In this document: positions 1 to 64,000 of the stretch, piece after piece
Layout of the letters: every line of letters starts with the position of its first letter
How positions within the stretch are numbered: position 1 is the stretch's first letter
From: a virus
Lineage: Duplodnaviria; Caudoviricetes
IMG/VR virus record: IMGVR_UViG_3300035208_008180
Reading direction: 5' to 3' (one strand)
DNA: 64,000 nucleotides
Program-made: the position numbers and the translations under genes
The notes under the pieces: generated by a model
What the model saw: the letters and a program-made list of their open reading frames with translations, nothing else
Told to the model about the DNA's origin: nothing
Databases searched by the model: none

Positions 1-74
1 AACCTCCATACCGATTGAACGGATTACACGATGTTAACAGCATCGCCGCCTGCCAATTGGCGTACCTCGGAATA

Positions 75-326
75 TTATCGTATCACTTTCGCTTCTAACA
101 ATTTTGTCTGCCGTGGCAGTTGCATCGGCTGCCTTGGCAGCAATCCAGATACTTGTTGCGTCACTGTAATTGATTGTCGCAACACCGCAGCTTGCATAAT
201 GGTCGGAGAAACTACATCCTCAACAAATTGCTCTTCATTAGAATTTAATTCTCCTCGCAAAAGAGCCTCAGCTACAGCTAGTGCTGTCCCGTATTTGTTC
301 AACAGGTCTCTTCCACCAATTCTCAT
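75..326 (-). CDS. hypothetical protein
   Basis: ORF 75..419 trimmed to ATG at 326 because the longer start overlaps tRNA-Asn. Confidence 0.45.
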   Translation of the reverse strand: MRIGGRDLLNKYGTALAVAEALLRGELNSNEEQFVEDVVSPTIMQAAVLRQSITVTQQVSGLLPRQPMQLPRQTKLLEAKVIR

Positions 327-367
327 AGAAACATCCTTATAACAAATACAATTGAATTTGTAAAGAG

Positions 368-441
368 AGGGGGAAGTGAGAATCGAACTCACTACCTTCG
401 GCTTAACAGGCCGACGCATATACCTAATCAGCTTTTCCCCC
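368..441 (-). tRNA. tRNA-Asn(GTT)
   Basis: Cloverleaf GGGGGAA..TTCCCCC; anticodon arm TCGGC-CTGTTAA-GCCGA; T-loop TTCGATT. Confidence 0.93.
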
Positions 442-970
442 GATTATCATAACACCTTTTAAGCAAGTGTTCTGGAACTTCTGTAACGCCATTGCCAACT
501 TCGGCATGGCAATTAGCACACACCAAAACGCATTTATTTGCTTCCGACAACATAACTTCCCAACTTTTGCACAAACCTTGCTGCGAAAGTGAAAACTTTT
601 TATCACAAACATGATGAAACTCTAATGAGCCCTGATATTTGTTGTAACCACAAAGCTCACACCTTCCCCCAAAGTGAGCGACCAATTTTTCTTTTCTTTT
701 TACACGGCTCTTGGTCACAGCTTCCGATCTGCATTTTTTACATCGATATCCCTTGCAATCTCTCACAAACTCCACCGCACCGTGTTTTTTGCATATTGAT
801 GGAACGAACTTGGCAGTTGCATCTATCGTTTCATATTCCAAGTTCTTTGTGTTGTGTCTGCCAAACGGAGAACAAGATAAACAAAACTTACGACGCTGCA
901 AATTTCTTGCTTTTCCATCGACTATTGCTTCGAGCGGAAACTCCTCACCACACTTTTTACATTTTCTCAT
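428..970 (-). CDS. HNH homing endonuclease with N-terminal Zn-finger
   Basis: CELCGY..LEFHH..KCVLVCANCHAEV; start moved to ATG 970 (longer ORF runs through tRNA-Thr); lies between tRNA genes. Confidence 0.85.
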   Translation of the reverse strand: MRKCKKCGEEFPLEAIVDGKARNLQRRKFCLSCSPFGRHNTKNLEYETIDATAKFVPSICKKHGAVEFVRDCKGYRCKKCRSEAVTKSRVKRKEKLVAHFGGRCELCGYNKYQGSLEFHHVCDKKFSLSQQGLCKSWEVMLSEANKCVLVCANCHAEVGNGVTEVPEHLLKRCYDNRGKS

Positions 971-1038
971 ATATAACCTCCATGCTATATATGAGTAATA
1001 AACCAAATGTTTAACAAAAAATATTAAACATTTAGTAG

Positions 1039-1109
1039 AGCCACCAGTGGGAATCGAACCCACGTATCCACTTTACCGAAGTGGCACTCTACCATTGAGT
1101 TACAGCGGC
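1039..1109 (-). tRNA. tRNA-Thr(GGT), atypical C33
   Basis: GCCGCTG..TGGTGGC acceptor; CCACT-TCGGTAA-AGTGG; GTGGG-TTCGATT-CCCAC. Confidence 0.88.
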
Positions 1110-1165
1110 AGACCCGGCCATTATGTTCGTCACCAAAATATGGGAGCGGAACACCGGGTACTTAG

Positions 1166-1238
1166 CGGTGCCAACGAGTGTCGATCTCGTACTTCCTGCT
1201 CGACGGGCAGGTGTGCAGGGCCGCTACACTATGACACC
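1166..1238 (-). tRNA. tRNA-Asp(GTC), atypical C33 and A54
   Basis: GGTGTCA..TGGCACC-G; CCTGC-CCGTCGA-GCAGG; T-loop ATCGACA. Confidence 0.85.
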
Positions 1239-1579
1239 GAATCATCCAAATTCTGAAATGCATAAAGCAATACAAAAAGTTTCAACTTTTGCACTTCATC
1301 AAATTCTTTGTAAGGGATTGCACATCCTTGCTCTTTCATCAACTCCTTTAGTCCTTCAACATCTTCTTCTGGAATTGTGAAATCGCCAAACACATCCTCA
1401 AGCTTCATTCCAACCATCGACATAATGTTGCTGAACGATGGCGGTTCTTCTCGCAATTTCTTTGCGATAACTTGCAAAAGCTTGTCGTCATCAATGGCAT
1501 CTATTTTTGTTTTGACGGTGTGAGCAAACTTGTTTTGGACTGCTTTTTTTCCGCCAAAATATTTGAATACATCAACCAT
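1229..1579 (-). CDS. hypothetical protein
   Basis: 116-aa ORF on the coding strand. Confidence 0.55.
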   Translation of the reverse strand: MVDVFKYFGGKKAVQNKFAHTVKTKIDAIDDDKLLQVIAKKLREEPPSFSNIMSMVGMKLEDVFGDFTIPEEDVEGLKELMKEQGCAIPYKEFDEVQKLKLFVLLYAFQNLDDSVS

Positions 1580-1723
1580 GATTTATACCTTTGGTAGCGG
1601 TATTACAGATGGGTGCTCGTCGTCTATCTCATCCATAATGTCTGGAAATATAATTCGTAACAACAAATTCGCAAACAATATTGTCACCAAAGCCCATGCC
1701 ATGATTTTCCTTCAACTGCCATT

Positions 1724-2065
1724 CTAAATCAACTTCATGCTTTTTTCAATAGCAAGTTCTCGTGATGATCCAATTAATTCGTAAAGCTGATCTGGCAAGG
1801 GGTCGCCCGATTCGGCTTTATTATGGCAACCCTCACAAAGACTAATGCCATTTTCCGCCACATAGCCACCATTCGGCATCGCATCCCTGTCAGTGATGTG
1901 ATGTGCATCCAACTTGGCTCTTGGAATGTCTAAACCTTCAAATTCGCCAGTTTGACTACATTTCCCAGGTTGGCCACAGACCCTACATGCATATCGATCT
2001 CTTTTGAACACAGCTTTACGAAAAACTGATCTTACCGTTTGTTTTTTATGCATGATTTTCTCCAA
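1724..2065 (-). CDS. HNH endonuclease
   Basis: RDRYACRVC..LDAHHI..NGISLCEGCH. Confidence 0.85.
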   Translation of the reverse strand: MEKIMHKKQTVRSVFRKAVFKRDRYACRVCGQPGKCSQTGEFEGLDIPRAKLDAHHITDRDAMPNGGYVAENGISLCEGCHNKAESGDPLPDQLYELIGSSRELAIEKSMKLI

Positions 2066-2068
2066 AAG

Positions 2069-2142
2069 CGAGCGTGACGGGGGTCGAACCCGCTACCCCT
2101 TGATCGACAGTCAAGGATGCAAAACCGTTACACCTCACGCCC
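2069..2142 (-). tRNA. tRNA-Asp(GTC)
   Basis: GGGCGTG..CACGCTC-G; CTTGA-CTGTCGA-TCAAG; TTCGACC T-loop. Confidence 0.92.
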
Positions 2143-2145
2143 AAA

Positions 2146-2369
2146 ATTTGTCATCTCATAAGCGGAATTCTGTTTACAACCATCATTTATCTCACATTGC
2201 TGTGGTCTTTCGACTGCCTCTACCCGACTTCTCAGGGTCACTCACGCCCTCAGTCTGTTTGAGTTGCATCCTCGGTAGTTCGGACGAACAAAGTTCTCCT
2301 ACCTTAAAAGTGATGATGTTCCGACTTTCCTCTACGGATTGCTCCGCAGCGATGGTTCGGATGACAAAT
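2146..2369 (-). ncRNA. rnpB: RNase P RNA, minimal (catalytic domain only, 224 nt)
   Basis: P1 ATTTGTCATC/GATGACAAAT; P2 AACCATC/GATGGTT; P3 CTGCGGA-GCAA-TCCGTAG; CR-I GAGGAAAGTCGGAA pairing with CR-V ACAGAATTCCGCTTA (P4); P5 CATC/GATG; P6 TCACT/AGTGA; P7 GGTAG/CTACC; L15 GGTA; AGATAAAT before the P2 3' strand. Confidence 0.88.
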
Positions 2370-2394
2370 GTATATTAGAGAAAATACGATTTAG

Positions 2395-2467
2395 AGCCAC
2401 CAGAGGGAATCGAACCCACGACAGGCTGATTACAAATCAGCTACTCTACCAACTGAGTTACGGTGGC
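2395..2467 (-). tRNA. tRNA-Thr(TGT)
   Basis: GCCACCG..TGGTGGC; GCTGA-TTTGTAA-TCAGC. Confidence 0.95.
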
Positions 2468-2471
2468 AAAG

Positions 2472-2542
2472 AGCGTCCAGGGAGAATCGAACTCCCAGCT
2501 TGACCTTGGAAGGGTCAGGTATTACCACTATACGATGGACGC
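2472..2542 (-). tRNA. tRNA-Gly(TCC)
   Basis: GCGTCCA..TGGACGC-T; TGACC-CTTCCAA-GGTCA. Confidence 0.95.
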
Positions 2543-2547
2543 AAAAG

Positions 2548-2618
2548 TGGACCGTAGGAGAGTCGAACTCCTGTCTTCGCCGTGCAAGGGCGACGTAATC
2601 CCGTTATACCAACGGCCC
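2548..2618 (-). tRNA. tRNA-Ala(TGC)
   Basis: G3.U70; TCGCC-CTTGCAC-GGCGA. Confidence 0.95.
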
Positions 2619-2972
2619 ATTTCTTTTCCATCCAGAATAATCTCTGGAAGGCTCGCAAAAATGACCCTCTTCATCATAAGGCCATTCTTTATAATAAATC
2701 CAATCCTTTAAGCACTCCTCCCTGATGAATTTGTAGGCAAAAGGTCGAACACGCACCAATTGATCGTAATGTGCTTTGCTCTCAGACCCTGTTCTAATAT
2801 CCTTGATTAAAACAAGTTGCTTCTCATGCTCATGTCCAATTACTTTCCAATATGGACCGTGCAACAAAAAAGCATCCATATCCTGAAACATAAACATTTC
2901 ACCAGTTATCAAATCCTTTGCCTTGACGTGGTATCCTCCCCACCCTGGCTCGTCGCATCGCTTATCACTCAT
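2604..2972 (-). CDS. hypothetical protein
   Basis: 122-aa ORF with GAGGAG RBS. Confidence 0.6.
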   Translation of the reverse strand: MSDKRCDEPGWGGYHVKAKDLITGEMFMFQDMDAFLLHGPYWKVIGHEHEKQLVLIKDIRTGSESKAHYDQLVRVRPFAYKFIREECLKDWIYYKEWPYDEEGHFCEPSRDYSGWKRNGPLV

Positions 2973-2994
2973 TTTTTCTCCTCAGACGCCCATA

Positions 2995-3282
2995 CTAAAC
3001 AACTTTCTTCCAGCCATTCTCGGCTAAAATATTTTCTATTTTTGCAAACTTTCCTTCTTCGTCACATTCAACGTCGAAAGACACTTCAGATAATTTACCA
3101 TCACACGGAGAATAAATAAGCAAATCAGCATTACGAAGACACCAATCCTCCCCAGCCACATCAGGATGCATGCCAGGAAAAACAATGCCATCGCCAGTGT
3201 GCGGAATTATTTCTAATTCCAACTCTTTACTGTAAACTGCATTCTGTGATCCCCAAATAACAACATTGCAATCAATTCTCAT
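2995..3282 (-). CDS. hypothetical protein
   Basis: Start MRIDCN at 3282 after GAGGAG RBS, downstream of tRNA-Val. Confidence 0.6.
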   Translation of the reverse strand: MRIDCNVVIWGSQNAVYSKELELEIIPHTGDGIVFPGMHPDVAGEDWCLRNADLLIYSPCDGKLSEVSFDVECDEEGKFAKIENILAENGWKKVV

Positions 3283-3296
3283 AATTTTCTCCTCAG

Positions 3297-3370
3297 TGGT
3301 CGCAGCAGGGATCGAACCTGCGAGCCTCTCGCACGTCAAGCGAGCGTTCTCCCAACTGAACTATGCGACC
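3297..3370 (-). tRNA. tRNA-Val(GAC)
   Basis: GGTCGCA..TGCGACC-A; CTCGC-TTGACGT-GCGAG. Confidence 0.94.
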
Positions 3371-3374
3371 AAAG

Positions 3375-3448
3375 TCAAGGCGGCGAGAATCGAACTCGCA
3401 ATTTCAAGTCCCCCAGACTTGCGGGATAAACCATTTCCCTACGCCCTG
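3375..3448 (-). tRNA. tRNA-Pro(GGG)
   Basis: CAGGGCG..CGCCTTG-A; CAAGT-CTGGGGG-ACTTG. Confidence 0.93.
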
Positions 3449-4021
3449 TTATTTTCTAACTGCCCAATGGTAATGTATTTTACGATGGCAGTTAGCACAC
3501 AGCACTTTACACTTTGCTATTTCTTTTTTTAAATTGGGCAATCCCCAATCACAAACAGCCCTTGTAATATTGATTTCTTTTTCCCCATCGTGATGAAAAT
3601 CCAAACAACACTCTTCTTTTTCTCCGCACTCTTCACAACAATGCGTTCTTCTATATTCGCTAACAAACGCTCTGTTTCTCTGCCTTTTTACATTACTTGT
3701 TGTGGGTGGACAATCATTGCGATGAATTTTTCTATGACAATTTGCACAAACCACTTCACATTTAGCAATCTCTTTTTTCAATCTTTCTAAACCAAAGCCC
3801 TGAATAGCCGTTGCCACAGAAGTGTCTTTATCTCCAAGATGATGAAGTTGCAAACAAGCAACACACGACTCTCCGCAAGTACAAGCATGTGCTTCTTTGT
3901 ATTGCTCCACATACAGTTTGTTTGCTTGTTTTCTGTTTTTATTTCGATCTCTAAAAATTGCTTTATTTTTCTGAAAATGTTTTCTTTGAAACTCTTTTTG
4001 ATCTTCTTTATTTTTATACAT
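3449..4021 (-). CDS. tandem double-HNH endonuclease
   Basis: Two repeats of C..CGE...CL.FHH...EIAKC.V.CANCHRKIH; stop abuts tRNA-Pro. Confidence 0.87.
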   Translation of the reverse strand: MYKNKEDQKEFQRKHFQKNKAIFRDRNKNRKQANKLYVEQYKEAHACTCGESCVACLQLHHLGDKDTSVATAIQGFGLERLKKEIAKCEVVCANCHRKIHRNDCPPTTSNVKRQRNRAFVSEYRRTHCCEECGEKEECCLDFHHDGEKEINITRAVCDWGLPNLKKEIAKCKVLCANCHRKIHYHWAVRK

Positions 4022-4094
4022 TTGAACCTCACTATATTATATAGTAAGATTCAACTCATTTTAGGTGACTAAATTTATATTTTGTAGAAAAAAG

Positions 4095-4168
4095 TCGGGG
4101 TGGTCGGCTTCGCTCCGACGTTCTTGTGCTCCCGAAGCACATGGGATACTGGACTTCCCCACACCCCG
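4095..4168 (-). tRNA. tRNA-Pro(CGG), non-canonical elbow
   Basis: CGGGGTG..CACCCCG-A; TGTGC-TTCGGGA-GCACA; T-loop AGCGAAG; D-loop has AG for GG. Confidence 0.87.
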
Positions 4169-4171
4169 AAG

Positions 4172-4245
4172 TCAGGGTAGTCGGCTTCGCTCCGACGATC
4201 TCTTGCTCCCAAAGCAAGCGTGATACTAGGCTTCACTATACCCTG
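4172..4245 (-). tRNA. tRNA-Pro(TGG), non-canonical elbow
   Basis: CAGGGTA..TACCCTG-A; CTTGC-TTTGGGA-GCAAG; T-loop AGCGAAG. Confidence 0.87.
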
Positions 4246-4252
4246 CAAACAG

Positions 4253-4323
4253 TCGGTCAGACAAGAATCGAACTTGTTACCCGAGTTCCCAAAACTCGTA
4301 TGTCGCCATTACACCACAGACCG
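4253..4323 (-). tRNA. tRNA-Pro(TGG)
   Basis: CGGTCTG..CTGACCG-A; CGAGT-TTTGGGA-ACTCG. Confidence 0.9.
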
Positions 4324-4326
4324 AAA

Positions 4327-4536
4327 CTAAATCAACGCTTCCATAAAATAATCTTTTTCTTCTGCCACTTTCACAGCGGCAATTTTTATCACATAGCAAT
4401 GCCAAGTCCAAGTGGCCCCACCCCGATCCAGATCAACAGCATAACCAGTTTTCGTGACTTTGATTATTACACCATTACCTGCTCGTATAGGGCACAACAC
4501 TTTAACTCGATCACCGACTGCCAGCAATTTCTTCAT
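4327..4536 (-). CDS. KOW/SH3-like small protein (paralog family)
   Basis: VGDRVKV..G.GVII..; C-terminal DYFMEALI. Confidence 0.7.
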   Translation of the reverse strand: MKKLLAVGDRVKVLCPIRAGNGVIIKVTKTGYAVDLDRGGATWTWHCYVIKIAAVKVAEEKDYFMEALI

Positions 4537-4541
4537 ATCAA

Positions 4542-4811
4542 TTAACTTTGCCAAAGAGGCATCCAGCCAACAATTTCATCATTTTTTATTTTAACAAATC
4601 CATTCATATGATTCAAGGTTTCCCCATTATCCCAGAATCTGACTTCCATTCCTTCGGAATTTTTCATAAAATCAGCAGCATCTTTATCAATTGCATCATT
4701 TAAACCCTGGTCAATATCGATGCCATCTTTTTCCAAGTCGGCTTTGATAAATGCTGCCACATCTTCTATTTTTTGCTTTAGATGTTCTTTTCTCAACCAA
4801 TTATATTTCAT
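4542..4811 (-). CDS. hypothetical protein
   Basis: 89-aa ORF coupled by ATGA overlap. Confidence 0.55.
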   Translation of the reverse strand: MKYNWLRKEHLKQKIEDVAAFIKADLEKDGIDIDQGLNDAIDKDAADFMKNSEGMEVRFWDNGETLNHMNGFVKIKNDEIVGWMPLWQS

Positions 4812-5038
4812 ACAAACGCTTCCATAAAATAATCAATTTCTTTTTCGACCGAAACCAATTCCAACTCATTTTCCCTAAAGCCTAACGACCAGAATTTGTT
4901 ATGCGAATCTTCTATTCTCACGAAAACAAGTGGCAAAGCAACCCCTATAACAACGCCTTGCTGTCCCAGCCACACAAGATTGTTTGGAAATCTCGATGGA
5001 TATTTAACAACAACCCTGTCATCGATTTCAAATTTCAT
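4808..5038 (-). CDS. KOW/SH3-like small protein (paralog family)
   Basis: MKFEIDDRVVV..GQQGVVIG..ENELEL..DYFMEAFV. Confidence 0.7.
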   Translation of the reverse strand: MKFEIDDRVVVKYPSRFPNNLVWLGQQGVVIGVALPLVFVRIEDSHNKFWSLGFRENELELVSVEKEIDYFMEAFV

Positions 5039-5274
5039 ATAAGTGCTTCCATAAAATAATCAATTTCTTCGGCAACCGATGCTAATTCATTTTCTGCAAA
5101 CTGTAAAGAACATGTTCCACTAAAACTTGTTAAATCTGGCAAGACTGTTACGAATTTTAATGAAACCAAATAATAAACTGTCGTTTTTGTGGGCAACCCT
5201 ACAACAACGCCTATAGTGGTTGTCCAAATACTATTTCCAATGACTTTAACTTTATCACCGATTTTGAATTTCAT
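5035..5274 (-). CDS. KOW/SH3-like small protein (paralog family)
   Basis: MKFKIGDKVKV..GVVVG..ENEL..DYFMEALI. Confidence 0.7.
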   Translation of the reverse strand: MKFKIGDKVKVIGNSIWTTTIGVVVGLPTKTTVYYLVSLKFVTVLPDLTSFSGTCSLQFAENELASVAEEIDYFMEALI

Positions 5275-5480
5275 ATCAGTGCTTCCATAAAATAATCTTT
5301 TTTATCTTCAGCTAAAACCAACTCACTTTCTGCAAGTGTTAGTAATGTTTTGGAGCCATCTATTTGCACCAAAAACACAAGCACAGGATTGGTTATAAAG
5401 TCGAGCACGACACCTGTCTCATTTTTCCACTCTGACGACGACGTAACGACTTTAACTCGATCACCTATTTTGAATTTCAT
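5271..5480 (-). CDS. KOW/SH3-like small protein (paralog family)
   Basis: MKFKIGDRVKV..GVVLD..ESEL..DYFMEALI; ATG 6 nt after TGCTATAAT (leaderless). Confidence 0.7.
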   Translation of the reverse strand: MKFKIGDRVKVVTSSSEWKNETGVVLDFITNPVLVFLVQIDGSKTLLTLAESELVLAEDKKDYFMEALI

Positions 5481-5503
5481 AAATTTATTATAGCATAAGA
5501 CGA

Positions 5504-5592
5504 AAAAAAACGAGAGGTGTCCTCCCAATTAGACGACCAGCGGCTTTCGCAACCAAGTGGGACTCGAACCCACATTTCCTCTCTGCTTTCTT
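5504..5592 (-). ncRNA. circularly permuted tRNA-like RNA (YrlA-like topology)
   Basis: 5' stem AAGAAAGCAGAGAGG, T-arm GTGGG-TTCGAGT-CCCAC, acceptor-like stem closed by GAAA, D-arm GTCT-AATTGGGA-GGAC, 3' stem CCTCTCGTTTTTTT; no anticodon loop. Confidence 0.75.
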
Positions 5593-5597
5593 AAAAG

Positions 5598-5671
5598 TAC
5601 CCCGTATGGGATTCGAACCCATGATTTTCACCTTGAGAGGGTGACGACATAAACCGTTAGTCCAACGGGGC
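5598..5671 (-). tRNA. tRNA-Glu(CTC)
   Basis: GCCCCGT..ACGGGGT; TCACC-CTCTCAA-GGTGA. Confidence 0.93.
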
Positions 5672-5676
5672 ATGAG

Positions 5677-5749
5677 TAGCCGCAGGGTGAATCGAACACC
5701 CGTTTCCACCGTGTAAGGATGGCACTAAATACCACTCAGTTATGCGGCC
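5677..5749 (-). tRNA. tRNA-Val(TAC)
   Basis: GGCCGCA..TGCGGCT-A; CCATC-CTTACAC-GGTGG. Confidence 0.92.
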
Positions 5750-5762
5750 ATAAATAATATAG

Positions 5763-5834
5763 TAGCCCGTGACGGTTTCGATCCGTCTTCCGCTGCCTGA
5801 AAAACAGCTATCCTAGCCAGTAGACGAACGGGCC
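5763..5834 (-). tRNA. tRNA-Glu(TTC)
   Basis: GGCCCGT..ACGGGCT; GCTGT-TTTTCAG-GCAGC; T-loop ATCGAAA. Confidence 0.88.
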
Positions 5835-5844
5835 ATAACTAAAG

Positions 5845-5917
5845 TACCCTGTACGGGATTCGAACCCGTAATTTTCAGCTTGAAGGGCTGACGACATAAC
5901 CGTTAGTCCAACAGGGC
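5845..5917 (-). tRNA. tRNA-Glu(TTC), atypical C33
   Basis: GCCCTGT..ACAGGGT; TCAGC-CCTTCAA-GCTGA. Confidence 0.9.
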
Positions 5918-5921
5918 AGAA

Positions 5922-6061
5922 ATGCATGGGATGATTCTTTCACTCTTCTAAGGAACGAAGCCGTAGCCGAATCTAATCAGGTGGCCATCTCCCTTTTGAT
6001 TCTACACCTACTTTATTTCGGAGCAAGCCCCCTAAAAAAGTGAAAGAATCACCCCATGCAT
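5922..6061 (-). ncRNA. putative rod-shaped structured RNA (about 140 nt)
   Basis: About 30-bp closing stem ATGCATGGGGTGATTCTTTCACT.../...AGTGAAAGAATCATCCCATGCAT (G.U pairs only on minus strand); inner helices CCGAA/TTCGG and AGGTG/CACCT. Confidence 0.6.
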
Positions 6062-6087
6062 GTTACATGCATTTGGAAATTTAACCG

Positions 6088-6101
6088 AATTGTCAAAGAT
6101 C
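6088..6101 (-). promoter_or_regulatory. boxA-like antitermination motif GATCTTTGACAATT
   Basis: Resembles rrn-leader boxA; identical 14-mer at 42246-42259 in the other tRNA array. Confidence 0.6.
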
Positions 6102-6158
6102 GGAGGGTTTACGACTACTTGCTTACCAAGCGTATTCGTCGTCCTACACCCACAGGTT

Positions 6159-6443
6159 TTACTTGAGGACTCTATCGAGCCACCAAGCGAAGTCTTTCAA
6201 CTCTGGATCGTTGTAAAGTTCGTGTTTGAAAAGAAGTTTTCGTTTGATGTCTTCTCTCCACATTTTAACCACTACATCCATCCAGTGTTTTCCGACCACG
6301 TATCCATTTATTTTGTTATCAAAAAGGTTGATTTTCATATTGCCTATACCTCGGGTTTCCCAGAGGTAAGCTTCCATCGCCGCCTCATCCGAAAAATCAA
6401 AATGTTCTTCGGAGAAGTAGCGGTAGATCGGCTTGAACTTCAA
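6159..6443 (-). CDS. hypothetical protein, first ORF after attenuator A
   Basis: 94-aa ORF. Confidence 0.55.
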   Translation of the reverse strand: MKFKPIYRYFSEEHFDFSDEAAMEAYLWETRGIGNMKINLFDNKINGYVVGKHWMDVVVKMWREDIKRKLLFKHELYNDPELKDFAWWLDRVLK

Positions 6444-6489
6444 CCAATTTTCACTGATGCCAAACGCATTTTATTTCCCCTTTGTCAAT

Positions 6490-6527
6490 AAAAAAACCCG
6501 GACTCAAGTTTCCTTGATCCGGGTTTT
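6490..6527 (-). terminator. attenuator A intrinsic terminator
   Basis: AAAACCCGGATCAAG-GAAA-CTTGAGTCCGGG followed by T7. Confidence 0.85.
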
Positions 6528-6577
6528 GATTTTCTTCCGGCTCAAGGTTTTGCCCCTGAGCCTTGTCTAGCTCAGGG

Positions 6578-6682
6578 TCAAATGGCGGTATTATCTTCGA
6601 CTTCTGGACGTACCGCCACTGTGGGTATTGTTGTACCCTCAGGTGCCGGTCGTCTTGTTGTTCCGAAGAAATTACTCATCAT
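6578..6682 (-). CDS. leader peptide A (MMSNFFGTTRRPAPEGTTIPTVAVRPEVEDNTAI)
   Basis: 34-aa ORF whose stop abuts the first attenuator helix; composition matches downstream tRNAs. Confidence 0.75.
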   Translation of the reverse strand: MMSNFFGTTRRPAPEGTTIPTVAVRPEVEDNTAI

Positions 6683-6837
6683 TTGACCCTTAAAATAGCG
6701 AAACTTGGATGGGTTGGTTGTCTTAGGCGGTTGGGTAAAACCCAAACCCTCGACCAATGCTCCAAATCTCACTACCTCCTTTATATAGTACGTTCGAGAA
6801 AAAATCAAGCCCAAATTCCGAAAAATTTTTTTCTAAG

Positions 6838-6965
6838 TCCGACGACCCGGAATCGAACCGGCTATTACCCGAATGTTGCAACACCCAAAGTAACTTGAGC
6901 ATCAAGCCATTTCGCACCCAAAATCTACCCATATGTCTCGAATTTGGATACGTGCCTGTCATCGG
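6838..6965 (-). ncRNA. tRNA-like RNA with enlarged arms (128 nt)
   Basis: Acceptor CCGATGAC/GTCGTCGG-A, T-arm CCGG-TTCGATT-CCGG, three internal hairpins; own promoter at 6971-7000. Confidence 0.65.
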
Positions 6966-6970
6966 TCATC

Positions 6971-7000
6971 ATTATACTTCAGATTTCGCCGTTGTAAACC
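6971..7000 (-). promoter_or_regulatory. conserved sigma70-type phage promoter GTTTACA-N16-TATAAT
   Basis: GGTTTACAACGGCGAAATCTGAAGTATAAT; motif recurs at least 12 times in the window. Confidence 0.8.
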
Positions 7001-7007
7001 AAAAAAA

Positions 7008-7251
7008 ATGGCAGGTTGGGCTTGAGTACCAACTACGAACTTTGAACACCAATTTTTCGTTATTTCCCCAACGTATCAAGTGCCGTGTCTTCGTTGGGTC
7101 GGTGCCAGGGTCTAATCGCTTTGTCCTTTCCCTTGCGGGGAAGGCACGAAGTAGTCACCTACACTCACCGGGCACTACCGGATAGCTCGTGTCACCCAGT
7201 AGGCTTTCGCCTACCCTCATTGCGAAGCGTGTCCATCCACGCCGCTGCCAT
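7008..7251 (-). ncRNA. putative structured ncRNA (about 244 nt) with tRNA-like ends
   Basis: Closing stem ATGGCAG/CTGCCAT; D-like arm GCGTG-GATGGA-CACGC; T-like arm GTTGG..CCAAC; GNRA hairpins GTAGGC-GAAA-GCCTAC, GTAG-GTGA-CTAC, CCC-GCAA-GGG; promoter at 7277. Confidence 0.65.
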
Positions 7252-7276
7252 ACACCGAGGTGTATCTGACAATGCC

Positions 7277-7305
7277 ATTATACTTCAGTGCCTGGATTTG
7301 TAAAG
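7277..7305 (-). promoter_or_regulatory. conserved phage promoter
   Basis: CTTTACAAATCCAGGCACTGAAGTATAAT. Confidence 0.75.
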
Positions 7306-7514
7306 TCCGAATCCAGCCATTTGCAACATTCGTCAAAACCCTCAATGTGGAGGGATTGCTCTTCCTCTGTCAGTTCAACCTCTGGCGGTATTTTGACGGG
7401 CATTGGTCCAAAAAACGTATCTCGGAAAATGCCGGAAGAATTGATTTCATAGACAGCCCAAGCACCACCATAACCATCAGAGGTTATCTTGAGAATCCAT
7501 TCTTTTAATTTCAT
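7278..7514 (-). CDS. hypothetical protein
   Basis: 78-aa ORF. Confidence 0.5.
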   Translation of the reverse strand: MKLKEWILKITSDGYGGAWAVYEINSSGIFRDTFFGPMPVKIPPEVELTEEEQSLHIEGFDECCKWLDSDFTNPGTEV

Positions 7515-7535
7515 GATTTAATGTCCTAAAAGAAG

Positions 7536-7709
7536 CGTGGGGGGTAGGCATCGAACCTACGTCTTTGGTTCCGCAAACCACTGTCTTTACGCATCAATAT
7601 CCTTGCATCTTCTTTCCGACCAGCTTTCGTCGGATGTCCAAAACAACAATATCAATGCGTCCTGCCGTAGTATGTACACTTAGGCGGCAGCCAACTAAAC
7701 GACTCCCAC
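7536..7709 (-). tRNA. tRNA-Arg(GCG)-like gene with about 100-nt structured D-loop insertion
   Basis: GTGGGAG..CCCCCAC-G; D-stem GTTT/AGAC split by insert 7590-7690; TGGT-TTGCGGA-ACCA; GTAGG-TTCGATG-CCTAC. Confidence 0.7.
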
Positions 7710-7713
7710 ATAA

Positions 7714-8151
7714 TCAGTTGAAAGTTGCTGAGTCTACAAGTTTGGCAAGGACGCTCATTACGAATTGCTTGCTCATGCCCTCGGAGTCACAATGTGGTTT
7801 TCCATCTTTGAGATAAAAAACCACTTCTCCAAAGCCTGCCGAGACGGTGGCCCAATGTATCCCAAAGCTGCTTTCCAATTCAACTTTAGTTACATTCCAA
7901 TCAGGCTCTTTGCCAGTATTGATGGCATCCAACATGGAATCAAGAGCACTAGGGTCTTTTGCCTCAACTTTACCTTCCCGGCAAAGTCTGGCGATGTTTT
8001 GTCTTTCTTCTTCGCTAGCTTCTTGGGGCGACGGGCCAAAATATGTGTCTACCGTCTCTCTGAGAAATTGTTCGGTGGCTTCTGTGCCAATCAATTTCTC
8101 CAATTCACGCAATTCCTCAATAGGCTCTTCCTCAATAGGTTCATCACCCAT
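7714..8151 (-). CDS. hypothetical protein
   Basis: Acidic ORF overlapping the upstream stop. Confidence 0.55.
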   Translation of the reverse strand: MGDEPIEEEPIEELRELEKLIGTEATEQFLRETVDTYFGPSPQEASEEERQNIARLCREGKVEAKDPSALDSMLDAINTGKEPDWNVTKVELESSFGIHWATVSAGFGEVVFYLKDGKPHCDSEGMSKQFVMSVLAKLVDSATFN

Positions 8152-8410
8152 GATCTTTCCTTCCATATTCATTTAGTGTTCTGCGTCCCCGTGCTCGTTC
8201 TTCATAGTGGTCAAAACACATAGCCAGTGGTTGTTTGTCTTTATTCCACCACAACAACACATCAGCAGCTTTGCCGCAGATAACGGGTTCAGATTTGGGT
8301 CCATTAGAAAAATCAACGACAAACATACAGACATGTTCCTCTTTTGGAGGGACTGAAGTAACCCAATCTGGGTCTCCCGGCACCCGTTTGCGGTATCTGC
8401 GTTGTTTCAT
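8144..8410 (-). CDS. hypothetical protein (leaderless)
   Basis: ATG 6 nt after TATAAT of promoter 8417-8446. Confidence 0.55.
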   Translation of the reverse strand: MKQRRYRKRVPGDPDWVTSVPPKEEHVCMFVVDFSNGPKSEPVICGKAADVLLWWNKDKQPLAMCFDHYEERARGRRTLNEYGRKDHG

Positions 8411-8416
8411 ACAGGC

Positions 8417-8446
8417 ATTATACTTCAGAAAAGCCCGTTGTAAACC
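8417..8446 (-). promoter_or_regulatory. conserved phage promoter
   Basis: GGTTTACAACGGGCTTTTCTGAAGTATAAT. Confidence 0.8.
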
Positions 8447-8480
8447 CGTTAAATCTATGCCCCTACCCCCTAAATACAGT

Positions 8481-8717
8481 ATGGCAGAAGTTAAACCTAT
8501 TTTTGGCAGTGAAATCAAATACAGCAATGCCAATAACCAATTATCAAGATTACAGAATCTATTAAATCAAACAGTCAATATCACTCCTGTTTTGCCTCCA
8601 GTGAGCGGCATTATGGCATTAACAATAATTGAAAAATCAAACAATAAACTATCCCAATTACAAAGTCAATTAGATCACATACATAATATTGCCCAAAATG
8701 GGGCAACCAATGTCTGA
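8481..8717 (+). CDS. hypothetical protein (possible late gene)
   Basis: MAEVKPIFG.. after TAAATA; start trimmed from 8235. Confidence 0.45.
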   Translation: MAEVKPIFGSEIKYSNANNQLSRLQNLLNQTVNITPVLPPVSGIMALTIIEKSNNKLSQLQSQLDHIHNIAQNGATNV

Positions 8718-8731
8718 ATAAGTGGAGAAAC

Positions 8732-9073
8732 ATGGCCGACTACACAGCAACTGGAAAAATAACCATTAAAGGTTGTGCTCTTCCAATTAAAGTCACCGAA
8801 TATTATACATTTCCTTTTGGAATAGGGTCTGTACTCTATGTTATTGCCAAGGCACGAAAAGGCGTTTTAGAAAAAGTGGTAATAAAAAAAGTAAACCTTA
8901 CAGGCTTTGATGGCAAAGCCCCGGTCTACAATTATGTGGATACCACAAACCGAGTATGGTTTGAAAGAGAACTAACATGGCAATCCACAGCAATTGAACT
9001 TGCCACGAATTTTATAGAAACAGAGATCGCACAATATCAATGCGATGAGAATGTAGTAGTGTCCTACTCTTGA
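8732..9073 (+). CDS. hypothetical protein
   Basis: 113-aa ORF with GGAG RBS. Confidence 0.6.
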   Translation: MADYTATGKITIKGCALPIKVTEYYTFPFGIGSVLYVIAKARKGVLEKVVIKKVNLTGFDGKAPVYNYVDTTNRVWFERELTWQSTAIELATNFIETEIAQYQCDENVVVSYS

Positions 9074-10125
9074 TATTCCGGCAGCGGGCGAGCAACATAA
9101 GGAATGTCATAAAGCATCTGCAAACTCGCTGCTCCGTACAAGCTACCGTGTCCCAAAAGATTGACACAGAAGGAGCTACAGTCTGACGGAACAATAGCCT
9201 GAATTTCATTCACTTCTTGCAAAGCTCCACAAGGAACAATTTGTGTTGTTGTAGGAGCACCTTTCACATAAGTGTGGCCATGAAGCATGAAGTTGATGCG
9301 GGGAAACAATTTGTAAAGAGCCAGTTGAATTGGCGTGTCCACAGAGGGCTTATCTGTGCCGTAATAAGCGACATATCCCTCTGCTTTCTCAACGGCAACA
9401 AATCCGTCTCTATCAATCCCTCGCTTATCAATATTTCTTTTAGATACAAAAATTATTTGCTTGTGTCGAAAAGATGGAAATCCATTCAAGCAACGAAATG
9501 ATACATTGCCCAAAAATCTTTCCGTTTCGGCGGCAACAAGCTCATGAAATCTCTGAGCGTGTCTACGCACCATATCAAAAAATTCTGTTTGCCACTCTGT
9601 TTCTGGGAACGGGATGGCTTCGCCAATCCGCATACTGGGCTGTCTTGTAAAGCCTCGTAGCACACTAAGACGTTTGAACAATGCCGATGCCAACACAGCA
9701 ATGGAGGGAGTTTGTTTAAGAAAGCAATTGCCGAGAGGGTCTAAAACAGCGGCAGAAACAAAACCATTGTTCTTTTGAAGCTCTATCAACAAATTACTTT
9801 TTGTTTGCAGGGCTCTAGAAACCAGATGCAAAGGGCCATACTTACTGGCATCGTTTCGCTTGGATGTCACCAACATGCAAGTTGGATGATTCTTTTTGAT
9901 TTCCCTAACCAATTTGGGTTTGTCATTAGGAACATCGGCAAGCCAAAAAATGGTATCAAAATCCCTGAATACAATTCTTTCCAAATCTTCGAACTTGCCA
10001 CCATTGTAGAATTGATACTCTAAAACACTCCCTTGTCGCAAACACTCATCGACAAACTTCCTGCCATAGGAAGATGGCCGTCCACCCGAATCGTCATAGG
10101 TGCCTACAACAAAAAGTGTTTTCAT
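9064..10125 (-). CDS. class II aldolase/adducin-like domain protein
   Basis: C-terminal KPSVDTPIQLALY..MLHGH..NLLGHG metal-binding pattern. Confidence 0.65.
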   Translation of the reverse strand: MKTLFVVGTYDDSGGRPSSYGRKFVDECLRQGSVLEYQFYNGGKFEDLERIVFRDFDTIFWLADVPNDKPKLVREIKKNHPTCMLVTSKRNDASKYGPLHLVSRALQTKSNLLIELQKNNGFVSAAVLDPLGNCFLKQTPSIAVLASALFKRLSVLRGFTRQPSMRIGEAIPFPETEWQTEFFDMVRRHAQRFHELVAAETERFLGNVSFRCLNGFPSFRHKQIIFVSKRNIDKRGIDRDGFVAVEKAEGYVAYYGTDKPSVDTPIQLALYKLFPRINFMLHGHTYVKGAPTTTQIVPCGALQEVNEIQAIVPSDCSSFCVNLLGHGSLYGAASLQMLYDIPYVARPLPEYQE

Positions 10126-10607
10126 CAGAATTCATCAATTATGTCATCAACATCCTTGCCGTATTCATCTGCCACTGCCTGGGCTCGATTGAGGAATTTT
10201 TCCATTTTTGCGTGGAGTGCATCGGCGGCTTTTTTGACTTCTTTGTTATCACGCAAAATATCTGCTGCGTCTGGCATATCGTTTACATTGATATCCAGTT
10301 CGATATCCTCTTCAAAATCGCCCGAGTGACCATTACAATCAATTTGTACCTCAAGCTCTGTGGGGTAAGTAATTGTAAGATATTCCGTATCTTGCGTGTC
10401 ACTCCACAATTCACGCAACTCATCCATTACATTTTCAGGAATTTCCCTCTCTTCTTCACCCGTCGTCAGCACAATCCCACCATCCTCTTCTTCACAGTGG
10501 CATCGATGATCTTTGGGGGTTCCCAATAGTTTTTGACCAGCATCGATAATGGATTGCAATTGATCTTTGGGCAATCCCTTCAATAACGCAAGCAGTGTGT
10601 CGTCCAT
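10125..10607 (-). CDS. hypothetical acidic protein
   Basis: 160-aa ORF with AGGAG RBS. Confidence 0.6.
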   Translation of the reverse strand: MDDTLLALLKGLPKDQLQSIIDAGQKLLGTPKDHRCHCEEEDGGIVLTTGEEEREIPENVMDELRELWSDTQDTEYLTITYPTELEVQIDCNGHSGDFEEDIELDINVNDMPDAADILRDNKEVKKAADALHAKMEKFLNRAQAVADEYGKDVDDIIDEF

Positions 10608-10616
10608 CTTTATCTC

Positions 10617-11801
10617 CTAGTATGACCAACGGCGACCATAGCCACCATTACCTGTCGGGTTATTCTCATCAAATTGATTAAATATTGACCAAGTTGAGCA
10701 ACCAGCCGTAATCAAAAGCGTAACAATGTATGTGGTCCAAATTGACCACATGGGTGGATCAACTGTCAAATAGCTAAAATCTTTGAAATGCTTTCTGGCA
10801 AATTGTTTGCAGGATTCGTTGCTCATATACACGGCTGCATCCATCAAATCCAGCTTCTTCTGCCCCAGTATGTGTTGCCGCACATCGATTTTGAGCCGTT
10901 CACTTTCCGTCCATGAAAAAACATAGCACCATTTGATTTCTTGCTTCGCATTAGTGCCAATGCAAACTACCAATTCATTTTTATTGCCCCCCATCCACAA
11001 CGACTCTTGATCGATGGCGGTTTGCAAAGATTTGTCATTGTAAACTAAAATCCACATTCGAATTTGTTTCTCTTGTCCCAATTCAGCATTACGGGTGCAA
11101 AGAAAACGATTTGCGGGATCGCTCTCGGACACCCCCAAAATGCTGGGCACATTAGTTTCATCTTCTAGGCTGGGATAATCAAATAAGTCTGTTTTATCTT
11201 CTATCTTGGGGAATTTGAAAACAGAGTGCGAGGCTTGCACACGATTTTCATATTGATGGGAAGTTGTCAACACAATCATTGTGTCTCTTTTTTGATCCCA
11301 ATTCGTCCAATTGATTCCACCATCGCCACGGGAAGTTTGATTGACATGAATCACATTTTGATGATGCTTATTGTGCCACAGCTTTGTTAACTGATGGTAA
11401 TAATCACGGCTGATGCTTCGGGTAAGTCCGTTGTTGTCAACCATCCAAAACTCATCAGGGTGGTGGACAATGCGGTGTTCCCAATGAGCGGGAACATCCA
11501 CAACATAACGACTCGTTTGATTCTTGCCACTTCCGCTATATTCAGTATGCCCTTGTTCGGGGATATATTCGTCCCACTCCTCTGTCCATCGCTCTTGGAA
11601 TTTGGCTTGCGTAACATAGCCAGTCCAATATTCCGTATCGGCAGTAAGACAGGTTTCCACACCACATTTCATCAAAGCGATGAAGATGAGGCATACCCCC
11701 ACTGGAATAAGCAATTCCCACCATACAATTAGGTGTTTAAACCCGAAGTACAGGAAAGGGGCAGCCAGAATGGGGATTATCAGGGCAAACCAAATTATCA
11801 T
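10617..11801 (-). CDS. membrane protein (two N-terminal TM, one C-terminal TM)
   Basis: Hydrophobic segments; WMGGNKNELVVCIG motif; ATG 11801 after GGAGGT and promoter 11817-11846. Confidence 0.7.
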   Translation of the reverse strand: MIIWFALIIPILAAPFLYFGFKHLIVWWELLIPVGVCLIFIALMKCGVETCLTADTEYWTGYVTQAKFQERWTEEWDEYIPEQGHTEYSGSGKNQTSRYVVDVPAHWEHRIVHHPDEFWMVDNNGLTRSISRDYYHQLTKLWHNKHHQNVIHVNQTSRGDGGINWTNWDQKRDTMIVLTTSHQYENRVQASHSVFKFPKIEDKTDLFDYPSLEDETNVPSILGVSESDPANRFLCTRNAELGQEKQIRMWILVYNDKSLQTAIDQESLWMGGNKNELVVCIGTNAKQEIKWCYVFSWTESERLKIDVRQHILGQKKLDLMDAAVYMSNESCKQFARKHFKDFSYLTVDPPMWSIWTTYIVTLLITAGCSTWSIFNQFDENNPTGNGGYGRRWSY

Positions 11802-11816
11802 TTTCACCTCCACAAC

Positions 11817-11846
11817 ATTATACTTCAGGAATGGAGGTTGTAAACT
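11817..11846 (-). promoter_or_regulatory. conserved phage promoter
   Basis: AGTTTACAACCTCCATTCCTGAAGTATAAT. Confidence 0.75.
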
Positions 11847-12458
11847 CAATCGTGGTGGTCATCAGGCCCCTTACACGAGCTTTCCGATGATATTTCCATA
11901 CTGATGTCTACAAGCATCCCAGCATCTTCGCAGGCTTTTAATACTGCCTGGGAGAAATTGCCCAAAGCAATTACCAAAAATGCTGGTAAATTTCCGTTTG
12001 AAACCACGTCCTTATTTTTGGCAAATTGACGCACAGATATCGATAATTCTGTTGCTTCCTTCATTTTCATTTCCTTCACGATTAATGCCAATGAGTAAAG
12101 ACATGCAACCCTACATCAAATGGCGGCAAAGTGATGCCCAGTTTCTCGGCTTCTTTTTTAATTGCTGCAATAATTGCAATTCTTTTCACACCAATAACAG
12201 ATTGCAGCGTTTCAACTTCAAAACTAACTTCTATTCCTTCGCTTTCTTCCCTTGCTTTTGCAATCACTTCACCAAAGTAAATATAATTGCCATTCATGCC
12301 ATCCGTCACCAGTGTCAGTCCATTGCAACTAGTGACTTTATCCTGGTATGCGTTGTCATCGTATGGCTCAGTTAGCTCATAGTCGTCATCGGGAGTCTCG
12401 AACTCATTGTATTTGAATTTGGCTCCAAACATCACATATTCACAACGATGGCAACCCA

Positions 12459-12734
12459 TTATTTGACTCCCAGACAAGCACATATAATGTTGGTTATTGT
12501 TGCCAATTGATCGTAAGTCTCTGAGTCCATTGTGAACTCCTCGATCCCACAACCAAGATAACCTTCCTCATCTTTTCTGGGATCATCCTTGAAATAAAAA
12601 TCAATATCTTGATATTCGCCATTATGGTGAAGTACCACCACATCGTGAAGATTTGGGCAAACCTTCAAAATCACATACATGGCGTGTTCGCCCAAATCAA
12701 TCAAATGAGATTTGGTGCAATCATCAAGATTCAT
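12459..12734 (-). CDS. hypothetical protein
   Basis: 91-aa ORF in a coupled run. Confidence 0.5.
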   Translation of the reverse strand: MNLDDCTKSHLIDLGEHAMYVILKVCPNLHDVVVLHHNGEYQDIDFYFKDDPRKDEEGYLGCGIEEFTMDSETYDQLATITNIICACLGVK

Positions 12735-13174
12735 TATCCCAACTCCCCGGCAATGGCTTCCAACTCAAGCTCAGCCCGCAGTTCGGGGCTGATAATTGCA
12801 TTCAATCGCCCTTCAAGTGTTTCTAGAGACTTTTTCTTAGAAGCAATTTGAACCTTGTTGATTCTTGCCTTGATGTCTGCAACCCAGTCCGAAACTGAAA
12901 AACCATCCCACGTAAACAATGGGGCGTCTACCTCCATAGCAGCCGCAGCCGTTGCATACGTGCGTTCTTTGTCCATTAAAAATGCAGCCATACCAATGAG
13001 GTTCTTCACACTCGCCTCAACATGAATATTGGTGCGACCTGCCACATTGCCTTCAATGTAGCCAAATGAACAATTGGTAATCCAATTGGGTTTTTCAATC
13101 TTGGAAATCTCTTCCTTCCTCCGCTTGACTTCCTTGATTAGGTCAAGTGTTTTCTGATCTGTTTTCTTAGCCAT
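12734..13174 (-). CDS. hypothetical phage protein
   Basis: Start MAKKTDQ after AGGAG; coiled-coil character. Confidence 0.6.
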   Translation of the reverse strand: MAKKTDQKTLDLIKEVKRRKEEISKIEKPNWITNCSFGYIEGNVAGRTNIHVEASVKNLIGMAAFLMDKERTYATAAAAMEVDAPLFTWDGFSVSDWVADIKARINKVQIASKKKSLETLEGRLNAIISPELRAELELEAIAGELG

Positions 13175-14279
13175 CTGCTTCTCCTTCTTGTAATAGGCGA
13201 CGTTCTGAAAATCTAAACTGAGAACCACTTTCCAACTCTACATACAAATGCAAATTTGTTGGCTCAATCCAAGACTCACTGCCACAACGGCGTTGATCTC
13301 CTGGTCGGTAAGTATAGCGACTATTCCATTCGTGGTGCAACACACCGTCTTTGAGAAAAACTCTCTCTCTAGTCTCCACATAATCTACTTTTGTGGGATC
13401 ATCATATTTGTAGTGTGTCGCACACTCCACATACTCTTCATTGGGAAGTTTTGCAAACCAAAAATCGTAATCCCAGTAATTTTTTCTGGGTTTTGGAGCG
13501 TATTCTTTTGTAAATAATCTTGCGACTTTGCTGCCGTAGATAGATTTGGCAAACTTGTCCATAAGTTCAGCATAATTCGGCACAGGTGTTGACGAATTAC
13601 AAACTGCCAAAGATTTTACATTATCCAACAGCACAAAATCTTCCTTGCCAACTTTGACAAACACCCACTTCTTGAGAGGTGTTTTATTAGATGGAAAACC
13701 CTTATGGTCCAATTCCACAGTATAATGGCAATCGAACTTGCCCAAATAAATCAGAACCCCCTGTTTCTTCGTTGTGTAAGATGCCCCCGGAATCAAATCC
13801 TTGGCCTTAACACCCTGCCCCTGAAGCTCGGTGAAATTCTGCGAATTTTTATAATCCTGAGAACATGCGGGCAGCAAAACCAACTCCGTCCCATCCCAAG
13901 CAAAAACAAACTTTCCTTCAAGTCCTTTGCCCCGACTACAATCGCATTCCCGCAGAATGAAAAGCAAATTAGCAACTGAAATTTCAAACTCGAAATCTCG
14001 GGGATCATACACCCGAATATATTCATTGCGAGCATTCCAACCATATGAATGTCGGGCTCCTCCTACACCCTTATTCAAAACAAACCCTTCGGTTGGCACA
14101 TTGGAACACTCAATTGGATCAATCTTTTTATCCCGCCAAGACTGCCAAGATTTCTCTTTCCTGAGAACGCCTTTCTGGTCATAATAAATCACATATGCCA
14201 ATTTCTTGGTATAGGTGCCCTCCCTATTTTGGAAGCCCACCTTGATTTTCTCTGGAATGAATAGCTGTTTTTGATCCAT
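13167..14279 (-). CDS. hypothetical phage protein
   Basis: 370-aa ORF with RBS; RVYDPRDFEFEI motif; no function recognised. Confidence 0.7.
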   Translation of the reverse strand: MDQKQLFIPEKIKVGFQNREGTYTKKLAYVIYYDQKGVLRKEKSWQSWRDKKIDPIECSNVPTEGFVLNKGVGGARHSYGWNARNEYIRVYDPRDFEFEISVANLLFILRECDCSRGKGLEGKFVFAWDGTELVLLPACSQDYKNSQNFTELQGQGVKAKDLIPGASYTTKKQGVLIYLGKFDCHYTVELDHKGFPSNKTPLKKWVFVKVGKEDFVLLDNVKSLAVCNSSTPVPNYAELMDKFAKSIYGSKVARLFTKEYAPKPRKNYWDYDFWFAKLPNEEYVECATHYKYDDPTKVDYVETRERVFLKDGVLHHEWNSRYTYRPGDQRRCGSESWIEPTNLHLYVELESGSQFRFSERRLLQEGEADG

Positions 14280-14282
14280 GAT

Positions 14283-14618
14283 TTACTCTCCTTGTGAAAT
14301 TACGCTGGCATATTTTTTACGAAGCTGTGCTATTCGTTCCATTTGCTCAGGGGTCCAGGGCTCCATCGGCTTGCATATTTTCCCCAATACATCCAGACAA
14401 ATAGCCAGCCGTGCCATATCCTCTGTGCATTCGCTGCCAGTAACGGCGGCAACTTCCTTGACATACTGATCGATATCAGCTTGTTTTATATCGGCTTCAA
14501 ACACATCTGTAAGAGCGAGCCAATTGTCAAGAAGGTAGCTCAAGAAAAAATGTTTGGTTTTTTCCCGCAAATCAAAACAAAATCGATCTTGCACCGTTTT
14601 TATAAATGCTTCTTTCAT
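14283..14618 (-). CDS. hypothetical protein
   Basis: ATGA-coupled ORF. Confidence 0.55.
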   Translation of the reverse strand: MKEAFIKTVQDRFCFDLREKTKHFFLSYLLDNWLALTDVFEADIKQADIDQYVKEVAAVTGSECTEDMARLAICLDVLGKICKPMEPWTPEQMERIAQLRKKYASVISQGE

Positions 14619-14929
14619 TTTGCACCTATGTTGTCATCTGCGGCTTGGTAAATACAATATCCGTATTTCCTACCCTTGTATTTCCATGCCTTGCTTTTAA
14701 TTTTCGTTTCGCTCACACAGAATTGTCCAACGTAGCGAGGGCGATGATTCTTGCGATGTTCGATGACTATGAAATTGCCATCATCTTTGGTGTTTCCAAC
14801 AGGATGATACGCTAGACCCGCCAAATCAGTGGAGAACATTTCATGATCGTTAAAAAAATCCGACAACACATCATGGAAATCGTGAACCCAAACATCACCC
14901 TTTTTTGTTGCTTTATGTGGAAATTTCAT
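14615..14929 (-). CDS. hypothetical protein
   Basis: 104-aa ORF with GAGG RBS. Confidence 0.55.
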   Translation of the reverse strand: MKFPHKATKKGDVWVHDFHDVLSDFFNDHEMFSTDLAGLAYHPVGNTKDDGNFIVIEHRKNHRPRYVGQFCVSETKIKSKAWKYKGRKYGYCIYQAADDNIGAK

Positions 14930-14930
14930 T

Positions 14931-15233
14931 TCATACCTCGAAAGAAACAGCCGCCCGTTTGGGCTTATCCATCATATGTCTTCGCTCACAATATTTTATA
15001 TCAAAAGCGTTTGCAATTATTTCTTTTTGTTCTTTCCATTCTAAATGCTCAAGTTTATTTTCTGTGTCTCCCCAAAACTTTGGCCAATCAATATGATAAG
15101 CAACGAATGTTAATTCAGCCAAATGCTGAATTACTCGTTTTTGAATTTTCCACTCGGGCCAAGTTACATGACTTTCATACGAAGTCATCCATGCGTCAAA
15201 TACCCCAAAAATATGTTCCCATTTTTTATCCAT
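14931..15233 (-). CDS. hypothetical protein
   Basis: 100-aa coupled ORF. Confidence 0.55.
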   Translation of the reverse strand: MDKKWEHIFGVFDAWMTSYESHVTWPEWKIQKRVIQHLAELTFVAYHIDWPKFWGDTENKLEHLEWKEQKEIIANAFDIKYCERRHMMDKPKRAAVSFEV

Positions 15234-15841
15234 TAAAATCCCCTTCCCAAGCTTTCCATGATTCTGGTAATTCTTGATGGTGGAATTTTTTTCATTAACC
15301 TAAATTCGCCAGCCCCTTGAATAAAATGATCCTTTTCCTCATCAGCAGTATAGTGCGTAAGTTCCGCCATCCGACGAGCACAACTGTGCATTCTCTGAAT
15401 AAATTCCCCATCATGTTTTTCTAACCAACTTACCGGCAAAACAACTTCTACAACTATTGGAAAACTATTGGGATGCAAATTGGGCAATTTTCTGCGTATC
15501 TTTTTTTCGAGTTTGTATTTTACCAAATCATTCAATTCTCCACCATTTTTATAATGTCGAGAATATCTAGCTGCACTGATCTGTGAAGGGTGAAGACAAA
15601 TTGCTCCTTCTTCGTTCCAAAACACAGTATCCACACAAGCTTTCAACAGCTTTTCATCTGCCTCAAAACCATACATGCGAATTGCGTCTGCCACTCGTTC
15701 TGACAAACTTTTCAATGGCGGCAACAAACCATATTTTGTAATTGATGGTATAAAAACACTGGATGTGCCGTGGTATAATCTCAAGTCATTGTCAAAATTA
15801 TACCACCGCTTCGTGCCCAGCATTCTCCAAGGTTTGTGCAT
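15233..15841 (-). CDS. putative ADP-ribosyltransferase-fold (Tpt1/KptA-like) protein
   Basis: LYHGTSS..I..YGL N-terminal motif and GEF....IPPSRI tail. Confidence 0.45.
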   Translation of the reverse strand: MHKPWRMLGTKRWYNFDNDLRLYHGTSSVFIPSITKYGLLPPLKSLSERVADAIRMYGFEADEKLLKACVDTVFWNEEGAICLHPSQISAARYSRHYKNGGELNDLVKYKLEKKIRRKLPNLHPNSFPIVVEVVLPVSWLEKHDGEFIQRMHSCARRMAELTHYTADEEKDHFIQGAGEFRLMKKIPPSRITRIMESLGRGF

Positions 15842-15844
15842 TTT

Positions 15845-17026
15845 TTATCGAATGGCCTCCATAATCATGCCAACCGTTGTCCAATCACAAAGATTGCTCT
15901 CCAGTATTTCGTGGACGGTTCTGACTTCCAAGTAGGTCTGCTCTGAATCCGTCACATTATTTCCGTGAACTTCTCCAAGCCCGGCATTCATCTTTGCTGC
16001 CGTGATTTCCATCTTTGTCAACTCAACAGTAAACAAAGTGGCTTTGTGGGTGCTAAAGGTTCCCGCCAATTGCCGACTTTTGGCTTCCACAAAGCGATTG
16101 GGACTAATGGAAATACCTGTTTCTTCTTCCAATTCCTGAGCAGCAACCTCTCGTGGATTATCATTACCAAATGATGAGCCACTCGGCAATTCGTGGACAA
16201 ATCCATCAATTGTGCGATTTGGCGAACGGAATTCACGCACCAAAAGAATTTCCGTATCCAGCCAATCCTCGGCTTCGCCAACTCGGCCTTCCCCCTTGTA
16301 ATAAGCACAAATGGAGGAAATATCAGTGCGAGAAACAATGATTTCGTTTTCTTTGTGCCGCTGTTCTGCCTCGACCCATACATTCACCCAAATTGAAAAA
16401 CAAAATGGAAAATTGTTTTTCAACAGAAAATTCCATAGCACCTTGGCATCATCCAAACGATTGCCAACTGCCTTCAGTTGCTTTAGCCAATCTTGAAAAT
16501 GTTTAGTGGTCCAAATATGTCGAGGGATACAACGTTCACCACCTGTGCGGGAAATACCCTCTTTCAGAATGTCAGAAACCTCTTGGGCCAACTCATCTAT
16601 GTTTTTGTGTGGATAGGAATGAGTAATTTTATGATACATGTAATCCAGATAAGCGGTATGTGGAGACCCATCAGGACGACCATAAAATAATTTGCCAGAA
16701 TTAACCAACATCCCAAATTCGATGTTGGTGGTGAGTGCTGGCATATTGTGCATTTCACGGGGCACCCACATCAAAACAATGTCCGACATATTCATGGACG
16801 ATTGTTCCCACTCAATCTGTCCCATGTAATCAGTTAGCCAAACTCCATCCCGTGATTCAGGGACAAATACTACGCCATCGTAGCCTGCCTTCTCCAGGGC
16901 TTCCAACATTTTCGGTCGCCACGATTCTATGGCTAACGCCGGGGATTGGCGTGGAGTGGGACCGGCAAGAAAAATCGACTTGCTGAAAGATTCGGGAGCA
17001 GCTTCGCCAGCATAAATTACTTGCAT
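15845..17026 (-). CDS. nucleoside 2-deoxyribosyltransferase-like domain fused to Nudix hydrolase
   Basis: SIFLAGPTPR..WR..EWE..TTNIEFG plus ELPSGS..AAQELEEETG Nudix box. Confidence 0.8.
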   Translation of the reverse strand: MQVIYAGEAAPESFSKSIFLAGPTPRQSPALAIESWRPKMLEALEKAGYDGVVFVPESRDGVWLTDYMGQIEWEQSSMNMSDIVLMWVPREMHNMPALTTNIEFGMLVNSGKLFYGRPDGSPHTAYLDYMYHKITHSYPHKNIDELAQEVSDILKEGISRTGGERCIPRHIWTTKHFQDWLKQLKAVGNRLDDAKVLWNFLLKNNFPFCFSIWVNVWVEAEQRHKENEIIVSRTDISSICAYYKGEGRVGEAEDWLDTEILLVREFRSPNRTIDGFVHELPSGSSFGNDNPREVAAQELEEETGISISPNRFVEAKSRQLAGTFSTHKATLFTVELTKMEITAAKMNAGLGEVHGNNVTDSEQTYLEVRTVHEILESNLCDWTTVGMIMEAIR

Positions 17027-17195
17027 GTTTGATACTTTCTTGTTAGTTCAACTATTTTTTCTGGACGCCGCTCTCCATTCAACTCTTCAAGCAAATCTTC
17101 TGGATATGCTTGATAAAAATTTCCCCAAGGACGTTTGGTTTTTCGATTCCAAATCTTCCAGCCCTTTCCAGCCTCGGCCCTAGCAACAAATCGGT

Positions 17196-17933
17196 TCATT
17201 GCACTGGTTCTTCTGGACGTTTCTTGGAAAACTCTTTTTCTCCCCACACCTCAATGTAATACTCTTGTCCACTTGGTGTAAAAACAATCAGGAATGGGTC
17301 TTGTATCTTCGGTCGCTTTTTTACATCAAATTCTTCAACAATAAAATTTGCTTCTGGGCATCGCTTCTTAATATCCACCGCTGTTTGCAAAGCAAACTCT
17401 GGCATATCATTTTTGTATTGGTCAAGCGAATAACGAACCCATTTTGCCACCAACTGTTCTGGGGCTATGAAATTATAGATAATCAAATAGGGCAACAACG
17501 CACAAAGGAATGAGCCACCCAGCACACAGCCCACAACAATGGCCCAAACTGGCAAAGAGACACCAAAACGATTGCAAATTGCTGCTGTAATGCCAGCCAC
17601 TATCCAATACGCAATCGTTGCAAGCAATGTAGAACCCATACAATTGTCCAAAAAATGCAACATTTTAAATGTTGTTTTGTACTCAGGTGGCCTTTCTACA
17701 TTGCTGATTCTTGCTTCTTTGTAGGCTTGCACCGACTCTTGTGTGAATGGTCTAACATCCAAGGCGTTCAGAGCCACAATAAGCCTCCGAGCGGGGCTAT
17801 CGGCAAGCTGTGCTTCTATCTTTTTCTTCATTCGGCCATAGCCCAACAATTCATCTGCCGCCTTAGCCAAATCCAAATCTGATTTTTCACACTCTTCCGG
17901 CAGCCGCACTTGTTCTTTTACTAACGTTTGCAT
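17196..17933 (-). CDS. hypothetical membrane protein
   Basis: Two central hydrophobic helices; DPFLIV C-terminus. Confidence 0.6.
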   Translation of the reverse strand: MQTLVKEQVRLPEECEKSDLDLAKAADELLGYGRMKKKIEAQLADSPARRLIVALNALDVRPFTQESVQAYKEARISNVERPPEYKTTFKMLHFLDNCMGSTLLATIAYWIVAGITAAICNRFGVSLPVWAIVVGCVLGGSFLCALLPYLIIYNFIAPEQLVAKWVRYSLDQYKNDMPEFALQTAVDIKKRCPEANFIVEEFDVKKRPKIQDPFLIVFTPSGQEYYIEVWGEKEFSKKRPEEPVQ

Positions 17934-17944
17934 AATTTTTCTCC

Positions 17945-18361
17945 CTATTGTACGTCGCAAGCAGGAACACCAAACTTATGAAAATAACGCAATGGACGCC
18001 ACAGGTGCCCATTGACCCAAAATCCCCATTTGCGATATGGTCTGCCGCAAAACAGGATTGTCCACGCCCCGCCCTTGGGAATATCCAAGTAATGTCGTTT
18101 GTCAGCCTTGGATACCCACCACGAACCAGCTTTGACTTCAAATCGCCCTTCGGGAGTCACATTCGTGTAATGACCCTTGAGGATGATCGACACAAAATCG
18201 CAAGCATGATCGTGAAAATATCGTTTATCGTCGCTTCTGATCCAGTGATGGATTCGGATGGAAAAATTAAAAAAAATGAATGTCCAACGATAAAGGTAAG
18301 GACACTCAGATAAACCAAGGGGCTCCCTCCATCGAATTTGGAAATAGCGAAATGGTTTCAT
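17945..18361 (-). CDS. cupin-like phage protein
   Basis: RIHH..D..YFHDH..F.SIILKG.Y..H pattern. Confidence 0.6.
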   Translation of the reverse strand: MKPFRYFQIRWREPLGLSECPYLYRWTFIFFNFSIRIHHWIRSDDKRYFHDHACDFVSIILKGHYTNVTPEGRFEVKAGSWWVSKADKRHYLDIPKGGAWTILFCGRPYRKWGFWVNGHLWRPLRYFHKFGVPACDVQ

Positions 18362-18572
18362 TGTAAAAAAAGTCTATCTGCCCCTTGTTCTTGCAACCAT
18401 CGAGTCACCACCAAATGAAACACTCGGTGTATTTGCTCTGAAGTTAGTGGCTCCCCAGGTTTTTCATAATTAAAAAAACCTGCTTCCTTTAATTTGGCGA
18501 ACTCCAATTTTTCCAACAAAGATTTGGCGTCTTTGTCTTCAATGAGAATTACTTTCATCATTTCCTCCTAAG

Positions 18573-18649
18573 TCAGCGGGGCAGGATTCGAACACTGCGA
18601 CCTTCAGCTTGTTTATGGCTGATGCTCTGGCCAACTGAGCTACCCGCCG
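18573..18649 (-). tRNA. tRNA-like gene with 9-nt anticodon loop (undetermined or pseudo)
   Basis: CGGCGGG..CCCGCTG-A; canonical D-arm; TCAGC-CATAAACAA-GCTGA; bulged T-stem. Confidence 0.7.
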
Positions 18650-18653
18650 CAAT

Positions 18654-19019
18654 TTATTTGCCTTCTAACACTCTTGATGCCGCCTTTTTCAATTCCGAGG
18701 CAACCTGACTTTGAATGACGCCCGGAAGCTGTTTTTGCACCTCCTCTATAATCATAGGCCGAATGACAGGGGCCTCAATCCGCAAGTAATTACCCACTTC
18801 GTTTCTGATTTGGGCACGCACCAATTCATTCACGGTGACATTGCCAATGTGCATTCCCTGCAAATCAATGCCTTCGGTAATGCTTTTGGAAATCCTATCC
18901 TTCAAGCTATCTGCAAGATTGGTTAGAAGTTGTTCACCAACAATAGCCTCCAACTGGGCGTCATCTTGAAGCAACCGTTCCAAAACTGCTTGCGTCAATT
19001 TGAGTTGAATTTTAATCAT
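18654..19019 (-). CDS. hypothetical protein
   Basis: 121-aa ORF with RBS. Confidence 0.55.
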   Translation of the reverse strand: MIKIQLKLTQAVLERLLQDDAQLEAIVGEQLLTNLADSLKDRISKSITEGIDLQGMHIGNVTVNELVRAQIRNEVGNYLRIEAPVIRPMIIEEVQKQLPGVIQSQVASELKKAASRVLEGK

Positions 19020-19154
19020 GTTACCACCTTTCCAGCCATTCCAAAAACTTTTGGAATAACTTCATAGCAAGCATCATACCACAAATCGCCAACATTCCCA
19101 AGACGATTGGGCCAAATGGTTTGCTTGCCTCCCACAAATGTTGTATTGTGTCCA

Positions 19155-21149
19155 TTATCCTACTCCCCACAAAGCAAGGTCTGCTTCACTCGGCATACGC
19201 CAATCTCCCCGAGGGCTCAAGCTCACCGTTCCAACCTTGGGACCATCGGGTACACAATTTCGTTTGAATTGATTGTGGAAAAATCGCTTCAAAAATGTGC
19301 GAAGTGTGTTTTTGATAAACTCTGGCGAGTAATCCACATCAAACTTGCACTGATTTGCTAAATACAAAATCTTTTCTGGACTAAAGCCATTTCGCACAAA
19401 ATGATAGAGAAAGAAATCGTGCAATTCATATGGACCCAGGAAGTCCTCACTCGACTGTACCTCTCCGTTCGGTCCAACGGGAAGCAACTCAGGCGAAATA
19501 ACAGTGTTGACAATATCCATCAAAACTTCGGCTACGCTTCCGGGGATAGCAATATCACCTTTGGAATACCGATTCCTGGCAATCCATCCCACCAAAAATT
19601 TTACCAAAGTCTTTGGGACACCACAGTTTACATTATAGCTGGACATGTGATCGCCGTTATATGTGCTCCAGCCTAGAGCCATTTCGGACAAATCACCAGT
19701 GCCCAGAACAAATCCACGGGAGAACAATTCCAGTGTCCGCACTCGGGCTTGAATGTTTTCAAACTTCAAGTCTTTGCTGTTGGGTGGTATTTCTTGGAGT
19801 AATTCTTGAAATTCATCCACAGCTTCAGGGAAAAGCAACAAATGGTCAACATCAATGTCAAAGGGTTTGTAATTTTGGTCCTTGAAAATATTCAAGCAAG
19901 TTTTCCGAATGTCGATGGTTTCACAAGGCACATCTAGTAGTTTTGCCAATCGTTTTGCATTATTTAGCGTTTTGTCGGTAGTGCCAAAACCGGGCATAGT
20001 AATAGCTCGTACATCAACCCCAGCAGCCTTGGCAACCAGCAAAGCCAATGTGGAATCCAAACCACCGGACAGCCCAAGATACATCGGGTGTCCACACATC
20101 TGATCCCATCGTTTCTGCAAGCCCAGAACCTGAATCTTGAAAATTGTTTCACAACGATCATTCAATTGAGCATTGTCGGCGGGGACAAAGGGATGAGCAT
20201 CAACGTGCCGCTTCAATGGACGACTATCACTTGAGTCACGTAAATTAAAATCAATAAAGCGATAGGTCTGGTCGGGTTCCAAAGTGGCAAAACTGATGGT
20301 CTGTCGTCGCTCGTTCTGCAACTTCTCAACATCAACATCAGTAATGATAGAAGCGTGGGGCTCCAATCGCACCCGTTCCAAAATCGATCCATTTTCCGCA
20401 ATGATGCAGTCACCGGCCATCACAATATCACTGGTGGATTCTGTGGGACTGGCACAAGCGTAAATATAAGCGGCAATACAACGTCCCGACTGGGCTTGCA
20501 CAACCTGATGGGCTCGATAATCACCCTTGCCCACCACTTCATTGCTGGCAGACAGATTGAGCAGAATGTTCGCCCCAGCAATTGCTTGATGAGAAGATGG
20601 AGGAATAGGCATCCAACCATCTTCACATATCTCGACTCCTACAACCACTTCCCCAGCACGGAATAAAAGGTCGGTGCCAAATCGAGTATTTGGCATATAT
20701 TGTCGTCCCTCACAATACCTTGGGAAAGGAATGAGGGTTGAAATATTTTTTGCAGCTTTGAACCAACGGGATTCATAAAACTCTTTGTAATTGGGAATGT
20801 GCTGCTTGGGCACAATGCCCAAAATTTGTCCATTGGAAAGAACAGCCGCACAATTATAAAGAGCGTTGCCTACACGGAAAGGAAGACCAACCACAACCAA
20901 TTGGTTTTTTTCGACGCTGTTGGCTATTTCCCACAACCCAGCTTCGGCAGCATCCAGAAGTTTGGTTTGCCCAAACAGATCGCCGCAAGTGTATCCTGTA
21001 ATGGATAATTCGGGGAAAACAATGATTTCGGCAGGATCAGTTTTCGTAAAATAGAATATCGCCTGCTTGATTTCGGCAACATTGGCAGCAACATTGCCTA
21101 CTTTAACTTTAGGGGATACAGCGGCGACTCTGACAAGTCCAAAATTCAT
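19155..21149 (-). CDS. nadE: glutamine-dependent NAD+ synthetase
   Basis: Nitrilase domain (VFPEL, PKQHIPNYKEFYE, EICED) plus synthetase domain (GLSGGLDST, ENIQAR, GTGDLSE, SPEL, FKR..PDGP). Confidence 0.96.
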   Translation of the reverse strand: MNFGLVRVAAVSPKVKVGNVAANVAEIKQAIFYFTKTDPAEIIVFPELSITGYTCGDLFGQTKLLDAAEAGLWEIANSVEKNQLVVVGLPFRVGNALYNCAAVLSNGQILGIVPKQHIPNYKEFYESRWFKAAKNISTLIPFPRYCEGRQYMPNTRFGTDLLFRAGEVVVGVEICEDGWMPIPPSSHQAIAGANILLNLSASNEVVGKGDYRAHQVVQAQSGRCIAAYIYACASPTESTSDIVMAGDCIIAENGSILERVRLEPHASIITDVDVEKLQNERRQTISFATLEPDQTYRFIDFNLRDSSDSRPLKRHVDAHPFVPADNAQLNDRCETIFKIQVLGLQKRWDQMCGHPMYLGLSGGLDSTLALLVAKAAGVDVRAITMPGFGTTDKTLNNAKRLAKLLDVPCETIDIRKTCLNIFKDQNYKPFDIDVDHLLLFPEAVDEFQELLQEIPPNSKDLKFENIQARVRTLELFSRGFVLGTGDLSEMALGWSTYNGDHMSSYNVNCGVPKTLVKFLVGWIARNRYSKGDIAIPGSVAEVLMDIVNTVISPELLPVGPNGEVQSSEDFLGPYELHDFFLYHFVRNGFSPEKILYLANQCKFDVDYSPEFIKNTLRTFLKRFFHNQFKRNCVPDGPKVGTVSLSPRGDWRMPSEADLALWGVG

Positions 21150-21189
21150 GTTTTTGACCCTTTCAATCCCTCAATGTACAGGAAAACTA

Positions 21190-21504
21190 TCACCAGGGCG
21201 TTTTCTTCAAAATCGTCACTTTGGGGTATCCATCAAAGCCTTTAATCTCCATCCCTTTAATGGCTTTTATCATATCCCAGTTATGGTTACACTCCGTTTG
21301 TACTTCCTGTTCGGCATTGTCCAGGTCTCGCACCGCCATCTTGCCGCTGCCTCCGACATTTGTTTTAAACTCAACTGTGCCCGGCTTTGCACCATATTGT
21401 TCGTGCCATTGAAGATGGGCACTTATGGCCACATAGGTTACAAGGGCAATCACAATAAGCAAAACCGCACTCACAGGAATAATCCATTCCTTGATGATGT
21501 TCAA
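21190..21504 (-). CDS. hypothetical membrane-anchored protein
   Basis: N-terminal TM helix. Confidence 0.55.
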   Translation of the reverse strand: MNIIKEWIIPVSAVLLIVIALVTYVAISAHLQWHEQYGAKPGTVEFKTNVGGSGKMAVRDLDNAEQEVQTECNHNWDMIKAIKGMEIKGFDGYPKVTILKKTPW

Positions 21505-21830
21505 TGTGGTTCTCCTTCGGTTCTAGATATGGTTGGGTCTATTGGTCCTAAGCTGGGCCATTTTTCCCAGTGATGTGCCCTGCGTTCTTGTAACTGTTCT
21601 TGAATATTCAATCTCAGGTCATAACACTCATCAGCAGCATAAGCTGCCTCGGGTGGTTTCCGACCTTTGATATATTTTTCATGAAATACTTCCGTTGGGT
21701 CTTCCCCAGGCATAATGTAAAGCGGAAAATTATCACCATCAAAAGTATCGTGAACTACGACAACGTGGGATGCTCCCTTGTTTTGAGCAGTTTTAATCCA
21801 CCATTCAATATCTTGTCGAGTAGCGGTCAT
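21501..21830 (-). CDS. hypothetical protein
   Basis: 109 aa; HDTFD motif similar to WDTFD in the neighbouring ORF. Confidence 0.55.
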   Translation of the reverse strand: MTATRQDIEWWIKTAQNKGASHVVVVHDTFDGDNFPLYIMPGEDPTEVFHEKYIKGRKPPEAAYAADECYDLRLNIQEQLQERRAHHWEKWPSLGPIDPTISRTEGEPH

Positions 21831-21832
21831 AA

Positions 21833-22039
21833 TTATCCTACTGAAAACTTTTTGACAATATTGCCTTTTTTGTCCACAATATCGACCTGATCGGCACCTA
21901 TAGATCGAATGCGGTCTCCATAACGCTTCTGCACCTTATCCTCTGCTTCCTGCTGCGTGTTGGCCTCATCGATCAAAATAGTTTCATTATCAAAGGTGTC
22001 CCAATGATAAATGCCAAACTTTTTTTTGTGTTTAATCAT
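21833..22039 (-). CDS. hypothetical protein
   Basis: 68 aa with AGGAGGT RBS. Confidence 0.6.
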   Translation of the reverse strand: MIKHKKKFGIYHWDTFDNETILIDEANTQQEAEDKVQKRYGDRIRSIGADQVDIVDKKGNIVKKFSVG

Positions 22040-22200
22040 GGCTCACCTCCTTTCCTTTATTACTTTAATGCCTAGAAATGGATGTTGGTTTTGTTCGCCC
22101 AAATATCTGTTCAAAGCATCTTCGTCGGAAAAATCCTTGTCAAAAGTGCTGTGAACAATCTCTTCGTTATAGGCTTCATAAACTTGGAGAGTGGCAGTTA

Positions 22201-22524
22201 TCATTTTACTTCAAACCAAATAGACAAAAGATAGGCACATCCGGCAATTTTCCATTCATGATCGGGATCAAAAGACATTAGGCAAGCCTTGATATGAGCA
22301 AGGGCACGACTTTGATTGATGCCTTCTTTCACTATAAATACAACATCCTCTGCCCCGGAGAAAAACCACTTGTGGACAATTTTTGTGTATTTGTTTTCTC
22401 CCCAAAACTCTTTGGGAATATCTTCTCTTTTGGGCAGCCATTCAGCAATATGTTCTGGGCCTGCCCAAATATCCATTTGTGTAATATGTTCTTTTGGAGT
22501 CATTTTGGCTTCGCCCGTTCCCAC
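22201..22524 (-). CDS. hypothetical protein
   Basis: 107-aa ORF. Confidence 0.55.
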   Translation of the reverse strand: MGTGEAKMTPKEHITQMDIWAGPEHIAEWLPKREDIPKEFWGENKYTKIVHKWFFSGAEDVVFIVKEGINQSRALAHIKACLMSFDPDHEWKIAGCAYLLSIWFEVK

Positions 22525-22654
22525 TCTAACAGAAGTGATTTCGCCTTGCTGATAGAGGATACAACCTCTGCATCTTCCTCAACTTCATAATATGCTTCCA
22601 CAGTCTCAATGAGATCATTTAAAGCATTTGCTAGTTTTTCTTCCATGTTGCACC

Positions 22655-23548
22655 CTACAAATTTTCGAGATCATAAATCCCGTATAATTCATGCTCTCTA
22701 ATGTATTCCAACACCTTTTCATCCAATAATTTTTGATTTAGGCTTATGCCATTTTTCAAACATTCCCGCACCATCGTGGAAGATACTTCACCAATCTTTC
22801 CATCCGTATGACCCAAAAAGATGTGCGGTGGCTTCAAATACCAACCCATATCGGGGTCTCGCTCCACACCATCCCTTGGCACCACTATGAAGCGAATCAT
22901 TTTCTCAAGGTGTTCGTAATTAACCCACCTATCGAATTCATTGGCATTATCCATGCCAATGATCCAAGAAAAATCATATTGGTTTTTGGCAAAATCTTCT
23001 TCCAACAATAACTTAACAGTTTGGTAAGTTTCGCCACTGAGTTTGTTTCTAATCTCATAATCAAATGGTTTGATACGACCATCTGCCTCGCAAGCAATTT
23101 CCACCATGTTTAGGCGATGCTCGGCAGAAGCCATTTCCTTGCCAAACATATGGTGTTCACCGCACGGCATCAACCACACTTCATCAAAAGTCCGACTGGT
23201 ATTCAAAACAAACTGGGCAATGCGAATGTGGGCTTTTGTAACTGGATTGAAAGCTCCACCAAGAATAGCAACCTTGATCTTTCTTCCCAGGGAACGATAT
23301 TGCAGTTTGCGATCTTCAATCTTTGCCAATGTAGCCTGAATTAAATGTCCCGCATCCCAGCCACATTCATTGCATAATTGAATCAGGCTACAAAGGGCAT
23401 CACCAGCTTCTTCCTTCAGATTGCGAAGATCGGTGAAACGAACCAACTCCCTGACTTCACCCTCTATATCATCCAATCGCTGACGCAATGGAGTGCGACC
23501 AAAAGCACTGTCAAATGCCTCTTCGATTTGTGACTGATATGGTTCCAT
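22655..23548 (-). CDS. nadD: nicotinate-nucleotide adenylyltransferase with N-terminal MazG-like domain
   Basis: GGAFNPVTKAH, HRLNM, IIGMDN, VSSTMVR, YIREHELY; N-terminal EGEVREL..LKEEAGD pattern; start at MEPYQ. Confidence 0.88.
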   Translation of the reverse strand: MEPYQSQIEEAFDSAFGRTPLRQRLDDIEGEVRELVRFTDLRNLKEEAGDALCSLIQLCNECGWDAGHLIQATLAKIEDRKLQYRSLGRKIKVAILGGAFNPVTKAHIRIAQFVLNTSRTFDEVWLMPCGEHHMFGKEMASAEHRLNMVEIACEADGRIKPFDYEIRNKLSGETYQTVKLLLEEDFAKNQYDFSWIIGMDNANEFDRWVNYEHLEKMIRFIVVPRDGVERDPDMGWYLKPPHIFLGHTDGKIGEVSSTMVRECLKNGISLNQKLLDEKVLEYIREHELYGIYDLENL

Positions 23549-23549
23549 T

Positions 23550-24011
23550 TTACGCAACCTCTTCTTCCTCAATTTCTTCGGCATAACAATCATCGAGAGT
23601 TTCTTCAAGAACCTCTTTAATTGCTTGTTTGCTTTCTTTTTCTTTGTCTTTTTCTTTCCTCGGCTTTGGCAAATGCCTGAGTCGTATTTTATCAACAATA
23701 AAATTATTGATAAGAATGGCAACCGTCCTGGCTTTTTCGCCAAATTCCACCTTCAAAGCCTCTGGAAATTCCTCCACAGTAAGTGCTGGATTTTCTAACA
23801 CATGATAAGCAAACAATTCAACTCGCAAACCTTTCGTGTTGTCGGGCATAACCAAATCAAGATTTATGCCCAACTCTCTCAATGCCTTACAATGAGTGGC
23901 ACGAAGGGATGCATTCTTGAGAATTGTTTTAGCCAAGGGAGAAAGCTTTTGCCGCTTTTTTGCAGGCGGCTTCAAAGTAGTTTCATCTAATGGGGACGAT
24001 TCTGATGTCAT
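23550..24011 (-). CDS. hypothetical protein
   Basis: ORF upstream of nadD. Confidence 0.55.
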   Translation of the reverse strand: MTSESSPLDETTLKPPAKKRQKLSPLAKTILKNASLRATHCKALRELGINLDLVMPDNTKGLRVELFAYHVLENPALTVEEFPEALKVEFGEKARTVAILINNFIVDKIRLRHLPKPRKEKDKEKESKQAIKEVLEETLDDCYAEEIEEEEVA

Positions 24012-24183
24012 GATGTTTTCTCTAGGTATTCTATCTTCGTACAATCTTCTCCCGCCATAGCACGCCGCTCTCGAAGATGATTTTCACACAAACAAGTAGT
24101 TTTGCCATAGGCTGTCAATTTAGCCACAGCCTCACTTTGGCAGTGGTGCTCCATAATCCAGGCTTTGTAAAAATACTGACACT

Positions 24184-24423
24184 TCATGGTTCCACCGTGA
24201 TAACTACTTCTTGGGCAACAAACCTGATTAAACGAATAGTTTTTTTATAAGCCTTGGATTGGGTTTGCATTTGATTTGCGATGAGCGGCTGAGCAATCTT
24301 ATTGACATCAACCGACACCAACGGAATCAAGCCACAAGGCGTAAATCCCTGTTTAATCCCAACATCACCACTGCCTAATTCGTCTTCACCCATCCAAGCA
24401 AACAAGTCTGGTATTTTGTCCAT
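24184..24423 (-). CDS. hypothetical protein
   Basis: 79-aa ORF. Confidence 0.5.
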   Translation of the reverse strand: MDKIPDLFAWMGEDELGSGDVGIKQGFTPCGLIPLVSVDVNKIAQPLIANQMQTQSKAYKKTIRLIRFVAQEVVITVEP

Positions 24424-25149
24424 TATTCTTCTTTCTTCAAATCCCGCTTTGCGATAGCACGCTCTCTTTGATGTGTGACGACTTTGGTTTTCTTGCCGGG
24501 TTGGTCGCCTTGCCGTTTCAATCGGGATTTCCAGTGTTCGTATCCCGGTCCCTTGCTACCTTTTTTCGTTCGGCTCATATTCTCGCTCCAATTGTTTCAA
24601 CATATCCCCAAGCTGCCGACTTGCATTCAGGGCATCAATGGTCAAGCTAATTGGGCTACCCATCGGCAAACCAGGGAGCATAAAAGGATATTGATCTTGC
24701 CAATCATGCAACAAGCTAATTATTCTTCTGAGCTTGTTGAGGGAAGTCTTCGTGACCTTTGGAGTAACCCGGTATTCATTGCTCATCTAAAAACCTCCCA
24801 TTTTCATCCATTTTATTATCCCAAACAATAATAAATGGATCGCCGTTGGGTGTGTCGTTTTCCTTGTAAAGCACAATACAGTCTGATCGTCTTCGGCGGC
24901 GGGCTTCAAAATCATCTTTTGCCCTAAATTGACCAGAACCAGAATCGGCTTCCCAGTAATAAGTGGTCATACCGATTCGTCCTGCTCTTCCAACTTTCGC
25001 AACAACCGCATCAATTGGCTTTTGGCAGCACCAGCCAAGTCCCAATCGTCCATATCATAGGTGCCTTGCCAAACTTCCAAATCAGCAATGATCTTGCTCA
25101 GTTTACGCACGGCAACCTTGGGAACTTTGGGAGACTTCATGGCAACCTC

Positions 25150-25809
25150 CTATTTCACTGGCCCTTGGCCAGGAGCAAACATGCCATTTTTCTCGGCCTT
25201 CTTTTTGCCACCATCCAGGCCAAGATCGGTATCGTCTTCCTTGCCCGTCTCGGAAGTTCGCTGGGTGTCGGAAGATGTAATAAAGATGTATTGGTGGTCG
25301 GCAGGCGTCCCATCGGCTTCGGGATGTCCCTTTCGCTTCATAGGCATAGTATCACCGCCAAACATCTTCAACATCGGGCGAGACATAAACCCAGCAATAA
25401 GCGATTCCCGCTCAGCCACCATATCCTGAATGGATTTTTGGTCACGCAGAAAAGTCTTGCGTTCCGCTTCCACAGAATTCATCAAATCCTTCCAAAGAAA
25501 CATGGCTTTTTCAGGATCGGGATATTGCTCAGAAACGGTCTTGAAGAGTGCCCCACCCTTGCGACCCTCAATCAAATCGGCGTAAATCTCTTTCAACTGG
25601 GCTTGCCCAATATTGGCGATTTGCACCTTTTGGCTGAGAATCTTCTTCATCGTGTCAAACGATGCTTCATTGGAATTGGATTTTCCCTGAATTCCCTTAC
25701 GCAACCTCACCTCATTGTCGAAGTTCGACCAGCCAGAAATAAAGGTGCAGCCCCCCATCAGTAGCAGAAGACCACAAAACACCAGGAAAAAAGCCATCGG
25801 ACGGGACAT
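25150..25809 (-). CDS. membrane-anchored hypothetical protein
   Basis: N-terminal hydrophobic anchor, helical body; AAGGAG RBS; promoter 25861-25890. Confidence 0.65.
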   Translation of the reverse strand: MSRPMAFFLVFCGLLLLMGGCTFISGWSNFDNEVRLRKGIQGKSNSNEASFDTMKKILSQKVQIANIGQAQLKEIYADLIEGRKGGALFKTVSEQYPDPEKAMFLWKDLMNSVEAERKTFLRDQKSIQDMVAERESLIAGFMSRPMLKMFGGDTMPMKRKGHPEADGTPADHQYIFITSSDTQRTSETGKEDDTDLGLDGGKKKAEKNGMFAPGQGPVK

Positions 25810-25827
25810 GAAGTTCTCCTTTTCGAG

Positions 25828-26373
25828 TTAGAACGGCAAATTATCTGACCTAGTACCCTCATTATACTTCAGAAGTGGCGGTTGTAAATCTCTATTCTCA
25901 AATCTGCCGAAATGAAACTCCAAGGATACGTCGTCAAGCCCCCGAATGGAATCACACATCTCTATGTCATGTGGTTTAATATCGTGAAAAATCCACACTT
26001 TTTTGATGACGTTGTTTTCCCGCTTGCGAAAAACAAAGGTTACAGAACGGGTATATTTAATCCACTGATGCCATCGCAATAAGTTGGATTCCTCTTCATA
26101 CTCATAACCAATCACCAATGTGCCGTGCTTAGAATAGCACTCATCAAAAAGACCTTGCTGAATCTCTAGCTCGGGTATTGAAGCCAATTCGTCAAAACCA
26201 ATACAATCCCCATCATCATCGCCGTAGAAAGGAACACACAGATGTTCCTCTGCATAGCCAGGAATTTCTAATGACCAGCAATTTCTTTGATCTCTTAGCA
26301 GTTTTTTGATGGTCATTGATGCATAATATGCACCATCAGAAAACAGAGGGCCGCCTATTAATGTGTATTCCAT
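25828..26373 (-). CDS. hypothetical protein
   Basis: 181 aa; ATG 7 nt after TGATATAAT. Confidence 0.55.
   Translation of the reverse strand: MEYTLIGGPLFSDGAYYASMTIKKLLRDQRNCWSLEIPGYAEEHLCVPFYGDDDGDCIGFDELASIPELEIQQGLFDECYSKHGTLVIGYEYEEESNLLRWHQWIKYTRSVTFVFRKRENNVIKKVWIFHDIKPHDIEMCDSIRGLDDVSLEFHFGRFENRDLQPPLLKYNEGTRSDNLPF
25861..25890 (-). promoter_or_regulatory. conserved phage promoter
   Basis: GATTTACAACCGCCACTTCTGAAGTATAAT. Confidence 0.75.
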
Positions 26374-26403
26374 GATACGTATTATATCACTATAATATAG
26401 AAT

Positions 26404-26691
26404 ATGCTACCGAATTACGTTCACAAAGAAGACTTGATTGACCGCATCGCCAAAGAGTATTTTGGAGATGGCAGTATCCCCATTGCCATCAAACGAATCA
26501 ATGATCGTTGGTGCGAATTTGTTCAAGTTTTTCGTAACAGCAACTCGGCACATGCTGCCTTTGCTGGCGATTATGAAGGCCAACTCTACAAAATCTATTT
26601 ACCCCAGGAAAATCAGCTAAAATCCGTCAATGAGTTATTGGAAGAATATTGTGCGGAAAATAATATTCCGTTCGTAAATATGGTATGCTAA
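26404..26691 (+). CDS. hypothetical protein
   Basis: 95 aa, first of a plus-strand trio. Confidence 0.55.
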   Translation: MLPNYVHKEDLIDRIAKEYFGDGSIPIAIKRINDRWCEFVQVFRNSNSAHAAFAGDYEGQLYKIYLPQENQLKSVNELLEEYCAENNIPFVNMVC

Positions 26692-27242
26692 CCTTTCAAG
26701 AATATGTGCTCCAAGAAGGTGCCTACAACAACAAGCGTGGTTGCCGTTACTGGGGAGATGCTGGATCGGGTGTTTTACCCTTCTGTCAAAGCACCCGTCG
26801 ATTTGGTGCCAACCATCGGGGAGCATTTGTCAATGAAGGAGGCACATTTGGAATCTTTGGTGGCGGTATTTTCCTTGATGAATATGGCTTAAACGATGTG
26901 GAGGAATTAATAAATAGCACAATTCCCCAAGATCACGCCAAACAAGAGTTGCGTGAAGAAACAGGCTATAACGGACCCATTCGGCTTCAAGAAATCTATG
27001 TTTACAAAGACAGTAAAATAGGACCACAGGGACAACCTTGCAATTTCTTTTATTGGAATTATATTGGTATTGTTCCTCACGAATTCCCTATAAGCCCAGA
27101 AGCAAACAGTCAGTGGGAAGAAGGCGGGCAATCGGGTTGGCTAACTTTTGAAGAACTCATGCGAGTAACGCCCAAACACTTTGGCCTCAAAGCACTTCTG
27201 GATAATGCGGCGGCAAAACTCCAACAACTATCGAGGAAATAA
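26685..27242 (+). CDS. Nudix hydrolase
   Basis: WGDAGSGVL..GTFGIFGG..AKQELREETG..HFGL. Confidence 0.8.
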   Translation: MLTFQEYVLQEGAYNNKRGCRYWGDAGSGVLPFCQSTRRFGANHRGAFVNEGGTFGIFGGGIFLDEYGLNDVEELINSTIPQDHAKQELREETGYNGPIRLQEIYVYKDSKIGPQGQPCNFFYWNYIGIVPHEFPISPEANSQWEEGGQSGWLTFEELMRVTPKHFGLKALLDNAAAKLQQLSRK

Positions 27243-27478
27243 TGATTACTTTTTCAGAATTTTGTATAAAAAACTTGGCCAAACAAGCAAAAGTAGATAT
27301 TGCTTGCTTAGACAAAAAACAACTAGAAATGGGTGTAAAAGTAGAGCGAGAACACAATGGCAAAATGGGAAAAGATACCAAAGTCATCAAAAACGATGCT
27401 GAGGCTCTTAAAATTGCTGTTGCCCACCTGAGAGAAGACCCCAAGTATTACACAAAATTAAAGAAAATAGAACACTAA
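27242..27478 (+). CDS. small conserved phage protein (DUF5661-like)
   Basis: LEMGVKVEREH..IAVAHLREDPKYYTKL. Confidence 0.65.
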   Translation: MITFSEFCIKNLAKQAKVDIACLDKKQLEMGVKVEREHNGKMGKDTKVIKNDAEALKIAVAHLREDPKYYTKLKKIEH

Positions 27479-27729
27479 TCTGGAATCTTCCAAATATTTA
27501 TCTTTGTATCGCCCCTCGTAGTATCTTTTGGATCAATAAATCCAGGCTTCAAAGATTTTAGTGGCTTCTTGTCATATTGCATAGCAAAATAAGTAATAAA
27601 ATCAGCCGAAGAAGGAGTCACATATAAGGGAGGATATTGACCCAACGCATCATAAATAGAAGGATATAATCCAAGCTTGGCACCTGTGCGTAGATCATCC
27701 TCTTTTAACAACCACTCTCTGAATTGCAT
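27475..27729 (-). CDS. hypothetical protein
   Basis: MQFREWLLKE N-terminus. Confidence 0.55.
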   Translation of the reverse strand: MQFREWLLKEDDLRTGAKLGLYPSIYDALGQYPPLYVTPSSADFITYFAMQYDKKPLKSLKPGFIDPKDTTRGDTKINIWKIPD

Positions 27730-27736
27730 ACATTAT

Positions 27737-28039
27737 CTATGCATTCAATTGCTGATATCCTTCGCCTGTGGTCGATGAAGGAAGAATAGTTCCAGCGGGC
27801 AACAAAAATGACTTACATTTATAAGTCATATTGGGCAGAACATATTCCACTTCCACCAACTTGCCTTCGGCAATCATTTCTTGCAACAAATCTGGAAAAT
27901 CGAAATTGTTGTCAAAAACTTGTTGTCGCACTGTTGGGTTTACATGATTTGCAATGTGAACTGGAAGTTCTGTTGCTTTGCAGCCTTGAATATCGGCTAC
28001 AATTCTAGCAATCAGTTCCTTGACTGCATCCTTGTCCAT
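27737..28039 (-). CDS. hypothetical protein
   Basis: 100 aa with GAGGT RBS. Confidence 0.55.
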   Translation of the reverse strand: MDKDAVKELIARIVADIQGCKATELPVHIANHVNPTVRQQVFDNNFDFPDLLQEMIAEGKLVEVEYVLPNMTYKCKSFLLPAGTILPSSTTGEGYQQLNA

Positions 28040-28060
28040 TAAAACACCTCTTGAACAAAG

Positions 28061-28477
28061 TTATTTGGTTTCAGTTTCGTCCACAAACTCTTGCACTTCT
28101 TGAATAGATCGATATCCCATCAATCTTGTTCTCAACCAACCCTTGACCTTCGGATCATATCTGTATCTGATGATTTGTGGAATTGGCTGTTCATTGGATA
28201 GCTGCTTGGCGAGTGCCTGATCCTTGTCAGCATCCACCATTACCAAAACTTTTTTTCCAAACTTCACCTTAGGAATAACTTCTTTTTTCAATTTTTCACA
28301 ATAATGACACCAAGGGGCACCGAGAATTACAAACAACGGTCTCTTAGAAACCGTTATGACTTTATATGCTTCTGCATAAGTCATTTCTTTCGATTTGGGA
28401 GATTCCGCTTTTTTGGCAACTTCTGCGGCTTGCACAGGAACCACGCACAACAACAAAACAAATAGTAAATACTTCAT
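28061..28477 (-). CDS. secreted thioredoxin-fold protein
   Basis: Signal peptide; GAPWCHYC; IPQ cis-Pro loop. Confidence 0.8.
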   Translation of the reverse strand: MKYLLFVLLLCVVPVQAAEVAKKAESPKSKEMTYAEAYKVITVSKRPLFVILGAPWCHYCEKLKKEVIPKVKFGKKVLVMVDADKDQALAKQLSNEQPIPQIIRYRYDPKVKGWLRTRLMGYRSIQEVQEFVDETETK

Positions 28478-28526
28478 AACAACTCCTTTGGTTAAGGTTC
28501 CACCTATATTTACTCTTCACAAAACA

Positions 28527-28901
28527 CTAAAGTCCTATGAATGTCAAAAGCCTGCGGAGCAGTGATGGCTTTTCCGTAACATACGACGTGCGAATAATTT
28601 CTCCATCAATTTCATTCCACAACGTATTTTTTTCAGGATCGTAATGCCATTCTCTGTTAAAGTCTTCCATGAATTTTTTTGCAAACTCACGAGCCTCAGC
28701 ATCTCTTCTGGCTATTTCTTCTAGCCATTTTTCTCGATCTTCAGAAGTCGGATATTGAGCAACGAATTTTTTGAAGGACTTGTAAAGAATGACTAAGGAA
28801 TCTTCCTTGGCATCACTGGGAAAATCGGCACAAAGCCGTTTGACATAGCCATGCACTATCGCTTTATATTTTTTGTGGTCACTACGTGCATCTTCACTCA
28901 T
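28527..28901 (-). CDS. hypothetical protein
   Basis: 124-aa ORF. Confidence 0.5.
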   Translation of the reverse strand: MSEDARSDHKKYKAIVHGYVKRLCADFPSDAKEDSLVILYKSFKKFVAQYPTSEDREKWLEEIARRDAEAREFAKKFMEDFNREWHYDPEKNTLWNEIDGEIIRTSYVTEKPSLLRRLLTFIGL

Positions 28902-29167
28902 GATTTAACAATAATTTAATCTAAGCTTTGGATTGTTTTTTTCTGCTTCACGTCTAATCTCTATGGGATATTCACCATAATTTCGTCCTCGATGATCCCA
29001 AATCAAAACAGTGCCATCATCGGGCAAATGAAGCAAAGCAGTCATATCGCCGGGGTGCGATGTGCCAATATGGCCATGCCCATCAACATAATAGAACTGC
29101 CCCTTGTCATCCCTCCAAAAGGAACAATCGCCAGTGGCATTCTTACGCCTTTCAAGACATTCTACCA

Positions 29168-29893
29168 TTATAGTGGTTTTGGTGTAAGCAAATTGCCCAT
29201 GTCATCAAAATCTACATAGCCCATATTATGACCCCACGACGGCATATGTCCATCCAAACACATAAAAGTAGTACCCTTATACTCTTGTACCCAATTGATG
29301 TGATGATGTCCAAAAAGCCAAAGCCTTGGTCGGTGCCGCTCTAAACAGGATTGCAAAATCCTATTGGTAACACTAGGTCGGAAGTCCTGCAAGAAACGAT
29401 CCTTGCCAGTATGGGCCAATAAATAGATTATCTCTTCTGCACAATCATGTGTCAAGACTATTTCTGGCTTTGCTTTCTCATAAGCCAACACACATTCATG
29501 CCCCTGTGTCCAACTCAATTCTTCATCTGCCCACCAACTAATGCCGGGAATACGTTCTGCTCGATCAATACTGCGGGCTCCACGAATATAGAAGAACTCA
29601 AAATTCCCCTCTTTGAGCGGAAAAGAATGAGTGCCATAATCGCCAAGAGCGTGTTGAACACGATGGTCATAATCATCATGATTGCCAAGAACCACAACAT
29701 GATGGGCTTTATCAATGTTGGCTACTTGTTGGTGAAAATCTGGCTGCCCGCTCCAAGCAAATCCAAAATCACCAAGCTGCACTGAGTATTCGGCAGCACC
29801 CATTAAGTTAAAATAACTACGACTACCACCTCTATAATTGAGATAGCCGTGTATGTCGCCAATAATACGAATATAAGGTTGCGGTTTGCTCAT
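29168..29893 (-). CDS. calcineurin-like metallophosphoesterase
   Basis: GDIHG, GDFG, GNHD, THD, FGHHH. Confidence 0.88.
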   Translation of the reverse strand: MSKPQPYIRIIGDIHGYLNYRGGSRSYFNLMGAAEYSVQLGDFGFAWSGQPDFHQQVANIDKAHHVVVLGNHDDYDHRVQHALGDYGTHSFPLKEGNFEFFYIRGARSIDRAERIPGISWWADEELSWTQGHECVLAYEKAKPEIVLTHDCAEEIIYLLAHTGKDRFLQDFRPSVTNRILQSCLERHRPRLWLFGHHHINWVQEYKGTTFMCLDGHMPSWGHNMGYVDFDDMGNLLTPKPL

Positions 29894-30249
29894 TTTTTTA
29901 TCGGTGATTTTTCCATCGTAAAGAGAATAACCTCTTCGCCGGTTATTGTGCTAATATCATGGTGCATGCTCAAAACCCTGACGCCAGTTATTTCTGCAAG
30001 CAATGCTTCCAAAAATGGCCGAGCCGTTTCAAGCAAATGAACCCGCACTTGTTTGAGTAAAATAACTCCTTTTTCTTTCTGCTTTTCTACCAAATGTTTT
30101 TCAGAAGCAGTAAGCACCCCTGTAAGCCGGATTACAAAAAAATCACCCAATAAATGAGTGTGAATTTCTTTTGGTCCCCGTCCCATGAATTCCTGTTCAA
30201 ATCGGGTAATTCCTCCACAAACAGCAGCTTCAATTTCGCCTTGAGTCAC
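29890..30249 (-). CDS. DUF2294 / MpsC-family protein
   Basis: FEQEFMGRGP..L.GVLTASE..LKQVR..SMHHDISTITGEEV. Confidence 0.82.
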   Translation of the reverse strand: MTQGEIEAAVCGGITRFEQEFMGRGPKEIHTHLLGDFFVIRLTGVLTASEKHLVEKQKEKGVILLKQVRVHLLETARPFLEALLAEITGVRVLSMHHDISTITGEEVILFTMEKSPIKK

Positions 30250-30415
30250 ATTTGTGTTCCTTTATCCATTTAGCATGACATTGATCTGGATCGTATTTAA
30301 GCAATTCATCAGCCGTCTTTTGGATTGCATCTTCTGCATTTGTGAGCCTTGCTTGGGCACAAATAGAAGCCAGGGCGTCTCTAAATCCAATTGAATAATA
30401 TATGTGTTGATCCAT

Positions 30416-31822
30416 CTAATCCTCCGAGGGGCTGTTATCGCCACACATTTTCACAATCTTCGGATTAAAGGTTGCAACAATTTCAACCAAATCCGATTGA
30501 GCCGCCATAACTGTATCAATATCTTTATAGACCCCAGGGCTTTCGTCTGCCGTGGCGTCCAAGACAATGACACCTTGCCGATCCAAGTTACCTTGGACAG
30601 CTTTCCAAACATATTTTTCTTTGGCTTTTTTACGAGACATCAATCGCCCCGCCCCGTGAGAAGCAGAACAAAGACTCGCCGGATTACCTTTGCCCACCAC
30701 AATATAAGCAGGCGTGCCCATCGAACCAGGAATTACACCCAGCATACGATGGCTTGCAGGGGTTGCTCCCTTACGATGCACCACTACCTCGCCTTGATTC
30801 GGATCATGCGTTTCAAGGAAAGCGAAATTGTGATGATTCTCTACATTAAATAAAACTTTGGCTCCCAAATTCTGAGCCATAGCCTTGTGAATCAATTGAT
30901 GATTGGCTTGAGCGAATCGACCCATCAATTGCATTGCGAGCCAATATTCCTGCCCATCATTGGATGCCAAATCCAACCATGCCAGATTTTTCAAATCGTC
31001 ATATTTCTTCGGCAACTTGGATTGAGCAACCCCGTGATACATTTGGCATACTGCTGCCCCCGGTCCCCGAGAACCTGAATGAGTCATAATTGCCACATAC
31101 TCACCAGGGAGCAGCCCAGCAATATCTGCAAGCGATGGCGAATTTTGTATTTGCAGAATGCCGACATCAATAAAATGATTTCCGCTACCCGAAGTTCCTA
31201 GCTGCTTCCAGGCTTTGTCTTTTTGCTGTTTGGTGACTCTGGTAATTCCCCAATCCTCATCCATAACCGGATGATTTTTGGGCTGATCGAAGACCGCATT
31301 TCCGCCGTCGCCAATACCAAAACGAGTGCTCTTGGCAATCGCTTCCCTGTACAAATTAAATTTCTTTTCCAAGGAATTGACTGGCATATCTAGGATTGAC
31401 AAGCTCATACGGCAAGCAATATCGACGCCGACCGCATTCGGACATACGGCTCCTTGCAAAGCCAAAACCCCACCAATGGGCAGTCCGTAACCAACATGAC
31501 AATCTGGCATAACGGCGGCAGTAACCGCCATCGGCAATGAACAAGCTTGCTGCATTTGTCCGTCACAACCCTCTTCCAACGACCCCCATACCTTGTAGGG
31601 GATAGCAGCAGATCGAACAAACTGTTGCTCTTGAATTAGAAGATTGGCTAAATCTCCGAAGTGTTTATCTCCGACATATTCCTGAGGGTTGGTGAAGAAA
31701 GTCTTCATGATAGCCTTGATATTGCGATCATCGCCGCCCTCTCGGGCTACACGAATAGCATCGACCGCAAGACGGGCACAATCCTCAGGACATCCAAGTT
31801 TAACAAGCTGTTTGCCGTTCAT
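30416..31822 (-). CDS. rtcB: RNA 3'-phosphate/5'-OH ligase RtcB
   Basis: MPDCHVGYGLPIGG, VGVDIAC, GTSGSGNHF, HSGSRG, HHNFA, HRKGAT, PGSMG, SHGAGR, DESPGVYK. Confidence 0.96.
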   Translation of the reverse strand: MNGKQLVKLGCPEDCARLAVDAIRVAREGGDDRNIKAIMKTFFTNPQEYVGDKHFGDLANLLIQEQQFVRSAAIPYKVWGSLEEGCDGQMQQACSLPMAVTAAVMPDCHVGYGLPIGGVLALQGAVCPNAVGVDIACRMSLSILDMPVNSLEKKFNLYREAIAKSTRFGIGDGGNAVFDQPKNHPVMDEDWGITRVTKQQKDKAWKQLGTSGSGNHFIDVGILQIQNSPSLADIAGLLPGEYVAIMTHSGSRGPGAAVCQMYHGVAQSKLPKKYDDLKNLAWLDLASNDGQEYWLAMQLMGRFAQANHQLIHKAMAQNLGAKVLFNVENHHNFAFLETHDPNQGEVVVHRKGATPASHRMLGVIPGSMGTPAYIVVGKGNPASLCSASHGAGRLMSRKKAKEKYVWKAVQGNLDRQGVIVLDATADESPGVYKDIDTVMAAQSDLVEIVATFNPKIVKMCGDNSPSED

Positions 31823-31851
31823 GATTTTTCCTCCAATAGACTATCTCCCTC

Positions 31852-31881
31852 ATTATACTCCAGAAATGCCAGAATGTAACC
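31852..31881 (-). promoter_or_regulatory. conserved phage promoter of rtcB
   Basis: GGTTACATTCTGGCATTTCTGGAGTATAAT. Confidence 0.7.
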
Positions 31882-31960
31882 CCAAAAAACTGCAATTCTT
31901 GCTCTAATAAGGCATTAGATTGTTTTAAAATAAGGACAAGTCGCTGCATATCTATCAATC

Positions 31961-32617
31961 ATGCAATCATACCAAAACTGGAAAGCGAACGAACAGTTAT
32001 TGACCGAAGCAGTCGAGCTTCTGGAGGCTGTTCGTGTCGATGTTGGCGAATTAGAAAAAATTCTCTCTAAGGCCCAGAGCGGCGATCCAGAAGCCAGTGA
32101 ATATTGGCCAATTTTAGTAAAAGCTTTCTTGGAAGGCTATTTGAATAAATTTGGCTTCCAAGCTGGCTTAAACCATCAGGAAAAAGAAGAGGTTATGCAA
32201 AACGTCCTAATGCAACTCACTCGTAACCTTAGAGGCTCATTCGGCCAAGCAATGGAAATTGGAAGAAACACAAGAGGATGGTTGGTCACCATTTTGAAAA
32301 ATGCCATTATAGATCGACAAAGAAAAACAATTAAAAACAAAAAAACCAAAAGTCTTACCTTAGACTTTGATGACGATCATCCAAAATCTTCGGAACCAAA
32401 TCCACACGACGTTATGAGTCGCATGGAAACTGCGGAAAAAGTGCGAAGTGCCATCGCTTCTTTGGACCCAATCCATCAAGAGGTTTTGATAATGTTTTAT
32501 CAAAATGGCATGAAGTATGATGATATAGCTCAGACGCTACACATTCCGCCAGGAACCGTCAAAAGTCGAATAGCTGCGGCTAAAGACAGATTGCGAAAAA
32601 AGATAGAAGAAATTTAA
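31961..32617 (+). CDS. ECF-type RNA polymerase sigma-70 factor
   Basis: Region 2 (EEVMQNV..GWLVTILKNAIID) and region 4 (MKYDDIAQTLHIPPGTVKSRI). Confidence 0.88.
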   Translation: MQSYQNWKANEQLLTEAVELLEAVRVDVGELEKILSKAQSGDPEASEYWPILVKAFLEGYLNKFGFQAGLNHQEKEEVMQNVLMQLTRNLRGSFGQAMEIGRNTRGWLVTILKNAIIDRQRKTIKNKKTKSLTLDFDDDHPKSSEPNPHDVMSRMETAEKVRSAIASLDPIHQEVLIMFYQNGMKYDDIAQTLHIPPGTVKSRIAAAKDRLRKKIEEI

Positions 32618-32863
32618 TGCAAGAGCCGCCCTTTTGGGACGGCTCTCGATCTGTCTCTACGCATGGCAGAGCAGGCTATTCGACTACAAGCAGCATTGCT
32701 TCGACAGAATCACCGAGAGGAATAAAAACAGCATCAAAACTCTCTGATGCCAGTGGTTCTGTCCATTTGTCGTCCTCAAAACCATTGCATTGAACGTCAC
32801 GCATCACTTCTGCAAATTGATGAAGAGCGGCAGTAAATTCTTTGACTTTCATCTGGTAGTTTC

Positions 32864-33703
32864 CTAGTCCAAGAAAGCAACGTGTCGCATTGCTCTGGCT
32901 TTGGTTTCCTCATTCGGCAAAACTCGATACCAACCATCCAAGAGAACGGTTTTGTGGTCACTGTGGCGGATTTTGCCCCGCACATAAACCTCGGGGTCAC
33001 GCACCATCGTTCTCCACAACACACCCTTGCGTTGATCCAGCGGCAGAGCAGCGTAAGCCTTTGCGGTAATTCCATTGGGGTGACTGCCATTGACATAAAC
33101 GGTGGTGCCACCGATGCGATACAACTCCTCAGCCATGTGCGGCTTGCCACGTCCACGCTGCAAGGGTTCGTTTTTCAAAATGAGGCTTTTGTCTACCTTC
33201 AAGTTTTTGGCGGGCATAAAAAACCATTCACCTTGACGAATATAAGCTTCGGTCTTGCGACGTTTCTTGTCCCTGGCCTTCATTTTCTTGGTCGATTGAG
33301 CCTGCAAAACCTGTGCGGGTTTCAGGGCCTCCATCGCTTGGGGGACACTCGACGCACCGGAGGTCTCGGGAATGGCAGCGGTGAACCAATCCCGCTCATC
33401 GTGACCACAGAGGAATTTGCTCTTCGTATCGTGGCCTTTGCCGTCGTCAATCTTCGTGAGCAGAAGCAGGTGGCGGTCCTTGGGACGAACATCCAGAACC
33501 TGCAATTCGACATCGTTCCCCACTTGGAGATCGAAGTAAGTACCTTCTTTGTCCTTGCGAACATCGACTCTTACCGACTGATTGCGTGGCAATCCTGCGG
33601 TGAATCGCTGACCAGCCCGCAAGCGGGGGTCGTCGCCCAAAGTCGCAACCTTGACCCGTGCCCCCATCGCTTCAAATTTTTTGGATAATGCCGTAGTGTT
33701 CAT
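32864..33703 (-). CDS. conserved hypothetical protein (leaderless, higher GC)
   Basis: 279 aa; FLCGHDERDWF, IRQGEWFF, VRGKIRHSDH; ATG 6 nt after TATAAT. Confidence 0.7.
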   Translation of the reverse strand: MNTTALSKKFEAMGARVKVATLGDDPRLRAGQRFTAGLPRNQSVRVDVRKDKEGTYFDLQVGNDVELQVLDVRPKDRHLLLLTKIDDGKGHDTKSKFLCGHDERDWFTAAIPETSGASSVPQAMEALKPAQVLQAQSTKKMKARDKKRRKTEAYIRQGEWFFMPAKNLKVDKSLILKNEPLQRGRGKPHMAEELYRIGGTTVYVNGSHPNGITAKAYAALPLDQRKGVLWRTMVRDPEVYVRGKIRHSDHKTVLLDGWYRVLPNEETKARAMRHVAFLD

Positions 33704-33709
33704 GCCCTT

Positions 33710-33739
33710 ATTATACTCCAGATTCTTTGTTTGTAAACC
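33710..33739 (-). promoter_or_regulatory. conserved phage promoter
   Basis: GGTTTACAAACAAAGAATCTGGAGTATAAT. Confidence 0.78.
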
Positions 33740-34410
33740 ATCATTTCCAGAATTTCCAGACGGTTTTTAATTCCTCATCTGGGGATGCTTTCCACTCAGG
33801 AAGACTACATCCATGTTCTCGGCTAAAAGACAGATACAAACTCTCTTCCCTGCCGCAACGATGACACTGCTTTCTAGTAGGGCTCATCATAACCCAACTA
33901 TGACCAATAAGTTTGCAAAATAATTTCATTTAAGTAGGCGAAGCATAATCGTGAAATTTCTTCTGATCGGCTGGATTTATTCGAACCTCTTTGACCATCA
34001 CTGTGTTTTTCAACAACATCGGCAAAGAACCATTTAATATCTCCAATGCCGTCAAAGCATCCAATTCTGTACCATACCAATTACCCTGCAATACCGTATC
34101 ATCGTCATATGTGCTGGCATCTTGGCGGAACAATCCCCATTTAGTAGTACGATCAGCAACTGTAGGTGTTCGTTGTGTCATACATTATTTAGTTGTTGTA
34201 AAGCCAAAACTATTTTGTCAAAATCTAAAACAACAATATGCTTGGCTACTTTGCATTCCACACCTTCCTTAGTAATAGCTGTTACTACAGCCGGGTGTCC
34301 AGAAACCTCCAAAGTAGTACCAACACCAATCAACGGCGTTACTGGCTCTTTGTCTTTCATGTTTTTAATATAGCAACTTTTATAAAAAAATGCAACTATG
34401 ATAAAAAAGA

Positions 34411-35487
34411 ATGTACGATTATTTAATAGTGGGAAGTGGTTTGTTTGGAAGCACTTTTGCCAGAAAAGCCAAGGATGCAGGACAATCTGTGCTTGTAATC
34501 GAGAAAGAAAAACATGTTGGCGGGCATGTACGCACAGAAATTATGGATGGAATCATAGTCTCACTATTCGGACCCCACATTTTTCACACCAAACACAAAC
34601 ATGTGTGGGATTTCGTCAACAAATTTAGTGAATTTAATCATTATCGTCATCAAGTCAAAGCTAATTACAATGGAAAAATTATTTCTTTGCCATTTAATAT
34701 GATGACATTCCACCAATTATGGGGGTGTATCACACCTGCTGATGTTGAGGCTGAATTAGCAAAACGTCAAATTCCTATCGACAACCCACAAAATATGGAA
34801 GAATGGTGTTTAAGCCAATTGGGAGAGGAAATTTACCATACATTAATATATCACTATACCAAAAAACAATGGAATCGTGATCCCAAGACACTTCCTGCCT
34901 CTATTATTAAAAGGCTGCCAATTCGTATGTCGTATGATGAATCATACTTCGATGATCCCTATCAGGGCATGCCCATACATGGTTATACGCCACTAGTGGA
35001 AAAAATGTTAGATGGTATAGCCGTGCAGTTGGGAACTGATTTTAAAGAAATAAAAAATGATTGGAGGAAAATAGGAAAAAAACTTGTATACAGCGGAAAA
35101 ATAGACGAATTCTTTGATTTTTGTTATGGAGAATTGGATTATAGGACTATAGATTTCCAAACTACCGTTTTAGATGGCAATTTTCAAGGCGTAGCTCAAA
35201 TGAATCACACTGGTGAATTACCAGTTTATACAAGAACCATAGAACACAAACATTTTTATTTTATAAATTCACCAAAAACAGTCATCACCTACGAGTTTTC
35301 GCAAGCCGCAACAAACACAAGTGCTCCAGATTATCCTGTGATTGATGATAAAAATAAAAAAATATCTGGACTCTACAAGGCTATGCAAAGTCCAGATATT
35401 CTATTTGGAGGAAGATTGGGCACCCATAGTTATTTAAACATGGATGACTGCATTGATATGGCTTTAAGACTGTCCAGCTTCATATAA
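34411..35487 (+). CDS. glf: UDP-galactopyranose mutase
   Basis: YDYLIVGSGLFG, FGPHIFHT, YTKKQW, YQGMP..GYT, TRTIEHKHF, GRLG...YLNMD. Confidence 0.93.
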   Translation: MYDYLIVGSGLFGSTFARKAKDAGQSVLVIEKEKHVGGHVRTEIMDGIIVSLFGPHIFHTKHKHVWDFVNKFSEFNHYRHQVKANYNGKIISLPFNMMTFHQLWGCITPADVEAELAKRQIPIDNPQNMEEWCLSQLGEEIYHTLIYHYTKKQWNRDPKTLPASIIKRLPIRMSYDESYFDDPYQGMPIHGYTPLVEKMLDGIAVQLGTDFKEIKNDWRKIGKKLVYSGKIDEFFDFCYGELDYRTIDFQTTVLDGNFQGVAQMNHTGELPVYTRTIEHKHFYFINSPKTVITYEFSQAATNTSAPDYPVIDDKNKKISGLYKAMQSPDILFGGRLGTHSYLNMDDCIDMALRLSSFI

Positions 35488-35662
35488 ATAAATTATTTTT
35501 TCCAATTCCACAATATCACGACATCTCTGACAAGTGATATTATATCGCCAACAAGCCGTTGGATTCGTGGCCAAACTATGTGAACACCCACAAGGCTGCC
35601 AAGCTAATTCCTGCCTCTTTTTCCAAGCACGCAAATATTGCAATTCAGCTATTGATTCCATT

Positions 35663-35914
35663 TTAGCCTTGCGGTCCAGTCTGACCTGTAGCATTGCTTT
35701 CGGAAACAGAATTGGCGGGTCCAGAGCCCTCTATGACTATTGGTTTGCTCATACAACATTTGCCAAATTTCTTGCCCGAACCACACTTGCAGGGCTCAGT
35801 ATACATTTTAGCATACCTTTCTTTTTGCAATTGCTCTGCCAGTTGTTTGGGCAAACAACATTTTTTGAACTTTATATTGCTTCCGCACGGACATGGACTG
35901 TTTCTAACACTCAT
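35663..35914 (-). CDS. double SEC-C motif protein
   Basis: RNSPCPCGSNIKFKKCC and EPCKCGSGKKFGKCC. Confidence 0.8.
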   Translation of the reverse strand: MSVRNSPCPCGSNIKFKKCCLPKQLAEQLQKERYAKMYTEPCKCGSGKKFGKCCMSKPIVIEGSGPANSVSESNATGQTGPQG

Positions 35915-35920
35915 AATTAT

Positions 35921-36235
35921 TTACCTATGAAAGTGATGTGGTTGATATGATGGACGATAATAATAGGATGGATATGGTTGATAATATCGATAATAATATG
36001 GCTGATACACTGGGCGAGACCAGAACATTGGTGGATAATTATCAAAGGGCCTTGCATAACTTTGTCGAGCTAAGCCTGGATAATAATCATAAAGCGTCCT
36101 GGGCGTTCTCACAGCCCTATTTCTTTCCATATCTCCATATACTTGATCGATCCTCATCTGTGGAGTTGGTGTAAAACCCATGCTCGGTGGCTGGGCGGAT
36201 ACAAGCACTACGCTTAATAATAAAGCTGAAATCAT
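35921..36235 (-). CDS. secreted Tyr/Pro-rich protein
   Basis: Signal peptide; YQPYYY-type repeats. Confidence 0.6.
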   Translation of the reverse strand: MISALLLSVVLVSAQPPSMGFTPTPQMRIDQVYGDMERNRAVRTPRTLYDYYPGLARQSYARPFDNYPPMFWSRPVYQPYYYRYYQPYPSYYYRPSYQPHHFHR

Positions 36236-36304
36236 AATAATACCTCATAAATGTTTATATTTTAAATATAGCGTAAAATAAATTAAATTGCAATATGAAT
36301 CAAT

Positions 36305-36341
36305 AAAAAAAGGAGAGGCAATTTTGCCTCTCCTTTTTTTT
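36305..36341. terminator. bidirectional intrinsic terminator
   Basis: A7-GGAGAGGCA-ATTT-TGCCTCTCC-T8. Confidence 0.85.
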
Positions 36342-36356
36342 ATTCAGTTTGTTTAG

Positions 36357-36686
36357 TTATTCATCGTCATCGTCTTCCCAATCCTCTTCGTCGTCGTCAT
36401 CATCGTCATCGTCTTCCCAATCCTCTTCGTCGTCATCATCGTCATCGTCGTCTTCCCACTCCTCTTCATCGTCATCGTCGTCTAAATCGTCATATTCGTC
36501 GTCGTCATCGTCATCGTCGTCATCGAAATCCTCATCCTCATCATCGAAATCCTCATCGTCATCTGCCATAGAGCAATTTGCTTGATTGGATTGGACTCGT
36601 TCCCACGCACAAGCAGCCACCCGTCGAACTTCTCGCCGGGCTTCTTCCGACAAGCCACTGTCGAATACTTTCAATCGAATACTCAT
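36357..36686 (-). CDS. extremely acidic protein with D(n)EEDWE repeats
   Basis: AAGGAG RBS; C-terminal 70 aa almost all Asp/Glu. Confidence 0.7.
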   Translation of the reverse strand: MSIRLKVFDSGLSEEARREVRRVAACAWERVQSNQANCSMADDDEDFDDEDEDFDDDDDDDDDEYDDLDDDDDEEEWEDDDDDDDDEEDWEDDDDDDDDEEDWEDDDDE

Positions 36687-36727
36687 GGATAATCTCCTTT
36701 AAAAATAAATCCTTGGTATGTAGCAAC

Positions 36728-37030
36728 CTATGTTGGTTTTTTCTTTTGTTGTACCTTTTTTTTCAGCACTAATTCTGTAAACTCCAACAAATCAGACCGC
36801 ATCAGAAGCATATCTCTGTGCATTTCCTCTAGTTTTTCTTCTGTGTTAAACTCTTGCACTTCTTCCCCAGCTTTTACAACAGATCGCTCGCCATTACACA
36901 CCAACTCCAACCAATCACCCCACTCCTCATCAAAAAAAGCTACGTGTCCCCGAATGTTTACTGCGTGTTCCTTACATAGGCGGTCAAGTTTCCGTAAGAA
37001 TGACCCCACCCGTTGTTTGTCGGTTATCAT
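36728..37030 (-). CDS. hypothetical protein
   Basis: 100-aa ORF. Confidence 0.5.
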   Translation of the reverse strand: MITDKQRVGSFLRKLDRLCKEHAVNIRGHVAFFDEEWGDWLELVCNGERSVVKAGEEVQEFNTEEKLEEMHRDMLLMRSDLLEFTELVLKKKVQQKKKPT

Positions 37031-37583
37031 AACGCACCACTGTGTCCTTGGTTAATTCAACAATGTTTCGGATTTCCAAGCCCAAACTCCACGGTGTACT
37101 TCCCCGGCAACAAACTGGTTTCCAAGAACCCTACCCCTTTCTGCACAAAATTTCCCTTATCATCCCCGATCCATATCTCTATGTCGGAAACCCCAGCATC
37201 AATCGTCAATTTGCAATAAGGATTACTCAAGGTTCTGAACATCTGATTAGAAGATTCGCCCCACCCAACCGGCCCACAAATCACACCATTCATAGTTGAT
37301 ATCCACTATATTTGCCGTAAGCTGGCAACACGTCTGGTTTTTTCTTGGCACGGCGTCTTTCAGTGCGTACTTTGAGCTTCTTCAAAGCAGTTTTAACTTT
37401 TCCAGAATATCCATCAGCCTGTTCTGCCAGTCCCATGCTTTGTTACCTCTATCTTCCCGTTCTTTCGCCTCAATGTAGTGCAACGAAACTTTTTTGTCAA
37501 ATCGTCGCCATTCTTTAAGGCTTCGTTGAATTCCTTCAACCCCTTGATGATCTTTTTGCCTACTTTACTCATTTGGTTTACCC

Positions 37584-38027
37584 TTACCCAGGCGAGAAAC
37601 CACCAAAAAGCCCGCCGAAAAGCTGTCGCAACATGTCGTTGGGCTCTGCTGATTTATCAGAAGCAACAACCATGAAGCCTTTTCTAATCCCCACTCGGGC
37701 CTTGTTCACCGCTTCGGGATACTGCTTGTATATAGCCTGCCAAAGCATCCCATCCCAGAGATTCGCCATAGTTTTATAGTTTCCTGCTTTGTGGCACAAG
37801 CAAATTGCTTTCTCTTTATCTCTTTCGTATTTTGCCGACAACATCAATTCGTCAGCGTTGCGATGACAAAGGTCTCGCAAAGTATACATTTTCTTTGCCT
37901 CATCATTGGCAACTCCGATTTCTATGTCGCTAGGGTCCACTTCGGCAACGGGATCATTGAAATCTTCAGGGCCAATGCTGTCTAGCTCATGCTGCAACCA
38001 CGACAAAAATGTTGTAGGATTATCCAT
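37584..38027 (-). CDS. hypothetical protein
   Basis: 147 aa with AAGGA RBS. Confidence 0.6.
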   Translation of the reverse strand: MDNPTTFLSWLQHELDSIGPEDFNDPVAEVDPSDIEIGVANDEAKKMYTLRDLCHRNADELMLSAKYERDKEKAICLCHKAGNYKTMANLWDGMLWQAIYKQYPEAVNKARVGIRKGFMVVASDKSAEPNDMLRQLFGGLFGGFSPG

Positions 38028-38038
38028 TTTATTGTCCT

Positions 38039-38359
38039 TTATCGAAAATCATCAGGTCCACTTGCCACAACTTCACCAAAATCACACTTGCGTTCCTGTG
38101 TCGGCTGTGTCGGCTCTGTGCGAAAACGCAAATAGGTTGTCATGCCCTTGGTTTCCCTCACATCAACAAACCACCCAGCTTTCTCAAACTTCCTCACCAC
38201 CCTTGTAAGCAATTTAGCATCCTGCAAATTGCTTATAGCCCTGTTTTCAGAGCCCGAAATCTTGATGAGACACTTTTGCTGCCGCAATTCCTTGTTAATT
38301 GCTTTAACAGCCTCTTTGACACCAAGCTTATGCACTCTTTGGGGGGTAGTTGCTTTCAT
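38039..38359 (-). CDS. hypothetical protein
   Basis: 106 aa; GGAG RBS; promoter 38381-38410. Confidence 0.6.
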   Translation of the reverse strand: MKATTPQRVHKLGVKEAVKAINKELRQQKCLIKISGSENRAISNLQDAKLLTRVVRKFEKAGWFVDVRETKGMTTYLRFRTEPTQPTQERKCDFGEVVASGPDDFR

Positions 38360-38611
38360 ATTTCTCCCTGGGCTGCTCCTATTATACTTCAGAAACAGAG
38401 GTTGTAAACTCTTTTCGTTTAAACCAATAAAAACCCCTGTGTTTTACCCAGCCGCCTACGGAAATGTAGAAGAAATACTTCCACAACATCGCAAGCCACC
38501 CAACCCCATAAATATAGGCAACCCACTCAGAATGGTTGCTGAACATCAACAACAATGGCAGAATGATGAGAATAGTTAAAACAATCACAATCTGTAGCGT
38601 TGTTTTCATAG

Positions 38612-38683
38612 GGTGGCCGACGAGAATCGAACTCGTATACCCGGATTCACAGTCCAGTTCCTAAGCCATTCGGACACGGCCAC
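38612..38683 (-). tRNA. tRNA-His(GTG), no encoded G-1
   Basis: GTGGCCG..CGGCCAC-C; CTGGA-CTGTGAA-TCCGG. Confidence 0.92.
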
Positions 38684-38685
38684 AG

Positions 38686-38758
38686 TGAGACCAGACGGAC
38701 TTGAACCGTCACCTACTTCCTTAAGAGGGAAGAATGCTGCCGCTAACACCTTGGTCCC
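38686..38758 (-). tRNA. tRNA-Lys(CTT)
   Basis: GGGACCA..TGGTCTC-A; CTTCC-CTCTTAA-GGAAG. Confidence 0.9.
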
Positions 38759-38763
38759 AAAAA

Positions 38764-39045
38764 TCATTCAAAATCCACAATCTGACAACGACGATCAGAG
38801 TGATATTTTCCCAACACAACTTCCAACATTTCTTTATCAGAAAGAATTCCCTTGTCCGACAAAGTAGAAACTAAATTGCCGAGCACTTCGGCAAGTCTTT
38901 TGATCCTATCTTCGATTCCATTGTGCCTGTCGTAGAAGTCATCCTTTCCTTCCATGACAAAATGCTCAACAAATTGTTCAACAGAAAATTCCTCAACAAA
39001 TTCACCAGTGCTTGGGTGCGGAGTACCAAATCTTACTGTTTTCAC
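38764..39045 (-). CDS. hypothetical protein
   Basis: 93 aa with GGAGGT RBS. Confidence 0.55.
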   Translation of the reverse strand: MKTVRFGTPHPSTGEFVEEFSVEQFVEHFVMEGKDDFYDRHNGIEDRIKRLAEVLGNLVSTLSDKGILSDKEMLEVVLGKYHSDRRCQIVDFE

Positions 39046-39260
39046 GATTCACCTCCTCCAAATAACGCTTCCAAATCTTCAGCGTCAATCACTCGCTGTC
39101 CATCGCTCAGTTGATAGACTTTCAGCTTCACGCCACCTAAATCCAAAACGCCTCTGTGTGTGGCGAATGGAACTTCACCATCCAATTCTGGCGGTTCGGC
39201 AGGAAGAGACTCCCACTCCACCCCATCCAACAAAATTTGTATTGGAGATTTGGATTCCAT
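39042..39260 (-). CDS. hypothetical protein (resembles N-terminus of P63C/antirepressor-type proteins)
   Basis: GVLDLGG..LKVYQLSDGQRVI; promoter 39270-39299. Confidence 0.45.
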   Translation of the reverse strand: MESKSPIQILLDGVEWESLPAEPPELDGEVPFATHRGVLDLGGVKLKVYQLSDGQRVIDAEDLEALFGGGES

Positions 39261-39880
39261 ATTGCCCTCATTATACTTCAGAAATTGACGTTGTAAACCA
39301 ATTCATTACCACGGCTTTCATTTGATCGCCAAACTCTTCAATAGCTGCCTCAACCTCCCTGAAATCATCCCCTTCCTGCCACAAAACATCAGAACACTCC
39401 ATCATCCCCTTCGGACTAAAATCAAACAAACGCTCAACAACTTCAAGTTTCTGCTCTCTTGTTAGTTGCATCTCATCCTCCACAACCACAAGGACTAAAA
39501 TCCATATTTCGTTCTTTGGATAATTTATCAATACTTCCGTCTTCTGCACATGTTTTACAAATTACCACATGTTCTTGACCATCGTGATATAATCGACAAC
39601 CAACAAATATTCCGCACGACTCACAAGGAAATCCATCTCTGGCTTCGTTGGCTAAATTCCAATTACTCATTTTACATGTCCCCAATTTGCTATAGCAAGT
39701 GATTCTGTCCAGCGTCCAAACAGTGGATGCTCCCAAAACCACTCGTTATTCACCAATGGCGGATTTAATATCCTTTTCCATCCATTGGCCCTCAACTTTG
39801 CACGCCTTTGCCAACTATCTGTCAGCATTTCAGCAACTTCTGTCAGTGCTTTTTCACCAATAGTCATGATTATTCTCCAG

Positions 39881-39953
39881 GGTGACTAACGGGAGTCGAA
39901 CCCGCTAAAACCTGATCCACAGTCAGGCCCCTAACCGTTCGGGATTAGCCACC
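39881..39953 (-). tRNA. tRNA-His(GTG) with G-1
   Basis: G-GTGGCTA..TAGTCAC-C; CCTGA-CTGTGGA-TCAGG. Confidence 0.9.
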
Positions 39954-40174
39954 ATATTTCGTAATCCTAATCGACACCCACTCTGACTCTCCTCTTGGAA
40001 GAATACCAACCTGAAGCACGTTGTCCATTTTCCAATCAACAACGGAATCATCGCAATATAACGAAAATTCCGATATAATGTCCTCAACATACAATCCTAA
40101 ATCTTCCCAAAAAGCTGCTGATTGGAAAGCAATTCTCTGAATTGACAAAAGCAATCGTCTTATTTGTACTCTGG

Positions 40175-40333
40175 TTATATTTTTTCCACATAACAATGCC
40201 AAGTCCATGTCACACCTCCATGATCTAAATCGATGTTATAGCCAGTTTTAGTGATTTTGATTATAACACCATCACCCGCCCGTTTGGGACACAACACCTT
40301 AACCCTATCGCCAATTTCAAGTAATTTTTTCAT
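40175..40333 (-). CDS. KOW/SH3-like small protein, paralog of 4327-4536
   Basis: MKKLLEIGDRVKVLCPKRAGDGVIIKITKTGY..WTWHCYV. Confidence 0.7.
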   Translation of the reverse strand: MKKLLEIGDRVKVLCPKRAGDGVIIKITKTGYNIDLDHGGVTWTWHCYVEKI

Positions 40334-40336
40334 AAG

Positions 40337-40407
40337 CAGGAGTGCTAGGATTCGGACCAAGATCGACGGTTTTGGAGACCGTTATGCTACCATTGCACCA
40401 CACTCCT
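40337..40407 (-). tRNA. tRNA-Trp(CCA)
   Basis: AGGAGTG..CACTCCT-G; ACGGT-CTCCAAA-ACCGT. Confidence 0.92.
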
Positions 40408-40413
40408 TCGCAG

Positions 40414-40488
40414 CAGCACCGCCAGGACTCGAACCCGGATCGCCTCGATTTGGAATCGAGTGCCCTAAGCCATTTGGACCACGGTGCT
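40414..40488 (-). tRNA. tRNA-Trp(CCA)
   Basis: AGCACCG..CGGTGCT-G; CTCGA-TTCCAAA-TCGAG. Confidence 0.92.
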
Positions 40489-40565
40489 GTATTTGAATGC
40501 TGTGGGTCGTGTGGGCGTGGCATTGCTAGGCAACGGCGTTTCCTCGGAACACCACAGCATTCAAG

Positions 40566-40644
40566 AGTCGGCAGGCGGAATCGAACCACTTAACATCTGA
40601 TTTGCAATCAGACCCCCAGCCTTCGGAGATTAGTTTCTGCCGAC
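40566..40644 (-). tRNA. tRNA-Cys(GCA), atypical acceptor-D linker
   Basis: GTCGGCAG..CTGCCGAC-T; TCTGA-TTGCAAA-TCAGA; about 8 extra nt before D-arm. Confidence 0.8.
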
Positions 40645-40651
40645 AATTCAG

Positions 40652-40728
40652 TGGAGCTAGAGGGAGTCGCACCCTCAGTTACCAACGTACCCATTGTAGG
40701 TTTTACGTTAGACTCGCTTTGTAGCCCC
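40652..40728 (-). ncRNA. mini tmRNA-like RNA (tRNA-like domain only, 77 nt)
   Basis: GGGGCTA..TAGCTCC-A with G3.U70; no D-stem; helix CTAACGTA/TACGTTGG closed by a 14-nt loop; T-arm GAGGG-TGCGACT-CCCTC. Confidence 0.72.
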
Positions 40729-40956
40729 TTATCTTTTTGGACCTTGCCAATCATCCCTGTATTTATATGTAAATTCAGCATCAATTGGCGTGTTCAATCC
40801 TTCCTCTCGCAACATTTCCTCAAGAGCATCAGCCACTTCATCATAAACATCACAACGCTCTTGTTCTACGGCCCAAGTCCATGTGCTGCCGGTAGGCGTA
40901 TGACTTGCTTTTTCCCTTAATTGAGCAATATATGCTCTAATCTTTTCCGACTTCAT
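40729..40956 (-). CDS. hypothetical protein
   Basis: 75-aa ORF inside array B. Confidence 0.5.
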   Translation of the reverse strand: MKSEKIRAYIAQLREKASHTPTGSTWTWAVEQERCDVYDEVADALEEMLREEGLNTPIDAEFTYKYRDDWQGPKR

Positions 40957-41155
40957 CTTTCTTTCCCTTTTTCTTCTTTTCTTTTGGTGCTGATTTCAAA
41001 CTTTCAATCAAAACTTTTACCTCAGCATTTTCCGCAAGTTTAGTTATCAACTCATTCAATCCATGAATCTCCAAACCTTGCCTTGTCGTTTGTTTCACAA
41101 GGTCTTGTATTACACCCTGTGGATCAGTTTGACAGCGTTCTTCAAAGGTTATCAT
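40937..41155 (-). CDS. hypothetical protein
   Basis: 72-aa ORF with GAGGT RBS. Confidence 0.5.
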   Translation of the reverse strand: MITFEERCQTDPQGVIQDLVKQTTRQGLEIHGLNELITKLAENAEVKVLIESLKSAPKEKKKKGKKDEVGKD

Positions 41156-41524
41156 TTTACCCTCTCACAACATCATGGATTTTTGACGGAGCTTGAACAA
41201 CATCTATGATTTCAAAACCAGGAGGCATATATTTTTGTGCCTCATCCCAAGCTTCGCTCACACAAGCGGCGGCTACACTGATCTTTGGTGTCTTAACCTT
41301 TTCCTTGATGTTTTTCTTGAACTTTACAAGATATTGCATGTTTCATCCTTTGCATCAAAATTTACACAATCACATTCCCAGCAGCAGCCTTCTTCGTCAT
41401 GTGCTTCTGAAAGATGCCCACAGGAACATATCATTTTCTTATATCGACTGCAAGAGGGGTCGTGACCACCTCTCAAATCCCTTTCGCATTCGCTACATTC
41501 GATGCTCATATCATTCTCCTTTAG

Positions 41525-41595
41525 CTGCCCCGTAAGGAATCGAACCTTATCTTTCTCGTTCAGAGCGAGACGTGCGGCCACTACACCACGGGGCA
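41525..41595 (-). tRNA. tRNA-Gln(CTG)
   Basis: TGCCCCG..CGGGGCA-G; TCTCG-CTCTGAA-CGAGA. Confidence 0.94.
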
Positions 41596-41601
41596 AAATA
41601 G

Positions 41602-41673
41602 CTGGGCTGGAAGGATTCGAACCTTCACGAACAGATTCAAAGTCTGTCAGGCTAACCGTTACCTCACAGCCCA
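41602..41673 (-). tRNA. tRNA-Gln(TTG)
   Basis: TGGGCTG..CAGCCCA-G; ACAGA-CTTTGAA-TCTGT. Confidence 0.94.
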
Positions 41674-41781
41674 AAAATTTGGTAAATATTTCGGTGTTCC
41701 ACAGCTTAAACTGCCGAGGTTAGAGGCTGTCCATCCTCACCGAGGTTATCGGCCACCGTATCGCCAACTTGGGACATTTAG

Positions 41782-41866
41782 CAGGGGCAGAAGGAATTGA
41801 ACCTCCGAGTGCTTTCGCATGCAGCTTCAAAGACTGCCGGGGTCTGCCAACAACCCCAATACCCCC
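41782..41866 (-). tRNA. atypical tRNA with TTG (Gln) anticodon, 6-bp D-stem and variable arm
   Basis: GGGGGTA..TGCCCCT-G; GGGGTT/GACCCC; GCAGT-CTTTGAA-GCTGC; TGC-GAAA-GCA; GGAGG-TTCAATT-CCTTC. Confidence 0.78.
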
Positions 41867-41871
41867 ATGTT

Positions 41872-41994
41872 TGCAACCAACTGGAATCGAACCAATATTT
41901 CTCCGGTGTCGGGAACGTTTTGCCTTAGGCCGCTTTTTGCCAACCCTTGTTCTAGAATTGAATTAGTTATTACGACCCCTTAAACTATAGTTGC
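41872..41994 (-). ncRNA. tRNA-like RNA with hairpin insertion in D-loop
   Basis: GCAACTA..TGGTTGC acceptor; D-stem GTTT/AAAC split by about 50-nt hairpin; ATTGG-TTCGATT-CCAGT; degenerate anticodon arm. Confidence 0.6.
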
Positions 41995-41997
41995 AAG

Positions 41998-42070
41998 TGA
42001 GACCGTTGGGATTCGCACCCAAAACCTACGGCTTAAAAGGCCGTTGCTCTACTAATTGAGCTACGATCCC
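41998..42070 (-). tRNA. tRNA-Lys(TTT), A18/G55 elbow
   Basis: GGGATCG..CGGTCTC-A; ACGGC-CTTTTAA-GCCGT; T-loop TGCGAAT. Confidence 0.9.
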
Positions 42071-42160
42071 ATATAAGGAAAAGATTGCCAATCTTTATTA
42101 CAGCAGCACAACCTTTGCAGGAAACCCTGGGAAAAGGATTTTATGGCCACAAACCTTGAG

Positions 42161-42232
42161 TGGGTCCACTCGGAATCGAACCGAGGTCAAAACATTAAGA
42201 GTGTTCTATTCTAGCCGCTGAACTATGGACCC
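42161..42232 (-). tRNA. tRNA-Lys(CTT)
   Basis: GGGTCCA..TGGACCC-A; GAACA-CTCTTAA-TGTTT. Confidence 0.93.
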
Positions 42233-42245
42233 AAAGGATAAACCA

Positions 42246-42259
42246 AATTGTCAAAGATC
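42246..42259 (-). promoter_or_regulatory. boxA-like antitermination motif GATCTTTGACAATT
   Basis: Identical to 6088-6101. Confidence 0.6.
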
Positions 42260-42264
42260 ACAAG

Positions 42265-42335
42265 TGGGTCCACGGGGAATCGAACCCCGATAAACTGGGT
42301 AAAAGCCAGTTATTCTGCCATTGAATTACGAACCC
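42265..42335 (-). tRNA. tRNA-Lys(TTT)
   Basis: GGGTTCG..TGGACCC-A; ACTGG-CTTTTAC-CCAGT. Confidence 0.92.
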
Positions 42336-42985
42336 TACAACCACTCTTCATTCACAAAACCACAATATTCTTGAATTGCTCCATAAATGTGTTGCACCAT
42401 ATGAGTGTCGCACACCCTTAAAGAACAAACTCCAAACTTATGCTTATTCTTTTTATACCCGCCACCTTCTCCCTCTTTGAAAACTCCCTTTCGCAAACTG
42501 CTATGGTCTAATTTCAAAATTCCAAGCCAATAATCTTCAATCTCTTTTTTTGATAGACCATTGTTTAAATAACAATTGATGCATATTGTATACTTTTGTT
42601 TTGGGAAGTAGGTATCCACAAATTTTTTAAATGCACAAATGACATTCGCATCCGTATTCGCCAAGCTTGCCACATTTCTACTTTTTGTTCCTTCTGCCCA
42701 ATACAGCGTACAACCCAACAAATGCTGCAACTCTCCCTTTTTCGCCTGCTCCCTCCCCTCTTGCTGATATTGTTTCCTAATTGCCAAATATTTTTTTCTT
42801 GTTCCTTCTTTGCCAGCAAACCCTATTCTTCCATCTAAATTCTTGCGTTTCGTTTGCGACATTTTTATGGGGCGTGTCCATACACTTGCTGTTGATTTAG
42901 ACACACCCAACAAATTCACTATTTCACCAAGCGACTTACCTTCTTTCCTCAATTGTTTGGCTTTTTCTTTTAACTCTTTTTTCAT
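42335..42985 (-). CDS. HTH plus LAGLIDADG-like putative homing endonuclease
   Basis: N-terminal HTH (KSLGEIVNLLGVSKSTASVW); GCTLYWAEGTK..LANTD; stop abuts tRNA-Lys. Confidence 0.65.
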   Translation of the reverse strand: MKKELKEKAKQLRKEGKSLGEIVNLLGVSKSTASVWTRPIKMSQTKRKNLDGRIGFAGKEGTRKKYLAIRKQYQQEGREQAKKGELQHLLGCTLYWAEGTKSRNVASLANTDANVICAFKKFVDTYFPKQKYTICINCYLNNGLSKKEIEDYWLGILKLDHSSLRKGVFKEGEGGGYKKNKHKFGVCSLRVCDTHMVQHIYGAIQEYCGFVNEEWL

Positions 42986-43040
42986 AATAGAACCTTGCCT
43001 TTCTACCTATATATAATAGCAAAGTTCTATTTTTTTCAAG

Positions 43041-43114
43041 TCGTGGCTTTGAGAGTCGAACTCAACACGGAATCCTTATCAGGGATTCCAGGGCAAACCG
43101 GCCCGTCAGCCACG
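43041..43114 (-). tRNA. tRNA-Ile(GAT), atypical 7-bp anticodon stem
   Basis: CGTGGCT..AGCCACG-A; GGAATCC-CTGATAA-GGATTCC; TTGAG-TTCGACT-CTCAA. Confidence 0.8.
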
Positions 43115-43119
43115 TATTT

Positions 43120-43689
43120 TCAATTCAAACTCGGATCGCACTTTGGAAACATATCAAAGAACGAACTTTTCCTTTCTTTCAATGGTTTTGATTCATACTT
43201 ATACTTTTCATCAAGAGACCCCAGTCCCCTGGGATAACCCTCCAAAACTGTCAAACAACCTACAGCATCGCCCCAGGTCCAGTTGTTGGCAAGAGACTCT
43301 TTTGCAAACTCTGCCATGTAAGCTCTTGCTCTTGGAACCAAGCCATCATCCATCTTGTCGTTATACAAATCTTTTGCATAACTTAGAAGCCTGATAGCTT
43401 CCATAAGCACCAACAAATAACTTTTTTTTCCAAAATCCAATGGCACACCCAGAAGCATGTTACCTTCTGTTGCCACAACGCAAACAAAGGAAAAATCACC
43501 CAAAGCCACAGGAGTCACACCTGAAAGCATCAATTTTGAACTAAATTGTGACAATTCCTTCAAAGCATCGAGTGGTATAGTATTAAATTTATCAAACAAA
43601 TGTTGAAGCAACTTCATTACCCTCCGTCCTTGCAAAGCAACAGGATCATCGGGTGGCAAATTATCAATCCTTGGAATTGTGTCCATCAT
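43120..43689 (-). CDS. hypothetical protein, first ORF after attenuator B
   Basis: Start MMDTIP after AGGAG; the longer ORF overlaps the attenuator. Confidence 0.55.
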   Translation of the reverse strand: MMDTIPRIDNLPPDDPVALQGRRVMKLLQHLFDKFNTIPLDALKELSQFSSKLMLSGVTPVALGDFSFVCVVATEGNMLLGVPLDFGKKSYLLVLMEAIRLLSYAKDLYNDKMDDGLVPRARAYMAEFAKESLANNWTWGDAVGCLTVLEGYPRGLGSLDEKYKYESKPLKERKSSFFDMFPKCDPSLN

Positions 43690-43707
43690 AATGCTCCTAA
43701 AGCCAAT

Positions 43708-43748
43708 AAAAAAAGCCCTGTCCAGTTTTTTACCTGAACGGGGCTTTT
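43708..43748 (-). terminator. attenuator B intrinsic terminator
   Basis: AAAAGCCCCGTTCAG-GTAAAAAA-CTGGACAGGGC followed by T7. Confidence 0.82.
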
Positions 43749-43793
43749 CAATACCAACCCGGCTCAGGCATTTGTCCTGAGCCACGGTGCAAC

Positions 43794-43862
43794 TCAGAAC
43801 AGATCGCCAGTAATGCAGCAATGCTGCCACTTTTGTTTCTGTTGTTTTTGTTGCTTCGACAT
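43794..43862 (-). CDS. leader peptide B (MSKQQKQQKQKWQHCCITGDLF)
   Basis: 22-aa ORF with AAGGA RBS, below the ORF-track cutoff; stop lies inside the first attenuator helix. Confidence 0.78.
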   Translation of the reverse strand: MSKQQKQQKQKWQHCCITGDLF

Positions 43863-43879
43863 TATTCTTTTTCCTTCAG

Positions 43880-43953
43880 TGGCGGGAGTAGGATTTGAAC
43901 CTACGGCCTCAAGGTTATGAGCCTTGCGAGCTACCAGACTGCTCCACCCCGCA
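43880..43953 (-). tRNA. initiator-type tRNA-fMet(CAT)
   Basis: TGCGGGGTGGAGCAGTCTGGTAGCTCG; 1:72 mismatch; CAAGG-CTCATAA-CCTTG. Confidence 0.92.
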
Positions 43954-43973
43954 TCATGTTTTCAAAAATTAAG

Positions 43974-44046
43974 TGGCAGGGGCGGGGGATGATCCCGCTT
44001 TCATTTGGTTATGAGCCAAATAAGATAACCGTACCTACCCCCTGCG
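43974..44046 (-). tRNA. atypical tRNA-Met(CAT)
   Basis: CGCAGGG..CCCTGCC-A (C1:C72); TTTGG-CTCATAA-CCAAA; T-loop ATCATCC. Confidence 0.75.
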
Positions 44047-44063
44047 TCATGTTCATATATATG

Positions 44064-44091
44064 AGTATAGCTTGAAATTTTTTTCTGTCAA
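44064..44091 (-). promoter_or_regulatory. sigma70 promoter at the head of tRNA array B
   Basis: TTGACA-N16-TATACT. Confidence 0.7.
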
Positions 44092-44233
44092 TCCCTATTT
44101 TTCGGATTTTTTTCGGCGTAAACCAAAAATGGCTCCGAGTCGCCTTGCCACTATTCCCGCTCCAATGGAGACATTAGCTTATCGGGGTTTGCTGTCGCCG
44201 TTTCTCGGAGGTTGCCAGCTTGCTCTTCCATTA

Positions 44234-44332
44234 AATTTGTCAATCAACAACCCTTCTGATTCCGAAGAATCCGCACATGGTTAAGAGGCGTGCCGTGCGT
44301 AGCAAAACCCTCATATTGTTGATTGACAAATT
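44234..44332 (-). ncRNA. putative structured RNA
   Basis: 17-bp perfect closing stem AATTTGTCAATCAACAA/TTGTTGATTGACAAATT; inner GATTC-TTCG-GAATC and CGCAC/GTGCG. Confidence 0.5.
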
Positions 44333-44338
44333 GACAAA

Positions 44339-44971
44339 TTATCCCAATGGTCCATCAATGTGCTTGACATCCTCAGCACGAATTCGTTTGCCAAAACAAG
44401 ATTCCCGCCCAAAGCCATCCATCAACTCATGTGCCCGCTTTTCTCCATAGCACCACACCATTTCCTGTTCTCTGGAAATGTCCTCCACCTTCATCATACG
44501 CATCAACCAAATGAAGTGTTGCAGATAGCTGATCCACGGGTCGATTTGTTCTTGCAGTTGCTCTCTTGAATATCTTACCAACGTTGAGGGCAACATCGAC
44601 TTTTCAAGTTTTGTCAACTCCCGATCTTTCGTAATACGCAAAATCTCCAACTCTTGTTTTACTTTTGCGAAACCCTCAGCAAGATGATGCCAAATAAAAT
44701 GAGCATCGTCCTTGTCCAGCTTCAACATCACAATCGTTTCTGCCAATGCGGCCTCGGCGGCTTCTTTTGTGCTAAACACACTCAGTCGCCAATCCTCCCT
44801 TTCCTCGTTCTCAAACCTCAAAGTTCCTTTTCTACATATGCCGTCAGGGCTGGGAAACAGCATTTCAACGGTTGCTTTTGCTGGCTGCTTATCTATGGCA
44901 GCACAGTCTCCACGTAAAACCCAAACGGTATCTCCACGACCAAATTCAACACCGTCAATTGTGGTTGGCAT
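44339..44971 (-). CDS. hypothetical protein
   Basis: 210-aa coupled ORF. Confidence 0.6.
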   Translation of the reverse strand: MPTTIDGVEFGRGDTVWVLRGDCAAIDKQPAKATVEMLFPSPDGICRKGTLRFENEEREDWRLSVFSTKEAAEAALAETIVMLKLDKDDAHFIWHHLAEGFAKVKQELEILRITKDRELTKLEKSMLPSTLVRYSREQLQEQIDPWISYLQHFIWLMRMMKVEDISREQEMVWCYGEKRAHELMDGFGRESCFGKRIRAEDVKHIDGPLG

Positions 44972-45708
44972 TATTTCCCCAGGGCTTTTGTCAAAATGTC
45001 ATTTGATTCAATGCTCTCAACCGGCGTCTTAGGTTGCCCACCCCTTTTATCAGCGATACTCGCTAATAATTCTTCCAATTCTTTGTCGGAAATCTCCGAT
45101 GTATTGGTTTCCAACTGCTCTATCCCACGGTCTATTTCATCAAGCTTCGTGGAAATAATTTTTTTTGCTTTGTCAAGATTGTCCCGATCCTTTGTCATAG
45201 CGACCAAATCTTGAGCAAGCTGTCTGGTTTCGGTGTCTTTTATATCTGCGGAGGATTTAATGCCCAAACTTTTTAGTTTTTGTGTTTTAGTTGCAATTTG
45301 GGTACTCATCGTCAACAACACCGTATCCAATTTCTCCAGTTTCCCCGCACACACTTTTCTTTTGATTTTTAATTGTTTTAATTCATCTATTGGCACCGGC
45401 TTTGTGCTGTTATCGTCCTTGATATAAACCCCCGAAAGATCATTGTGGCCGATATTTGTTTTGGCTGTTAAAACAAATTTAGTGGAACTCGGCACTTCCA
45501 CATAATAGACGACTTCTACTCCATCCACAGTAGCTTTCAAAGTCTGTTCTGGATGCGTGGTATAATGAATGCAATCCTTTCCATCAACCTGCAAAGTGGC
45601 ATCGCTGGCAACTTCGATGGTATGCTTGTCGCTGACATAGACCCCCTTGTGCAAGTCTGGGGCACAACCACAAAAGCACAGCAATGTCAAAATAATTGTC
45701 TTATTCAT
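44971..45708 (-). CDS. putative lipoprotein with C-terminal coiled coil
   Basis: MNK..LLCFCG-C lipobox-like signal; AAGGAG RBS. Confidence 0.65.
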   Translation of the reverse strand: MNKTIILTLLCFCGCAPDLHKGVYVSDKHTIEVASDATLQVDGKDCIHYTTHPEQTLKATVDGVEVVYYVEVPSSTKFVLTAKTNIGHNDLSGVYIKDDNSTKPVPIDELKQLKIKRKVCAGKLEKLDTVLLTMSTQIATKTQKLKSLGIKSSADIKDTETRQLAQDLVAMTKDRDNLDKAKKIISTKLDEIDRGIEQLETNTSEISDKELEELLASIADKRGGQPKTPVESIESNDILTKALGK

Positions 45709-45805
45709 GGTCTACTCCTTTTAAGAGTGCAAAAGAACCACTGACCGTGCCCTCTTCTGCCTAGATGATGTTATTAAACCGCATCCGGTCAGTGGCTCCT
45801 GTTAC

Positions 45806-45835
45806 ATTATACTCCAGAAACTTGCCTTGTAAACC
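45806..45835 (-). promoter_or_regulatory. conserved phage promoter
   Basis: GGTTTACAAGGCAAGTTTCTGGAGTATAAT. Confidence 0.78.
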
Positions 45836-45870
45836 AAAAAAAAATGCCGGATTTTATGGATAATCCGGCA
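45836..45870 (-). terminator. intrinsic terminator
   Basis: TGCCGGATT-loop-AATCCGGCA followed by a T-run. Confidence 0.75.
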
Positions 45871-46182
45871 AAAACCTCTGGTGGTTAGGACGACCAGATG
45901 CGTCCCAGTGTGTTGAGGAACAACTGACAAATCCCAGATGTTGTGGAGACACCTGACAAAACCTCTGGCTAGGTAGGCGAAACCAGTAATGCCCAGGTGT
46001 TGTGGTGACACCTGCTGAAACCTCTGATTTATAGGCAATCAGATAAAAGCCTCGGGTTTATGTGGAGAAAACCAGATGAAAACCCCCACTTTATAGTCGA
46101 GGGAAGACCGCCTTTTAAGTTAAAAAGACTAACCCCGCTTTAAGGGATAGCAGTAACCCCCTTTTAAGGAGAAAGGGAAACC
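45871..46182 (-). repeat. array of degenerate 30-nt hairpin units
   Basis: At least 7 clear units, e.g. CAGGTGT-CACCACA-ACACCTG-GGC and TCTGATT-GCCTATA-AATCAGA-GGT, plus degenerate ones. Confidence 0.7.
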
Positions 46183-46184
46183 TC

Positions 46185-46739
46185 CTATGCGGCTCCCACA
46201 GGAAGGAGCCGGTTCACACATGATTTGTTTCTGCAAATTAGGAAAATTGCACCAATGCCAAGCAGAACGATAGTAGATGGTTCGGGACAATCCGTGGCAA
46301 CATCAATTCCAGTGACACCAGCCCACGAAAACGAGTTGGGGAATTGAATAATCTCTGCACCCGACTGGGGTGTGATAATCCACTCCCAGACATAAGTATT
46401 AGCAAAATGAACAGAATCACTACCCGTAACAGTAAATCCTTGAGGCACCCACACAATAGGATCGACTACATTGGAATCACTCTGCCACTCTACTTGCAAC
46501 CACAAATGCTTTACTCTGTCCAACTGTTCGTTATTCGGAATAAAAAGCCACTTATCTTGGTTGGAAGGAATTGTAAACCACTCGGGCATTCCATAACCAG
46601 GATCAGTAATTTTTGTCCACGTCCACATCGATCCATTCAATTCGCCATGATATTGATAATCAACGACAGCAGGAATGATATCAGCAGACGCACAATTGCA
46701 GATCGACATTGCCAGCAAAATCAATAATGTTCGTTTCAT
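46185..46739 (-). CDS. PEP-CTERM surface protein
   Basis: Signal peptide MKRTLLILLA..; C-terminal PEPSTIVLLGIGAIFLICRNK; leaderless ATG 6 nt after TATAAT. Confidence 0.82.
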   Translation of the reverse strand: MKRTLLILLAMSICNCASADIIPAVVDYQYHGELNGSMWTWTKITDPGYGMPEWFTIPSNQDKWLFIPNNEQLDRVKHLWLQVEWQSDSNVVDPIVWVPQGFTVTGSDSVHFANTYVWEWIITPQSGAEIIQFPNSFSWAGVTGIDVATDCPEPSTIVLLGIGAIFLICRNKSCVNRLLPVGAA

Positions 46740-46763
46740 GTTCCCATTATACTTCAGAATCAA

Positions 46764-47444
46764 TCAAGTGTAAACCACCGTTTTCAGAATTTTAATCAGC
46801 TTTTCCATATCCACATCTGCGGGCAACGAACGATATTCCACCCGCCCATCGTGCTTGATCTCGTAGAAACCCGGTCGTCGCTTAGCTTCTTTGATTTCTT
46901 CGGCAAATGCAGCATCCAACTTCAAGAAAATTTGTGGCCAATCAAAATTGACGTTGTAGATACGTTCTTTGCAATGTCCGCATGACTCACAAGCATCTTC
47001 TGTAAAACTGGTCTCTTGGGTGAAGCTGACATGTACGCCCGCTGTGCCTTCCAGCATTGCATTTTTGTGTGTTTCGTATCCATAAAAGTTTTGATACTTC
47101 ACCAACGGCTTAGTGAAATATCTTGCGGATTGCAACCTTACGGTCTTAGGAACCTTCATGATTGGCACATCTGACAATCTGAATGGTAATCCAGCAAAGA
47201 AGGTTTCGGCGTTAATTTCTGCCAGCGTCTGCTCAATCTTGTAAATTTCTGCCTTTAAGCTAAACACGGCATCAACAGGGTTGCTAAAAGGTTCGCCCCT
47301 TGCTTCAACCAACCAGCCGCAATCATCGTGTGGTAAACGAAGTAAGGAATGCCCGCCAGTCCCGGTCGGATTTACAGCAGCCAGAGAAACAGGCTCGCCG
47401 TCTTTTGTTAAAAGAAAAAATTCTTTTTCTAAACCAATTCTCAT
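46764..47444 (-). CDS. COOH-NH2 ligase (glutamate-cysteine ligase-like amidoligase)
   Basis: IGLEKEF, DDCGWLVEAR, AGVHVSF, VEYRSL. Confidence 0.72.
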   Translation of the reverse strand: MRIGLEKEFFLLTKDGEPVSLAAVNPTGTGGHSLLRLPHDDCGWLVEARGEPFSNPVDAVFSLKAEIYKIEQTLAEINAETFFAGLPFRLSDVPIMKVPKTVRLQSARYFTKPLVKYQNFYGYETHKNAMLEGTAGVHVSFTQETSFTEDACESCGHCKERIYNVNFDWPQIFLKLDAAFAEEIKEAKRRPGFYEIKHDGRVEYRSLPADVDMEKLIKILKTVVYT

Positions 47445-47476
47445 ATTTGTTCCTCCATGACAAAACTATAACTAAA

Positions 47477-48181
47477 TCAGCCCTGCAATGCAATACCAAA
47501 CTTCTCTCGCATCAACAGCTTTGCTTTTTGAAGCAATTGATGGATATACGGACTTGATACCCCCAATTGCTTGGCAATCTCTTTCAGTGTTTTTCTTTCA
47601 ATATAATGTTCGTGAAGAATTTGTTTTGCTCTTGTTGTAAAAAATGTATCGCCAGAATGCATGGTGAACAATTCATCTACCAAGTCTGCGTTTGAAGACC
47701 GTGGATCAACAATTTGCATTTCAGTGAAGTCTACCAACTCTTCATGATATTTTATTTTTCTTTGTTTATATCCATCAAGAATGGCATTTCGCATACAGCG
47801 AATAGCATAACTAGACCATGTGCATTCATGTTGCTGGGCTAAGTCTGGTGTCCAGCTTTCCACGGCTCTCCACAAGCCCATCAAAGCATCGGAATATTCT
47901 TCGCTATTTTCTACATCTTCATTAGACTTGAGAAAAGTTAAAGCCGAAGAGCGAGCCAGCTTCAAATTGGCCTCGACGGTTGGCTTGACGAACCTTAGCT
48001 CTTGTGTGCTTTGGTCGTCTTGCAGTCCCGATGTAGAAATAGGGGACGGAAGAGTGAACGATTTTTTCTTCAAAGCAATTGTCATAAAGCCCTCGCAGAC
48101 CAAAGTGTTTTTGCACTTCGGACCAACTTGCTTACACGACAAGCACTTCGGACCAACCTGCGTTGATGATTTAATAGACAT
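47477..48181 (-). CDS. RNA polymerase sigma-70 family factor (start may be 48085)
   Basis: Region 2 (EANLKL..DALMGLWRAVESW..SSYAIRCMRNAILD) and region 4 (TLKEIAKQLGVS). Confidence 0.82.
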   Translation of the reverse strand: MSIKSSTQVGPKCLSCKQVGPKCKNTLVCEGFMTIALKKKSFTLPSPISTSGLQDDQSTQELRFVKPTVEANLKLARSSALTFLKSNEDVENSEEYSDALMGLWRAVESWTPDLAQQHECTWSSYAIRCMRNAILDGYKQRKIKYHEELVDFTEMQIVDPRSSNADLVDELFTMHSGDTFFTTRAKQILHEHYIERKTLKEIAKQLGVSSPYIHQLLQKAKLLMREKFGIALQG

Positions 48182-50379
48182 TACAACAAATTCTTCAAGG
48201 TGTCAACATCAATGATGGGAATTCCTAACGCCGTTGCCTCAGCCGACTTATCACCACTACCATCTCCAGCCACCAGATATTTTACTTTTTTGGATACACT
48301 TCCAGCACACTTGCCACCCAATTCTTCGATCTTTGCTTTCCAGAATGTTTTACCTTGCGGCAAACTACCACTGAGGCAGAAGGTCACGCCTGTTAGTTTT
48401 CCGATTTTGGGAAGTTGCAAGTCAAAATGTTGCAGCAGCCGGTTGATTTCTTGCGAATGCAATTGCAGGTAAGAATAAATGATTTCGGCTGTCTTTTTAC
48501 CAACCCCATCCGTGCCCTCAAGTTCATTAACGCTAGCTGCCTGTATCTTGTCAATACCCCGAAAGTGAGAAATTAAAGATTTTCCCGAATCCTCCCCTGC
48601 TGTGGGAATACCCAGGGCAGCAAAGAACTTCCAGGCATCCACCTTCTTGGGGGTTTTAATTGCTGCTGTTATTTGTGTCGCAAGCTCTTTATCATCAATA
48701 TGTTCGGGATCGTGAATCATATGAATGGCAGCCACGGTCAACAGTGATTCTCGCTCCGAAAGCCCTGCCGCCATGCAATCTGCGGCGGAAAGAGAATAAA
48801 AATCGGCTCTGGTGGTAATTTTACCACTGGACATGAGCATTTCAACAGTTGCCTCTCCCAATCCCAGGCAACCCAAGACCTTAAACCAATGACAATAATT
48901 GCTCAATTGCTTCGCTGGACAGTCGGAATTCTCACATCGAAGTTCCCACATTTCCTCCCTATTACCTTTGGCGGGGGTGTGAATACTGGCCGTAGGCTTG
49001 CCACACGATGGGCAAGTTTTGGGATAGGTTGGGTCACACGAATTAGATTTGACACCCACCACCTTGGGGATAATGTTCCCGGCTTTTTGGACAAGTATTT
49101 CTGTGCCCAGGCCAATTTTCTTACGAATCATAAATCCGAGATTATGGAGCGTGGCACGGGCTACATTCGTGTCGGCCAAGCGAATGGGAGCAAAAATAGC
49201 AACGGGTTTAATGACCCCAGTGCGACCCACATTCCACTCAATGGCTTTAATGATTGCAGGCTCACGTTCCTCAGCGAATTTCCAAGCAATCTTGCCCCGT
49301 GGATTACCATCGGGTTTATCACCGTGGGTGCCCAAGTGACTCTGTTCATCCAAGCTTTCTACACCAATCACAATCCCGTCAACCCGATAATCCAGAGAGG
49401 GGACTTCTGCCTCCATCTTTGCCAAATCAAAGAAATTAAAGCTTCTGCTTTGCACAAATCGAATGCATGGCTCATTCGGATGTGCTGAATCGTAGCCCAG
49501 ATTTTTATTGACCCAAATAGCCTTTTCGGTTTCGGTACTGTAAGGAATAGGGGAACTATCATTCCACGTAATCCCATGAGCAATGCAAGTTACCAAATGA
49601 TATTTGGTTTTCTCGGGATCATTGAATTGTCGGATACCACCGACTGCCGCTGATCGTTGGTTAGAAAATTCTTTTTCCCCCTGTTGTCGCTTCCAATCTT
49701 GAACCTTGGGGAAATCGGAAGTCAAAACAATCAATTCACCCCGAATGGCACATGTGATCGGAACTTTGAGCTTTGTGGGAATGCCCTTCACATATTTGGC
49801 TTGCTCTGTGACATCTTCCCCATATTCTCCATCCCGTGGACGCAAACCAGCCGAAACCAATTCCCCCTTCTCATAATAGAATTGAATAGAAACTCCATCC
49901 AATTTCCATTGCTGATAAAAATAGCCACGGGGATAAGTTACGTTGCTGCCCTTGTATTTCTCTCCATCCAGAACATAAAACTTGCCTTCCCGAACCGACT
50001 TGGGGGCTTTCTCTGTGCAATCTGAAATCCACTTCCAAAGTTGTGCTTTTTGGATTTCCAAATCCTCATGGCTTGCTTTGTCGATGGAGGTCAGCAATGG
50101 GACGTGTTTTACCTTCTTTGTGGAAATTACCCGCTTTGAAGCCGTAACAGTTTTGAAGATTTTGGAGTCAGAACGATTAGCCTGGAGGGTGCCCTTGAGC
50201 ATATCGTATTTTGGGTCGGATACGGGGGTTGCAGCATCCAACCCCAAGAGTTTCAACATATCATCCGATGTATCGGCGGGGATTAGGCAATCTTCGCCGT
50301 CATCAAATCGAGTATCCAACTCAGCAATAATGGCTTCCAACTCATCGCACTGACTGGCATTCAATTTCGGGTAATTCAT
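48181..50379 (-). CDS. ligA: NAD-dependent DNA ligase
   Basis: SDPKYD, KLDG, GEDVT, RGEL, DGIVI, AWKF, VGRTG, RATLHN, AGNIIP, C4 Zn finger, HhH, BRCT. Confidence 0.95.
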   Translation of the reverse strand: MNYPKLNASQCDELEAIIAELDTRFDDGEDCLIPADTSDDMLKLLGLDAATPVSDPKYDMLKGTLQANRSDSKIFKTVTASKRVISTKKVKHVPLLTSIDKASHEDLEIQKAQLWKWISDCTEKAPKSVREGKFYVLDGEKYKGSNVTYPRGYFYQQWKLDGVSIQFYYEKGELVSAGLRPRDGEYGEDVTEQAKYVKGIPTKLKVPITCAIRGELIVLTSDFPKVQDWKRQQGEKEFSNQRSAAVGGIRQFNDPEKTKYHLVTCIAHGITWNDSSPIPYSTETEKAIWVNKNLGYDSAHPNEPCIRFVQSRSFNFFDLAKMEAEVPSLDYRVDGIVIGVESLDEQSHLGTHGDKPDGNPRGKIAWKFAEEREPAIIKAIEWNVGRTGVIKPVAIFAPIRLADTNVARATLHNLGFMIRKKIGLGTEILVQKAGNIIPKVVGVKSNSCDPTYPKTCPSCGKPTASIHTPAKGNREEMWELRCENSDCPAKQLSNYCHWFKVLGCLGLGEATVEMLMSSGKITTRADFYSLSAADCMAAGLSERESLLTVAAIHMIHDPEHIDDKELATQITAAIKTPKKVDAWKFFAALGIPTAGEDSGKSLISHFRGIDKIQAASVNELEGTDGVGKKTAEIIYSYLQLHSQEINRLLQHFDLQLPKIGKLTGVTFCLSGSLPQGKTFWKAKIEELGGKCAGSVSKKVKYLVAGDGSGDKSAEATALGIPIIDVDTLKNLL

Positions 50380-50415
50380 GATTTTGTCCTTTCATCTTCC
50401 CAATGTACAGGAAAA

Positions 50416-50709
50416 CTATGTTCCCGGCTTTTTCTGGGCTTCTTCGATTTTCTCAAGAGCATTGTTCATCCTGTCTATTCTAATTTCGATGGCAGGCTTG
50501 ATATTGAGACAAATCATGGAAAAATGTTGAGCAAGGGTATCGTTTCCGTAGCCATGTTGGGGGTCATTTTTTATTGCCCTAAGAAACTCACGGGCTTCGT
50601 GAATCTCTATAATTTCTCCGCAGAGAAACAAATCGGCTGACTGCATATAAAGCCAGTCAATAATTGCCCTCAACTGTTCGCACTGTGTTTTTTCTGTATC
50701 GTTCATCAT
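50416..50709 (-). CDS. hypothetical protein
   Basis: 97-aa ORF. Confidence 0.5.
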   Translation of the reverse strand: MMNDTEKTQCEQLRAIIDWLYMQSADLFLCGEIIEIHEAREFLRAIKNDPQHGYGNDTLAQHFSMICLNIKPAIEIRIDRMNNALEKIEEAQKKPGT

Positions 50710-51004
50710 GACCTTTGGAGTTTGATAACAGAAAGTTGCCCCAACAAATAAGCCTTATACAGAGCCTGAGTTGATCGGTCGCATCATCCTTGATTGGCTC
50801 AGGAAAAAAAAGACCAATATTTTTGGACAAGGATGTGTCTTTAAATTCATCCCATACCAACGCAAGTTGTGCCTCCAATGCAGCTTCTTCGCTGCCGCCC
50901 AGCACCAAACATTCGGTACGTTTTTTGGCAAACTCGACTGCCCTTGCCATAACCTCAGCGGCATTCTCTGGCTCTTTGGGCTCTTTTCTGGTTTCAATAT
51001 TCAT
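50657..51004 (-). CDS. hypothetical protein
   Basis: 115-aa coupled ORF. Confidence 0.5.
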   Translation of the reverse strand: MNIETRKEPKEPENAAEVMARAVEFAKKRTECLVLGGSEEAALEAQLALVWDEFKDTSLSKNIGLFFPEPIKDDATDQLRLCIRLICWGNFLLSNSKGHDERYRKNTVRTVEGNY

Positions 51005-51369
51005 TTTTCCACCTTTGTTATCTTCCCAAAAATGTTATCGGCACCAATGGTGCCATTGGTGTGTTTTTTGTTATTGCCGATTTGATAAAGCACACAACCC
51101 ATTTTTTGTTTAACAGCTTCTACCAAGTGAATATAATAATGCCCCTTCACCTTGCAGAATACTATATCACCTTTTTCAACAATTGCAATACGGTGGTCTT
51201 TTTCTTTGATTGGCTCGATAGTCACCAAATCACCGCTGCTGATCTTTGGCTCCATTGAATTACCTTTGGGTCGAATCTGGACTCTTTTTCCAGCCTTCAG
51301 GTCATCAACGTGTTTTAACCAATCCATTATTCTACATCTTTCAGAAAAACTTTTCACTTTGATTCCCAC
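51001..51369 (-). CDS. S24/S26 peptidase-like protein
   Basis: KGNSMEPKISSGDLV..GDIVFCKV..IHLV. Confidence 0.7.
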   Translation of the reverse strand: MGIKVKSFSERCRIMDWLKHVDDLKAGKRVQIRPKGNSMEPKISSGDLVTIEPIKEKDHRIAIVEKGDIVFCKVKGHYYIHLVEAVKQKMGCVLYQIGNNKKHTNGTIGADNIFGKITKVEK

Positions 51370-51737
51370 CCGTGGTGCCCAAACCCAGTCACATCCTCTC
51401 GGTGGTCGGGATCGGGCACCATTTTTGCCGTAAGATGTTCTCCCTCATGCACAATTCGCACTTCGCCTTCAAATGTATCGGCAACTACATCCATCATTTC
51501 AATGTATCCCAAACCTCGCATGTATGTGTGAAATTCATTGAGCAAATCGTCTTCGGAAATAAATTTACTTTCAAAAAATGCAGCAACATCCAGACGCCAT
51601 TCCTGCACGGTCTGGCTGGGATGTATCCAATACTCCGTTTCCAATCCATAGCTGCTTTGTATCCGCACAGAAAAAATGCGAACACCTTGATCCGACAACA
51701 ATTTGTGAATTTCTTTTGCGTTCATGCTGTTTGCCAT
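51354..51737 (-). CDS. hypothetical protein
   Basis: 127-aa ORF. Confidence 0.5.
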   Translation of the reverse strand: MANSMNAKEIHKLLSDQGVRIFSVRIQSSYGLETEYWIHPSQTVQEWRLDVAAFFESKFISEDDLLNEFHTYMRGLGYIEMMDVVADTFEGEVRIVHEGEHLTAKMVPDPDHREDVTGFGHHGWESK

Positions 51738-51911
51738 GTATCATCGAGAATCACGCTCTCATCCACAACCAAACACTGTCCTTTTTCTGGCCCTTCGGAA
51801 AACACCAACACCCACCCTTGCGTTGGATCGTTTATCCATTCAACAATCCCAATAATGGGATGTTGCAGTTTGCACGGCTCTTGGGTGGTGATAATTTCAA
51901 AAATCTTCATT

Positions 51912-52352
51912 TTAGCCCACCTTTGTCAAGTATTCCCGCACTTTTTGTTTTCTATTCAACAACTCAACCTTGTCGTTCAAACGACGCATGACCACAAGCC
52001 AATTCTCTAATTTCTTTTTTCTTGCTGCTGCCACTTCCTGCAAATGCTTTAATTCCTCCGCTTGCCTTTTCACTTGGGCCTTCAGCTTTTCGTTTTCGGC
52101 CAACAGTGCTTTTTCGTCTTTTGATTTCTTTTCACCATAATAATATCCCCAAAACCAATCTACGAATTTTGCCACATCCGAGAGACAGTTGACCAATGGC
52201 ACAAATCTATCCAAGGCACGACAATTACGCTGGGATACATCCTGGGGTGATTGGCTGGCATTGGATTTTGCAATCAATTCTGCATCCACACGTAGGTGCT
52301 TGCGTTGCCCAGAAAGTATGTTGTCTAGCTCTTGTTTTAAGCTTTGCATCAC
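51912..52352 (-). CDS. hypothetical coiled-coil protein
   Basis: 146 aa with AGGAGGT RBS. Confidence 0.6.
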   Translation of the reverse strand: MMQSLKQELDNILSGQRKHLRVDAELIAKSNASQSPQDVSQRNCRALDRFVPLVNCLSDVAKFVDWFWGYYYGEKKSKDEKALLAENEKLKAQVKRQAEELKHLQEVAAARKKKLENWLVVMRRLNDKVELLNRKQKVREYLTKVG

Positions 52353-52360
52353 TACCTCCT

Positions 52361-52858
52361 CTATTGTTCGACAATTTCAACTATGTCTCTATACCAATCA
52401 AACCCAGGATATTTACTTTCAAACTTTTTTGCCTTTTGGCAACAATCTTTGACTCTCTTGTTAAAATCCTTGAATAATTTTAATTGCCATATTGCATCCT
52501 CGACCGTACCGTTGTGCCCAACCATATCATCAAATGCTTGCTGCTGTTCCTGAAAAAACGTTTTTTCCAAAAATGTTGGATCAATGATGTTCACGCCCTC
52601 AATTTCAAAACTGGCGTAGTCGTCTTCTTCCCAATAAATGTGCAGATGCAATCTTAGTTTTAACGCAGGAAAATCAACCTTCTGTTGTATTCCTTTGCTT
52701 AAAAACTTGTACTCTTTTCTCATTGCCGACAATTCGACCACGGAAGGCATCAACGCACAACCTTTTAAAGCATTTGATACTTCCGGTGGTTCAGCAACAC
52801 CTGCTGCTTTGCAACGTTTTCTAATGTCCAAAAATTCTTTAATTTTAACGCTATTCAT
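52361..52858 (-). CDS. hypothetical protein
   Basis: 165-aa ORF. Confidence 0.55.
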   Translation of the reverse strand: MNSVKIKEFLDIRKRCKAAGVAEPPEVSNALKGCALMPSVVELSAMRKEYKFLSKGIQQKVDFPALKLRLHLHIYWEEDDYASFEIEGVNIIDPTFLEKTFFQEQQQAFDDMVGHNGTVEDAIWQLKLFKDFNKRVKDCCQKAKKFESKYPGFDWYRDIVEIVEQ

Positions 52859-53077
52859 TTGTCTGTTTCTTTTTGCGAAGTGCCAATAAAACCATCACAC
52901 CAATGATGGAATAAAGAACTAAAATCGATGCTACAAACGCTGCTCCGAAAGCACAAAGCAAACACAAAAACGCATTATGTGGCTCAAATAACTTGACCAG
53001 ACCTATATAAAGCAACAGTCCAATCGGCGTAGCCGGAATAAGCACTATTAAATACACCGTTATTTTAGCAATGCCAC

Positions 53078-53878
53078 TCATTCGTCTGTCCCCGGCTCAA
53101 TTGCTAAAGTAAGTCCCACAATCTCTTTTACGGACTCTTTCCATTTAACAACCTTGCGATCCTGCAAGGCTTCATAAATTTCCCATATTTTATCATCGGT
53201 CTGTCCAGCCTCAATACGGGCGACCTGCCGCTCGTCTTCCTCTGTTTCAATGATTACTCTCTGTCTGACTTTGTTCATCTTCCCGATCCAAATGCTATCG
53301 GTGACAAACAACTCCAACGTGTTGAATAATTCAACCATATTGGGAGCATCCAACATGGGCTCACAACTTACGCTTGTTTTGAACCCAGCTACAAATGCGT
53401 ATTTCAGGGCAGCCATACGCTCAAAGAAATTCGGGGCTCCTGGTTCCCAATATTTTAGGATTGCATCGTCAAATGCCCCAATAGTAAATCGGAAAAGAAT
53501 GTGATCCTTATACTCTTCAAACTCATGGCAAAGTCGTTTAATGCACTCCAAATGAGGCTTGGACACAATGAGAATATCGTTGCCAGCTTCCAGAAGTTTT
53601 CGCAACACAATGACGCAAGGCTCAATCATTTCTGGAACAATGTCATGCGTGGTGGGGAACATCACTGTTCCATCTTCTTTTTTTCGATTCTTTTTGACAT
53701 CATGCTCTCGGACTTCCGGCTTAGTCCAATCCTCGGGAGTGTTGATTTGCTTGAACCGCATAGCTCGGGAGCGTGCGTAGCAATAGCGGCAATTGTGGCT
53801 ACAGCCTTTGATGCAATTCACATTTGCCACTGCCCACTCCAAGGTGCCACTAATTTTTTTTGGCTTGCTTGACATCAT
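53078..53878 (-). CDS. radical SAM protein (SplB/DUF5131-like)
   Basis: GCSHNCRYCYA CxxxCxxC; VSKP; WEPGAP; SCEPM. Confidence 0.85.
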   Translation of the reverse strand: MMSSKPKKISGTLEWAVANVNCIKGCSHNCRYCYARSRAMRFKQINTPEDWTKPEVREHDVKKNRKKEDGTVMFPTTHDIVPEMIEPCVIVLRKLLEAGNDILIVSKPHLECIKRLCHEFEEYKDHILFRFTIGAFDDAILKYWEPGAPNFFERMAALKYAFVAGFKTSVSCEPMLDAPNMVELFNTLELFVTDSIWIGKMNKVRQRVIIETEEDERQVARIEAGQTDDKIWEIYEALQDRKVVKWKESVKEIVGLTLAIEPGTDE

Positions 53879-54027
53879 TTGCTTCCTTCATTGCTCTGCC
53901 ATTTGGACAAATACAAAAAAACTCACCGCCCGCAGGAAAACCCGCTGGTGAGGTTACTTTTCCCACAGTATCGATACGACCTGTGTTGCCACACAATCCG
54001 CATAAATTATTTTGCCCTATAAATTCA

Positions 54028-54423
54028 TCAAACCACAAATCCGTCAGAAACTTCTTCTGCTTGGGTGTCATTTTGTTCCTCGTCTTCGGCCAACTTCTCC
54101 AACGCTATATCTTCTGCTGTGTGAATCTTATCAATAATTTTGATAAATTCAAACTCACCATTGGCATGCTCTTCCCAAATATTCCAAACTATTTGGAATT
54201 TATTTTCATCTTCCAGATCATCCACAGCATCATTGAATGCTTTGATAAATTCTGGCATATAGGACCAATCCAAATCATCTTGATACCACTCTGCCATATA
54301 GGCTAGAGCTTGCTTTCGAGCCGTCGCCTTATCCTTGCACAAGATCAAATCAACATTGCTTTGCAGAGCAATAATACATGGACACTGACCTACTGGTGCA
54401 GTTTGCTCACCCACGTTCATCAT
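54028..54423 (-). CDS. hypothetical acidic protein
   Basis: 131 aa with AAGGAG RBS. Confidence 0.55.
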   Translation of the reverse strand: MMNVGEQTAPVGQCPCIIALQSNVDLILCKDKATARKQALAYMAEWYQDDLDWSYMPEFIKAFNDAVDDLEDENKFQIVWNIWEEHANGEFEFIKIIDKIHTAEDIALEKLAEDEEQNDTQAEEVSDGFVV

Positions 54424-55102
54424 CTTCTCCTTTTCTCAACAATCCAAACCCAGATCGGGTGGACATTATGGATTCAATTTCATCAAGGGAAAAAGGTCGA
54501 TATTCACCCAGAAGTTTGAATGCATTGTCTATGCCCACATCCATTGAAAATCGACCGGGCATAATGGAATCAAGCCAAGCCTCAGCACGGGCATGAGAAT
54601 GTCCGTATAGGTTTCTTGCTCCGTGGTGGCGACGATCCCAAATCGCATAAGCATAATGGGACGCTACATAATTTTTGTCCCCAATTCTCAAAGACAACAT
54701 ATCGGCATGCGTTCGAAAATACCCGGACGCATCAATTGCCTCTCTGCCCGCAGAAAATTGCTTAGGATCATGGTTTCCCCAAACCAAAACAACATTGCGA
54801 CATTTAATCTGCTTTCTGTAATAGATGAAAGCACCAGCTATTCGGTGGGGGTCGCCACGCACCCAACAGAAGTCTCCCACATGAATAAGTCGATCCTTTT
54901 CCCCCACCACAGAGTTAATGTGGTCAAGCATTCCCCGATCCATTCGGCTAATGCTTTCTTGGCTTATCCTCAACTGGGATATAGCTTTATGATCGCCGCT
55001 TGCCATAACAGCCCGTTCGGAATCTGTCATGAATTGCAGCCGGTGGCAATATTTCAGAATATTGCCGTGTCCAAAATGAGTATCTGCTGTGAAATAGTCC
55101 AT
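54407..55102 (-). CDS. calcineurin-like metallophosphoesterase (leaderless)
   Basis: DTHFGH, HVGDF, GNHD, SHY, YGHSH; ATG 6 nt after TATAAT of promoter 55109-55138. Confidence 0.88.
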   Translation of the reverse strand: MDYFTADTHFGHGNILKYCHRLQFMTDSERAVMASGDHKAISQLRISQESISRMDRGMLDHINSVVGEKDRLIHVGDFCWVRGDPHRIAGAFIYYRKQIKCRNVVLVWGNHDPKQFSAGREAIDASGYFRTHADMLSLRIGDKNYVASHYAYAIWDRRHHGARNLYGHSHARAEAWLDSIMPGRFSMDVGIDNAFKLLGEYRPFSLDEIESIMSTRSGFGLLRKGEDDERG

Positions 55103-55232
55103 GCCCCTATTATACTTCAGAAGGGATTTTTGTAAACCTAAGAAAGGTAGTATTCTACCGTCTTTTGTAGCCCCTCTTCAAGATTAAATTGAGGCTTCCA
55201 TCCGAGCGACATAATTTTGCTGATAGTATTGT

Positions 55233-55820
55233 TTATCTCCAAAGGCTGCCTTGGCCTACTACAGAAGGTTCGCTGACCTTCTTTGAAACCAACGCCCTTC
55301 TGACTTCTTCTGTTGATTTATTCACAAAAGTAGCCCACCATCCTGTGCTCCAATCGGGGCCAGCACTTGGAAATTCTGTAAAACCGAAAAGAAACCGCAT
55401 AACAGCCGGTTTGCTGTCTTTAAGGTATTTGTTGGAATACAAGGCTTCCTCATAATTATCAGTTTTTGGATCATAGGCAGTTCCAGCCCGCAGCAACAAA
55501 GTAAGCAAAGACCGTCGAATAAAATTATCTTTCCAGAATAAAGATGGAGCAATCCAAGTAATATAATCTCGATTAGTGGGGGCAAACTCAGAATATGAAA
55601 CACCCAATATTACTTCCGTTTTATACATAAAAGCAGAAACTTTTACAGCATCGCCAGCCAAATGAGACACGTAAAAACCTTCTGTATCTTCTGTGAAATA
55701 ACACGTATTAAAACGATCTCTGCATGCTATCCAAACCAATGCGTGGTTGGCTTGTGGTTCAATGGCAAATTGACCAGGATTTGGGCGTTTTAAAGATTCT
55801 TTAATTATACGAGTTAGCAT
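55233..55820 (-). CDS. hypothetical protein
   Basis: 195-aa ORF. Confidence 0.6.
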   Translation of the reverse strand: MLTRIIKESLKRPNPGQFAIEPQANHALVWIACRDRFNTCYFTEDTEGFYVSHLAGDAVKVSAFMYKTEVILGVSYSEFAPTNRDYITWIAPSLFWKDNFIRRSLLTLLLRAGTAYDPKTDNYEEALYSNKYLKDSKPAVMRFLFGFTEFPSAGPDWSTGWWATFVNKSTEEVRRALVSKKVSEPSVVGQGSLWR

Positions 55821-56781
55821 GGGCAGAGCAACGAGCGTTCCTTTCGTGTGAATTGCAAACTATTATTCGATTATCTACAGTTTTAATAATTTTGTTTTCG
55901 CCAACATATTCTACAGTTTCACAATCTTCAAATTCACCACCTATTTCTTCTAGTATAACATTTTTACAATATGGAACAACTGTATTTTGAACAGATGGAA
56001 TAGATAGTCCTTTGTTTTTTGTGTCTTTTCTTCGCAATTTGAGATTTAAATTAATTTGCCCTTCATTTTCTACTCCTTCGCAATAAATCCTTCCAGCATT
56101 ATAGGCACCAGCGGGCCAATTAGCACCAGCAAGAAAATTTCTATACCAAGAATGCATTGCACATCCTGTTACCTTAGGCATCACTCGCACCGGCTCTTGA
56201 TCGCTGCCAATGTTGACCGTATAGATTCCCTCTGCCTCTTTAGTGCCATTGCATTTCATGCACTCTTCATTTATTTCCATTGAGGCACAAGCAACTTTAT
56301 GATAAAAACACTGCGAGCTTGAGAGTCCAGTTGCACAATAATGACAAGTTCCCTTATTGCCCGATAAAACTATTTCTAAAATTTGTTTTGGACGTAATGT
56401 GAGGGTGATATTGTCTGGGTCGATAATTGTAAGTATATCATTGACCTTGGGTGTAGATTGTTCTAAAACAACCACCATGTTAGATTGTCCGTGCTGTCGC
56501 ACAACACATATTTCGCCCAACACGACCGAAGAATATTTCGCCCAATCATCCATGATATCTGGATATAATTGACGAAAACGCATATCAACTGGTCCATCGG
56601 GACGATCTTTGTTTAAATTTTCCTCACACTCCAAATATTCACTATTCCAAGTAAAATCCAGAATCTGCTCTGCTGGATTATTGCCAAATATGGAGGAAAA
56701 ATGGAGGAAAAATTCCTGATGCGGCTTTATTTTAATGTAGGAAAAGCTCGACTTAGGATTGCGAATTTTTAGTATTTCCAT
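55801..56781 (-). CDS. hypothetical protein
   Basis: 326-aa ORF. Confidence 0.6.
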   Translation of the reverse strand: MEILKIRNPKSSFSYIKIKPHQEFFLHFSSIFGNNPAEQILDFTWNSEYLECEENLNKDRPDGPVDMRFRQLYPDIMDDWAKYSSVVLGEICVVRQHGQSNMVVVLEQSTPKVNDILTIIDPDNITLTLRPKQILEIVLSGNKGTCHYCATGLSSSQCFYHKVACASMEINEECMKCNGTKEAEGIYTVNIGSDQEPVRVMPKVTGCAMHSWYRNFLAGANWPAGAYNAGRIYCEGVENEGQINLNLKLRRKDTKNKGLSIPSVQNTVVPYCKNVILEEIGGEFEDCETVEYVGENKIIKTVDNRIIVCNSHERNARCSAHANSYN

Positions 56782-57328
56782 GTACTAACTCCGCTAACCA
56801 ATTGGCATATTCCTTTGAATATCTTCTCATATCCATGTTTAACGCCTCTACAAACAACGGCAACTTATTTTGAAAATATATCAAAATTTTATCTAAAGAT
56901 TCTAGTCGGGATTCAACAGACAAACTCGGGTCTATAGTGGAAAGAAAGTCCTGTTTTGACACATAACTTGCCAACAAACCATCATAACAATAGAGGCAAA
57001 TTTCCCATGTAATTAATCGTAATTCTTTTTGCCAAGGCAGTCTTACAACATTTTTTCTCCATTCGAGAAAAAAATCTTCATATTCATCCAAAAACAATTT
57101 ATTTTCAGTTAATTGTTCAAACAAAACACCATCTCTGTATCCGTTATGTATTGGCTCGTAAGTTTTTATATAATATACCCCCGGACGCCATGTTGGCTCT
57201 TGCCAATTAATGGTCAATAAATACCAATTGTTGTCGGCGGGCTTGAAAAAAGCACATCCTGATCGGATGTGTTTAACATAAGGTATATCGATACCGTGCC
57301 GTTTAAGATATTCTTCGCAGAGATACAT
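56753..57328 (-). CDS. hypothetical protein
   Basis: 191-aa ORF. Confidence 0.6.
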   Translation of the reverse strand: MYLCEEYLKRHGIDIPYVKHIRSGCAFFKPADNNWYLLTINWQEPTWRPGVYYIKTYEPIHNGYRDGVLFEQLTENKLFLDEYEDFFLEWRKNVVRLPWQKELRLITWEICLYCYDGLLASYVSKQDFLSTIDPSLSVESRLESLDKILIYFQNKLPLFVEALNMDMRRYSKEYANWLAELVHGNTKNSQS

Positions 57329-57545
57329 TACTTTTCTACAATTTTTTTCAATTCATTTAATCGAATAGGATCAGCCACAGCCCAGCAACGAGTTTGTTCG
57401 TCCCAAGCCACAGGGTATTTTTTAGGAAAACTTTCTAAAATTTCAAAAAGCTCTCCTGTGTCTTTGGCATGCTCCACTGATCTCAAAAAAATCAAAGGAT
57501 GCAAATCAACATATCTTTCTCTTAGCTTATCAATCACTTCCTGAT

Positions 57546-57824
57546 TCATTTGCCATTCCAAAAACTAACACCAGCTTGTTGCGTGTTCCACCATCGCCAT
57601 ATCCACAGGGCAACAATGCCGCCAACGATGCCAAGAATGATGCCAGAAGTTTGTCCAAATTCACCTCTACCAATCAGGAAATTAATAAGCCCTCCAACAT
57701 AAGAGCCAACAACACCAACCACAATTGTTGATAATAGCCCTACAGGGGCAGCCGCAGGCATGATAGCTTTCGCAATCAATCCCACAATTATAGCATAAAA
57801 TAAAAATCCAATCAACCAAAGCAT
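57546..57824 (-). CDS. GlsB/YeaQ/YmgE-family membrane protein
   Basis: IIVGLIAKAIMP..TIVVGVVGSYVGG..GIILGIVGGIV; three TM helices. Confidence 0.85.
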   Translation of the reverse strand: MLWLIGFLFYAIIVGLIAKAIMPAAAPVGLLSTIVVGVVGSYVGGLINFLIGRGEFGQTSGIILGIVGGIVALWIWRWWNTQQAGVSFWNGK

Positions 57825-57878
57825 AACTCACCTCCCTTTTTAATTATATATGATTCACAAGTGGCAAACCTCTTGTGT

Positions 57879-58925
57879 TCATAGCTCCATAAATTTCAAC
57901 TTCTTTTGTGCTTCTTTTTTGTGCTTCAAATTACCCCATTGAACCATACGATTCAATATCCACTTTTTTAATTCAAATAACTCATCCGACAATAAATAAA
58001 CACCTTTATCTTTTTCTAGTCCCAAATACCTCAAAAATTCCTCCAAAGTAGGTACTTGGGAAAAATCAGTCGGCATAATTTTGTTTTTTGAAAAATCCAC
58101 AAACCACAAATATAAATATGTCCAATTAATAATTTCCGAACTGGTTAATGTGCCCTCTGGCATCCGTAATTCTACTGTTTTACGACTCGTATCATATCCC
58201 CCATGCCCTGCTTCACCCCTTATGGCAGCCGCATAGTTCACCAAATTTATTGCCAATTTTTTTTGAGGATTCTCATGTACATTGAGATTTGAAGGCTTAA
58301 TATAACGCCAATAATCTTCTGGAGTTTCAAATACTCCTTCATACTTAAAATGTTTTCCCAATAATTTGCAATATTTATTTGTGCGGCGATGTGGTGGAAG
58401 CATTTGGCATATCCACGGCTCTATTTTAATCCATCGAGCAACAAGAACGGCAACTTGCTCTGGGGCAAAATCTTTAACTTCTGCGTGAATATGAAGCCCA
58501 CAATTATTGTTGACTTCTACACCAGCTTTTCGCAAAGCATCTGCCACATTACCTATGTGCAAAAGATCACGCTGGCCCTGGGCGATAAACGAAGCAACTT
58601 CCCATCCACCATTGTCTTTTTTCTTGCCGAGCGGACCACAGGTGCTGTCATACTTGACATGCCAATAATCATTTTGGCTGGTTTGTGCCCATCCTGGGCA
58701 ATCGTCACCAAAAATACCATCTGTTACCACAATGTGCCGAGAAGATTTTTTGGCAATAATATCTCTAATGTATTGTTTGCTAATACATGGATGACGATAG
58801 CCAAACTGATCGGTCCACACTGATTCTTTGGAAGAACCACGGATAACTTGATTTTTTACGCTGCTGACTTCTAATTCAATACCAAAACGACGCTTGCTAT
58901 TAAATTTTTTGTATTCTATGAGCAT
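57879..58925 (-). CDS. putative amidoligase (COOH-NH2 ligase family)
   Basis: RRFGIELE, WHVKYDST, WEVAS, VNNNCGLHIH, TVELR. Confidence 0.82.
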   Translation of the reverse strand: MLIEYKKFNSKRRFGIELEVSSVKNQVIRGSSKESVWTDQFGYRHPCISKQYIRDIIAKKSSRHIVVTDGIFGDDCPGWAQTSQNDYWHVKYDSTCGPLGKKKDNGGWEVASFIAQGQRDLLHIGNVADALRKAGVEVNNNCGLHIHAEVKDFAPEQVAVLVARWIKIEPWICQMLPPHRRTNKYCKLLGKHFKYEGVFETPEDYWRYIKPSNLNVHENPQKKLAINLVNYAAAIRGEAGHGGYDTSRKTVELRMPEGTLTSSEIINWTYLYLWFVDFSKNKIMPTDFSQVPTLEEFLRYLGLEKDKGVYLLSDELFELKKWILNRMVQWGNLKHKKEAQKKLKFMEL

Positions 58926-59181
58926 GATTATAGGATAGCATAAAACTCAGACAAAAGTCAAGATTGATCCCTGTTTTCATCGCCCACGCCACCAACCCAA
59001 TTCATCAATCGACTAACGTTCGATCTTTGGGCTTGCACAACTTCCCACAATTCGCCCAATTCGTTAGAGAGCTTGACCAACAAAAAGCATGCCGCAACTA
59101 AAAGAGCCAATGTTATCAACACCAAAACAAGAATAACAACCAATAAAATAACCATATGTGCCTCCGAATACATTATAGCAT

Positions 59182-62100
59182 TTAAGCCGTAAAAATAGAA
59201 ACTGGAATTGACGGAATCGATAGATTGACTATTTGGCTACCAATATAAATCCTAAGGGCGGTATTACCCTCCCAAGCAGAAGCATCAAACAAGCCTATAT
59301 TATCTACTAGTTGTGCGTCTACTGCTGCTTCTCCGGTAATAGGATTGATGGCTGTTCCACCACCATAATAGAAGAATTCAAACTTTATTCCAAATTGTAA
59401 TGTTTTGTTGCAATACGGATTGATCGCAAAATTTACTCTCAATTTCGCTGATGTGTTCTTGGTTGTACCAAGCAAATTCTGCAACCTGTGTGCTGTTAGC
59501 ACATATTGCCAAGTCCAATCAGCTATGCTGACATCTCCTATGACACTTGTGCAATTCCACTCATATTGCAATGTCCATTTTTCAGTGGTGTGTTCTTCCA
59601 ATCCTACGCCAGCAAAATGACTTGTTCCCCGCCAATAGGGATCAAAATTCCCACCATACAATAAATTGACAACATTAGGAAACACTAAATTATTTTTAAG
59701 CAAGAAAAACTTTAATTTAGACAATCTATTAAAATCGTGCTGCATATACAAAATCTGTGGAATTGGCTGGCACTCACAAGAAGTGGATACATTCTCTTGC
59801 GGCAACCAAATAATTGGCTGTGAATTGTACAAATCTGAATCAGGGTACTTTGGAGCTTCTACAATTGCAACGTCTGCACCGCCGAAAGTATCAAACTCAC
59901 CCTTGTAGCTACAATCTGTTTCGGACAAACCTTCAACATCTATCTCCCCCAAAGCATGCCATGTATATGCTGAACTTATCACAAGGGATGTTCCACCTAT
60001 TGTTATGCCACCTTCTGCCCTAATATCCAATAATGAATTTCCGCCAATCACTAAACTTCCAGCAGACACATGAGTAAATGTACCAAAATATCCCCCCTCT
60101 AATGTTATTGTTCCACTTGCAGTAGCTGCCCAAGCAGAAGAAACTACTATAGCACTCCCGCCCAAGGAGAAAGGTGTTGGAACAACCACATACGGCACAG
60201 GATAAGCAAGAGAAGTGCCTTTTATTTCCAACTCGCCAGAAGATGTGTATAAATAATCCATTGTGACAATGTTGGAATTTGCAGAGCCAATTAAAGCGAC
60301 CACTCCTTCAGCAAGATGAATATATGTTGCTTTTTCAGAAGATACGCCACTTAGCCCTAAACCACCTGAGGCTTCCCACTCCCACACGGGTGACACTACA
60401 CTCGACATTCCTGTAATCAAAACCGTTCCATTGGCCACTGCTTCCCATGCACTACACGCCAACAGAGATAAGCCATCTATGCTTAAAGACCCAGAAGCCA
60501 CACAATCATAGTGGCTGCTAATCACAGGTGAAGTCCCAGTAATTAAAATACCACCAATTAGCTCACATACGCCACTGCTGTCAAATTCTAAACTGAATGC
60601 ATTTGAAAAAGCCCCAGGAGGCAAACACCACTGTGCAGGTGAAGTGCCGCCTATTTCAATTTTGACAACACTCTCAACAATATCGACAGTTAAGAAAAAT
60701 GTTTTTATACCACCGCTAACATTAGGAGCAACAGCTATTGAAGTAGTAGTAATTGATGCTGGGGGTATTGTGTAACCAACAGGTCGATGAAAAATAGGTG
60801 CAACAGCAGTATCGACACTTGTAGTGGTGGTTACTGTTCCTGCCCCTAATCCGGTAGAAAGTGTGAACTCTAAACATTCGGGCACTGTTTGCCATCCGAC
60901 TTGATCTTCGCAAACTATCCAGGGTCCAGTTTGCCCCAATATTACATCATTTTTTGAATCCAGCGGCTTTAAATATTTTTTAATAGATTTAACACGCCAA
61001 TACAACAATGGACGATCTGCCTGTATTTTCTTTAATTTGGTGCATACATCCTGAATGTTTGCGGCGGTCAAATACCTAATATAATACATGCCACAAGTGC
61101 CAGTACAAACTGGTCCCCACACTGTCCCTGGAAAACCACCACCACCACCACCACCTGAACTTGACGTTGAGCTACTTGAACTTGATTTTGAGCTACTTGA
61201 ACTTGATTGTAAAAAGTTCAAGCTCAAGTAGTTCGAACTTGAACTTGAATTTTTTGAACTTGAACTACTTGAACTGCTACTTGAACTTAACTTTGAACTA
61301 CTTGAACTTGGAATTGGTGGATAATCCGCCACTATCGTAGGAAGTGGATTTCCTATAGTCCCTGGCATAGGGTCATAATAATTCCCAAAGGGTATCCACG
61401 GAAAATAGGGTGGTTGTGTGGAATCACAAATTCCAATGCCATAACCTGGGTCACGCCACTCTGGATTTGCATGTATACCAACTTGTGTGCTAAGATTCCA
61501 TTTACAAATTTCGGGATCATACCAAAATACAAACGCCCCATCATCTCGTGTGTATGTCAGTCCCTTGCCATACTTACCAGAACAATAATAATCACCCATG
61601 CAATTTGGCTGAGGGCTTACATGTCCACTGGCTCCCAATACTCTAATATGCTCGTAAGGATTTAAACCACTACACTCTTGTCCATCTGGTCCGTAAAGGA
61701 ATGATCTAAGAGCCTCTGGTGGTATCAATCCTAAATTCACAACCTCACCATCAGTTGTTTCTTTAGAAATATTTGAATCTACGAAAGATACATCCACATC
61801 AAGAGGCAACTCTTCGGCAAATAATAAATGTGGGCTTTCTACCCCTCCTAAAATAACAATAAAACCATTAAATCTATAGTCAGGAGGAGCAAGAGGAATC
61901 TTAATCCTTATGGTGTCAGAATCAATATGCTCAACACTTTGAACATCCACTAATGTTGCTGGCGAAGTAGTTTCATCCCAAATCTCGACAACAACCCCAT
62001 TAGAGTGAAGATTGTGAACAAATGTAATTTCATACATGCCCCCACTCGAAACCCAATCAGATATGGAAAATGCATGTCTATAATAATATAGATTTACATA

Positions 62101-62577
62101 AGACTGTGATGAACTTGAAGAGCTACTACTGCTACGGCTTGAAGAAGAGCCCGAAGTAGAGCTAGAATGTCCTCCAGAGCTTGTGGATGGCACTGTGCCG
62201 TCACAACATGTGACAGATGGGCCACAATTATCTATATAAACAGTTTCTAAATTCTCAACTACTTCGCTTTCTACTCGCCACCAAAAAAGCACTGGATCAT
62301 TGTTGTGAACATTCTTTCCATAACCATCCCAATAAAAGTCTATGGATCGAGATGCAATACCGGGCACATCCCAATAAACCTGCAAAGTTGGAAAATACAC
62401 AGCCTCTAATCCTGTTGGATCAAAGGGGTTTGTTTTAATGTATATTGCACCTGTTGCCACATAGGAATAATCTGATGTTTCGGAGCTTGAGCTTGAGCTT
62501 GAGCTTGAGCTTGAGCTTGAGCTTGAGCTTGAGCTTGAGCTTGTAAACATCATTTTGCTTAAAACTGAATCGAACAT
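59182..62577 (-). CDS. large Ser/Gly-rich putative virion or surface protein
   Basis: About 1130 aa; poly-Ser tracts; repeated A(S/T)G.(I/L).(I/L).G.S units; TAATG-coupled to phoH. Confidence 0.6.
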   Translation of the reverse strand: MFDSVLSKMMFTSSSSSSSSSSSSSSSSSSSSETSDYSYVATGAIYIKTNPFDPTGLEAVYFPTLQVYWDVPGIASRSIDFYWDGYGKNVHNNDPVLFWWRVESEVVENLETVYIDNCGPSVTCCDGTVPSTSSGGHSSSTSGSSSSRSSSSSSSSSQSYVNLYYYRHAFSISDWVSSGGMYEITFVHNLHSNGVVVEIWDETTSPATLVDVQSVEHIDSDTIRIKIPLAPPDYRFNGFIVILGGVESPHLLFAEELPLDVDVSFVDSNISKETTDGEVVNLGLIPPEALRSFLYGPDGQECSGLNPYEHIRVLGASGHVSPQPNCMGDYYCSGKYGKGLTYTRDDGAFVFWYDPEICKWNLSTQVGIHANPEWRDPGYGIGICDSTQPPYFPWIPFGNYYDPMPGTIGNPLPTIVADYPPIPSSSSSKLSSSSSSSSSSSKNSSSSSNYLSLNFLQSSSSSSKSSSSSSTSSSGGGGGGGFPGTVWGPVCTGTCGMYYIRYLTAANIQDVCTKLKKIQADRPLLYWRVKSIKKYLKPLDSKNDVILGQTGPWIVCEDQVGWQTVPECLEFTLSTGLGAGTVTTTTSVDTAVAPIFHRPVGYTIPPASITTTSIAVAPNVSGGIKTFFLTVDIVESVVKIEIGGTSPAQWCLPPGAFSNAFSLEFDSSGVCELIGGILITGTSPVISSHYDCVASGSLSIDGLSLLACSAWEAVANGTVLITGMSSVVSPVWEWEASGGLGLSGVSSEKATYIHLAEGVVALIGSANSNIVTMDYLYTSSGELEIKGTSLAYPVPYVVVPTPFSLGGSAIVVSSAWAATASGTITLEGGYFGTFTHVSAGSLVIGGNSLLDIRAEGGITIGGTSLVISSAYTWHALGEIDVEGLSETDCSYKGEFDTFGGADVAIVEAPKYPDSDLYNSQPIIWLPQENVSTSCECQPIPQILYMQHDFNRLSKLKFFLLKNNLVFPNVVNLLYGGNFDPYWRGTSHFAGVGLEEHTTEKWTLQYEWNCTSVIGDVSIADWTWQYVLTAHRLQNLLGTTKNTSAKLRVNFAINPYCNKTLQFGIKFEFFYYGGGTAINPITGEAAVDAQLVDNIGLFDASAWEGNTALRIYIGSQIVNLSIPSIPVSIFTA
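62483..62542. repeat. (GAGCTT)x10 tandem repeat encoding poly-Ser
   Basis: Perfect 6-mer x10. Confidence 0.95.
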
Positions 62578-63221
62578 TAACTCTCCAATTTGGCCAACAT
62601 CGCTGATACTAATGGATGCCTCACAATAGAGTCCTCTTTGAATCGCACGACACAAATACCAGGAACTACATCTAAACGACTTACAACATCCATCAATCCC
62701 GAGCTTTCTCCGATATCGCTTTGACTGGGGTCACCTGTAATGATAATTTTGCTATTTTCTCCCAGACGAGTTAAAAACAATTTTAATTGCATACGACTGG
62801 CATTTTGGGCTTCATCAAAAATAGCAATAGCGTTATCAAATGTGCGACCTCTGAGATATGCTAGGGGAGCAACCTCAATAGCAGCAGCTACTGTATCGTG
62901 TTGGAGAGGATTTGGAGCAAGCTTCTTCATGGAGTCAACCAAAGGAAGCATATAAGGCCCAGTTTTTTCATGCAAATCTCCAGGCAAATAGCCCAAAGAT
63001 TCACCAGCTTCTACAATAGGTCTGGTGAGAATTATTTTTTTATGACTGCCTTGTAGCAGTTCATGAATGGCAAAAGCCATCGCAAGATATGTTTTGCCAG
63101 TACCTGCTGGACCTATCATAAACATTACATCATGTTGTTGAAATCCAGCCCATGCCAGTTTTTGTGCGGCATTGAGAAATTCAATATGGAATTTCCCCAC
63201 ATTTTTCTTAATTTTACTCAT
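62577..63221 (-). CDS. phoH: PhoH-family ATPase
   Basis: GPAGTGKT, LTRP.VEAGESLGYLPG, PLAYLRGRTF, DEAQN, TGDPSQSD, VRHPLV. Confidence 0.95.
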   Translation of the reverse strand: MSKIKKNVGKFHIEFLNAAQKLAWAGFQQHDVMFMIGPAGTGKTYLAMAFAIHELLQGSHKKIILTRPIVEAGESLGYLPGDLHEKTGPYMLPLVDSMKKLAPNPLQHDTVAAAIEVAPLAYLRGRTFDNAIAIFDEAQNASRMQLKLFLTRLGENSKIIITGDPSQSDIGESSGLMDVVSRLDVVPGICVVRFKEDSIVRHPLVSAMLAKLES

Positions 63222-63600
63222 AATGATATTTATACTCCGTCTGCAAATAAAGAAAGCCCTGTCAAAGAAGAAATCCTCAACAGGGCCAAAATGCAGGACA
63301 CACTCTCGAAATTATGGCTTGTTTGCAGTTCGCTACCCCCACGCATCGGGAAGAACTGGGAACCTATGCTTACACAAGTGATTTTTACCCCAGATAATTC
63401 CAAAGTTTAGTGTGAATTATGAACACAAGCTTGAATTTTAGCAAAAATATACAATTGTGAAACCAGTATTACACCATGCATGGATTTAGTGCCCACACCG
63501 GATAGGGAACTTGTGCCACAGGTCTAGAATTGTAACATTTACGCATATATTCAATGTCTTGCATACAAATATTATAGATAGAAAACATAGATATTACAAC

Positions 63601-64000
63601 ATGGAATTCAGGCAATTTGTAGAAAATTACGAAAAAGACATCAAAGAAACATTAGGCAAATTGCCTAAAAAATATCAAAAATTGATACATGGCTATAAAT
63701 TCAAGTTCCAATCTGGAAATACTCTTAGCGGCGATAACGATCACATCGGTGTTATGGATGAAAAGAAGAAAACAATTACTATAGCAGCACCCTGGAATTA
63801 TGGAAGAGAATTCACTTTCCTGCATGAATTGGGGCATCGATTATGGGAAACATTGCCTTCAGAGTTGAAAAACGAGTGGGCGAAAATGGTAAAACAAACC
63901 AAGATGACACACAAAGATCGTCAGAACCCCGAGGAATTATTTTGCCACGGATTTGCCAACCAATATGCTAAACACAAGCATGTAATGTTTACTCATCCCG
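63601..64000 (+). CDS. zincin-type metallopeptidase (truncated by window end)
   Basis: Manual translation MEFRQFVENYE...FTFLHELGHRLW...NPEELFC: HExxH plus downstream Glu. Confidence 0.7.
   Translation, partial: MEFRQFVENYEKDIKETLGKLPKKYQKLIHGYKFKFQSGNTLSGDNDHIGVMDEKKKTITIAAPWNYGREFTFLHELGHRLWETLPSELKNEWAKMVKQTKMTHKDRQNPEELFCHGFANQYAKHKHVMFTHP

Follow-up and report, generated by a model that had tools for sequence, protein, structure and literature searches.

tRNA genes and tRNA-like elements in the window

The window is a stretch of 64,000 nt of IMGVR_UViG_3300035208_008180, a phage of at least 437 kb represented by the contigs C200 (340 kb) and C242. It contains 32 tRNA genes as predicted by ARAGORN, all on the minus strand, and 29/32 of these were recovered by Rfam at gathering score. 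The features are listed below, with the trailer given as the discriminator base (N73) followed by the next two positions.

366..441, minus strand: tRNA-Asn(GTT), C74 at 367 and T75 at 366 (ARAGORN, Rfam)
1037..1238, minus strand: tRNA-Thr(GGT) and tRNA-Asp(GTC), each N73-C-T (ARAGORN)
2067..2142, minus strand: tRNA-Asp(GTC), N73-C-T, its 5' end abutting the 3' end of the mini RNase P RNA
2143..2368, minus strand: mini RNase P RNA of 226 nt, bacterial type A without the specificity domain (67.1 bits, covering model positions 1-367)
2393..2618, minus strand: tRNA-Thr(TGT), tRNA-Gly(TCC) and tRNA-Ala(TGC), spacers CTTT and CTTTT (ARAGORN)
3295..3448, minus strand: tRNA-Val(GAC) and tRNA-Pro(GGG), N73-C-T (ARAGORN)
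4093..4323, minus strand: three tRNA-Pro genes (CGG, TGG, TGG), N73-C-T (ARAGORN)
5596..5917, minus strand: tRNA-Glu(CTC), tRNA-Val(TAC) and two tRNA-Glu(TTC), N73-C-T (ARAGORN)
6836..6870, minus strand: tRNA-like 3' end, T-arm GCCGGTTCGATTCCGGG, then TCGTCGG-A-C-T
7534..7570, minus strand: tRNA-like 3' end, T-arm GTAGGTTCGATGCCTAC, then CCCCCAC-G-C-T
18571..18649, minus strand: tRNA-Phe(AAA)-like gene, N73(A)-C-T (ARAGORN; Rfam, 45.5 bits)
30416..31822, minus strand: RtcB RNA ligase (tRNA repair; PF01139, 299 bits), context only and separate from the trailer
38610..38758, minus strand: tRNA-His(GTG) and tRNA-Lys(CTT), the entire Lys-His spacer being C-T
39879..39953, minus strand: tRNA-His(GTG), encoded G-1, then C73-C74-T75 (Rfam)
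40335..40644, minus strand: two tRNA-Trp and tRNA-Cys (ARAGORN only), N73-C-T
40650..40728, minus strand: tRNA-like RNA, acceptor GGGGCTA/TAGCTCC (G3.U70), T-arm, then A-C-T
41523..41866, minus strand: tRNA-Gln(CTG), tRNA-Gln(TTG) and a long tRNA-Gln(TTG), N73(G)-C-T (ARAGORN)
41872..41994, minus strand: degenerate tRNA-like element (Rfam tRNA, 33.5 bits), trailer A-A-A, the single exception
41996..42335, minus strand: tRNA-Lys(TTT), tRNA-Lys(CTT) and tRNA-Lys(TTT), N73(A)-C-T (ARAGORN)
43039..43114, minus strand: tRNA-Ile(GAT), A-C-T (ARAGORN)
43878..44046, minus strand: two tRNA-Met(CAT) (ARAGORN, Rfam)

A C-T trailer follows every ordinary tRNA gene

In the window, C and then T directly follow N73 (counted from a 7-bp acceptor stem) in 32/32 tRNA genes, and CCA is templated in none of them (0/32). 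The same is true for contig C200, where C74 and T75 were found in 63/63 ordinary tRNA genes and a templated CCA in 0/63, the sole CCA-bearing tRNA-like calls on the contig being located at C200:333-334 kb, outside the window. This confirms what an earlier note on this DNA had claimed, namely that C-T follows the discriminator base without CCA, with one exception, the A-A-A trailer of the element at 41872. That note had also listed four tRNA-like genes with C-T, and all four ends do read N-C-T; one of them (18572-18649) is a Phe(AAA) gene and is counted here among the tRNAs, and the other three, at 6838, 7536 and 40652, are tRNA-like ends. The sole 5' strand matching the 6836..6870 end (CCGACGA) lies ~790 nt upstream at 7627-7633, a search for a partner strand of the 7534..7570 end found none, and Rfam gave no match for either end.

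Individual genes required attention to the register. In the His gene at 39880-39952 (register set by hand) G-1 is encoded in the leader ('gg') and is accompanied by C73, C74 and T75, and the second Met gene at 43974-44046 has a C1xC72 mismatch and A73 followed by C-T in the Rfam register. As the spacer between Lys and His at 38610..38758 consists of C-T only, U75 of the Lys tRNA is also the -1 base of the His tRNA.

The constraint is confined to the two positions: T is present at position 76 in only 56% of the C200 tRNAs, and there is no constraint from position 77 onward. The expected frequency of C-then-T on the tRNA strand is ~0.18 x 0.29 = 0.05 per gene, which excludes that 32/32 or 63/63 arose by chance, and the 63 tRNAs have unrelated sequences and span all 20 amino acids. 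Duplication of gene-plus-spacer units and chance were both rejected on these C200 trailer counts.

Trailers in other phages and in mini-RNase P arrays

Searching the phage collection by nucleotide sequence gave no close relative, and at the protein level IMGVR_UViG_3300005825_000057 is related with 44-67% identity. It has C-T in 16/16 real tRNAs, and keeps it though its tRNA sequences differ. The mini-RNase P arrays of Gemmataceae, Planctomycetia and other metagenome-assembled (MAG) contigs mostly have CT(G). Among 246 tRNAs in 18 records linked to a mini RNase P RNA, 87% have C at position 74 and 97% have a pyrimidine there, with pyrimidine-pyrimidine at positions 74-75 in at least 73% of the tRNAs in 14/18 records. 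Other phages have CCA, CCT, CA or TT trailers, mini-RNase P arrays with CCA, CA and TT also exist, and no RNase P RNA match was obtained for G009, a complete phage of the CA type.

It is highly improbable that C-T is an unselected by-product of tRNA-plus-spacer duplication or of mutational bias: some neighbouring genes do share longer spacers such as CTTATGG, as duplication would predict, but the mark is found on 63 unrelated tRNAs for all amino acids against a background of ~5% per gene, is not extended to positions from 77 onward, and is retained in a relative whose tRNA sequences differ. Its persistence in this diverged relative and in unrelated arrays supports the suggestion of the earlier note that invariance reflects selection, and we conclude that the C-T mark is real and under selection.

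Trailers in cellular genomes

The C-T trailer is not special to the phage. In the Gemmatales (Planctomycetota) genomes sampled, most housekeeping tRNA genes carry it, with 15/22 dispersed tRNAs in one Gemmataceae genome (G010) and 27/43 tRNAs in six further Gemmatales/Planctomycetia MAGs, and it is frequent in some families of another phylum. Searches with the pattern T-arm+N11+CT gave 14-42 matches in some Planctomycetota; in the phylum of the co-binned bacterium, some families gave 17-32 matches (controls, 0-2); a looser pattern (GTTCRANYC-N12-CT) gave 10-50 control matches per genome and was discarded in favour of this tighter one. The co-binned bacterium itself (69% GC), which may not be the host of the phage, has C74 in 45/46 tRNAs and T75 in 7/46. 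These cellular trailers come close to the 'host convention' which the earlier note had itself set against its proposal.

Links to a host were sought through proteins, CRISPR and tRNAs, and none was found. Comparison of the phage with the high-GC contigs gave no spacer-like exact match, their only similarities being 84-85% over 48-87 nt and touching one tRNA-Met gene, while tRNA identity was ~65% for all candidate sets and did not separate them, and the 8-kb Gemmatales mini-RNase P loci have no proteins in common with the phage. For the dispersed C-T tRNAs of the Gemmatales the RNase P RNA is full-size; such an RNA was detected in 1/7 Gemmatales genomes among the 57-72 candidates scored per genome, a count that says nothing on absence from the others; in 6/7 genomes the candidates scored were fewer than those counted at first look.

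A partial CCA as a probable shared trimming convention

Taken together, C-T is probably a shared tRNA-trimming convention rather than the phage's own invention, and the choice of letter at position 75 most likely reflects the processing-enzyme convention of the host lineage and not a phage-specific code. The explanation that we favour, albeit by a modest degree of confidence and as read from the sequences, is that C-T would be a 'partial CCA' trailer which serves L15 pairing, trimming and CCA completion, and which the phage obeys without exception. C74 of the precursor would pair with G293 in loop L15 of RNase P and U75 would wobble with G292 (both in E. coli numbering), and this pairing could aid 5' cleavage both by the host RNase P and by the mini ribozyme, which is without the T-loop-binding domain. 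A trailer that is not CCA would not be taken for a mature end. A host nuclease may then remove it, cutting either behind N73 or behind C74, the site reported for tRNase Z of spinach chloroplasts, and a CCA-adding enzyme of phage or host would finish the 3' end. The low T75 count of the co-binned bacterium (7/46) speaks against this explanation.

RNase P RNA and its loop L15

In E. coli, C74/C75 pair with G293/G292 of RNase P RNA (PMC1874595), and a C-domain without S-domain is catalytic but ~100-fold slower (PMC5839562). The L15 of the phage mini RNase P RNA is 'CGGGUAG', with the GGU motif kept as in every mini RNase P RNA examined, and the cellular RNase P RNAs examined have GGU in L15 as well ('CCGGGUAGG'). 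The pairing of C74-U75 with the L15 GG that the earlier note had put forward is therefore feasible on paper, as a C74-G pair plus a U75.G wobble. The C74 and C75 expected of an RCCA-L15 substrate precursor are represented here by C74 and a U at position 75, and with U75 in 63/63 genes the second L15 pair could form only as a G.U wobble. An L15 change matching U75 (such as A292) was sought, and GGU was constant in mini and full-size RNase P RNAs. There was likewise no covariation between L15 and trailer, with GGU constant across CT, CCA, CCT, CA and TT arrays. In the CA-type phages, namely G006-G009 and contig L027 (the latter with a mini RNase P), position 75 cannot pair with G292. This and the constancy of L15 both count against the partial-CCA explanation.

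The same data bear on a second possibility, in which C-U would be a tag specific to phages (or to mobile elements) by which a mini RNase P lacking the S-domain picks its own pre-tRNAs, the trailer replacing the lost T-loop contact as the main anchor. The phage is indeed stricter (63/63) than any cellular genome sampled, CT or pyrimidine-pyrimidine dominates most mini-RNase P arrays, and phage G009 combines CA trailers with no RNase P RNA match. We nevertheless consider such a tag unlikely, as CT is also the trailer of Gemmatales housekeeping tRNAs, whose RNase P RNA is full-size, the L15 of the mini RNase P is an ordinary GGU that does not covary with the trailer, and mini-RNase P arrays with CCA, CA and TT trailers exist. 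A wider version, which we regard as speculative, is that C74-U75 or pyrimidine-pyrimidine could be what chiefly anchors substrates to S-domain-less RNase P ribozymes, a widespread family carried by huge phages and tRNA-array elements; array, ribozyme and CCA-adding enzyme would then form a portable, self-sufficient maturation module, with the trailer as the mark of its substrates.

CCA addition and 3' trimming

The earlier note had advised looking for a CCA-adding enzyme and an RNase Z encoded by the phage. The former is present as a class II enzyme (ORF C200:175100-176317, PolyA_pol head domain 123 bits), of which the best solved relatives are CCA-adding enzymes and the protein matches have only 27-40% identity, the best being in uncultured phages of 595-642 kb; C242 holds a second PolyA_pol-like ORF. 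No RNase Z was found on the phage contigs. Homologs of RNase Z are present in the co-binned bacterium and in 2/5 Gemmatales MAGs, and those of the Gemmatales retain a PxRxRN motif. The strongest anti-determinant reported for ordinary RNase Z is C74 (PMC3161902), and taken with the retained motif this counts against the partial-CCA explanation, in which the trimming nuclease is putative. An RNase E-type cut after C74 and before W, which would fit CA and CT alike, was dropped because position 76 is not consistently U.

It is possible, but in our view not probable, that C74 is simply kept in the mature tRNA and that RNase P is irrelevant to the trailer: a nuclease would cut or stall between C74 and U75, and only C75-A76 would be added. 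Tentative candidates are a tRNase Z cutting after C74 or an exonuclease stopping at a 3' C. There is a precedent in chloroplasts (PMC3161902), the phage encodes a CCA-adding enzyme, and C74 is near-universal where position 75 varies, as in the co-binned bacterium (45/46) and in CA-, CT- and CC-type phages. Retention of C74 leaves the fixed U75 here and the A75 elsewhere unexplained, however, and the candidate nuclease is putative. Retention of C74 and the partial-CCA explanation are not mutually exclusive, and differ only in the role of RNase P.

Implications of the trailer pattern

A templated CCA is usually scored as present or absent, whereas in this 63-gene set the first letter of CCA is fixed together with a U, a pattern of which we found no description in the literature searched. 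Other huge phages follow the same rule, as do mini-RNase P tRNA-array elements and, among Planctomycetota and other bacteria, the ordinary tRNA genes of some, and this points to lineage-specific conventions for the 3' trailer, which phages must match unless they bring their own enzymes and which could act as a feature for host prediction. If merely inherited from the host, the trailer would be ordinary for a phage, yet the pattern is still documented. The 226-nt ribozyme with CU, CC and other trailers offers a simple test system for the reliance on L15 without a specificity domain.

Comparison with known systems

Chloroplast genes can template C74, after which a tRNase Z fraction cuts and a nucleotidyltransferase adds the remainder (PMC3161902). 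The phage genes resemble these in having C at position 74 without a full CCA (63/63) and in an end that would be completed by a CCA-adding enzyme, but chloroplasts have C74 in only ~22-32% of genes and position 75 is not fixed, whereas in the phage both C74 and U75 reach 100%. With regard to the RCCA-L15 interaction of bacterial RNase P, the GGU of the phage mini RNase P and cellular RNAs and the invariant C74 are alike, and the difference lies in position 75, where the C75-G292 pair of E. coli is replaced by U75 and, as predicted from sequence, by a G.U wobble at most.

The phage also shares two features of CCA-less (class II) bacterial-type tRNA genes, with CCA templated in 0/63 genes and a nucleotidyltransferase of its own. 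In B. subtilis, CCA-less tRNA genes depend on RNase Z followed by the CCA-adding enzyme, 3'-CCA blocks RNase Z, and tRNA-Ala1 has U74-A75, in contrast to the universal C74 of the phage (PMC1874595). As CCA is untemplated in both, maturation in the phage would depend on a nucleotidyltransferase as it does in B. subtilis. Phage T4 mixes CCA-encoding and CCA-less tRNA genes without a uniform dinucleotide, and its CCA-less tRNAs need the host RNase BN and CCA-adding enzyme. Like T4, the present phage would rely on trimming plus CCA addition, but it brings its own CCA-adding enzyme and mini RNase P RNA.

C-T trailers of the phage tRNA genes

The window covers positions 32001-96000 of C200, a contig of 340,072 bp and 40.5% GC from an assembly of 252 contigs, most of them at ~69% GC. 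As the end of C200 and the start of C242 (97 kb, 39% GC, terminase-bearing) share an exact 127-nt overlap, the two contigs represent one phage of at least 437 kb, with RtcB, an NAD-dependent DNA ligase and NAD-synthesis enzymes as auxiliary genes of phage type in the window. Beside the 69% GC bacterium, the assembly contains ~1.1 Mb of low-GC contigs (among them C137, C44, C184-C179-C63-C102-C226, C140 and C145); two low-GC contigs self-close via 127-nt overlaps, at 145 kb and 76 kb, and a second phage is a contig chain of ~155 kb with a tRNA-Lys 91% identical to one in the C200 phage.

Within the window ARAGORN predicted 32 tRNA genes, every one of them minus-strand, and 29 are supported by Rfam at gathering score. 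The trailer register was set per gene by finding the 7-bp acceptor stem and taking the next base as the discriminator (N73), which corrected the second Met gene (43974-44046; C1xC72 mismatch, A73) and a His gene (39880-39952; leader-encoded G-1, then C73-C74-T75). N73 is followed by C and then T in every window tRNA gene and by CCA in none, with C-T expected by chance in ~5% of genes (C 18% and T 29% on the same strand). N-C-T likewise closes the three tRNA-like 3' ends (6838, 7536 and 40652), while the degenerate element at 41872-41994 has A-A-A. The earlier note, which had described these trailers, was thus accurate in every detail checked (window genes, tRNA-like ends and the exception at 41872), and its pattern extends over the rest of the contig: C74 and T75 are present in 63/63 ordinary tRNAs of C200, with all 20 amino acids represented. 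Position 76 is T in 56% of these tRNAs, and positions beyond look unconstrained.

The two tRNA-His genes differ: one (39880-39953) has an encoded G-1, and the other (38611-38683) has U at -1 and so would be without a templated G-1. This U is U75 of the upstream tRNA-Lys, the entire spacer being C-T. For the acceptor-like 3' strand TCGTCGG (6839-6845) the sole complement is CCGACGA at 7627-7633; the pair encloses ~790 nt with no ORF longer than 79 aa, and another T-arm-like end lies at 7536. A single long RNA that ends like a tRNA could span 6838-7633, a region for which Rfam gave no match. The tRNA-like RNA at 40652-40728 combines a T-arm with a G3.U70 acceptor stem, without normal D or anticodon arms; G3.U70, the pair that confers alanine identity, also occurs in tmRNA. 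Outside the window, C200:333496-334202 holds two tRNA-like calls with a common AAACAAT acceptor strand, and CCA follows the first.

Conservation in other phages and in cellular genomes

The phage also encodes an RNase P RNA:

2143-2368, minus strand: mini RNase P RNA, bacterial type A, without the specificity domain, 226 nt

Public contigs were searched for this layout (CR-I to CR-V spacing of only 130-160 nt), which matched 15 viral contigs and 43 reference-genome contigs. One of the viral contigs, IMGVR_UViG_3300005825_000057 (40.6% GC), is genuinely related, at 44-67% protein identity, and has C-T after 16/16 real tRNAs that differ in sequence from those of the C200 phage; an unrelated phage from the same assembly (chain C184-C179-C63-C102-C226) has C-T after 3/3 tRNAs. 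Retention across such divergence argues for purifying selection, as had been claimed from the invariance alone, and the C-T mark is real and under selection.

Other arrays, each with a fixed rule of its own, have CCA (L018, L020, L024, G005 and one Achromobacter array), CCT (G002) or TT (G001) trailers, and CA(A) or CA(T) is found in contig L027 and in four phages identified via their CCA-adding enzyme. A second large group of mini RNase P arrays, at 63-71% GC in Gemmataceae, Planctomycetia and other MAG contigs, has C-T, mostly C-T-G. In the Gemmataceae genome G010, C-T follows 15/22 dispersed housekeeping tRNA genes and 54/67 array genes; six more Gemmatales/Planctomycetia MAGs have it in 27/43 high-scoring tRNA genes, including Thr-Tyr-Gly-Thr clusters and adjacent Ile-Ala pairs (18/21 in three of the six together). 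A genome scan for a T-arm followed, 11 bases later, by C-T scored 14-42 hits in some of the 41 Planctomycetota sampled and 17-32 hits in several families belonging to the phylum of the co-binned bacterium, against 0-2 in controls. These genomes and pattern hits make C-T a convention that cells of scattered bacterial lineages follow. C-T is therefore one of several lineage conventions, common to cellular genomes too, and the view of it as special to this phage falls with its use in Gemmatales housekeeping genes. Still notable are its absolute strictness in C200 and its repeated co-occurrence with a mini RNase P RNA and a phage-encoded CCA-adding enzyme.

G010, the genome behind locus L109, has 136 tRNA matches and several long arrays of tRNA genes within 190-490-kb contigs; it also carries a mini RNase P RNA that belongs to the phage-like family. 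In the related Gemmatales contigs L100, L103 and L113 the mini RNase P RNA directly adjoins the tRNA array.

As for C-T being simply a host habit, some bacteria do use the trailer, and the host of this phage may be one of them. In the co-binned bacterium, the high-GC part of the assembly, RpoC shares 75% identity with its counterpart in an 'uncultured delta proteobacterium' MAG but only 45-67% with Gemmatales. This bacterium has C74 in 45/46 tRNA genes, with position 75 being C in 24, A in 8, T in only 7 and G in 6, and hence follows the C74 rule, not the U75 rule. Spacer-like matches and protein links between the phage and a host were sought and not found, and tRNA similarity was uninformative.

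Possible RNase P recognition and 3' end completion

In bacterial RNase P, loop L15 binds the tRNA 3' end through C74-G293 and C75-G292 pairs, a contact which matters in vivo (PMC1874595), and a catalytic domain without specificity domain still cleaves, ~100-fold slower (PMC5839562). The phage mini RNase P RNA retains CGGGUAG, and GGU is retained in all other mini RNAs and both cellular RNase P RNAs examined, which makes a C74-G293 pair and a U75.G292 wobble possible. Among 246 tRNAs beside mini RNase P genes, 97% have a pyrimidine at position 74, and most of these records have two pyrimidines at 74-75, a bias which fits pairing with GG. Two observations count against such pairing: L15 does not covary with the trailer among the compared mini RNase P RNAs, and CA-type arrays allow no pairing at position 75.

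Gemmatales array tRNAs (loci L100-L113 and the G010 arrays) mostly have C-T-G, with CUGGUAG in the L15 of their mini RNase P RNA, while dispersed tRNAs have C-T-N, and CGGGUAG is present in the single full-size RNase P RNA of Gemmataceae that was examined (G011); position 76 and L15 position 291 may form a third contact. In the phage, the 3' end of the mini RNase P RNA (2143-2368) directly abuts the 5' end of tRNA-Asp (2068-2142), and RNase P cleavage of this tRNA would make the 3' end of the ribozyme itself.

Of the two 3'-processing enzymes that the earlier note had proposed looking for, a class II CCA-adding enzyme is encoded outside the window (C200:175100-176317), but no RNase Z was found on the phage. 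Both of its mechanistic ideas, L15 pairing without an encoded CCA and a 3' cut followed by nucleotidyltransferase repair, are compatible with the encoded genes. C74 is reported as the strongest RNase Z anti-determinant, and the PxKxRN motif has been linked to CCA anti-determination (PMC3161902); Gemmatales RNase Z homologs keep PxRxRN at this site. There is a precedent in chloroplasts, where many tRNA genes template C74 without CCA, cleavage by a spinach tRNase Z fraction falls after C74, and a nucleotidyltransferase completes the end by adding the rest of CCA (PMC3161902).

Follow-up and report, generated by a model that had tools for sequence, protein, structure and literature searches.

A phage-encoded homologue of bacterial type A RNase P RNA without a specificity domain, set within a tRNA gene array

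RNase P RNA is one of two universal ribozymes, and the two-domain architecture of its bacterial form is treated as essentially invariant. To our knowledge, forms without a specificity domain (S-domain) have not been described beyond one archaeal family, some organelles, and laboratory constructs. Here we ask what is encoded in a 251-nt gap between the tRNA-Thr and tRNA-Asp genes of a viral tRNA array, and whether the small RNA found there could act as a ribozyme of this class. The DNA under study (“the window”) is a stretch of 64,000 nucleotides corresponding to bases 32001-96000 of contig C200, in an assembly of 6.25 Mb and 252 contigs; positions are those of the window unless noted otherwise. 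We find that the gap almost certainly holds a phage-encoded homologue of type A RNase P RNA that lacks the S-domain and is maintained under purifying selection.

When cmscan is run under an E-value threshold, the gap gives a match of 67.1 bits (E 2.2e-20) to RF00010 (RNaseP_bact_a), with model positions 1-367 aligned end to end; this bacterial class A model is the best match within the Rfam RNase P clan. A whole-genome covariance search recovers the same match, at window 2143-2368 on the minus strand; the RNA so defined is 226 nt long and homologous to bacterial type A RNase P RNA. In the cmscan alignment, the S-domain block of ~110 RF00010 positions is reduced to ~17 aligned nt, and a hairpin of ~30 nt stands in its place. 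The preliminary description, made from sequence alone, had placed a bacterial A-type RNase P RNA without an S-domain at 2146-2369 and had predicted a truncated covariance-model match with an S-domain deletion. The identification held, the predicted match was obtained, and the coordinates were right to within 3 nt. Searched against Rfam with the default gathering thresholds, the window yields 29 tRNAs and nothing else: the curated gathering score of RF00010 is 100 bits, and default annotation misses the RNA because its score falls below this value. Minimum free energies compared with those of shuffled sequences (z -0.91 for the minus strand and -1.37 for the plus strand) are uninformative, because the ribozyme is pseudoknotted. 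A 124-aa plus-strand ORF overlying the RNA (2004-2378) was considered and rejected as a gene; neither Pfam nor PHROG gives a match to it, and the frame continues antisense across tRNA-Asp.

We drew the secondary structure by hand and checked each pair with a script, taking window 2368 as RNA position 1. The structure has canonical pairs throughout and no broken helix, and its catalytic domain (C-domain) is complete, comprising P1-P5, the P4 and P6 pseudoknots, P15-P17 with the L15 GGU, and the conserved regions CR-I, CR-IV, and CR-V. The S-domain is missing as a feature (P7-P14, the T-loop binding site, and CR-II and CR-III, both of which are absent from the RNA), with only a 30-nt hairpin lying between the P5 strands. 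All elements lie on the minus strand. P1 (RNA 1-9/214-222; window 2360-2368 with 2147-2155) has 9 bp, all nine of which covary among the relatives described below, and P2 (RNA 12-18/185-191; window 2351-2357 with 2178-2184) has the bacterial length of 7 bp, with five of the seven pairs covarying. P3 is a 6-bp hairpin with a GCAA tetraloop (RNA 21-36; window 2333-2348), every pair of which covaries. CR-I (window 2319-2332, pairing with 2160-2167; model consensus GAGGAAAGUC) consists of GAGGA and the P4 5′ strand AAG-U-CGGAA. In P4 itself (RNA 42-44 and 46-50 with 202-209), AAG-U-CGGAA pairs with UUCCGCUU around a bulged U45. P5 (RNA 51-54/99-102; window 2315-2318 with 2267-2270) has 4 bp, of which three covary and 100% of the aligned cells are paired. 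The P6 pseudoknot, UCACU/AGUGA (RNA 56-60/127-131; 5 bp, four covarying), joins window 2309-2313 to the L17 loop at 2238-2242.

In place of the S-domain is a stub hairpin (RNA 66-95; window 2274-2303), in which a covarying 5-bp P7-like stem encloses a bulged 20-nt hairpin with a UUU loop. The segment at window 2218-2267 holds the J5/15 GCAA, the helices P15 (RNA 106-108/149-151), P16 (RNA 114-117/140-143), and P17 (RNA 119-122/132-135), each drawn with canonical pairs and each covarying, and the L15 internal loop CGGGUA, whose GGU lies at 2222-2224. Two GNRA hairpins, GUC-GAAA-GAC and CACA-GCAA-UGUG, occupy the place of P18 (RNA 155-176; window 2193-2214). Hairpins at this place occur in 5 of the 25 distinct family members and are lacking in the other 20, and P8, the docking partner of P18, is absent. 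At window 2159-2192 lie CR-IV (AGAUAAAUGA), the P2 3′ strand, and CR-V, where the model consensus is present and the pairing is verified; CR-V is made up of ACAGAA, the P4 3′ strand UUCCGCUU, and an A (ACAGAA...GCUUA). The UUUU tail at the 3′ end (window 2143-2146) doubles as the 5′ leader of tRNA-Asp, whose first base follows directly. Two earlier claims thus held: all the named catalytic-domain helices can be drawn, each with canonical pairs only, and the estimate of about 20 nt inside P7 proves to be exactly 20 nt within the P7-like stem.

The RNA belongs to a family of similar “mini” RNAs that is widespread and conserved. We searched with a pattern of three C-domain motifs (GAGGAAAGTC, AATGA, and ACAGAA) spaced too tightly to admit an S-domain, retained matches whose P4 strands are complementary, and confirmed these with Rfam or with R1, a covariance model seeded only on the nested helices of the C200 RNA, with P4 and P6 left out. 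The complementarity filter removed ~260 of ~280 three-motif matches as chance matches, and two loci that passed it, L106 and L107, failed the covariance model. At least 25 further minis of 198-249 nt were identified, for 26 RNAs in all, each covering the full model. The recovery of 25 further RNAs by a model seeded on its structure, together with covariation of the helices, shows that the RNA is real and far beyond chance. Members lie on IMG/VR contigs, on metagenome contigs, in MAGs (some on contigs binned into Planctomycetota and Opitutaceae MAGs), and in one Achromobacter isolate, mostly within tRNA arrays. IMG/VR supplied ten members, on contigs of 39-343 kb. They include L064, a 207-nt RNA that at 118.5 bits exceeds the Rfam gathering score, and L089, which lies on a 183,648-bp genome with direct terminal repeats that is 100% complete by CheckV. 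Run with default filters, R1 missed L064 despite its top Rfam score. One scan each of genome and metagenome contigs gave at least ~15 more members, and the nearest relative of the C200 RNA is L271, on a metagenome contig (160 bits). Searches by blastn and megablast of 50,697 GenBank phage records, with the C200 RNA and three minis as queries, returned nothing or only full-length bacterial-type RNase P RNAs; BLAST finds no minis because the sequences are too divergent.

Single-motif scans with the two P4 strands gave mostly chance matches, the one real match (L006) being a full-length 364-nt RNase P RNA of 256 bits at 6336-6699 of IMGVR_UViG_3300033402_000020. This 46-kb viral contig places the RNA among tRNAs and near a short tmRNA-like match. 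L006 has the same rare P4 variant as the C200 RNA (GUCGGAA/UUCCGC), suggesting that the mini descends from such an RNA by deletion. Both L006 and a second full-length relative, L001, have ~140-170 extra nt at the position of the stub. It is possible that the full-length RNA that lost its S-domain was phage-borne or came from a host, and that L006 represents the ancestral state.

Other records in the family searches show variations on RNase P RNA number and setting. A Gemmataceae MAG (G008) has four RF00010 matches: a canonical RNA (179 bits), a mini (67 bits), and two RNase P RNA-like copies of 364 and 424 nt that are adjacent on one contig (C117:60008-61042). In a Gammaproteobacteria MAG of 0.6 Mb and 37% GC (L125/L208), the only RF00010 match is a 235-nt RNA (G009:C1:50043-50277; 108.8 bits). 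Its S-domain is reduced, no tRNA genes lie close to it, and it may be the sole RNase P RNA of a reduced-genome organism rather than a phage copy. On the 92-kb viral contig of member L065, a GOLLD RNA (RF02032, 178.9 bits; L065:5642-6103) with a nested tRNA lies 1.5 kb downstream of the mini, showing that large structured RNAs co-occur in such tRNA arrays.

Covariation across the family shows that the fold is under selection. We counted pairs on the 25 distinct sequences in a model-guided alignment; plain MAFFT misaligned the variable regions. Standard pairs occupy 95.0% of pair cells; displacing the 3′ partners by 1-3 columns lowers this to 31-44%. In 53 of the 68 pairs, both partners have changed. 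None of 500 shuffles reached any observed covariation measure. These counts lean towards the nested helices, because the alignment was fitted to them; P4 and P6, which lie outside the model, still covary, in four pairs each among the 25 sequences and in three each in an 11-sequence set. The family includes the P4 variants CGGAA/UUCCG, CAGGA/UCCUG, CGGGA/UCCCG, CCCGA/UCGGG, and CGGUG/CACCG, and the P6 variants CUGUU/AACAG, UCGCU/AGCGA, and CUGCU/AGCAG.

Between the C200 RNA and L271, 20 of the 63 comparable pairs differ (17 by double compensatory changes, with 2 broken), and the unpaired junction columns are 84% identical. By analogy, helices that drift by compensation around fixed junctions are the pattern expected of a working ribozyme, with the caveat that catalysis is untested. 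J5/15 GCAA and L15 GGU are invariant in all 26 members, and neither was part of the search pattern. In RNase P RNAs, these two elements contact the cleavage site and the tRNA 3′ end. The search pattern itself made the motifs GAGGAAAGUC, AAUGA, and ACAGAA invariant, and their presence in every member therefore adds no independent support. Both sides of the stub are conserved in sequence (UAAGGNAGGAGA ... ACUACCGAG), and the stub differs between subgroups.

Contig C200 is 340,072 bp long, with a GC content of 40.5%, a coding density of 87%, and hundreds of ORFs of unknown function. It encodes a tail sheath (PF04984), a phage-type DNA polymerase, helicases, a ribonucleotide reductase, and its own CCA-adding enzyme (C200 175100-176317; PF01743, 125.8 bits), and it has several strong matches to phage-only PHROGs. 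Its 65 tRNA genes and a tmRNA all lie on the same strand, with HNH endonucleases between the tRNAs. We found no terminal repeat on C200 and no match there to the terminase family PF03237, matches to which lie on the low-GC contigs C145, C242, and C85. We interpret C200 as a huge contractile-tailed phage and, given the lack of a terminal repeat and the position of the terminase matches on other low-GC contigs, one that is probably incomplete. The earlier claim that the RNA is phage-encoded therefore held, from these features and from the relatives on IMG/VR viral contigs.

The assembly (G000) contains nineteen further low-GC contigs (737 kb, 37-50% GC), including C137, C226, C242, C44, and C145, and C242 has a second CCA-adding-like gene. 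Because low-GC contigs carry terminases, the bin holds more phage DNA, possibly the rest of the C200 phage. The bulk of the assembly (229 contigs, 5.1 Mb) exceeds 60% GC, and the co-binned bacterium is at ~70% GC; with a gap of 30% GC, this bacterium need not be the host. It has a canonical 399-nt RNase P RNA (265 bits, C185) and its own rnpA (C170), so the mini RNA is an extra, foreign copy. The window had been described as lacking rnpA. This also held, and the absence extends to the whole of C200 and to the five largest related viral records, which include a complete genome; the sole real rnpA match in the assembly is the one on the bacterium. A weak PF00825 match on C137 (19 bits) does not represent RnpA; the 39-aa frame that gives it overlaps a Cys-rich HNH-type gene at its end. 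A separate S-domain RNA, for which a search had been proposed, was not found in the genome at E<=10.

ARAGORN identifies 32 tRNA genes in the window, all on the minus strand. The mini lies within this array, as had been claimed, with tRNA-Thr(UGU) (2394-2467) 25 nt upstream and tRNA-Asp(GUC) (2068-2142) immediately downstream; both genes lie on the minus strand and are called by ARAGORN and Rfam. Abutment to a tRNA is seen elsewhere in the family: in 4 of 11 members, only 0-3 nt separate the 3′ tail from the tRNA that follows, with L089, L065, and L061 at 1-3 nt. No promoter-like or terminator-like site was found on the minus strand beside the RNA, including the gap to tRNA-Thr, and the best promoter match (11 of 12 positions) lies upstream of the array at 6998-6971. 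From the abutment to tRNA-Asp and the lack of a promoter or terminator of its own, we infer that the ribozyme is cut from a polycistronic tRNA precursor.

The phage tRNAs are distinctive at their 3′ ends. Only one of the 65 genes encodes CCA, and in 61 of 65 the discriminator is followed by C74-U75; U75 is found in 9 of 54 tRNA genes on the bacterial contigs. The tRNAs of other mini-bearing phages either encode CCA (L089, L061, L065) or end in C-U-U (L094). C74 together with C or U at position 75 can pair with the GG of L15, as G-C plus G-C or G-U. C74-U75 may thus fit recognition of the acceptor end by L15, and a 3′-processing signal is an equally possible explanation.

The elbows of most phage tRNAs are ordinary. 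Among the 62 parsable tRNAs, T54-T55-C56 occurs in 53, of which 52 also have GG in the D-loop, so that ~85% are canonical. The T-loop has G55 in 6 of the 62, compared with 0 of 47 in the bacterium, and five of the six lack the D-loop GG. These genes lie at window 4094-4168, 4171-4245, and 41997-42070 and at C200 25250, 238355, and 334131. They correspond to Gly-GCC, Pro-CGG, Pro-UGG, Lys-UUU, Phe-GAA, and Met, and five have AG in place of the D-loop GG. G55 with D-loop AG constitutes a covarying rewiring of the elbow. Since rewired elbows are a minority, tolerance of them cannot be the only reason for the gene.

Other phage tRNA genes are unusual in length or anticodon. Outside the window, at C200 235900-238262 (L022/L023), ARAGORN calls several tRNA-Leu genes of 75-79 nt, adjoined by normal tRNA-Leu genes of 84-85 nt. 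Bacterial tRNA-Leu normally has a long variable arm, for which 75-79 nt is too short. A 78-nt tRNA-Phe with the unusual anticodon AAA is solitary and lies far from the arrays, at window 18572-18649.

Compared with known RNase P RNAs, the mini most resembles type A (rnpB; E. coli M1 RNA; RF00010), with which it shares the whole catalytic domain, the bulged-U P4 pseudoknot, P6, P15-P17 with L15 GGU, CR-I/IV/V, a 7-bp P2, and a 3-nt P5/P15 linker (CAA). It differs from type A in having no S-domain (P8-P14, CR-II/III, and the T-loop binding site), in the replacement of P18 by two small GNRA hairpins that most relatives lack, in its length (226 nt versus ~350-400 nt), and in a score below the Rfam gathering threshold. 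Moreover, its gene belongs to a phage, lies in a tRNA array, and adds a second copy to the one that the cell already has.

Engineered C-domains of type A RNAs cleave pre-tRNA and model substrates with and without C5, ~100-500-fold less efficiently (PMC5839562; PMC11143913). In such ribozymes (Eco CP RPR and derivatives), a P6 mimic is beneficial and P18 is dispensable (PMC5839562). The natural minis are likewise closed off where P7 and the S-domain would be, and they match these needs, keeping a covarying P6 and lacking P18 in 20 of 25 distinct members. Unlike the laboratory deletions, they are natural and conserved, have their own conserved stub, and have presumably been selected for adequate function. 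The archaeal type T RNA, the only RNase P RNA of its cell, acts together with several archaeal proteins; its P2 has 3 bp, its P15 is shortened, and its P5/P15 linker has 2 nt (PMC3579882). Like the mini, it is a natural RNA of ~200 nt without most of the S-domain, in which the universal P4, J2/4, and J15/2 positions are kept. The phage RNA, in contrast, has the bacterial 7-bp P2 and 3-nt linker; because it lacks the type T features, we consider the resemblance convergent. The RNase P-like RNA of camelpox and other orthopoxviruses is also virus-encoded and also resembles RNase P RNA, but it has only a loose structural likeness and no pre-tRNA processing activity (PMC3001073), whereas the homology of the phage RNA is unambiguous and its catalytic core is complete.

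Given these data, the mini RNA is likely a working catalytic subunit of RNase P that serves the phage tRNA array, a reading in which catalysis is inferred, without expression or activity data. The RNA would be transcribed within the long tRNA precursor of the phage. Its 3′ end would arise when RNase P cleaves the abutting tRNA-Asp at its 5′ end, and its 5′ end when the upstream tRNA-Thr is trimmed at its 3′ end; release from the precursor by its own activity is likewise an inference. As the catalytic subunit, it would remove the 5′ leaders of the phage’s 65 pre-tRNAs, recognizing its substrates by the acceptor stem, the P4/J5-15 active site, and pairing of the L15 GGU with substrate positions 74/75, and not by the T-loop/D-loop elbow. 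Its protein would most likely be borrowed host RnpA. The C-domain regions that bind RnpA are known from the T. maritima holoenzyme structure, and the mini retains them (P2-P3-P4, J18/2, and J2/4). With these regions kept and no rnpA in the phage, the economical inference, made without RnpA-binding data, is that the host protein is used.

The phage may gain a capacity for tRNA processing that is additional to, or independent of, that of the host, possibly with rewired-elbow tRNAs as the substrates. Two points weigh on this inferred benefit. The mini may be a poor catalyst unless compensated, given the loss of efficiency in engineered C-domains, and a selective advantage is not evident, because host RNase P is complete and 85% of the phage tRNAs have ordinary elbows. 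Two proposals of the preliminary description, that this is a minimal ribozyme processing the array in which it lies and that it tolerates non-canonical elbows, accordingly remain inferences: catalytic activity is untested, and the elbow counts given above qualify the second.

We considered four alternatives to a working catalytic subunit. The first is a decoy or regulator, in which the mini would bind host RnpA or pre-tRNA 3′ ends and titrate or redirect host RNase P, for example to shut down host tRNAs. In its favor, the protein-binding surface of the C-domain is kept in a phage without rnpA, and C-domain-only RNAs catalyze weakly in vitro (PMC5839562). A sponge, however, would need no bulged-U P4, J5/15 GCAA, L15 GGU, or P6, all of which are invariant or compensated, and titration of RnpA would also hurt maturation of the phage’s own 65 tRNAs. 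We regard this alternative as unlikely.

Similarly unlikely is a trans-acting specificity factor, either a phage protein or another RNA of the phage, that would replace the S-domain; for archaeal type T RNAs, S-domain function in trans has reportedly been proposed and not found. Loss of the S-domain lowers affinity and rate in vitro (PMC11143913, PMC5839562), the conserved stub flanks could be a binding site, and C200 has hundreds of ORFs of unknown function among which such a factor could lie. On the other hand, the genome holds no separate S-domain-like RNA at the threshold given above, no gene is consistently adjacent to the minis, whose neighbors are mobile HNH endonucleases, and the stub varies between subgroups.

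That the RNA is a decaying, functionless remnant of a captured host or phage rnpB is very unlikely. The score below the Rfam gathering threshold and the plausible deletion origin offered by the full-length L006, with its matching P4 variant, are compatible with this idea, but no helix is broken, 25 relatives of similar size carry compensatory substitutions, 17 of the 20 pair differences from L271 are compensatory, covariation disfavors decay, and the phage genome is compact (87% coding density). It is also very unlikely that C200 is a cellular replicon (a small-genome bacterium or a plasmid) with the mini as its housekeeping RNase P RNA: one family member is the only RF00010 match of the 0.6-Mb gammaproteobacterial MAG and PF03237 was not found on C200, but the contig has a tail sheath, phage DNA polymerase and helicases, phage-only PHROGs, HNH endonucleases between its tRNAs, multi-copy isoacceptor arrays, and no cellular RnpA, and relatives lie on IMG/VR viral contigs that include a complete genome with direct terminal repeats. 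Each of these alternatives is made less likely by the phage hallmark genes and by covariation in the elements that form the active site and bind the substrate.

The catalytic-subunit reading can be extended to a bolder one, which we judge slightly less likely than not. In this extension, large phages and bacterial tRNA-array elements would carry a portable tRNA-maturation kit built around an elbow-blind, self-releasing ribozyme. The ribozyme would use host RnpA, would read only the acceptor end (L15 GG with C74 and C/U75), and would mature tRNAs with A18/G55 elbows that escape host elbow-reading nucleases or RNase P control. If true, this would be the first example both of a natural bacterial-type RNase P that lacks an S-domain and of a functional RNase P encoded by a virus.

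We found no paper describing a phage-encoded or tRNA-array-associated RNase P RNA in the open-access literature searched, and we cannot exclude a prior description. A survey of huge phages mentions tmRNAs and never RNase P (PMC7162821), the tRNA-array papers searched do not mention RNase P RNA, including a study of mycobacterial tRNA clusters from an RNase P laboratory that reports none, and the only viral precedent in the literature searched is the inactive poxvirus RNA. Since default Rfam annotation is blind to the family, it is probably unannotated in most phage genomes. A conserved phage family of this kind would also offer a natural experiment on the minimal bacterial-type ribozyme, in which P6 is kept, P18 is dispensable, and the stub is new. 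With it, RNase P would join the translation-related functions encoded by viruses, and tRNA processing in phages with dozens of tRNA genes would be explained.

One member resides in a cultured strain, which makes the question directly testable. In the isolate Achromobacter anxifer LMG 26857, a 224-nt mini lies between tRNA-Pro and tRNA-Arg (NZ_CAHLAR010000005.1, ~14076-14299), in an array of ~17 kb (~9.4-26.4 kb) that holds 55 same-strand tRNAs and a permuted tmRNA along with the mini. Elsewhere in its genome, the same isolate has a canonical RNase P RNA of 405 nt.

Follow-up and report, generated by a model that had tools for sequence, protein, structure and literature searches.

A predicted leader-peptide attenuator ahead of a tRNA array in a huge phage

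How and when would a phage transcribe a large block of tRNA genes? The question is raised by a locus at which a short ORF and a terminator stand in front of 16 tRNA genes, and at which the codons of the ORF are largely those that these tRNAs read. The original prediction for this locus was that two homologous leader-peptide attenuators divide the genetic code between two tRNA arrays. On the evidence below, we consider the element in front of the 16 genes (attenuator A) to be a transcription attenuator of the ribosome-mediated leader-peptide kind, controlling a phage tRNA operon, with a probability of about 0.8. Its translation, termination, readthrough, operon extent and trigger are all inferred, and there are no RNA data.

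The window, i.e. the whole stretch of 64,000 nucleotides that was analysed, corresponds to positions 32001-96000 of contig C200 in bin G000 (coordinates are those of the window unless another contig or locus is named). C200 has a length of 340,072 bp and a GC content of 40%, whilst the remainder of the bin is 65% GC. Its phage genes include those for DNA polymerase, helicase and ribonucleotide reductase, it has members of several PHROG families, and it also encodes RtcB, an NAD synthase and an NAD-dependent ligase; its 65 tRNA genes are all on the minus strand. Given the GC contrast, the phage genes and the number of tRNAs, C200 is a huge-phage contig that has been mis-binned with a bacterial MAG of 65% GC. 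The end of C200 and a second contig (C242, 97 kb) have a 127-base overlap without mismatches, and therefore the phage genome must be larger than C200 (>340 kb). In all, the bin holds ~1.08 Mb of contigs of 37-50% GC (C200, C242 and 18 other low-GC contigs) inside the 65% GC genome. A search for a host link using short matches between C200 and the rest of the bin returned other low-GC contigs only.

Leader ORFs and the tRNA arrays behind them

The likely start of the leader A transcript is a promoter-like TTTACA-16-TATAAT at 6971-6998 (minus strand, 11 of 12 matches). A promoter of this type also precedes leader C (see below) and the leader A ortholog of the closest IMG/VR relative, G001. The gap between promoter and leader is occupied by a tRNA-like insert of 118 nt (6838-6955, minus strand), which has a 7-bp acceptor-like stem, a canonical T-arm and an irregular body but which is called neither by ARAGORN nor by Rfam. 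Relatives from a pond metagenome lack 6831-6968, with 18 other bases there instead, and in the pond relative analysed below the promoter directly adjoins position 6830; judging from the sequences, the insert appears not to be needed for the device. Nearer to the leader there is an upstream ORF of 28 codons (6679-6765, minus strand), which starts with TTG behind an AGGAGGT (6780-6774) and ends in a TGA that overlaps the leader ATG, just as had been proposed. Translational coupling from this ORF into leader A is possible. The Shine-Dalgarno match of leader A itself is weak (AAGGG).

Leader ORF A (6578-6682, minus strand) comprises 34 codons and a TGA, and has the composition originally claimed for it: Pro codons of all four kinds, Val as GTG, GTA and GTC, Glu as GAG and GAA, Thr as ACA (five times) and ACC, and no Lys, Gln, Trp, His or Cys. 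The proposed sensed stretch is codons 7-34, which spell G, T, R, P, A, E, I, V, D and N only, with all ten in use. The initial residues, M-M-S-N-F-F, are placed outside the sensed stretch because the Phe and Ser tRNAs sit in a different array (array C).

Behind leader A, ARAGORN calls exactly the 16 tRNAs that had been listed (array A within the window, 367-5917, minus strand: Glu x3, Val x2, Pro x4, Ala, Gly, Thr x2, Asp x2 and Asn). To the left of base 1 the array continues with 14 further tRNAs (Arg x4 and the kinds Gly, Thr, Val, Glu, Asn and Ile(UAU)), which brings it to 30 tRNAs and the following ten amino acids: E, V, P, A, G, T, D, N, R and I. Leader A's ATA codon is read by the tRNA-Ile(UAU), which is located at the distal end of the array. 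The continuation had been expected to contain Arg, Phe, Ser or Ile tRNAs: Arg and Ile were found, the latter as Ile(UAU), but Phe and Ser were not, being located in array C.

The first gene behind attenuator A is a 94-aa ORF of unknown function (6159-6443, minus strand) without a Pfam family; in a metagenome scan it had a single homolog (51%), with neither tRNAs nor an attenuator nearby. Between this ORF and the first tRNA lies a boxA-like motif, TCTTTGACAATT (6088-6099, minus strand). The promoter scan found no strong sigma-70-type promoter between terminator A and the tRNAs, a scan that is blind to promoters for a phage sigma factor or a phage polymerase. After the first four tRNAs of the array (Glu, Glu, Val, Glu) there is a terminator-like hairpin with a T8 run (5511-5527, minus strand). 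This hairpin may subdivide the operon or may be read through, and a single transcript may consequently not reach all 30 tRNAs sampled by leader A.

Attenuator B is arranged similarly, being homologous to A in its segments 1-5 and T run (43708-43799, minus strand). Its promoter, TTGACA-16-TATACT, is followed by two tRNA-Met genes (43879-44091, minus strand, with the promoter), which lie ahead of leader B and outside the attenuated part. Leader ORF B (43794-43862, minus strand) has 22 codons, of which codons 3-17 spell K, Q, W, H, C and I only, and the array behind it contains Ile, Lys x4, Gln x3, Cys, Trp x2 and His x2 (array B, 38611-43114, minus strand). Two further promoters of the TTTACA-16-TATAAT type, each with 11 of 12 matches, lie at 39270-39297 and 38381-38408 (minus strand); the one at 39270-39297 precedes the last Lys and His tRNAs of array B, both of which may thus escape attenuator B.

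A third leader, C, with Ser, Leu, Tyr and Phe, is located outside the window (C200 241259-241179, minus strand; L138:5179-5259) and stands before a Leu/Ser/Tyr/Phe array. It is surrounded by a TTTACA-17-TATAAT promoter and a strong terminator, and is built from three segments, with the terminal codons of the ORF pairing with the 5' arm of the terminator. Each of the three attenuators is immediately followed by protein ORFs. The code is indeed divided between attenuators, as the original prediction held, but between three leaders rather than two, and leader C is the additional Leu/Tyr/Ser leader whose existence elsewhere had been foreseen.

The agreement between leaders and arrays extends to individual codons. 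With codon reading counted as Watson-Crick or G:U pairing, codons 7-34 of leader A sample 18 of the 21 anticodon types of its array (CCC, CCU and CCG are unsampled), and 25 of the 28 codons are readable by the array tRNAs. Not one of 115,393 background 28-codon windows from the phage's ORFs reached both figures, a result that removes the concern that random ORFs might match the array equally well. The corresponding values are 8/8 anticodon types and 15/15 codons for leader B, and 11/11 anticodon types and 16/17 codons for leader C. Jointly, the three leaders spell 19 of the 20 amino acids; the three arrays together with the two tRNA-Met genes cover all 20.

The 12-mer TCTTTGACAATT occurs in four copies on the contig, all of them in tRNA arrays and on the transcribed strand (the others are at window 42246-42257, minus strand, and at C200 240482 and C200 334614), and one copy is found behind the class-II attenuator of a related phage, LR756511. 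It resembles the rrn boxA consensus. A Nus-type antitermination that helps the polymerase to cross the long untranslated arrays may be at work here, but there are no data for Nus binding or for antitermination.

Other features touch on the tRNA inventory. An RtcB RNA ligase gene (30419-31822, minus strand; Pfam E 9.5e-89) lies between arrays A and B, a position beside tRNA arrays that fits a phage facing tRNA damage. Near it are genes for NAD synthase, a nucleoside deoxyribosyltransferase-NUDIX fusion, a MazG-cytidylyltransferase fusion and an NAD-dependent DNA ligase. A lone tRNA-Phe of 78 nt with the unusual anticodon AAA (18572-18649, minus strand; Rfam 45.5 bits) is well away from all arrays and leaders. 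ARAGORN called tRNAs with a CUA anticodon (amber suppressor type, labelled Pyl) in LR756511.1 (~179588), XacN1 and RsoM2USA, and none on C200.

The predicted RNA switch

The fold of the leader A region gives z = -9.05 against shuffled sequences. As had been noticed, A and B have a common core: GGCTCAGG..TGAGCCGG is present twice in the window, once in each attenuator, and in 0/100 shuffles. In attenuator A, where all elements are on the minus strand, segment 1 (CCCTGAGC, 6570-6577) is immediately 3' of the stop codon and would be under a terminating ribosome. Segment 2 (GGCTCAGGG, 6554-6562) can take segment 1 or segment 3 as its partner, and segment 3 (CCTTGAGCCGG, 6537-6547) can pair with segment 2 or, to form the antiterminator, with segment 4. 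Segments 4 (6512-6527) and 5 (6508-6497) are the 5' and 3' arms of the terminator, a 15-bp hairpin (6527-6493) with a T7 run at 6496-6490, 81 nt past the stop. The competing helices are similarly strong, with energies of -14.6 (1:2), -15.2 (2:3), -14.5 (3:4) and -19.8 kcal/mol (4:5).

The effect of the ribosome was modelled by constrained folding, in which the ribosome footprint was masked and only the RNA preceding the 3' arm of the terminator was folded. With the ribosome at the stop codon of leader A, helix 2:3 formed and segment 4 was left free for the terminator. Placing it eight codons upstream gave helices 1:2 and 3:4 instead. Attenuator B behaved in the same way. In the fold of the untranslated RNA, the 11-nt start region (6680-6690) pairs with the stop region (6584-6574), of which it is the exact reverse complement as had been stated; segment 1 is thereby sequestered and the terminator results. 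In silico, attenuator A hence meets the requirement for a mutually exclusive antiterminator that depends on ribosome position.

This overlap between terminator and antiterminator is not a general property of the phage's terminators. When the complementarity of the terminator 5' arm to the 90 nt upstream was scored, the mean z was -2.43 for 26 leaders and -0.19 for 56 comparison terminators, which are other terminators of this phage (p = 5e-8). A 40-nt upstream window gave no signal for antiterminator complementarity, because the three-segment design places the partner within the ORF; the test is valid with 90 nt.

Co-variation of leaders and arrays in related phages

Relatives were reached through a PrkA-like protein (L133:12218-14290, minus strand), which matches LR756511.1 (68% identity), three 630-kb phages (~26%) and many IMG/VR contigs (63-75%). 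Across nine related uncultured phages, the composition of the leader shifts with the content of the array.

In LR756511, a promoter and a tRNA-Met are followed by one leader (L147:19830-19937, minus strand). Apart from its first three residues, this main leader uses 16 amino acids, without L, S and Y, and the array behind it covers those same 16, including Phe. A second leader starts with GTG, is rich in S, L and Y, and stands before a Ser/Leu/Tyr array that has no Phe. Phe is thus placed in the main leader of LR756511 versus leader C of our phage, and moves together with its tRNA. In G001, the ortholog of leader A (L272:4798-4911) has the same initial residues and the same ten amino acids, and keeps all four helices with different sequences and with the same constrained folds; helix 2:3 has two double compensatory changes, G:C to C:G and G:C to A:T. 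Conservation of the helices in relatives, on which the original prediction could have failed, is therefore supported. The second G001 leader (L270:626-661) contains only K, Q, R, N, T and P after Met and precedes Lys, Gln, Arg and Asn tRNAs, so that Asn and Arg are placed in the Lys/Gln leader of that phage.

The 2:3 hairpin of A and B recurs in the main leader of LR756511. When the ribosome is placed at the stop, however, the equilibrium fold of the LR756511 leader, like that of the second G001 leader, prefers helix 3:4 over 2:3, and the switch in these two would therefore depend on kinetic trapping. The exact 2:3 hairpin motif was found only in A, B and LR756511, and was absent from ten other relatives searched; a MAFFT alignment of A, B and the LR756511 leader leaves the helices out of register. 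Pattern scans of IMG/VR for the A/B core gave GC-rich chance matches only, and the proteins adjacent to the attenuators are either orphans or absent from IMG/VR and from GenBank phages.

The 630-kb phages have a leader and terminator of their own before almost every small tRNA block. Pairs include a run of Q before four tRNA-Gln genes, L/S/C before Leu, Ser and Cys, Y/E before Glu and Tyr, and I/R/M before Arg, Ile and Met. These leaders (L154-L166) have common N-terminal words (M-K-T-I-N and M-T-T) and C-terminal words (V-R-L-Y-S and G-V-Y-S), and the shared C-terminal words overlap the antiterminator strand. At the level of sequence, this suggests that a single cassette has been repeatedly duplicated and re-spelled. 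The pairing of leaders with arrays was put to a permutation test on 29 automatically paired ORF-plus-terminator units from five phages, with three false units included. The summed z was 97, compared with 0.1 +/- 8.9 for permuted pairings, a value that 0/100,000 permutations reached (Z 10.9).

A closer view of drift within leader A is given by the pond-metagenome relative, which is ~92% identical across 6065-6830. Its leader region had to be partly reconstructed (10 of 19 gap letters are missing) and the reading is partial. The leader peptide has six replacements and one lost residue, all within the ten-amino-acid set, and three 1-nt deletions inside 14 nt that keep the frame. Pairing is retained as G:U at the changes at 6557 and 6684, the stem of the terminator survives five changes in its arms via a register shift, and a mismatch in helix 3:4 is displaced by one position. 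The upstream TTG ORF has two synonymous changes and one Ile-to-Val. As far as this partial reading goes, the composition of leader A appears to be conserved but the peptide itself does not.

A simple screen also gave candidates in two cultured phages, neither of them annotated. In Ralstonia phage RsoM2USA, a leader at MG752970.1 87361-87248 (minus strand) has 30 consecutive in-set residues; within the candidate unit (87361-87196, minus strand) the antiterminator overlaps the terminator, and the unit is followed by tRNAs for Met, Ile, Asn, Asn, Gln, Lys, Arg, Phe, Ala, Val and others. In Agrobacterium phage Atu_ph07, the candidate is at MF403008.1 ~339246-339100 (minus strand), ahead of Ala, Arg, Phe, Pro, Ile, Tyr, Trp, Met, Glu and more. 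A simple screen for codon-matched leaders in T5, KVP40, Bxz1, GAP32 and XacN1 found none; this is no proof of absence, but it implies that the device is not general to tRNA-rich phages.

Proposed mechanism, alternatives and comparison with known systems

Taken together, the attenuator interpretation is supported by the in silico checks on random ORFs, on helix conservation and on a third leader, each of which it passed. The following sequence of events can be proposed. Transcription would start from TTTACA-16-TATAAT, and a ribosome would translate the 34-codon leader as RNA polymerase proceeds, with codons 7-34 drawing on nearly every tRNA species encoded downstream. Where decoding is fast, the ribosome would arrive at the TGA and cover segment 1, helices 2:3 and 4:5 would form, and the transcript would end at the terminator and its T7 run. 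Where any of the sampled aminoacyl-tRNAs is scarce, the ribosome would stall upstream, allowing 1:2 and the 3:4 antiterminator to form, and the polymerase would go on to transcribe the 94-aa ORF, the boxA-like site and then the tRNA genes. A leader that is not translated would also lead to the terminator, since the pairing of start and stop regions blocks segment 1. Leaders B and C would act alike on the other arrays, such that three groups of codons are gauged and tRNA supply is placed under negative feedback.

Could the same arrangement have arisen without a device of this kind? The set of array A covers ten amino acids, in-set runs are not rare, and four longer ones exist on the contig, although three of these are in tandem repeats; a short ORF might accidentally resemble the array. 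We give this next to no credence and rejected it, as neither the background windows (0/115,393) nor the permuted pairings (Z 10.9) equal what is observed and as there are three leaders on one contig, each correctly placed. It is also very improbable, if somewhat less so, that the terminator merely ends an upstream unit, such as a promoter with tRNA-Met, that the ORF is a small protein or noise, and that the tRNAs are transcribed from unrecognised promoters of their own. A tRNA-Met does precede the leader in B and in LR756511, and phage-specific promoters cannot be scanned for. Nonetheless, such a terminator would leave unexplained the codon match, its co-variation with array content in nine other phages, the in-set replacements in the pond relative, and the excess of antiterminator complementarity that ordinary terminators lack.

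What a working device would respond to is harder to decide, and candidates for the physiological signal are the amount of tRNA, its charging, and slow decoding in general. Classical attenuators, such as those of the trp and his operons, sense tRNA charging, and a stalled ribosome cannot distinguish a missing tRNA from an uncharged one. Amino-acid starvation or general translation stress might accordingly be the signal instead of tRNA abundance, and, with protein ORFs directly behind all three attenuators, the leaders might time the expression of the arrays and their interspersed protein genes during infection. Nevertheless, an extra tRNA is useless when the amino acid itself is missing, and both the sampling at the level of codon and anticodon and the gain or loss of an amino acid by a leader together with its tRNA gene argue for tRNA supply as the variable under control. 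A signal other than tRNA abundance is for these reasons unlikely, though it cannot be dismissed as readily as the other two alternatives.

Returning to the leader-peptide attenuator as the preferred reading, two extensions can be offered tentatively, and as a pair we rate them at slightly under even odds. One is that the three leaders make up a closed-loop, codon-resolved decoding monitor, in which each leader activates the tRNA block that is being read slowly whilst tRNA-Met is made unconditionally ahead of B. The other is that the split of sensing evolves, with one leader for 16 amino acids in LR756511, two paralogous leaders here and many small units in the 630-kb phages. If the monitor exists, the phage could make up, whenever needed, for a host tRNA pool that does not match its own codons, for the decay of host tRNAs during infection or for defences based on anticodon nucleases, with RtcB nearby. 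If the attenuator reading itself holds, phage tRNA arrays would be regulated, self-tuning organs and not constitutive cargo, and there would be a concrete answer to how and when huge phages deploy their many tRNAs. Such a leader would also be a natural multi-codon sensor of decoding speed, for up to 16 amino acids per leader, and might find further use in reporting how available tRNAs are. The attenuator reading is testable, given parts of ~200 nt, predictions specific to each amino-acid set and the candidates in two cultured phages.

Phage tRNA arrays as a substitute for a depleted or mismatched host tRNA pool are a published idea, and the cargo here is the same: a large set of phage tRNAs, beside an RtcB RNA ligase. 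To our knowledge, those accounts describe the tRNAs without a feedback sensor ahead of the arrays. Leader-peptide attenuation is a textbook mechanism for amino-acid biosynthetic operons, and we know of no instance for tRNA genes; a full-text literature search turned up no publication linking leader peptides to tRNA genes of phages. So far as this search could show, tRNA genes have no published control in the style of the trp operon; in the present case that control is itself inferred. A further, possible likeness is to rrn boxA antitermination, in that the boxA-like TCTTTGACAATT lies behind the attenuators and ahead of long untranslated RNA genes.

As a proposed cis-acting transcription attenuator that would report on tRNAs and control translation-related genes, the element is also like a T-box riboswitch, which reports the state of one tRNA. 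T-boxes, which control aminoacyl-tRNA synthetase and amino-acid genes, bind uncharged tRNA directly by means of a specifier codon and the T-box sequence and need no translation, whereas here sensing would be by a translated ORF, the translation being inferred. The Rfam searches excluded a T-box, giving no match to RF00230 either in the window or in 5900-7400. Nor did Rfam recognise a known leader family: the whole window at the gathering threshold returned tRNAs only, and 5900-7400 with E up to 1 returned nothing.

The closest known systems are the multivalent leader-peptide attenuators of enterobacteria, i.e. the ilvGMEDA leader with its Ile, Leu and Val codons and the thr leader with Thr and Ile, which stand alongside hisL, trpL, pheL and leuL. 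As in these, there is a short leader ORF rich in regulatory codons, an intrinsic terminator and an overlapping antiterminator, the position of the ribosome would decide the fold, and an untranslated leader would terminate by default. Such attenuators control genes for the synthesis or charging of the amino acid that the regulatory codons name; this feature is missing here, as tRNAs and small family-less ORFs lie behind A. The phage-encoded element differs in that the genes it would control are for tRNAs and not biosynthetic enzymes. In place of the four segments of the enterobacterial leaders, A, B and their relatives have five, owing to an extra inverter hairpin in which segment 1 follows the stop; and where enterobacterial leaders have runs of one to three amino acids, the phage leaders spell 4 to 16, with almost every isoacceptor.

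Follow-up and report, generated by a model that had tools for sequence, protein, structure and literature searches.

To our knowledge, the bacterial and phage tRNA interruptions with demonstrated removal are all self-splicing introns in the anticodon loop. The group I introns among them are considerably longer than the 102-nt insert described here, which lies in the D-loop of a tRNA-Arg(GCG) gene of a huge phage. Like this insert, group I introns of bacterial and phage tRNAs interrupt an otherwise intact tRNA gene, but they sit in the anticodon loop and have a core that Rfam detects (63.9 bits for the one in the tRNA-Met gene of the same phage), whereas the D-loop insert gives no match. D-arm introns of archaea and algae are usually much shorter and belong to cellular genomes, not to bacterial viruses. 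The non-canonical tRNA introns of Crenarchaeota and of Cyanidioschyzon merolae (PMC3728597) resemble the phage insert in that they interrupt the D-arm region of a tRNA that is canonical in other respects, and their removal by proteins followed by RtcB-type sealing would apply to the phage insert as well. However, they need a strict or relaxed bulge-helix-bulge (BHB) motif formed by exon-intron pairing and an EndA/Sen endonuclease; for the phage insert, neither a viable motif nor such an enzyme was found.

When run in its eukaryote mode, tRNAscan is not known to model introns outside the anticodon loop, so the inserts of Lak megaphages, which were predicted in that mode, should lie there. These "enigmatic" tRNA introns, one of which may encode a tRNA (PMC6784885), are the nearest phage precedent, being tRNA inserts of huge phages with a removal mechanism that is likewise undemonstrated. 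For Lak megaphages, alleles with and without the insert were aligned (PMC6784885, Devoto et al. 2019); the present insert differs in its D-loop position, in its two plain hairpins and in that no allele without it was found.

Two further kinds of stable RNA offer partial likenesses. T4 rnaC and rnaD (species 1 and 2) and the YrlA Y RNAs are small stable RNAs in or near tRNA clusters, as the predicted phage RNA would be. In its predicted fold, T4 rnaC joins a T arm of tRNA type to a closing stem and long hairpins, and a tRNA-type anticodon arm shows in neither the rnaC nor the rnaD fold. The tRNA-Arg(GCG) gene shares the architecture of rnaC and rnaD (T arm, closing stem, extra hairpins and a tRNA neighbourhood), with no sequence relation found; in contrast to these RNAs and to the YrlA-like neighbour, it keeps a canonical anticodon arm and the Arg identity set and carries its extra domain in the D-loop. 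The intervening sequences of bacterial 23S rRNA are excised by RNase III without religation, and the pieces are held together by pairing. They are, like the phage insert, helix-closed, about 100 nt long and set in a loop of a stable RNA, which makes them a model for a two-piece tRNA; the cases differ in that one cut in hairpin 2 of the phage insert would leave hairpin 1 behind, and RNase III is encoded only on a high-GC contig. We know of no fragmented tRNA of this kind, and full-text literature searches turned up no case of a large structured D-loop insert in a tRNA of bacteria or phages. The D-loop insert of the phage tRNA-Arg(GCG) is a real and unusual case that belongs to no known intron type.

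The interrupted tRNA-Arg(GCG) gene

The DNA analysed here (the window, 64,000 nt) comprises bases 32001-96000 of contig C200 in a binned assembly (G000; 6.2 Mb, completeness 96.7%). C200 is a huge phage misplaced in a bacterial bin: it is 340,072 bp long at 40% GC, against an assembly average of 64%, and 65 tRNAs are called on it by ARAGORN, nearly all on the minus strand. The same bin holds ~1 Mb of further low-GC contigs, such as C137 (145 kb), C226 (102 kb), C242 (97 kb) and C44 (76 kb). Since C200 ends in tandem repeats, the phage genome may exceed 340 kb, or several phages may share the bin. Minus-strand positions 7709-7536 form a canonical class I tRNA-Arg(GCG), interrupted once by 102 nt in the D-loop, with the following parts.

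7691-7709, minus strand: tRNA 5' part, read directly as acceptor 5' strand GUGGGAG, U8 C9, D-stem GUUU and D-loop A14 G15 U16 U17 G18 G19
7589-7690, minus strand: intervening sequence of 102 nt between G19 and A20, self-folding and matching no known family
7536-7588, minus strand: tRNA 3' part, running through A20 A21, D-stem 3' strand AGAC, A26 and anticodon arm GUGGU/UUGCGGA/ACCAA to a 4-nt variable loop, T arm GUAGG/UUCGAUG/CCUAC, acceptor 3' strand CCCCCAC and G73
7572-7574, minus strand (plus strand cgc): anticodon GCG, reader of CGU and CGC

An earlier note on this DNA had described a nearly intact tRNA-Arg(GCG) with a D-loop insert of about 100 nt. All the elements it described are found at these positions on the minus strand, and 19 of the 21 stem pairs form (A6.C67 and G27.A43 fail), which is at the low end of, yet inside, the range of the 65 called tRNAs of the phage. 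With the insert in place, the tRNA goes uncalled by ARAGORN and Rfam RF00005 gives only a partial match (16.1 bits, E 1.5); with the insert deleted in silico, ARAGORN calls a 72-nt tRNA-Arg(gcg) with stems of 7/4/5/5 bp and a 7-nt anticodon loop. Direct reading finds every core base (U8, A14, G18 G19, A21, U33, G37, G53 U54 U55 C56 and A58), and the Levitt pair 15-48 is possible between G15 and C48. CCA is not encoded in the gene. A 5' part that fits equally well, defined by at least 6 of 7 acceptor pairs, U8, a D-stem of 4/4, A14 and GG, arose in 1 of 20,000 shuffles of the 500 nt upstream, and the minus strand of the window has no second such site.

In every tRNA site of the ribosome, the tRNA elbow (G19:C56) is contacted, and the insert is wedged between the elbow base G19 and A20. 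The bacterial Arg identity set consists of A20 (the main determinant), C35, U or G36 and A or G73 (PMC9976931). All four elements are present in this gene (A20, C35, G36 and G73), with A20 directly after the insert, and the four other Arg tRNAs of the phage, with anticodons CCU, UCG, CCG and UCU, each have an A directly after G18 G19. No second reader of CGU and CGC was found on C200 or any other low-GC contig; a GNN tRNA is present in 7 of the 8 four-codon boxes when tRNA-Arg(GCG) is counted, and CGU and CGC make up 29% of the Arg codons in the long ORFs of the phage (13.7 per 1000 codons). The intact core, the identity set, the canonical anticodon loop and the fit to the anticodon gap together suggest that this tRNA is meant to decode, and the gene is genuine and probably still used. 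Because the insert abuts A20 and adjoins the G19:C56 elbow, the contacts made by ArgRS and the ribosome suggest that decoding would not be possible with the insert in place.

The insert folds into two hairpins, which include all the helices named in the earlier note.

7662-7690, minus strand (insert bases 1-29): hairpin 1, CUGCCG / 17-nt loop / CGGCAG, beginning at the first insert base
7589-7660, minus strand (insert bases 31-102): hairpin 2, ending at the last insert base

Hairpin 2 is built of a 13-bp stem, ACGCAUUGAUAUU/GAUAUUGAUGCGU (three G-U pairs), segments of 4 bp and 2 bp, and a 6-bp tip, UCCGAC/GUCGGA, with the loop GAAAGCUG. Folded alone, the insert reaches -40.7 kcal/mol (z -5.83, 0 of 200 shuffles as low) and has 35 pairs, 6 of them G-U, while its antisense strand reaches -29.5 kcal/mol; the G-U pairs and the energy difference indicate a fold specific to the tRNA strand and hence structure at the RNA level. 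Both ends of the insert are flush with the two helices, and the predicted fold has no pairing between insert and tRNA parts. Its position is the length-variable part of the D-loop, and G18, G19 and A21 remain free. If the two hairpins were stacked end to end, bases 1 and 102 would adjoin, and helix geometry would then allow the insert to project from the D-loop with G19 and A20 kept together.

The insert occurs once in the 6.2-Mb assembly, where the remaining matches are 14-15 nt long (E >1), and an Rfam search at the locus with E up to 10 places it in no family. A mobile element or palindromic repeat was rejected on account of this single copy and of the absence, by eye, of terminal inverted repeats or a target duplication. 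An insert-encoded peptide was also rejected, the only ORF having 4 codons, as were the 6 bp seen by eye between CCUAAG in the loop of hairpin 1 and UUUAGG, the ribosome-binding site of the downstream gene, which were judged no better than chance. Mini-tRNA-shaped inserts have been reported in the anticodon loops of some phage tRNAs; this form was rejected here, as a T-loop-like loop is found in neither hairpin.

Neighbourhood, RNA-processing genes and relatives

The tRNA-Arg(GCG) gene occupies a 199-nt gap between two small ORFs, in a stretch that contains several other candidate RNA genes.

7714-8172, minus strand: upstream 152-aa ORF, with its stop codon 4 nt before tRNA position 1; homologues P0001-P0006, no Pfam match
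7278-7514, minus strand: downstream 78-aa ORF, starting 21 nt past G73, with the tRNA trailer supplying an AGGA ribosome-binding site of its own
8417-8444, minus strand: promoter-like site TTTACA-16-TATAAT, 11/12, a consensus match only
about 7008-7252, minus strand: 244-nt non-coding RNA with its own 11/12 promoter-like site; no Rfam match at E up to 5
6838-6965: 128-nt tRNA-like RNA with a 3-nt "anticodon" loop
5491-5595: YrlA-like RNA 2 kb from the tRNA, a weak Rfam match (20 bits), anticodon arm absent

From the site at 8417-8444, a single transcript would run through the 152-aa ORF, the tRNA and the 78-aa ORF. Identical promoter-like sites lie on the minus strand at 7277-7304, directly before the 244-nt RNA, and at 6971-6998, directly before the 128-nt RNA. 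In RNA libraries from peat and wetland samples, contigs match the 244-nt RNA at ~95-97%, one of them as a discrete piece of ~240 nt (239 nt), and this RNA appears to be conserved and is probably expressed. When three RNA-library runs and one DNA run were compared with positions 6800-8800, zero RNA-library contigs fell over 7536-7709, a count that carries no weight either way, and DNA contigs identical to the window covered parts of it.

Several genes that could take part in tRNA maturation or repair are encoded on the same contig.

30416-31822, minus strand: RtcB RNA ligase (Pfam 293-299 bits), a possible sealing enzyme
2143-2368, minus strand: phage RNase P RNA (Rfam RF00010, bacterial class A, 58.6 bits, E 1.3e-17, end-to-end)
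C200 175838-176203: CCA-adding-type nucleotidyltransferase (125.8 bits)
C200 132587-132933: tmRNA (119.6 bits)
C200 about 13382-13551: group I intron in the tRNA-Met gene (63.9 bits)

RtcB had been named in the earlier note and is confirmed at these coordinates with a Pfam score of 299 bits. It lies 23 kb from the tRNA-Arg locus, beside a metallophosphoesterase, in a setting that resembles a cassette for RNA repair. RtcB cannot join 5'-phosphate/3'-OH ends, such as RNase III, RNase P and RNase Z leave behind. Its presence in jumbo phages has been read as serving the repair of nuclease-cut tRNAs (PMC7824862). The RNase P RNA scores below the gathering score of 100, and most of its specificity (elbow-reading) domain is missing, with ~140 model positions replaced by ~42 nt; judging from its sequence, it might mature the 5' ends of tRNAs that have extra bulk close to the elbow. 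CCA is left unencoded in 64 of the 65 phage tRNA genes, as it is in tRNA-Arg(GCG). Searches of C200 gave no ArgRS (such as one lacking the domain that reads A20), archease, RNase III or Rnl2-type ligase; within the bin, ArgRS and RNase III are on high-GC contigs only, and the archease gene is confined to a contig that does not belong to the low-GC, phage-like set. Genes for Rnl2-type RNA ligases were seen on other low-GC contigs of the bin (C226, C144 and C137).

Homologues of the flanking proteins lead only to an identical phage (100%) in a second sequencing run (L147) and to one relative lineage without the tRNA. The phage is present at full identity in landfill and groundwater runs, and a single genotype of the locus is known, the same in independent runs. 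A single close homologue of the 152-aa protein, 71% identical, is encoded on five short metagenome contigs, and on all five just 2 nt separate its gene from the 78-aa gene. In alignment, ~200 nt with the whole tRNA unit correspond to ~10 nt in the relative, and the sequences are otherwise collinear at 79-92% identity. The whole tRNA gene is missing from the relative, so that lineage can dispense with the tRNA. The earlier note had proposed looking for insert-less alleles in relatives; this search was run, and the sole relative lacks the entire gene, so that no insert-less allele was seen. The 128-nt RNA (window 6831-6965) is also missing from this relative (L005/L006), which has a different structured segment of 182 nt nearby (L005:1093-1273). 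By these sequence comparisons, the RNA genes of this island behave as gain-or-loss cassettes that are swapped.

Wider searches were made at several levels. When the locus and the insert were compared by BLAST with 50,697 phage records, no homologue and one chance match (E 0.9) came up; viral contigs, scanned with sequence patterns and proteins, gave no homologue of the tRNA or the insert; and no homologue of the interrupted tRNA was found in genome contigs, with protein and exon-pattern searches, or in 100 relatives of the binned bacterium. A pattern for the 3' half found at least 120 tRNA-Arg(GCG) genes in metagenome contigs, and those listed are ordinary, uninterrupted and unrelated. The predicted insert-less junction, GUUUAGUUGG joined to AAAGACAGUGG, was seen neither in viral contigs nor in the assembly that contains the window, and the 31-mers across it are absent from that assembly.

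Two minor matches came up in these comparisons. A very short groundwater DNA contig (153 nt, run X3) has 5 differences to 7533-7571 (T arm and acceptor 3' strand) and diverges at the anticodon region; it may stem from a co-occurring phage in which a related tRNA gene carries a different anticodon. On L015 (Ga0307992_1015529), ~2659-2822, there are two tandem tRNA-Arg(GCG) 3' halves unrelated to the window; in the second, the acceptor 3' strand differs and there is no 5' half to match, while GC-rich hairpins precede it, and it may be a chimeric or pseudo tRNA.

Removal, retention or decay

How could such a gene give rise to a useful tRNA? We tentatively read it as a working tRNA-Arg(GCG) whose insert must be cleaved out, whether or not the ends are then resealed, and consider this plausible though short of probable. 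The gene would be co-transcribed with the flanking small ORFs from the promoter-like site at 8444-8417, and its ends would be matured as in the other tRNAs of the phage, by RNase P, possibly with the phage's own RNA, and then by addition of CCA through the phage nucleotidyltransferase. Until its removal, the insert would act as a block, abutting the main ArgRS determinant A20 and adjoining the G19:C56 elbow. It would be cleaved out at both helix ends, which would lie side by side if the hairpins stack end to end, and the tRNA would be either resealed, by RtcB or another ligase, or kept as two pieces held by the acceptor and D stems. Only after this removal would the tRNA be charged and read CGU and CGC.

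Removal is favored by the canonical 72-nt tRNA that remains without the insert, which has the full Arg identity set and fills the anticodon gap, and by its normal 7-nt anticodon loop, unlike those of the neighbouring tRNA mimics. The tolerant D-loop site, the helix-flush ends and the lack of pairing with the exons point the same way, since random disruption seldom lands so, as do the fold specific to the sense strand and the maturation genes of the phage (RNase P RNA, CCA-adding-type enzyme and RtcB), an unencoded CCA being common in its tRNAs. Against removal stand the searches for an EndA-type endonuclease, a viable BHB and a ribozyme match, none of which found one, and the nature of RtcB, which is generic in jumbo phages, unlinked to the locus and unable to seal 5'-phosphate/3'-OH ends. 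The absence of the gene from the relative, the two stem mismatches and the wealth of tRNA-shaped RNAs with extra domains in this region also weigh against it, and neither a homologue nor an insert-less allele turned up in the sequences searched. We know of no mechanism in bacteria or phages for the removal of a D-loop insert. A more specific version, namely, a new protein-dependent phage tRNA splicing without ribozyme or BHB, in which a two-hairpin pro-sequence at A20 blocks charging, a hairpin-recognising nuclease cuts at both helix ends and RtcB reseals the D-loop, strikes us as decidedly unlikely. Removal of the insert would mean that bacteria or phages possess an undescribed activity that cuts and rejoins tRNAs, and the position of the insert against A20 suggests a way of holding a tRNA inactive until it is processed.

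The earlier note had left a choice between a spliced intron and a tRNA scaffold. Both are likelier than a dead gene and the evidence does not decide between them, but archaeal-style splicing, which the note had brought up, is unsupported, as no viable BHB and no EndA were found. An intron of the archaeal or eukaryal type would be cut by a splicing endonuclease at a BHB and sealed by RtcB, and the RtcB gene on the phage contig and the D-arm-region introns of archaea and the red alga Cyanidioschyzon (PMC3728597) would suit it, but this explanation is largely refuted. BHB and relaxed hBH/HBh' motifs, as defined in PMC3728597, were sought at the exon-intron junctions, as the earlier note had advised, and no viable motif was present; the insert pairs with neither part of the tRNA, and the sole BHB-like geometry requires a register that deletes A20, A21 and the D-stem 3' strand, a non-viable arrangement that was matched equally well in 517 of 2000 (26%) shuffled inserts. 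An EndA-type endonuclease (PF01974) was not found in the whole 96.7%-complete assembly at E up to 1, in a search with positive controls in 6 of 14 control genomes, and the confinement of archease to a contig outside the low-GC, phage-like set also argues against this type. Among the hallmarks of such introns, only the RtcB-type ligase is present, while a viable BHB motif and PF01974 were not found. A self-splicing or self-cleaving ribozyme, be it an intron of group I or II or two small nucleolytic ribozymes, is very improbable. Such elements are not foreign to the phage, as its tRNA-Met carries a true group I intron, and the ends made by small self-cleaving ribozymes would suit RtcB. However, 102 nt arranged as two plain hairpins leave no room for a group I core, no RF00028 core or other ribozyme family was found at the locus at E up to 10, and no hammerhead, twister or similar core was seen by eye. 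The remark that the insert is too short for a group I or II intron agrees with this outcome, given that the search without a match at the locus does find the tRNA-Met intron.

Should the insert be kept, the 174-nt RNA (plus CCA) would be a stable tRNA scaffold in which the tRNA body supplies stability and the signals for processing, with the hairpins as its working part, acting off the ribosome, e.g., as a decoy or in protein binding, which we regard as possible while leaning against it. The surroundings speak for such a scaffold: the same 3-kb stretch has further tRNA-shaped RNAs that carry extra domains and have promoters of their own, including the 244-nt RNA matched by RNA-library contigs, and three ~126-nt tRNA-like units elsewhere on C200 have a conserved D-arm-side module with a covarying hairpin. 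The insert itself is placed in the tolerant part of the D-loop, with G18, G19 and A21 free and its ends adjacent if the hairpins stack; an RNase P RNA without the elbow-reading domain suits tRNAs with bulky elbows; and T4 rnaC and rnaD, stable RNAs in the T4 tRNA cluster, provide a precedent. Nevertheless, a scaffold would not explain why the anticodon is exactly the missing one, while the clear mimics duplicate anticodons or have lost the loop, or why the complete Arg identity set and the canonical anticodon loop are preserved. A variant in which the RNA decodes despite the insert is unlikely, as the elbow is contacted in each tRNA site of the ribosome. If the insert is kept, the gene would be a natural tRNA scaffold with a complete anticodon arm and would add to the evidence for a family of oversized tRNA-shaped RNAs and for a pared-down RNase P RNA that might process them. 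It is unlikely that the gene is disabled or decaying, that is, a tRNA-Arg(GCG) into which DNA was recently inserted and whose RNA is functionless. This would agree with the loss of the whole unit from the nearest relative, where it is dispensable, with the two stem mismatches and with a single genotype that is identical in independent runs, and disruption of a sole copy would also leave the anticodon gap. But only ~2-3 of ~72 insertion points lie in the tolerant part of the D-loop, and the insertion is there and flush with helices; it has 6 G-U pairs on the sense strand, whereas in a DNA palindrome both strands would pair to the same extent; the assembly has one copy of it, which speaks against a repeated or mobile element; and every universally conserved tRNA base is intact.

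Other tRNA-shaped RNAs of the phage

T arms with matching acceptor strands that are uncalled by ARAGORN were also seen at 40653-40728 (76-nt RNA) and 41873-41994 (122-nt RNA) of the window. C200 21398-21482 holds an 85-nt tRNA-Arg(UCU)-like sequence, likewise without an ARAGORN call, that has ~12 extra nt between acceptor and anticodon arm. Three tandem tRNA-like units of 125-128 nt lie at C200 333600-334080 (L138:201-681, minus strand), each with a 7/7 acceptor stem and a T arm, and with anticodon loops GAA, GUU and CCU. They have in common a ~55-nt module between acceptor and anticodon arm, on the D-arm side, which is different from the tRNA-Arg insert and contains a covarying hairpin (GGACAA/UUGUCC, GGAUGG/CCAUCC and GGAUAA/UUAUCC). 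The 3' motif of this module appears again at C200 334357-334422 and 334528-334669.
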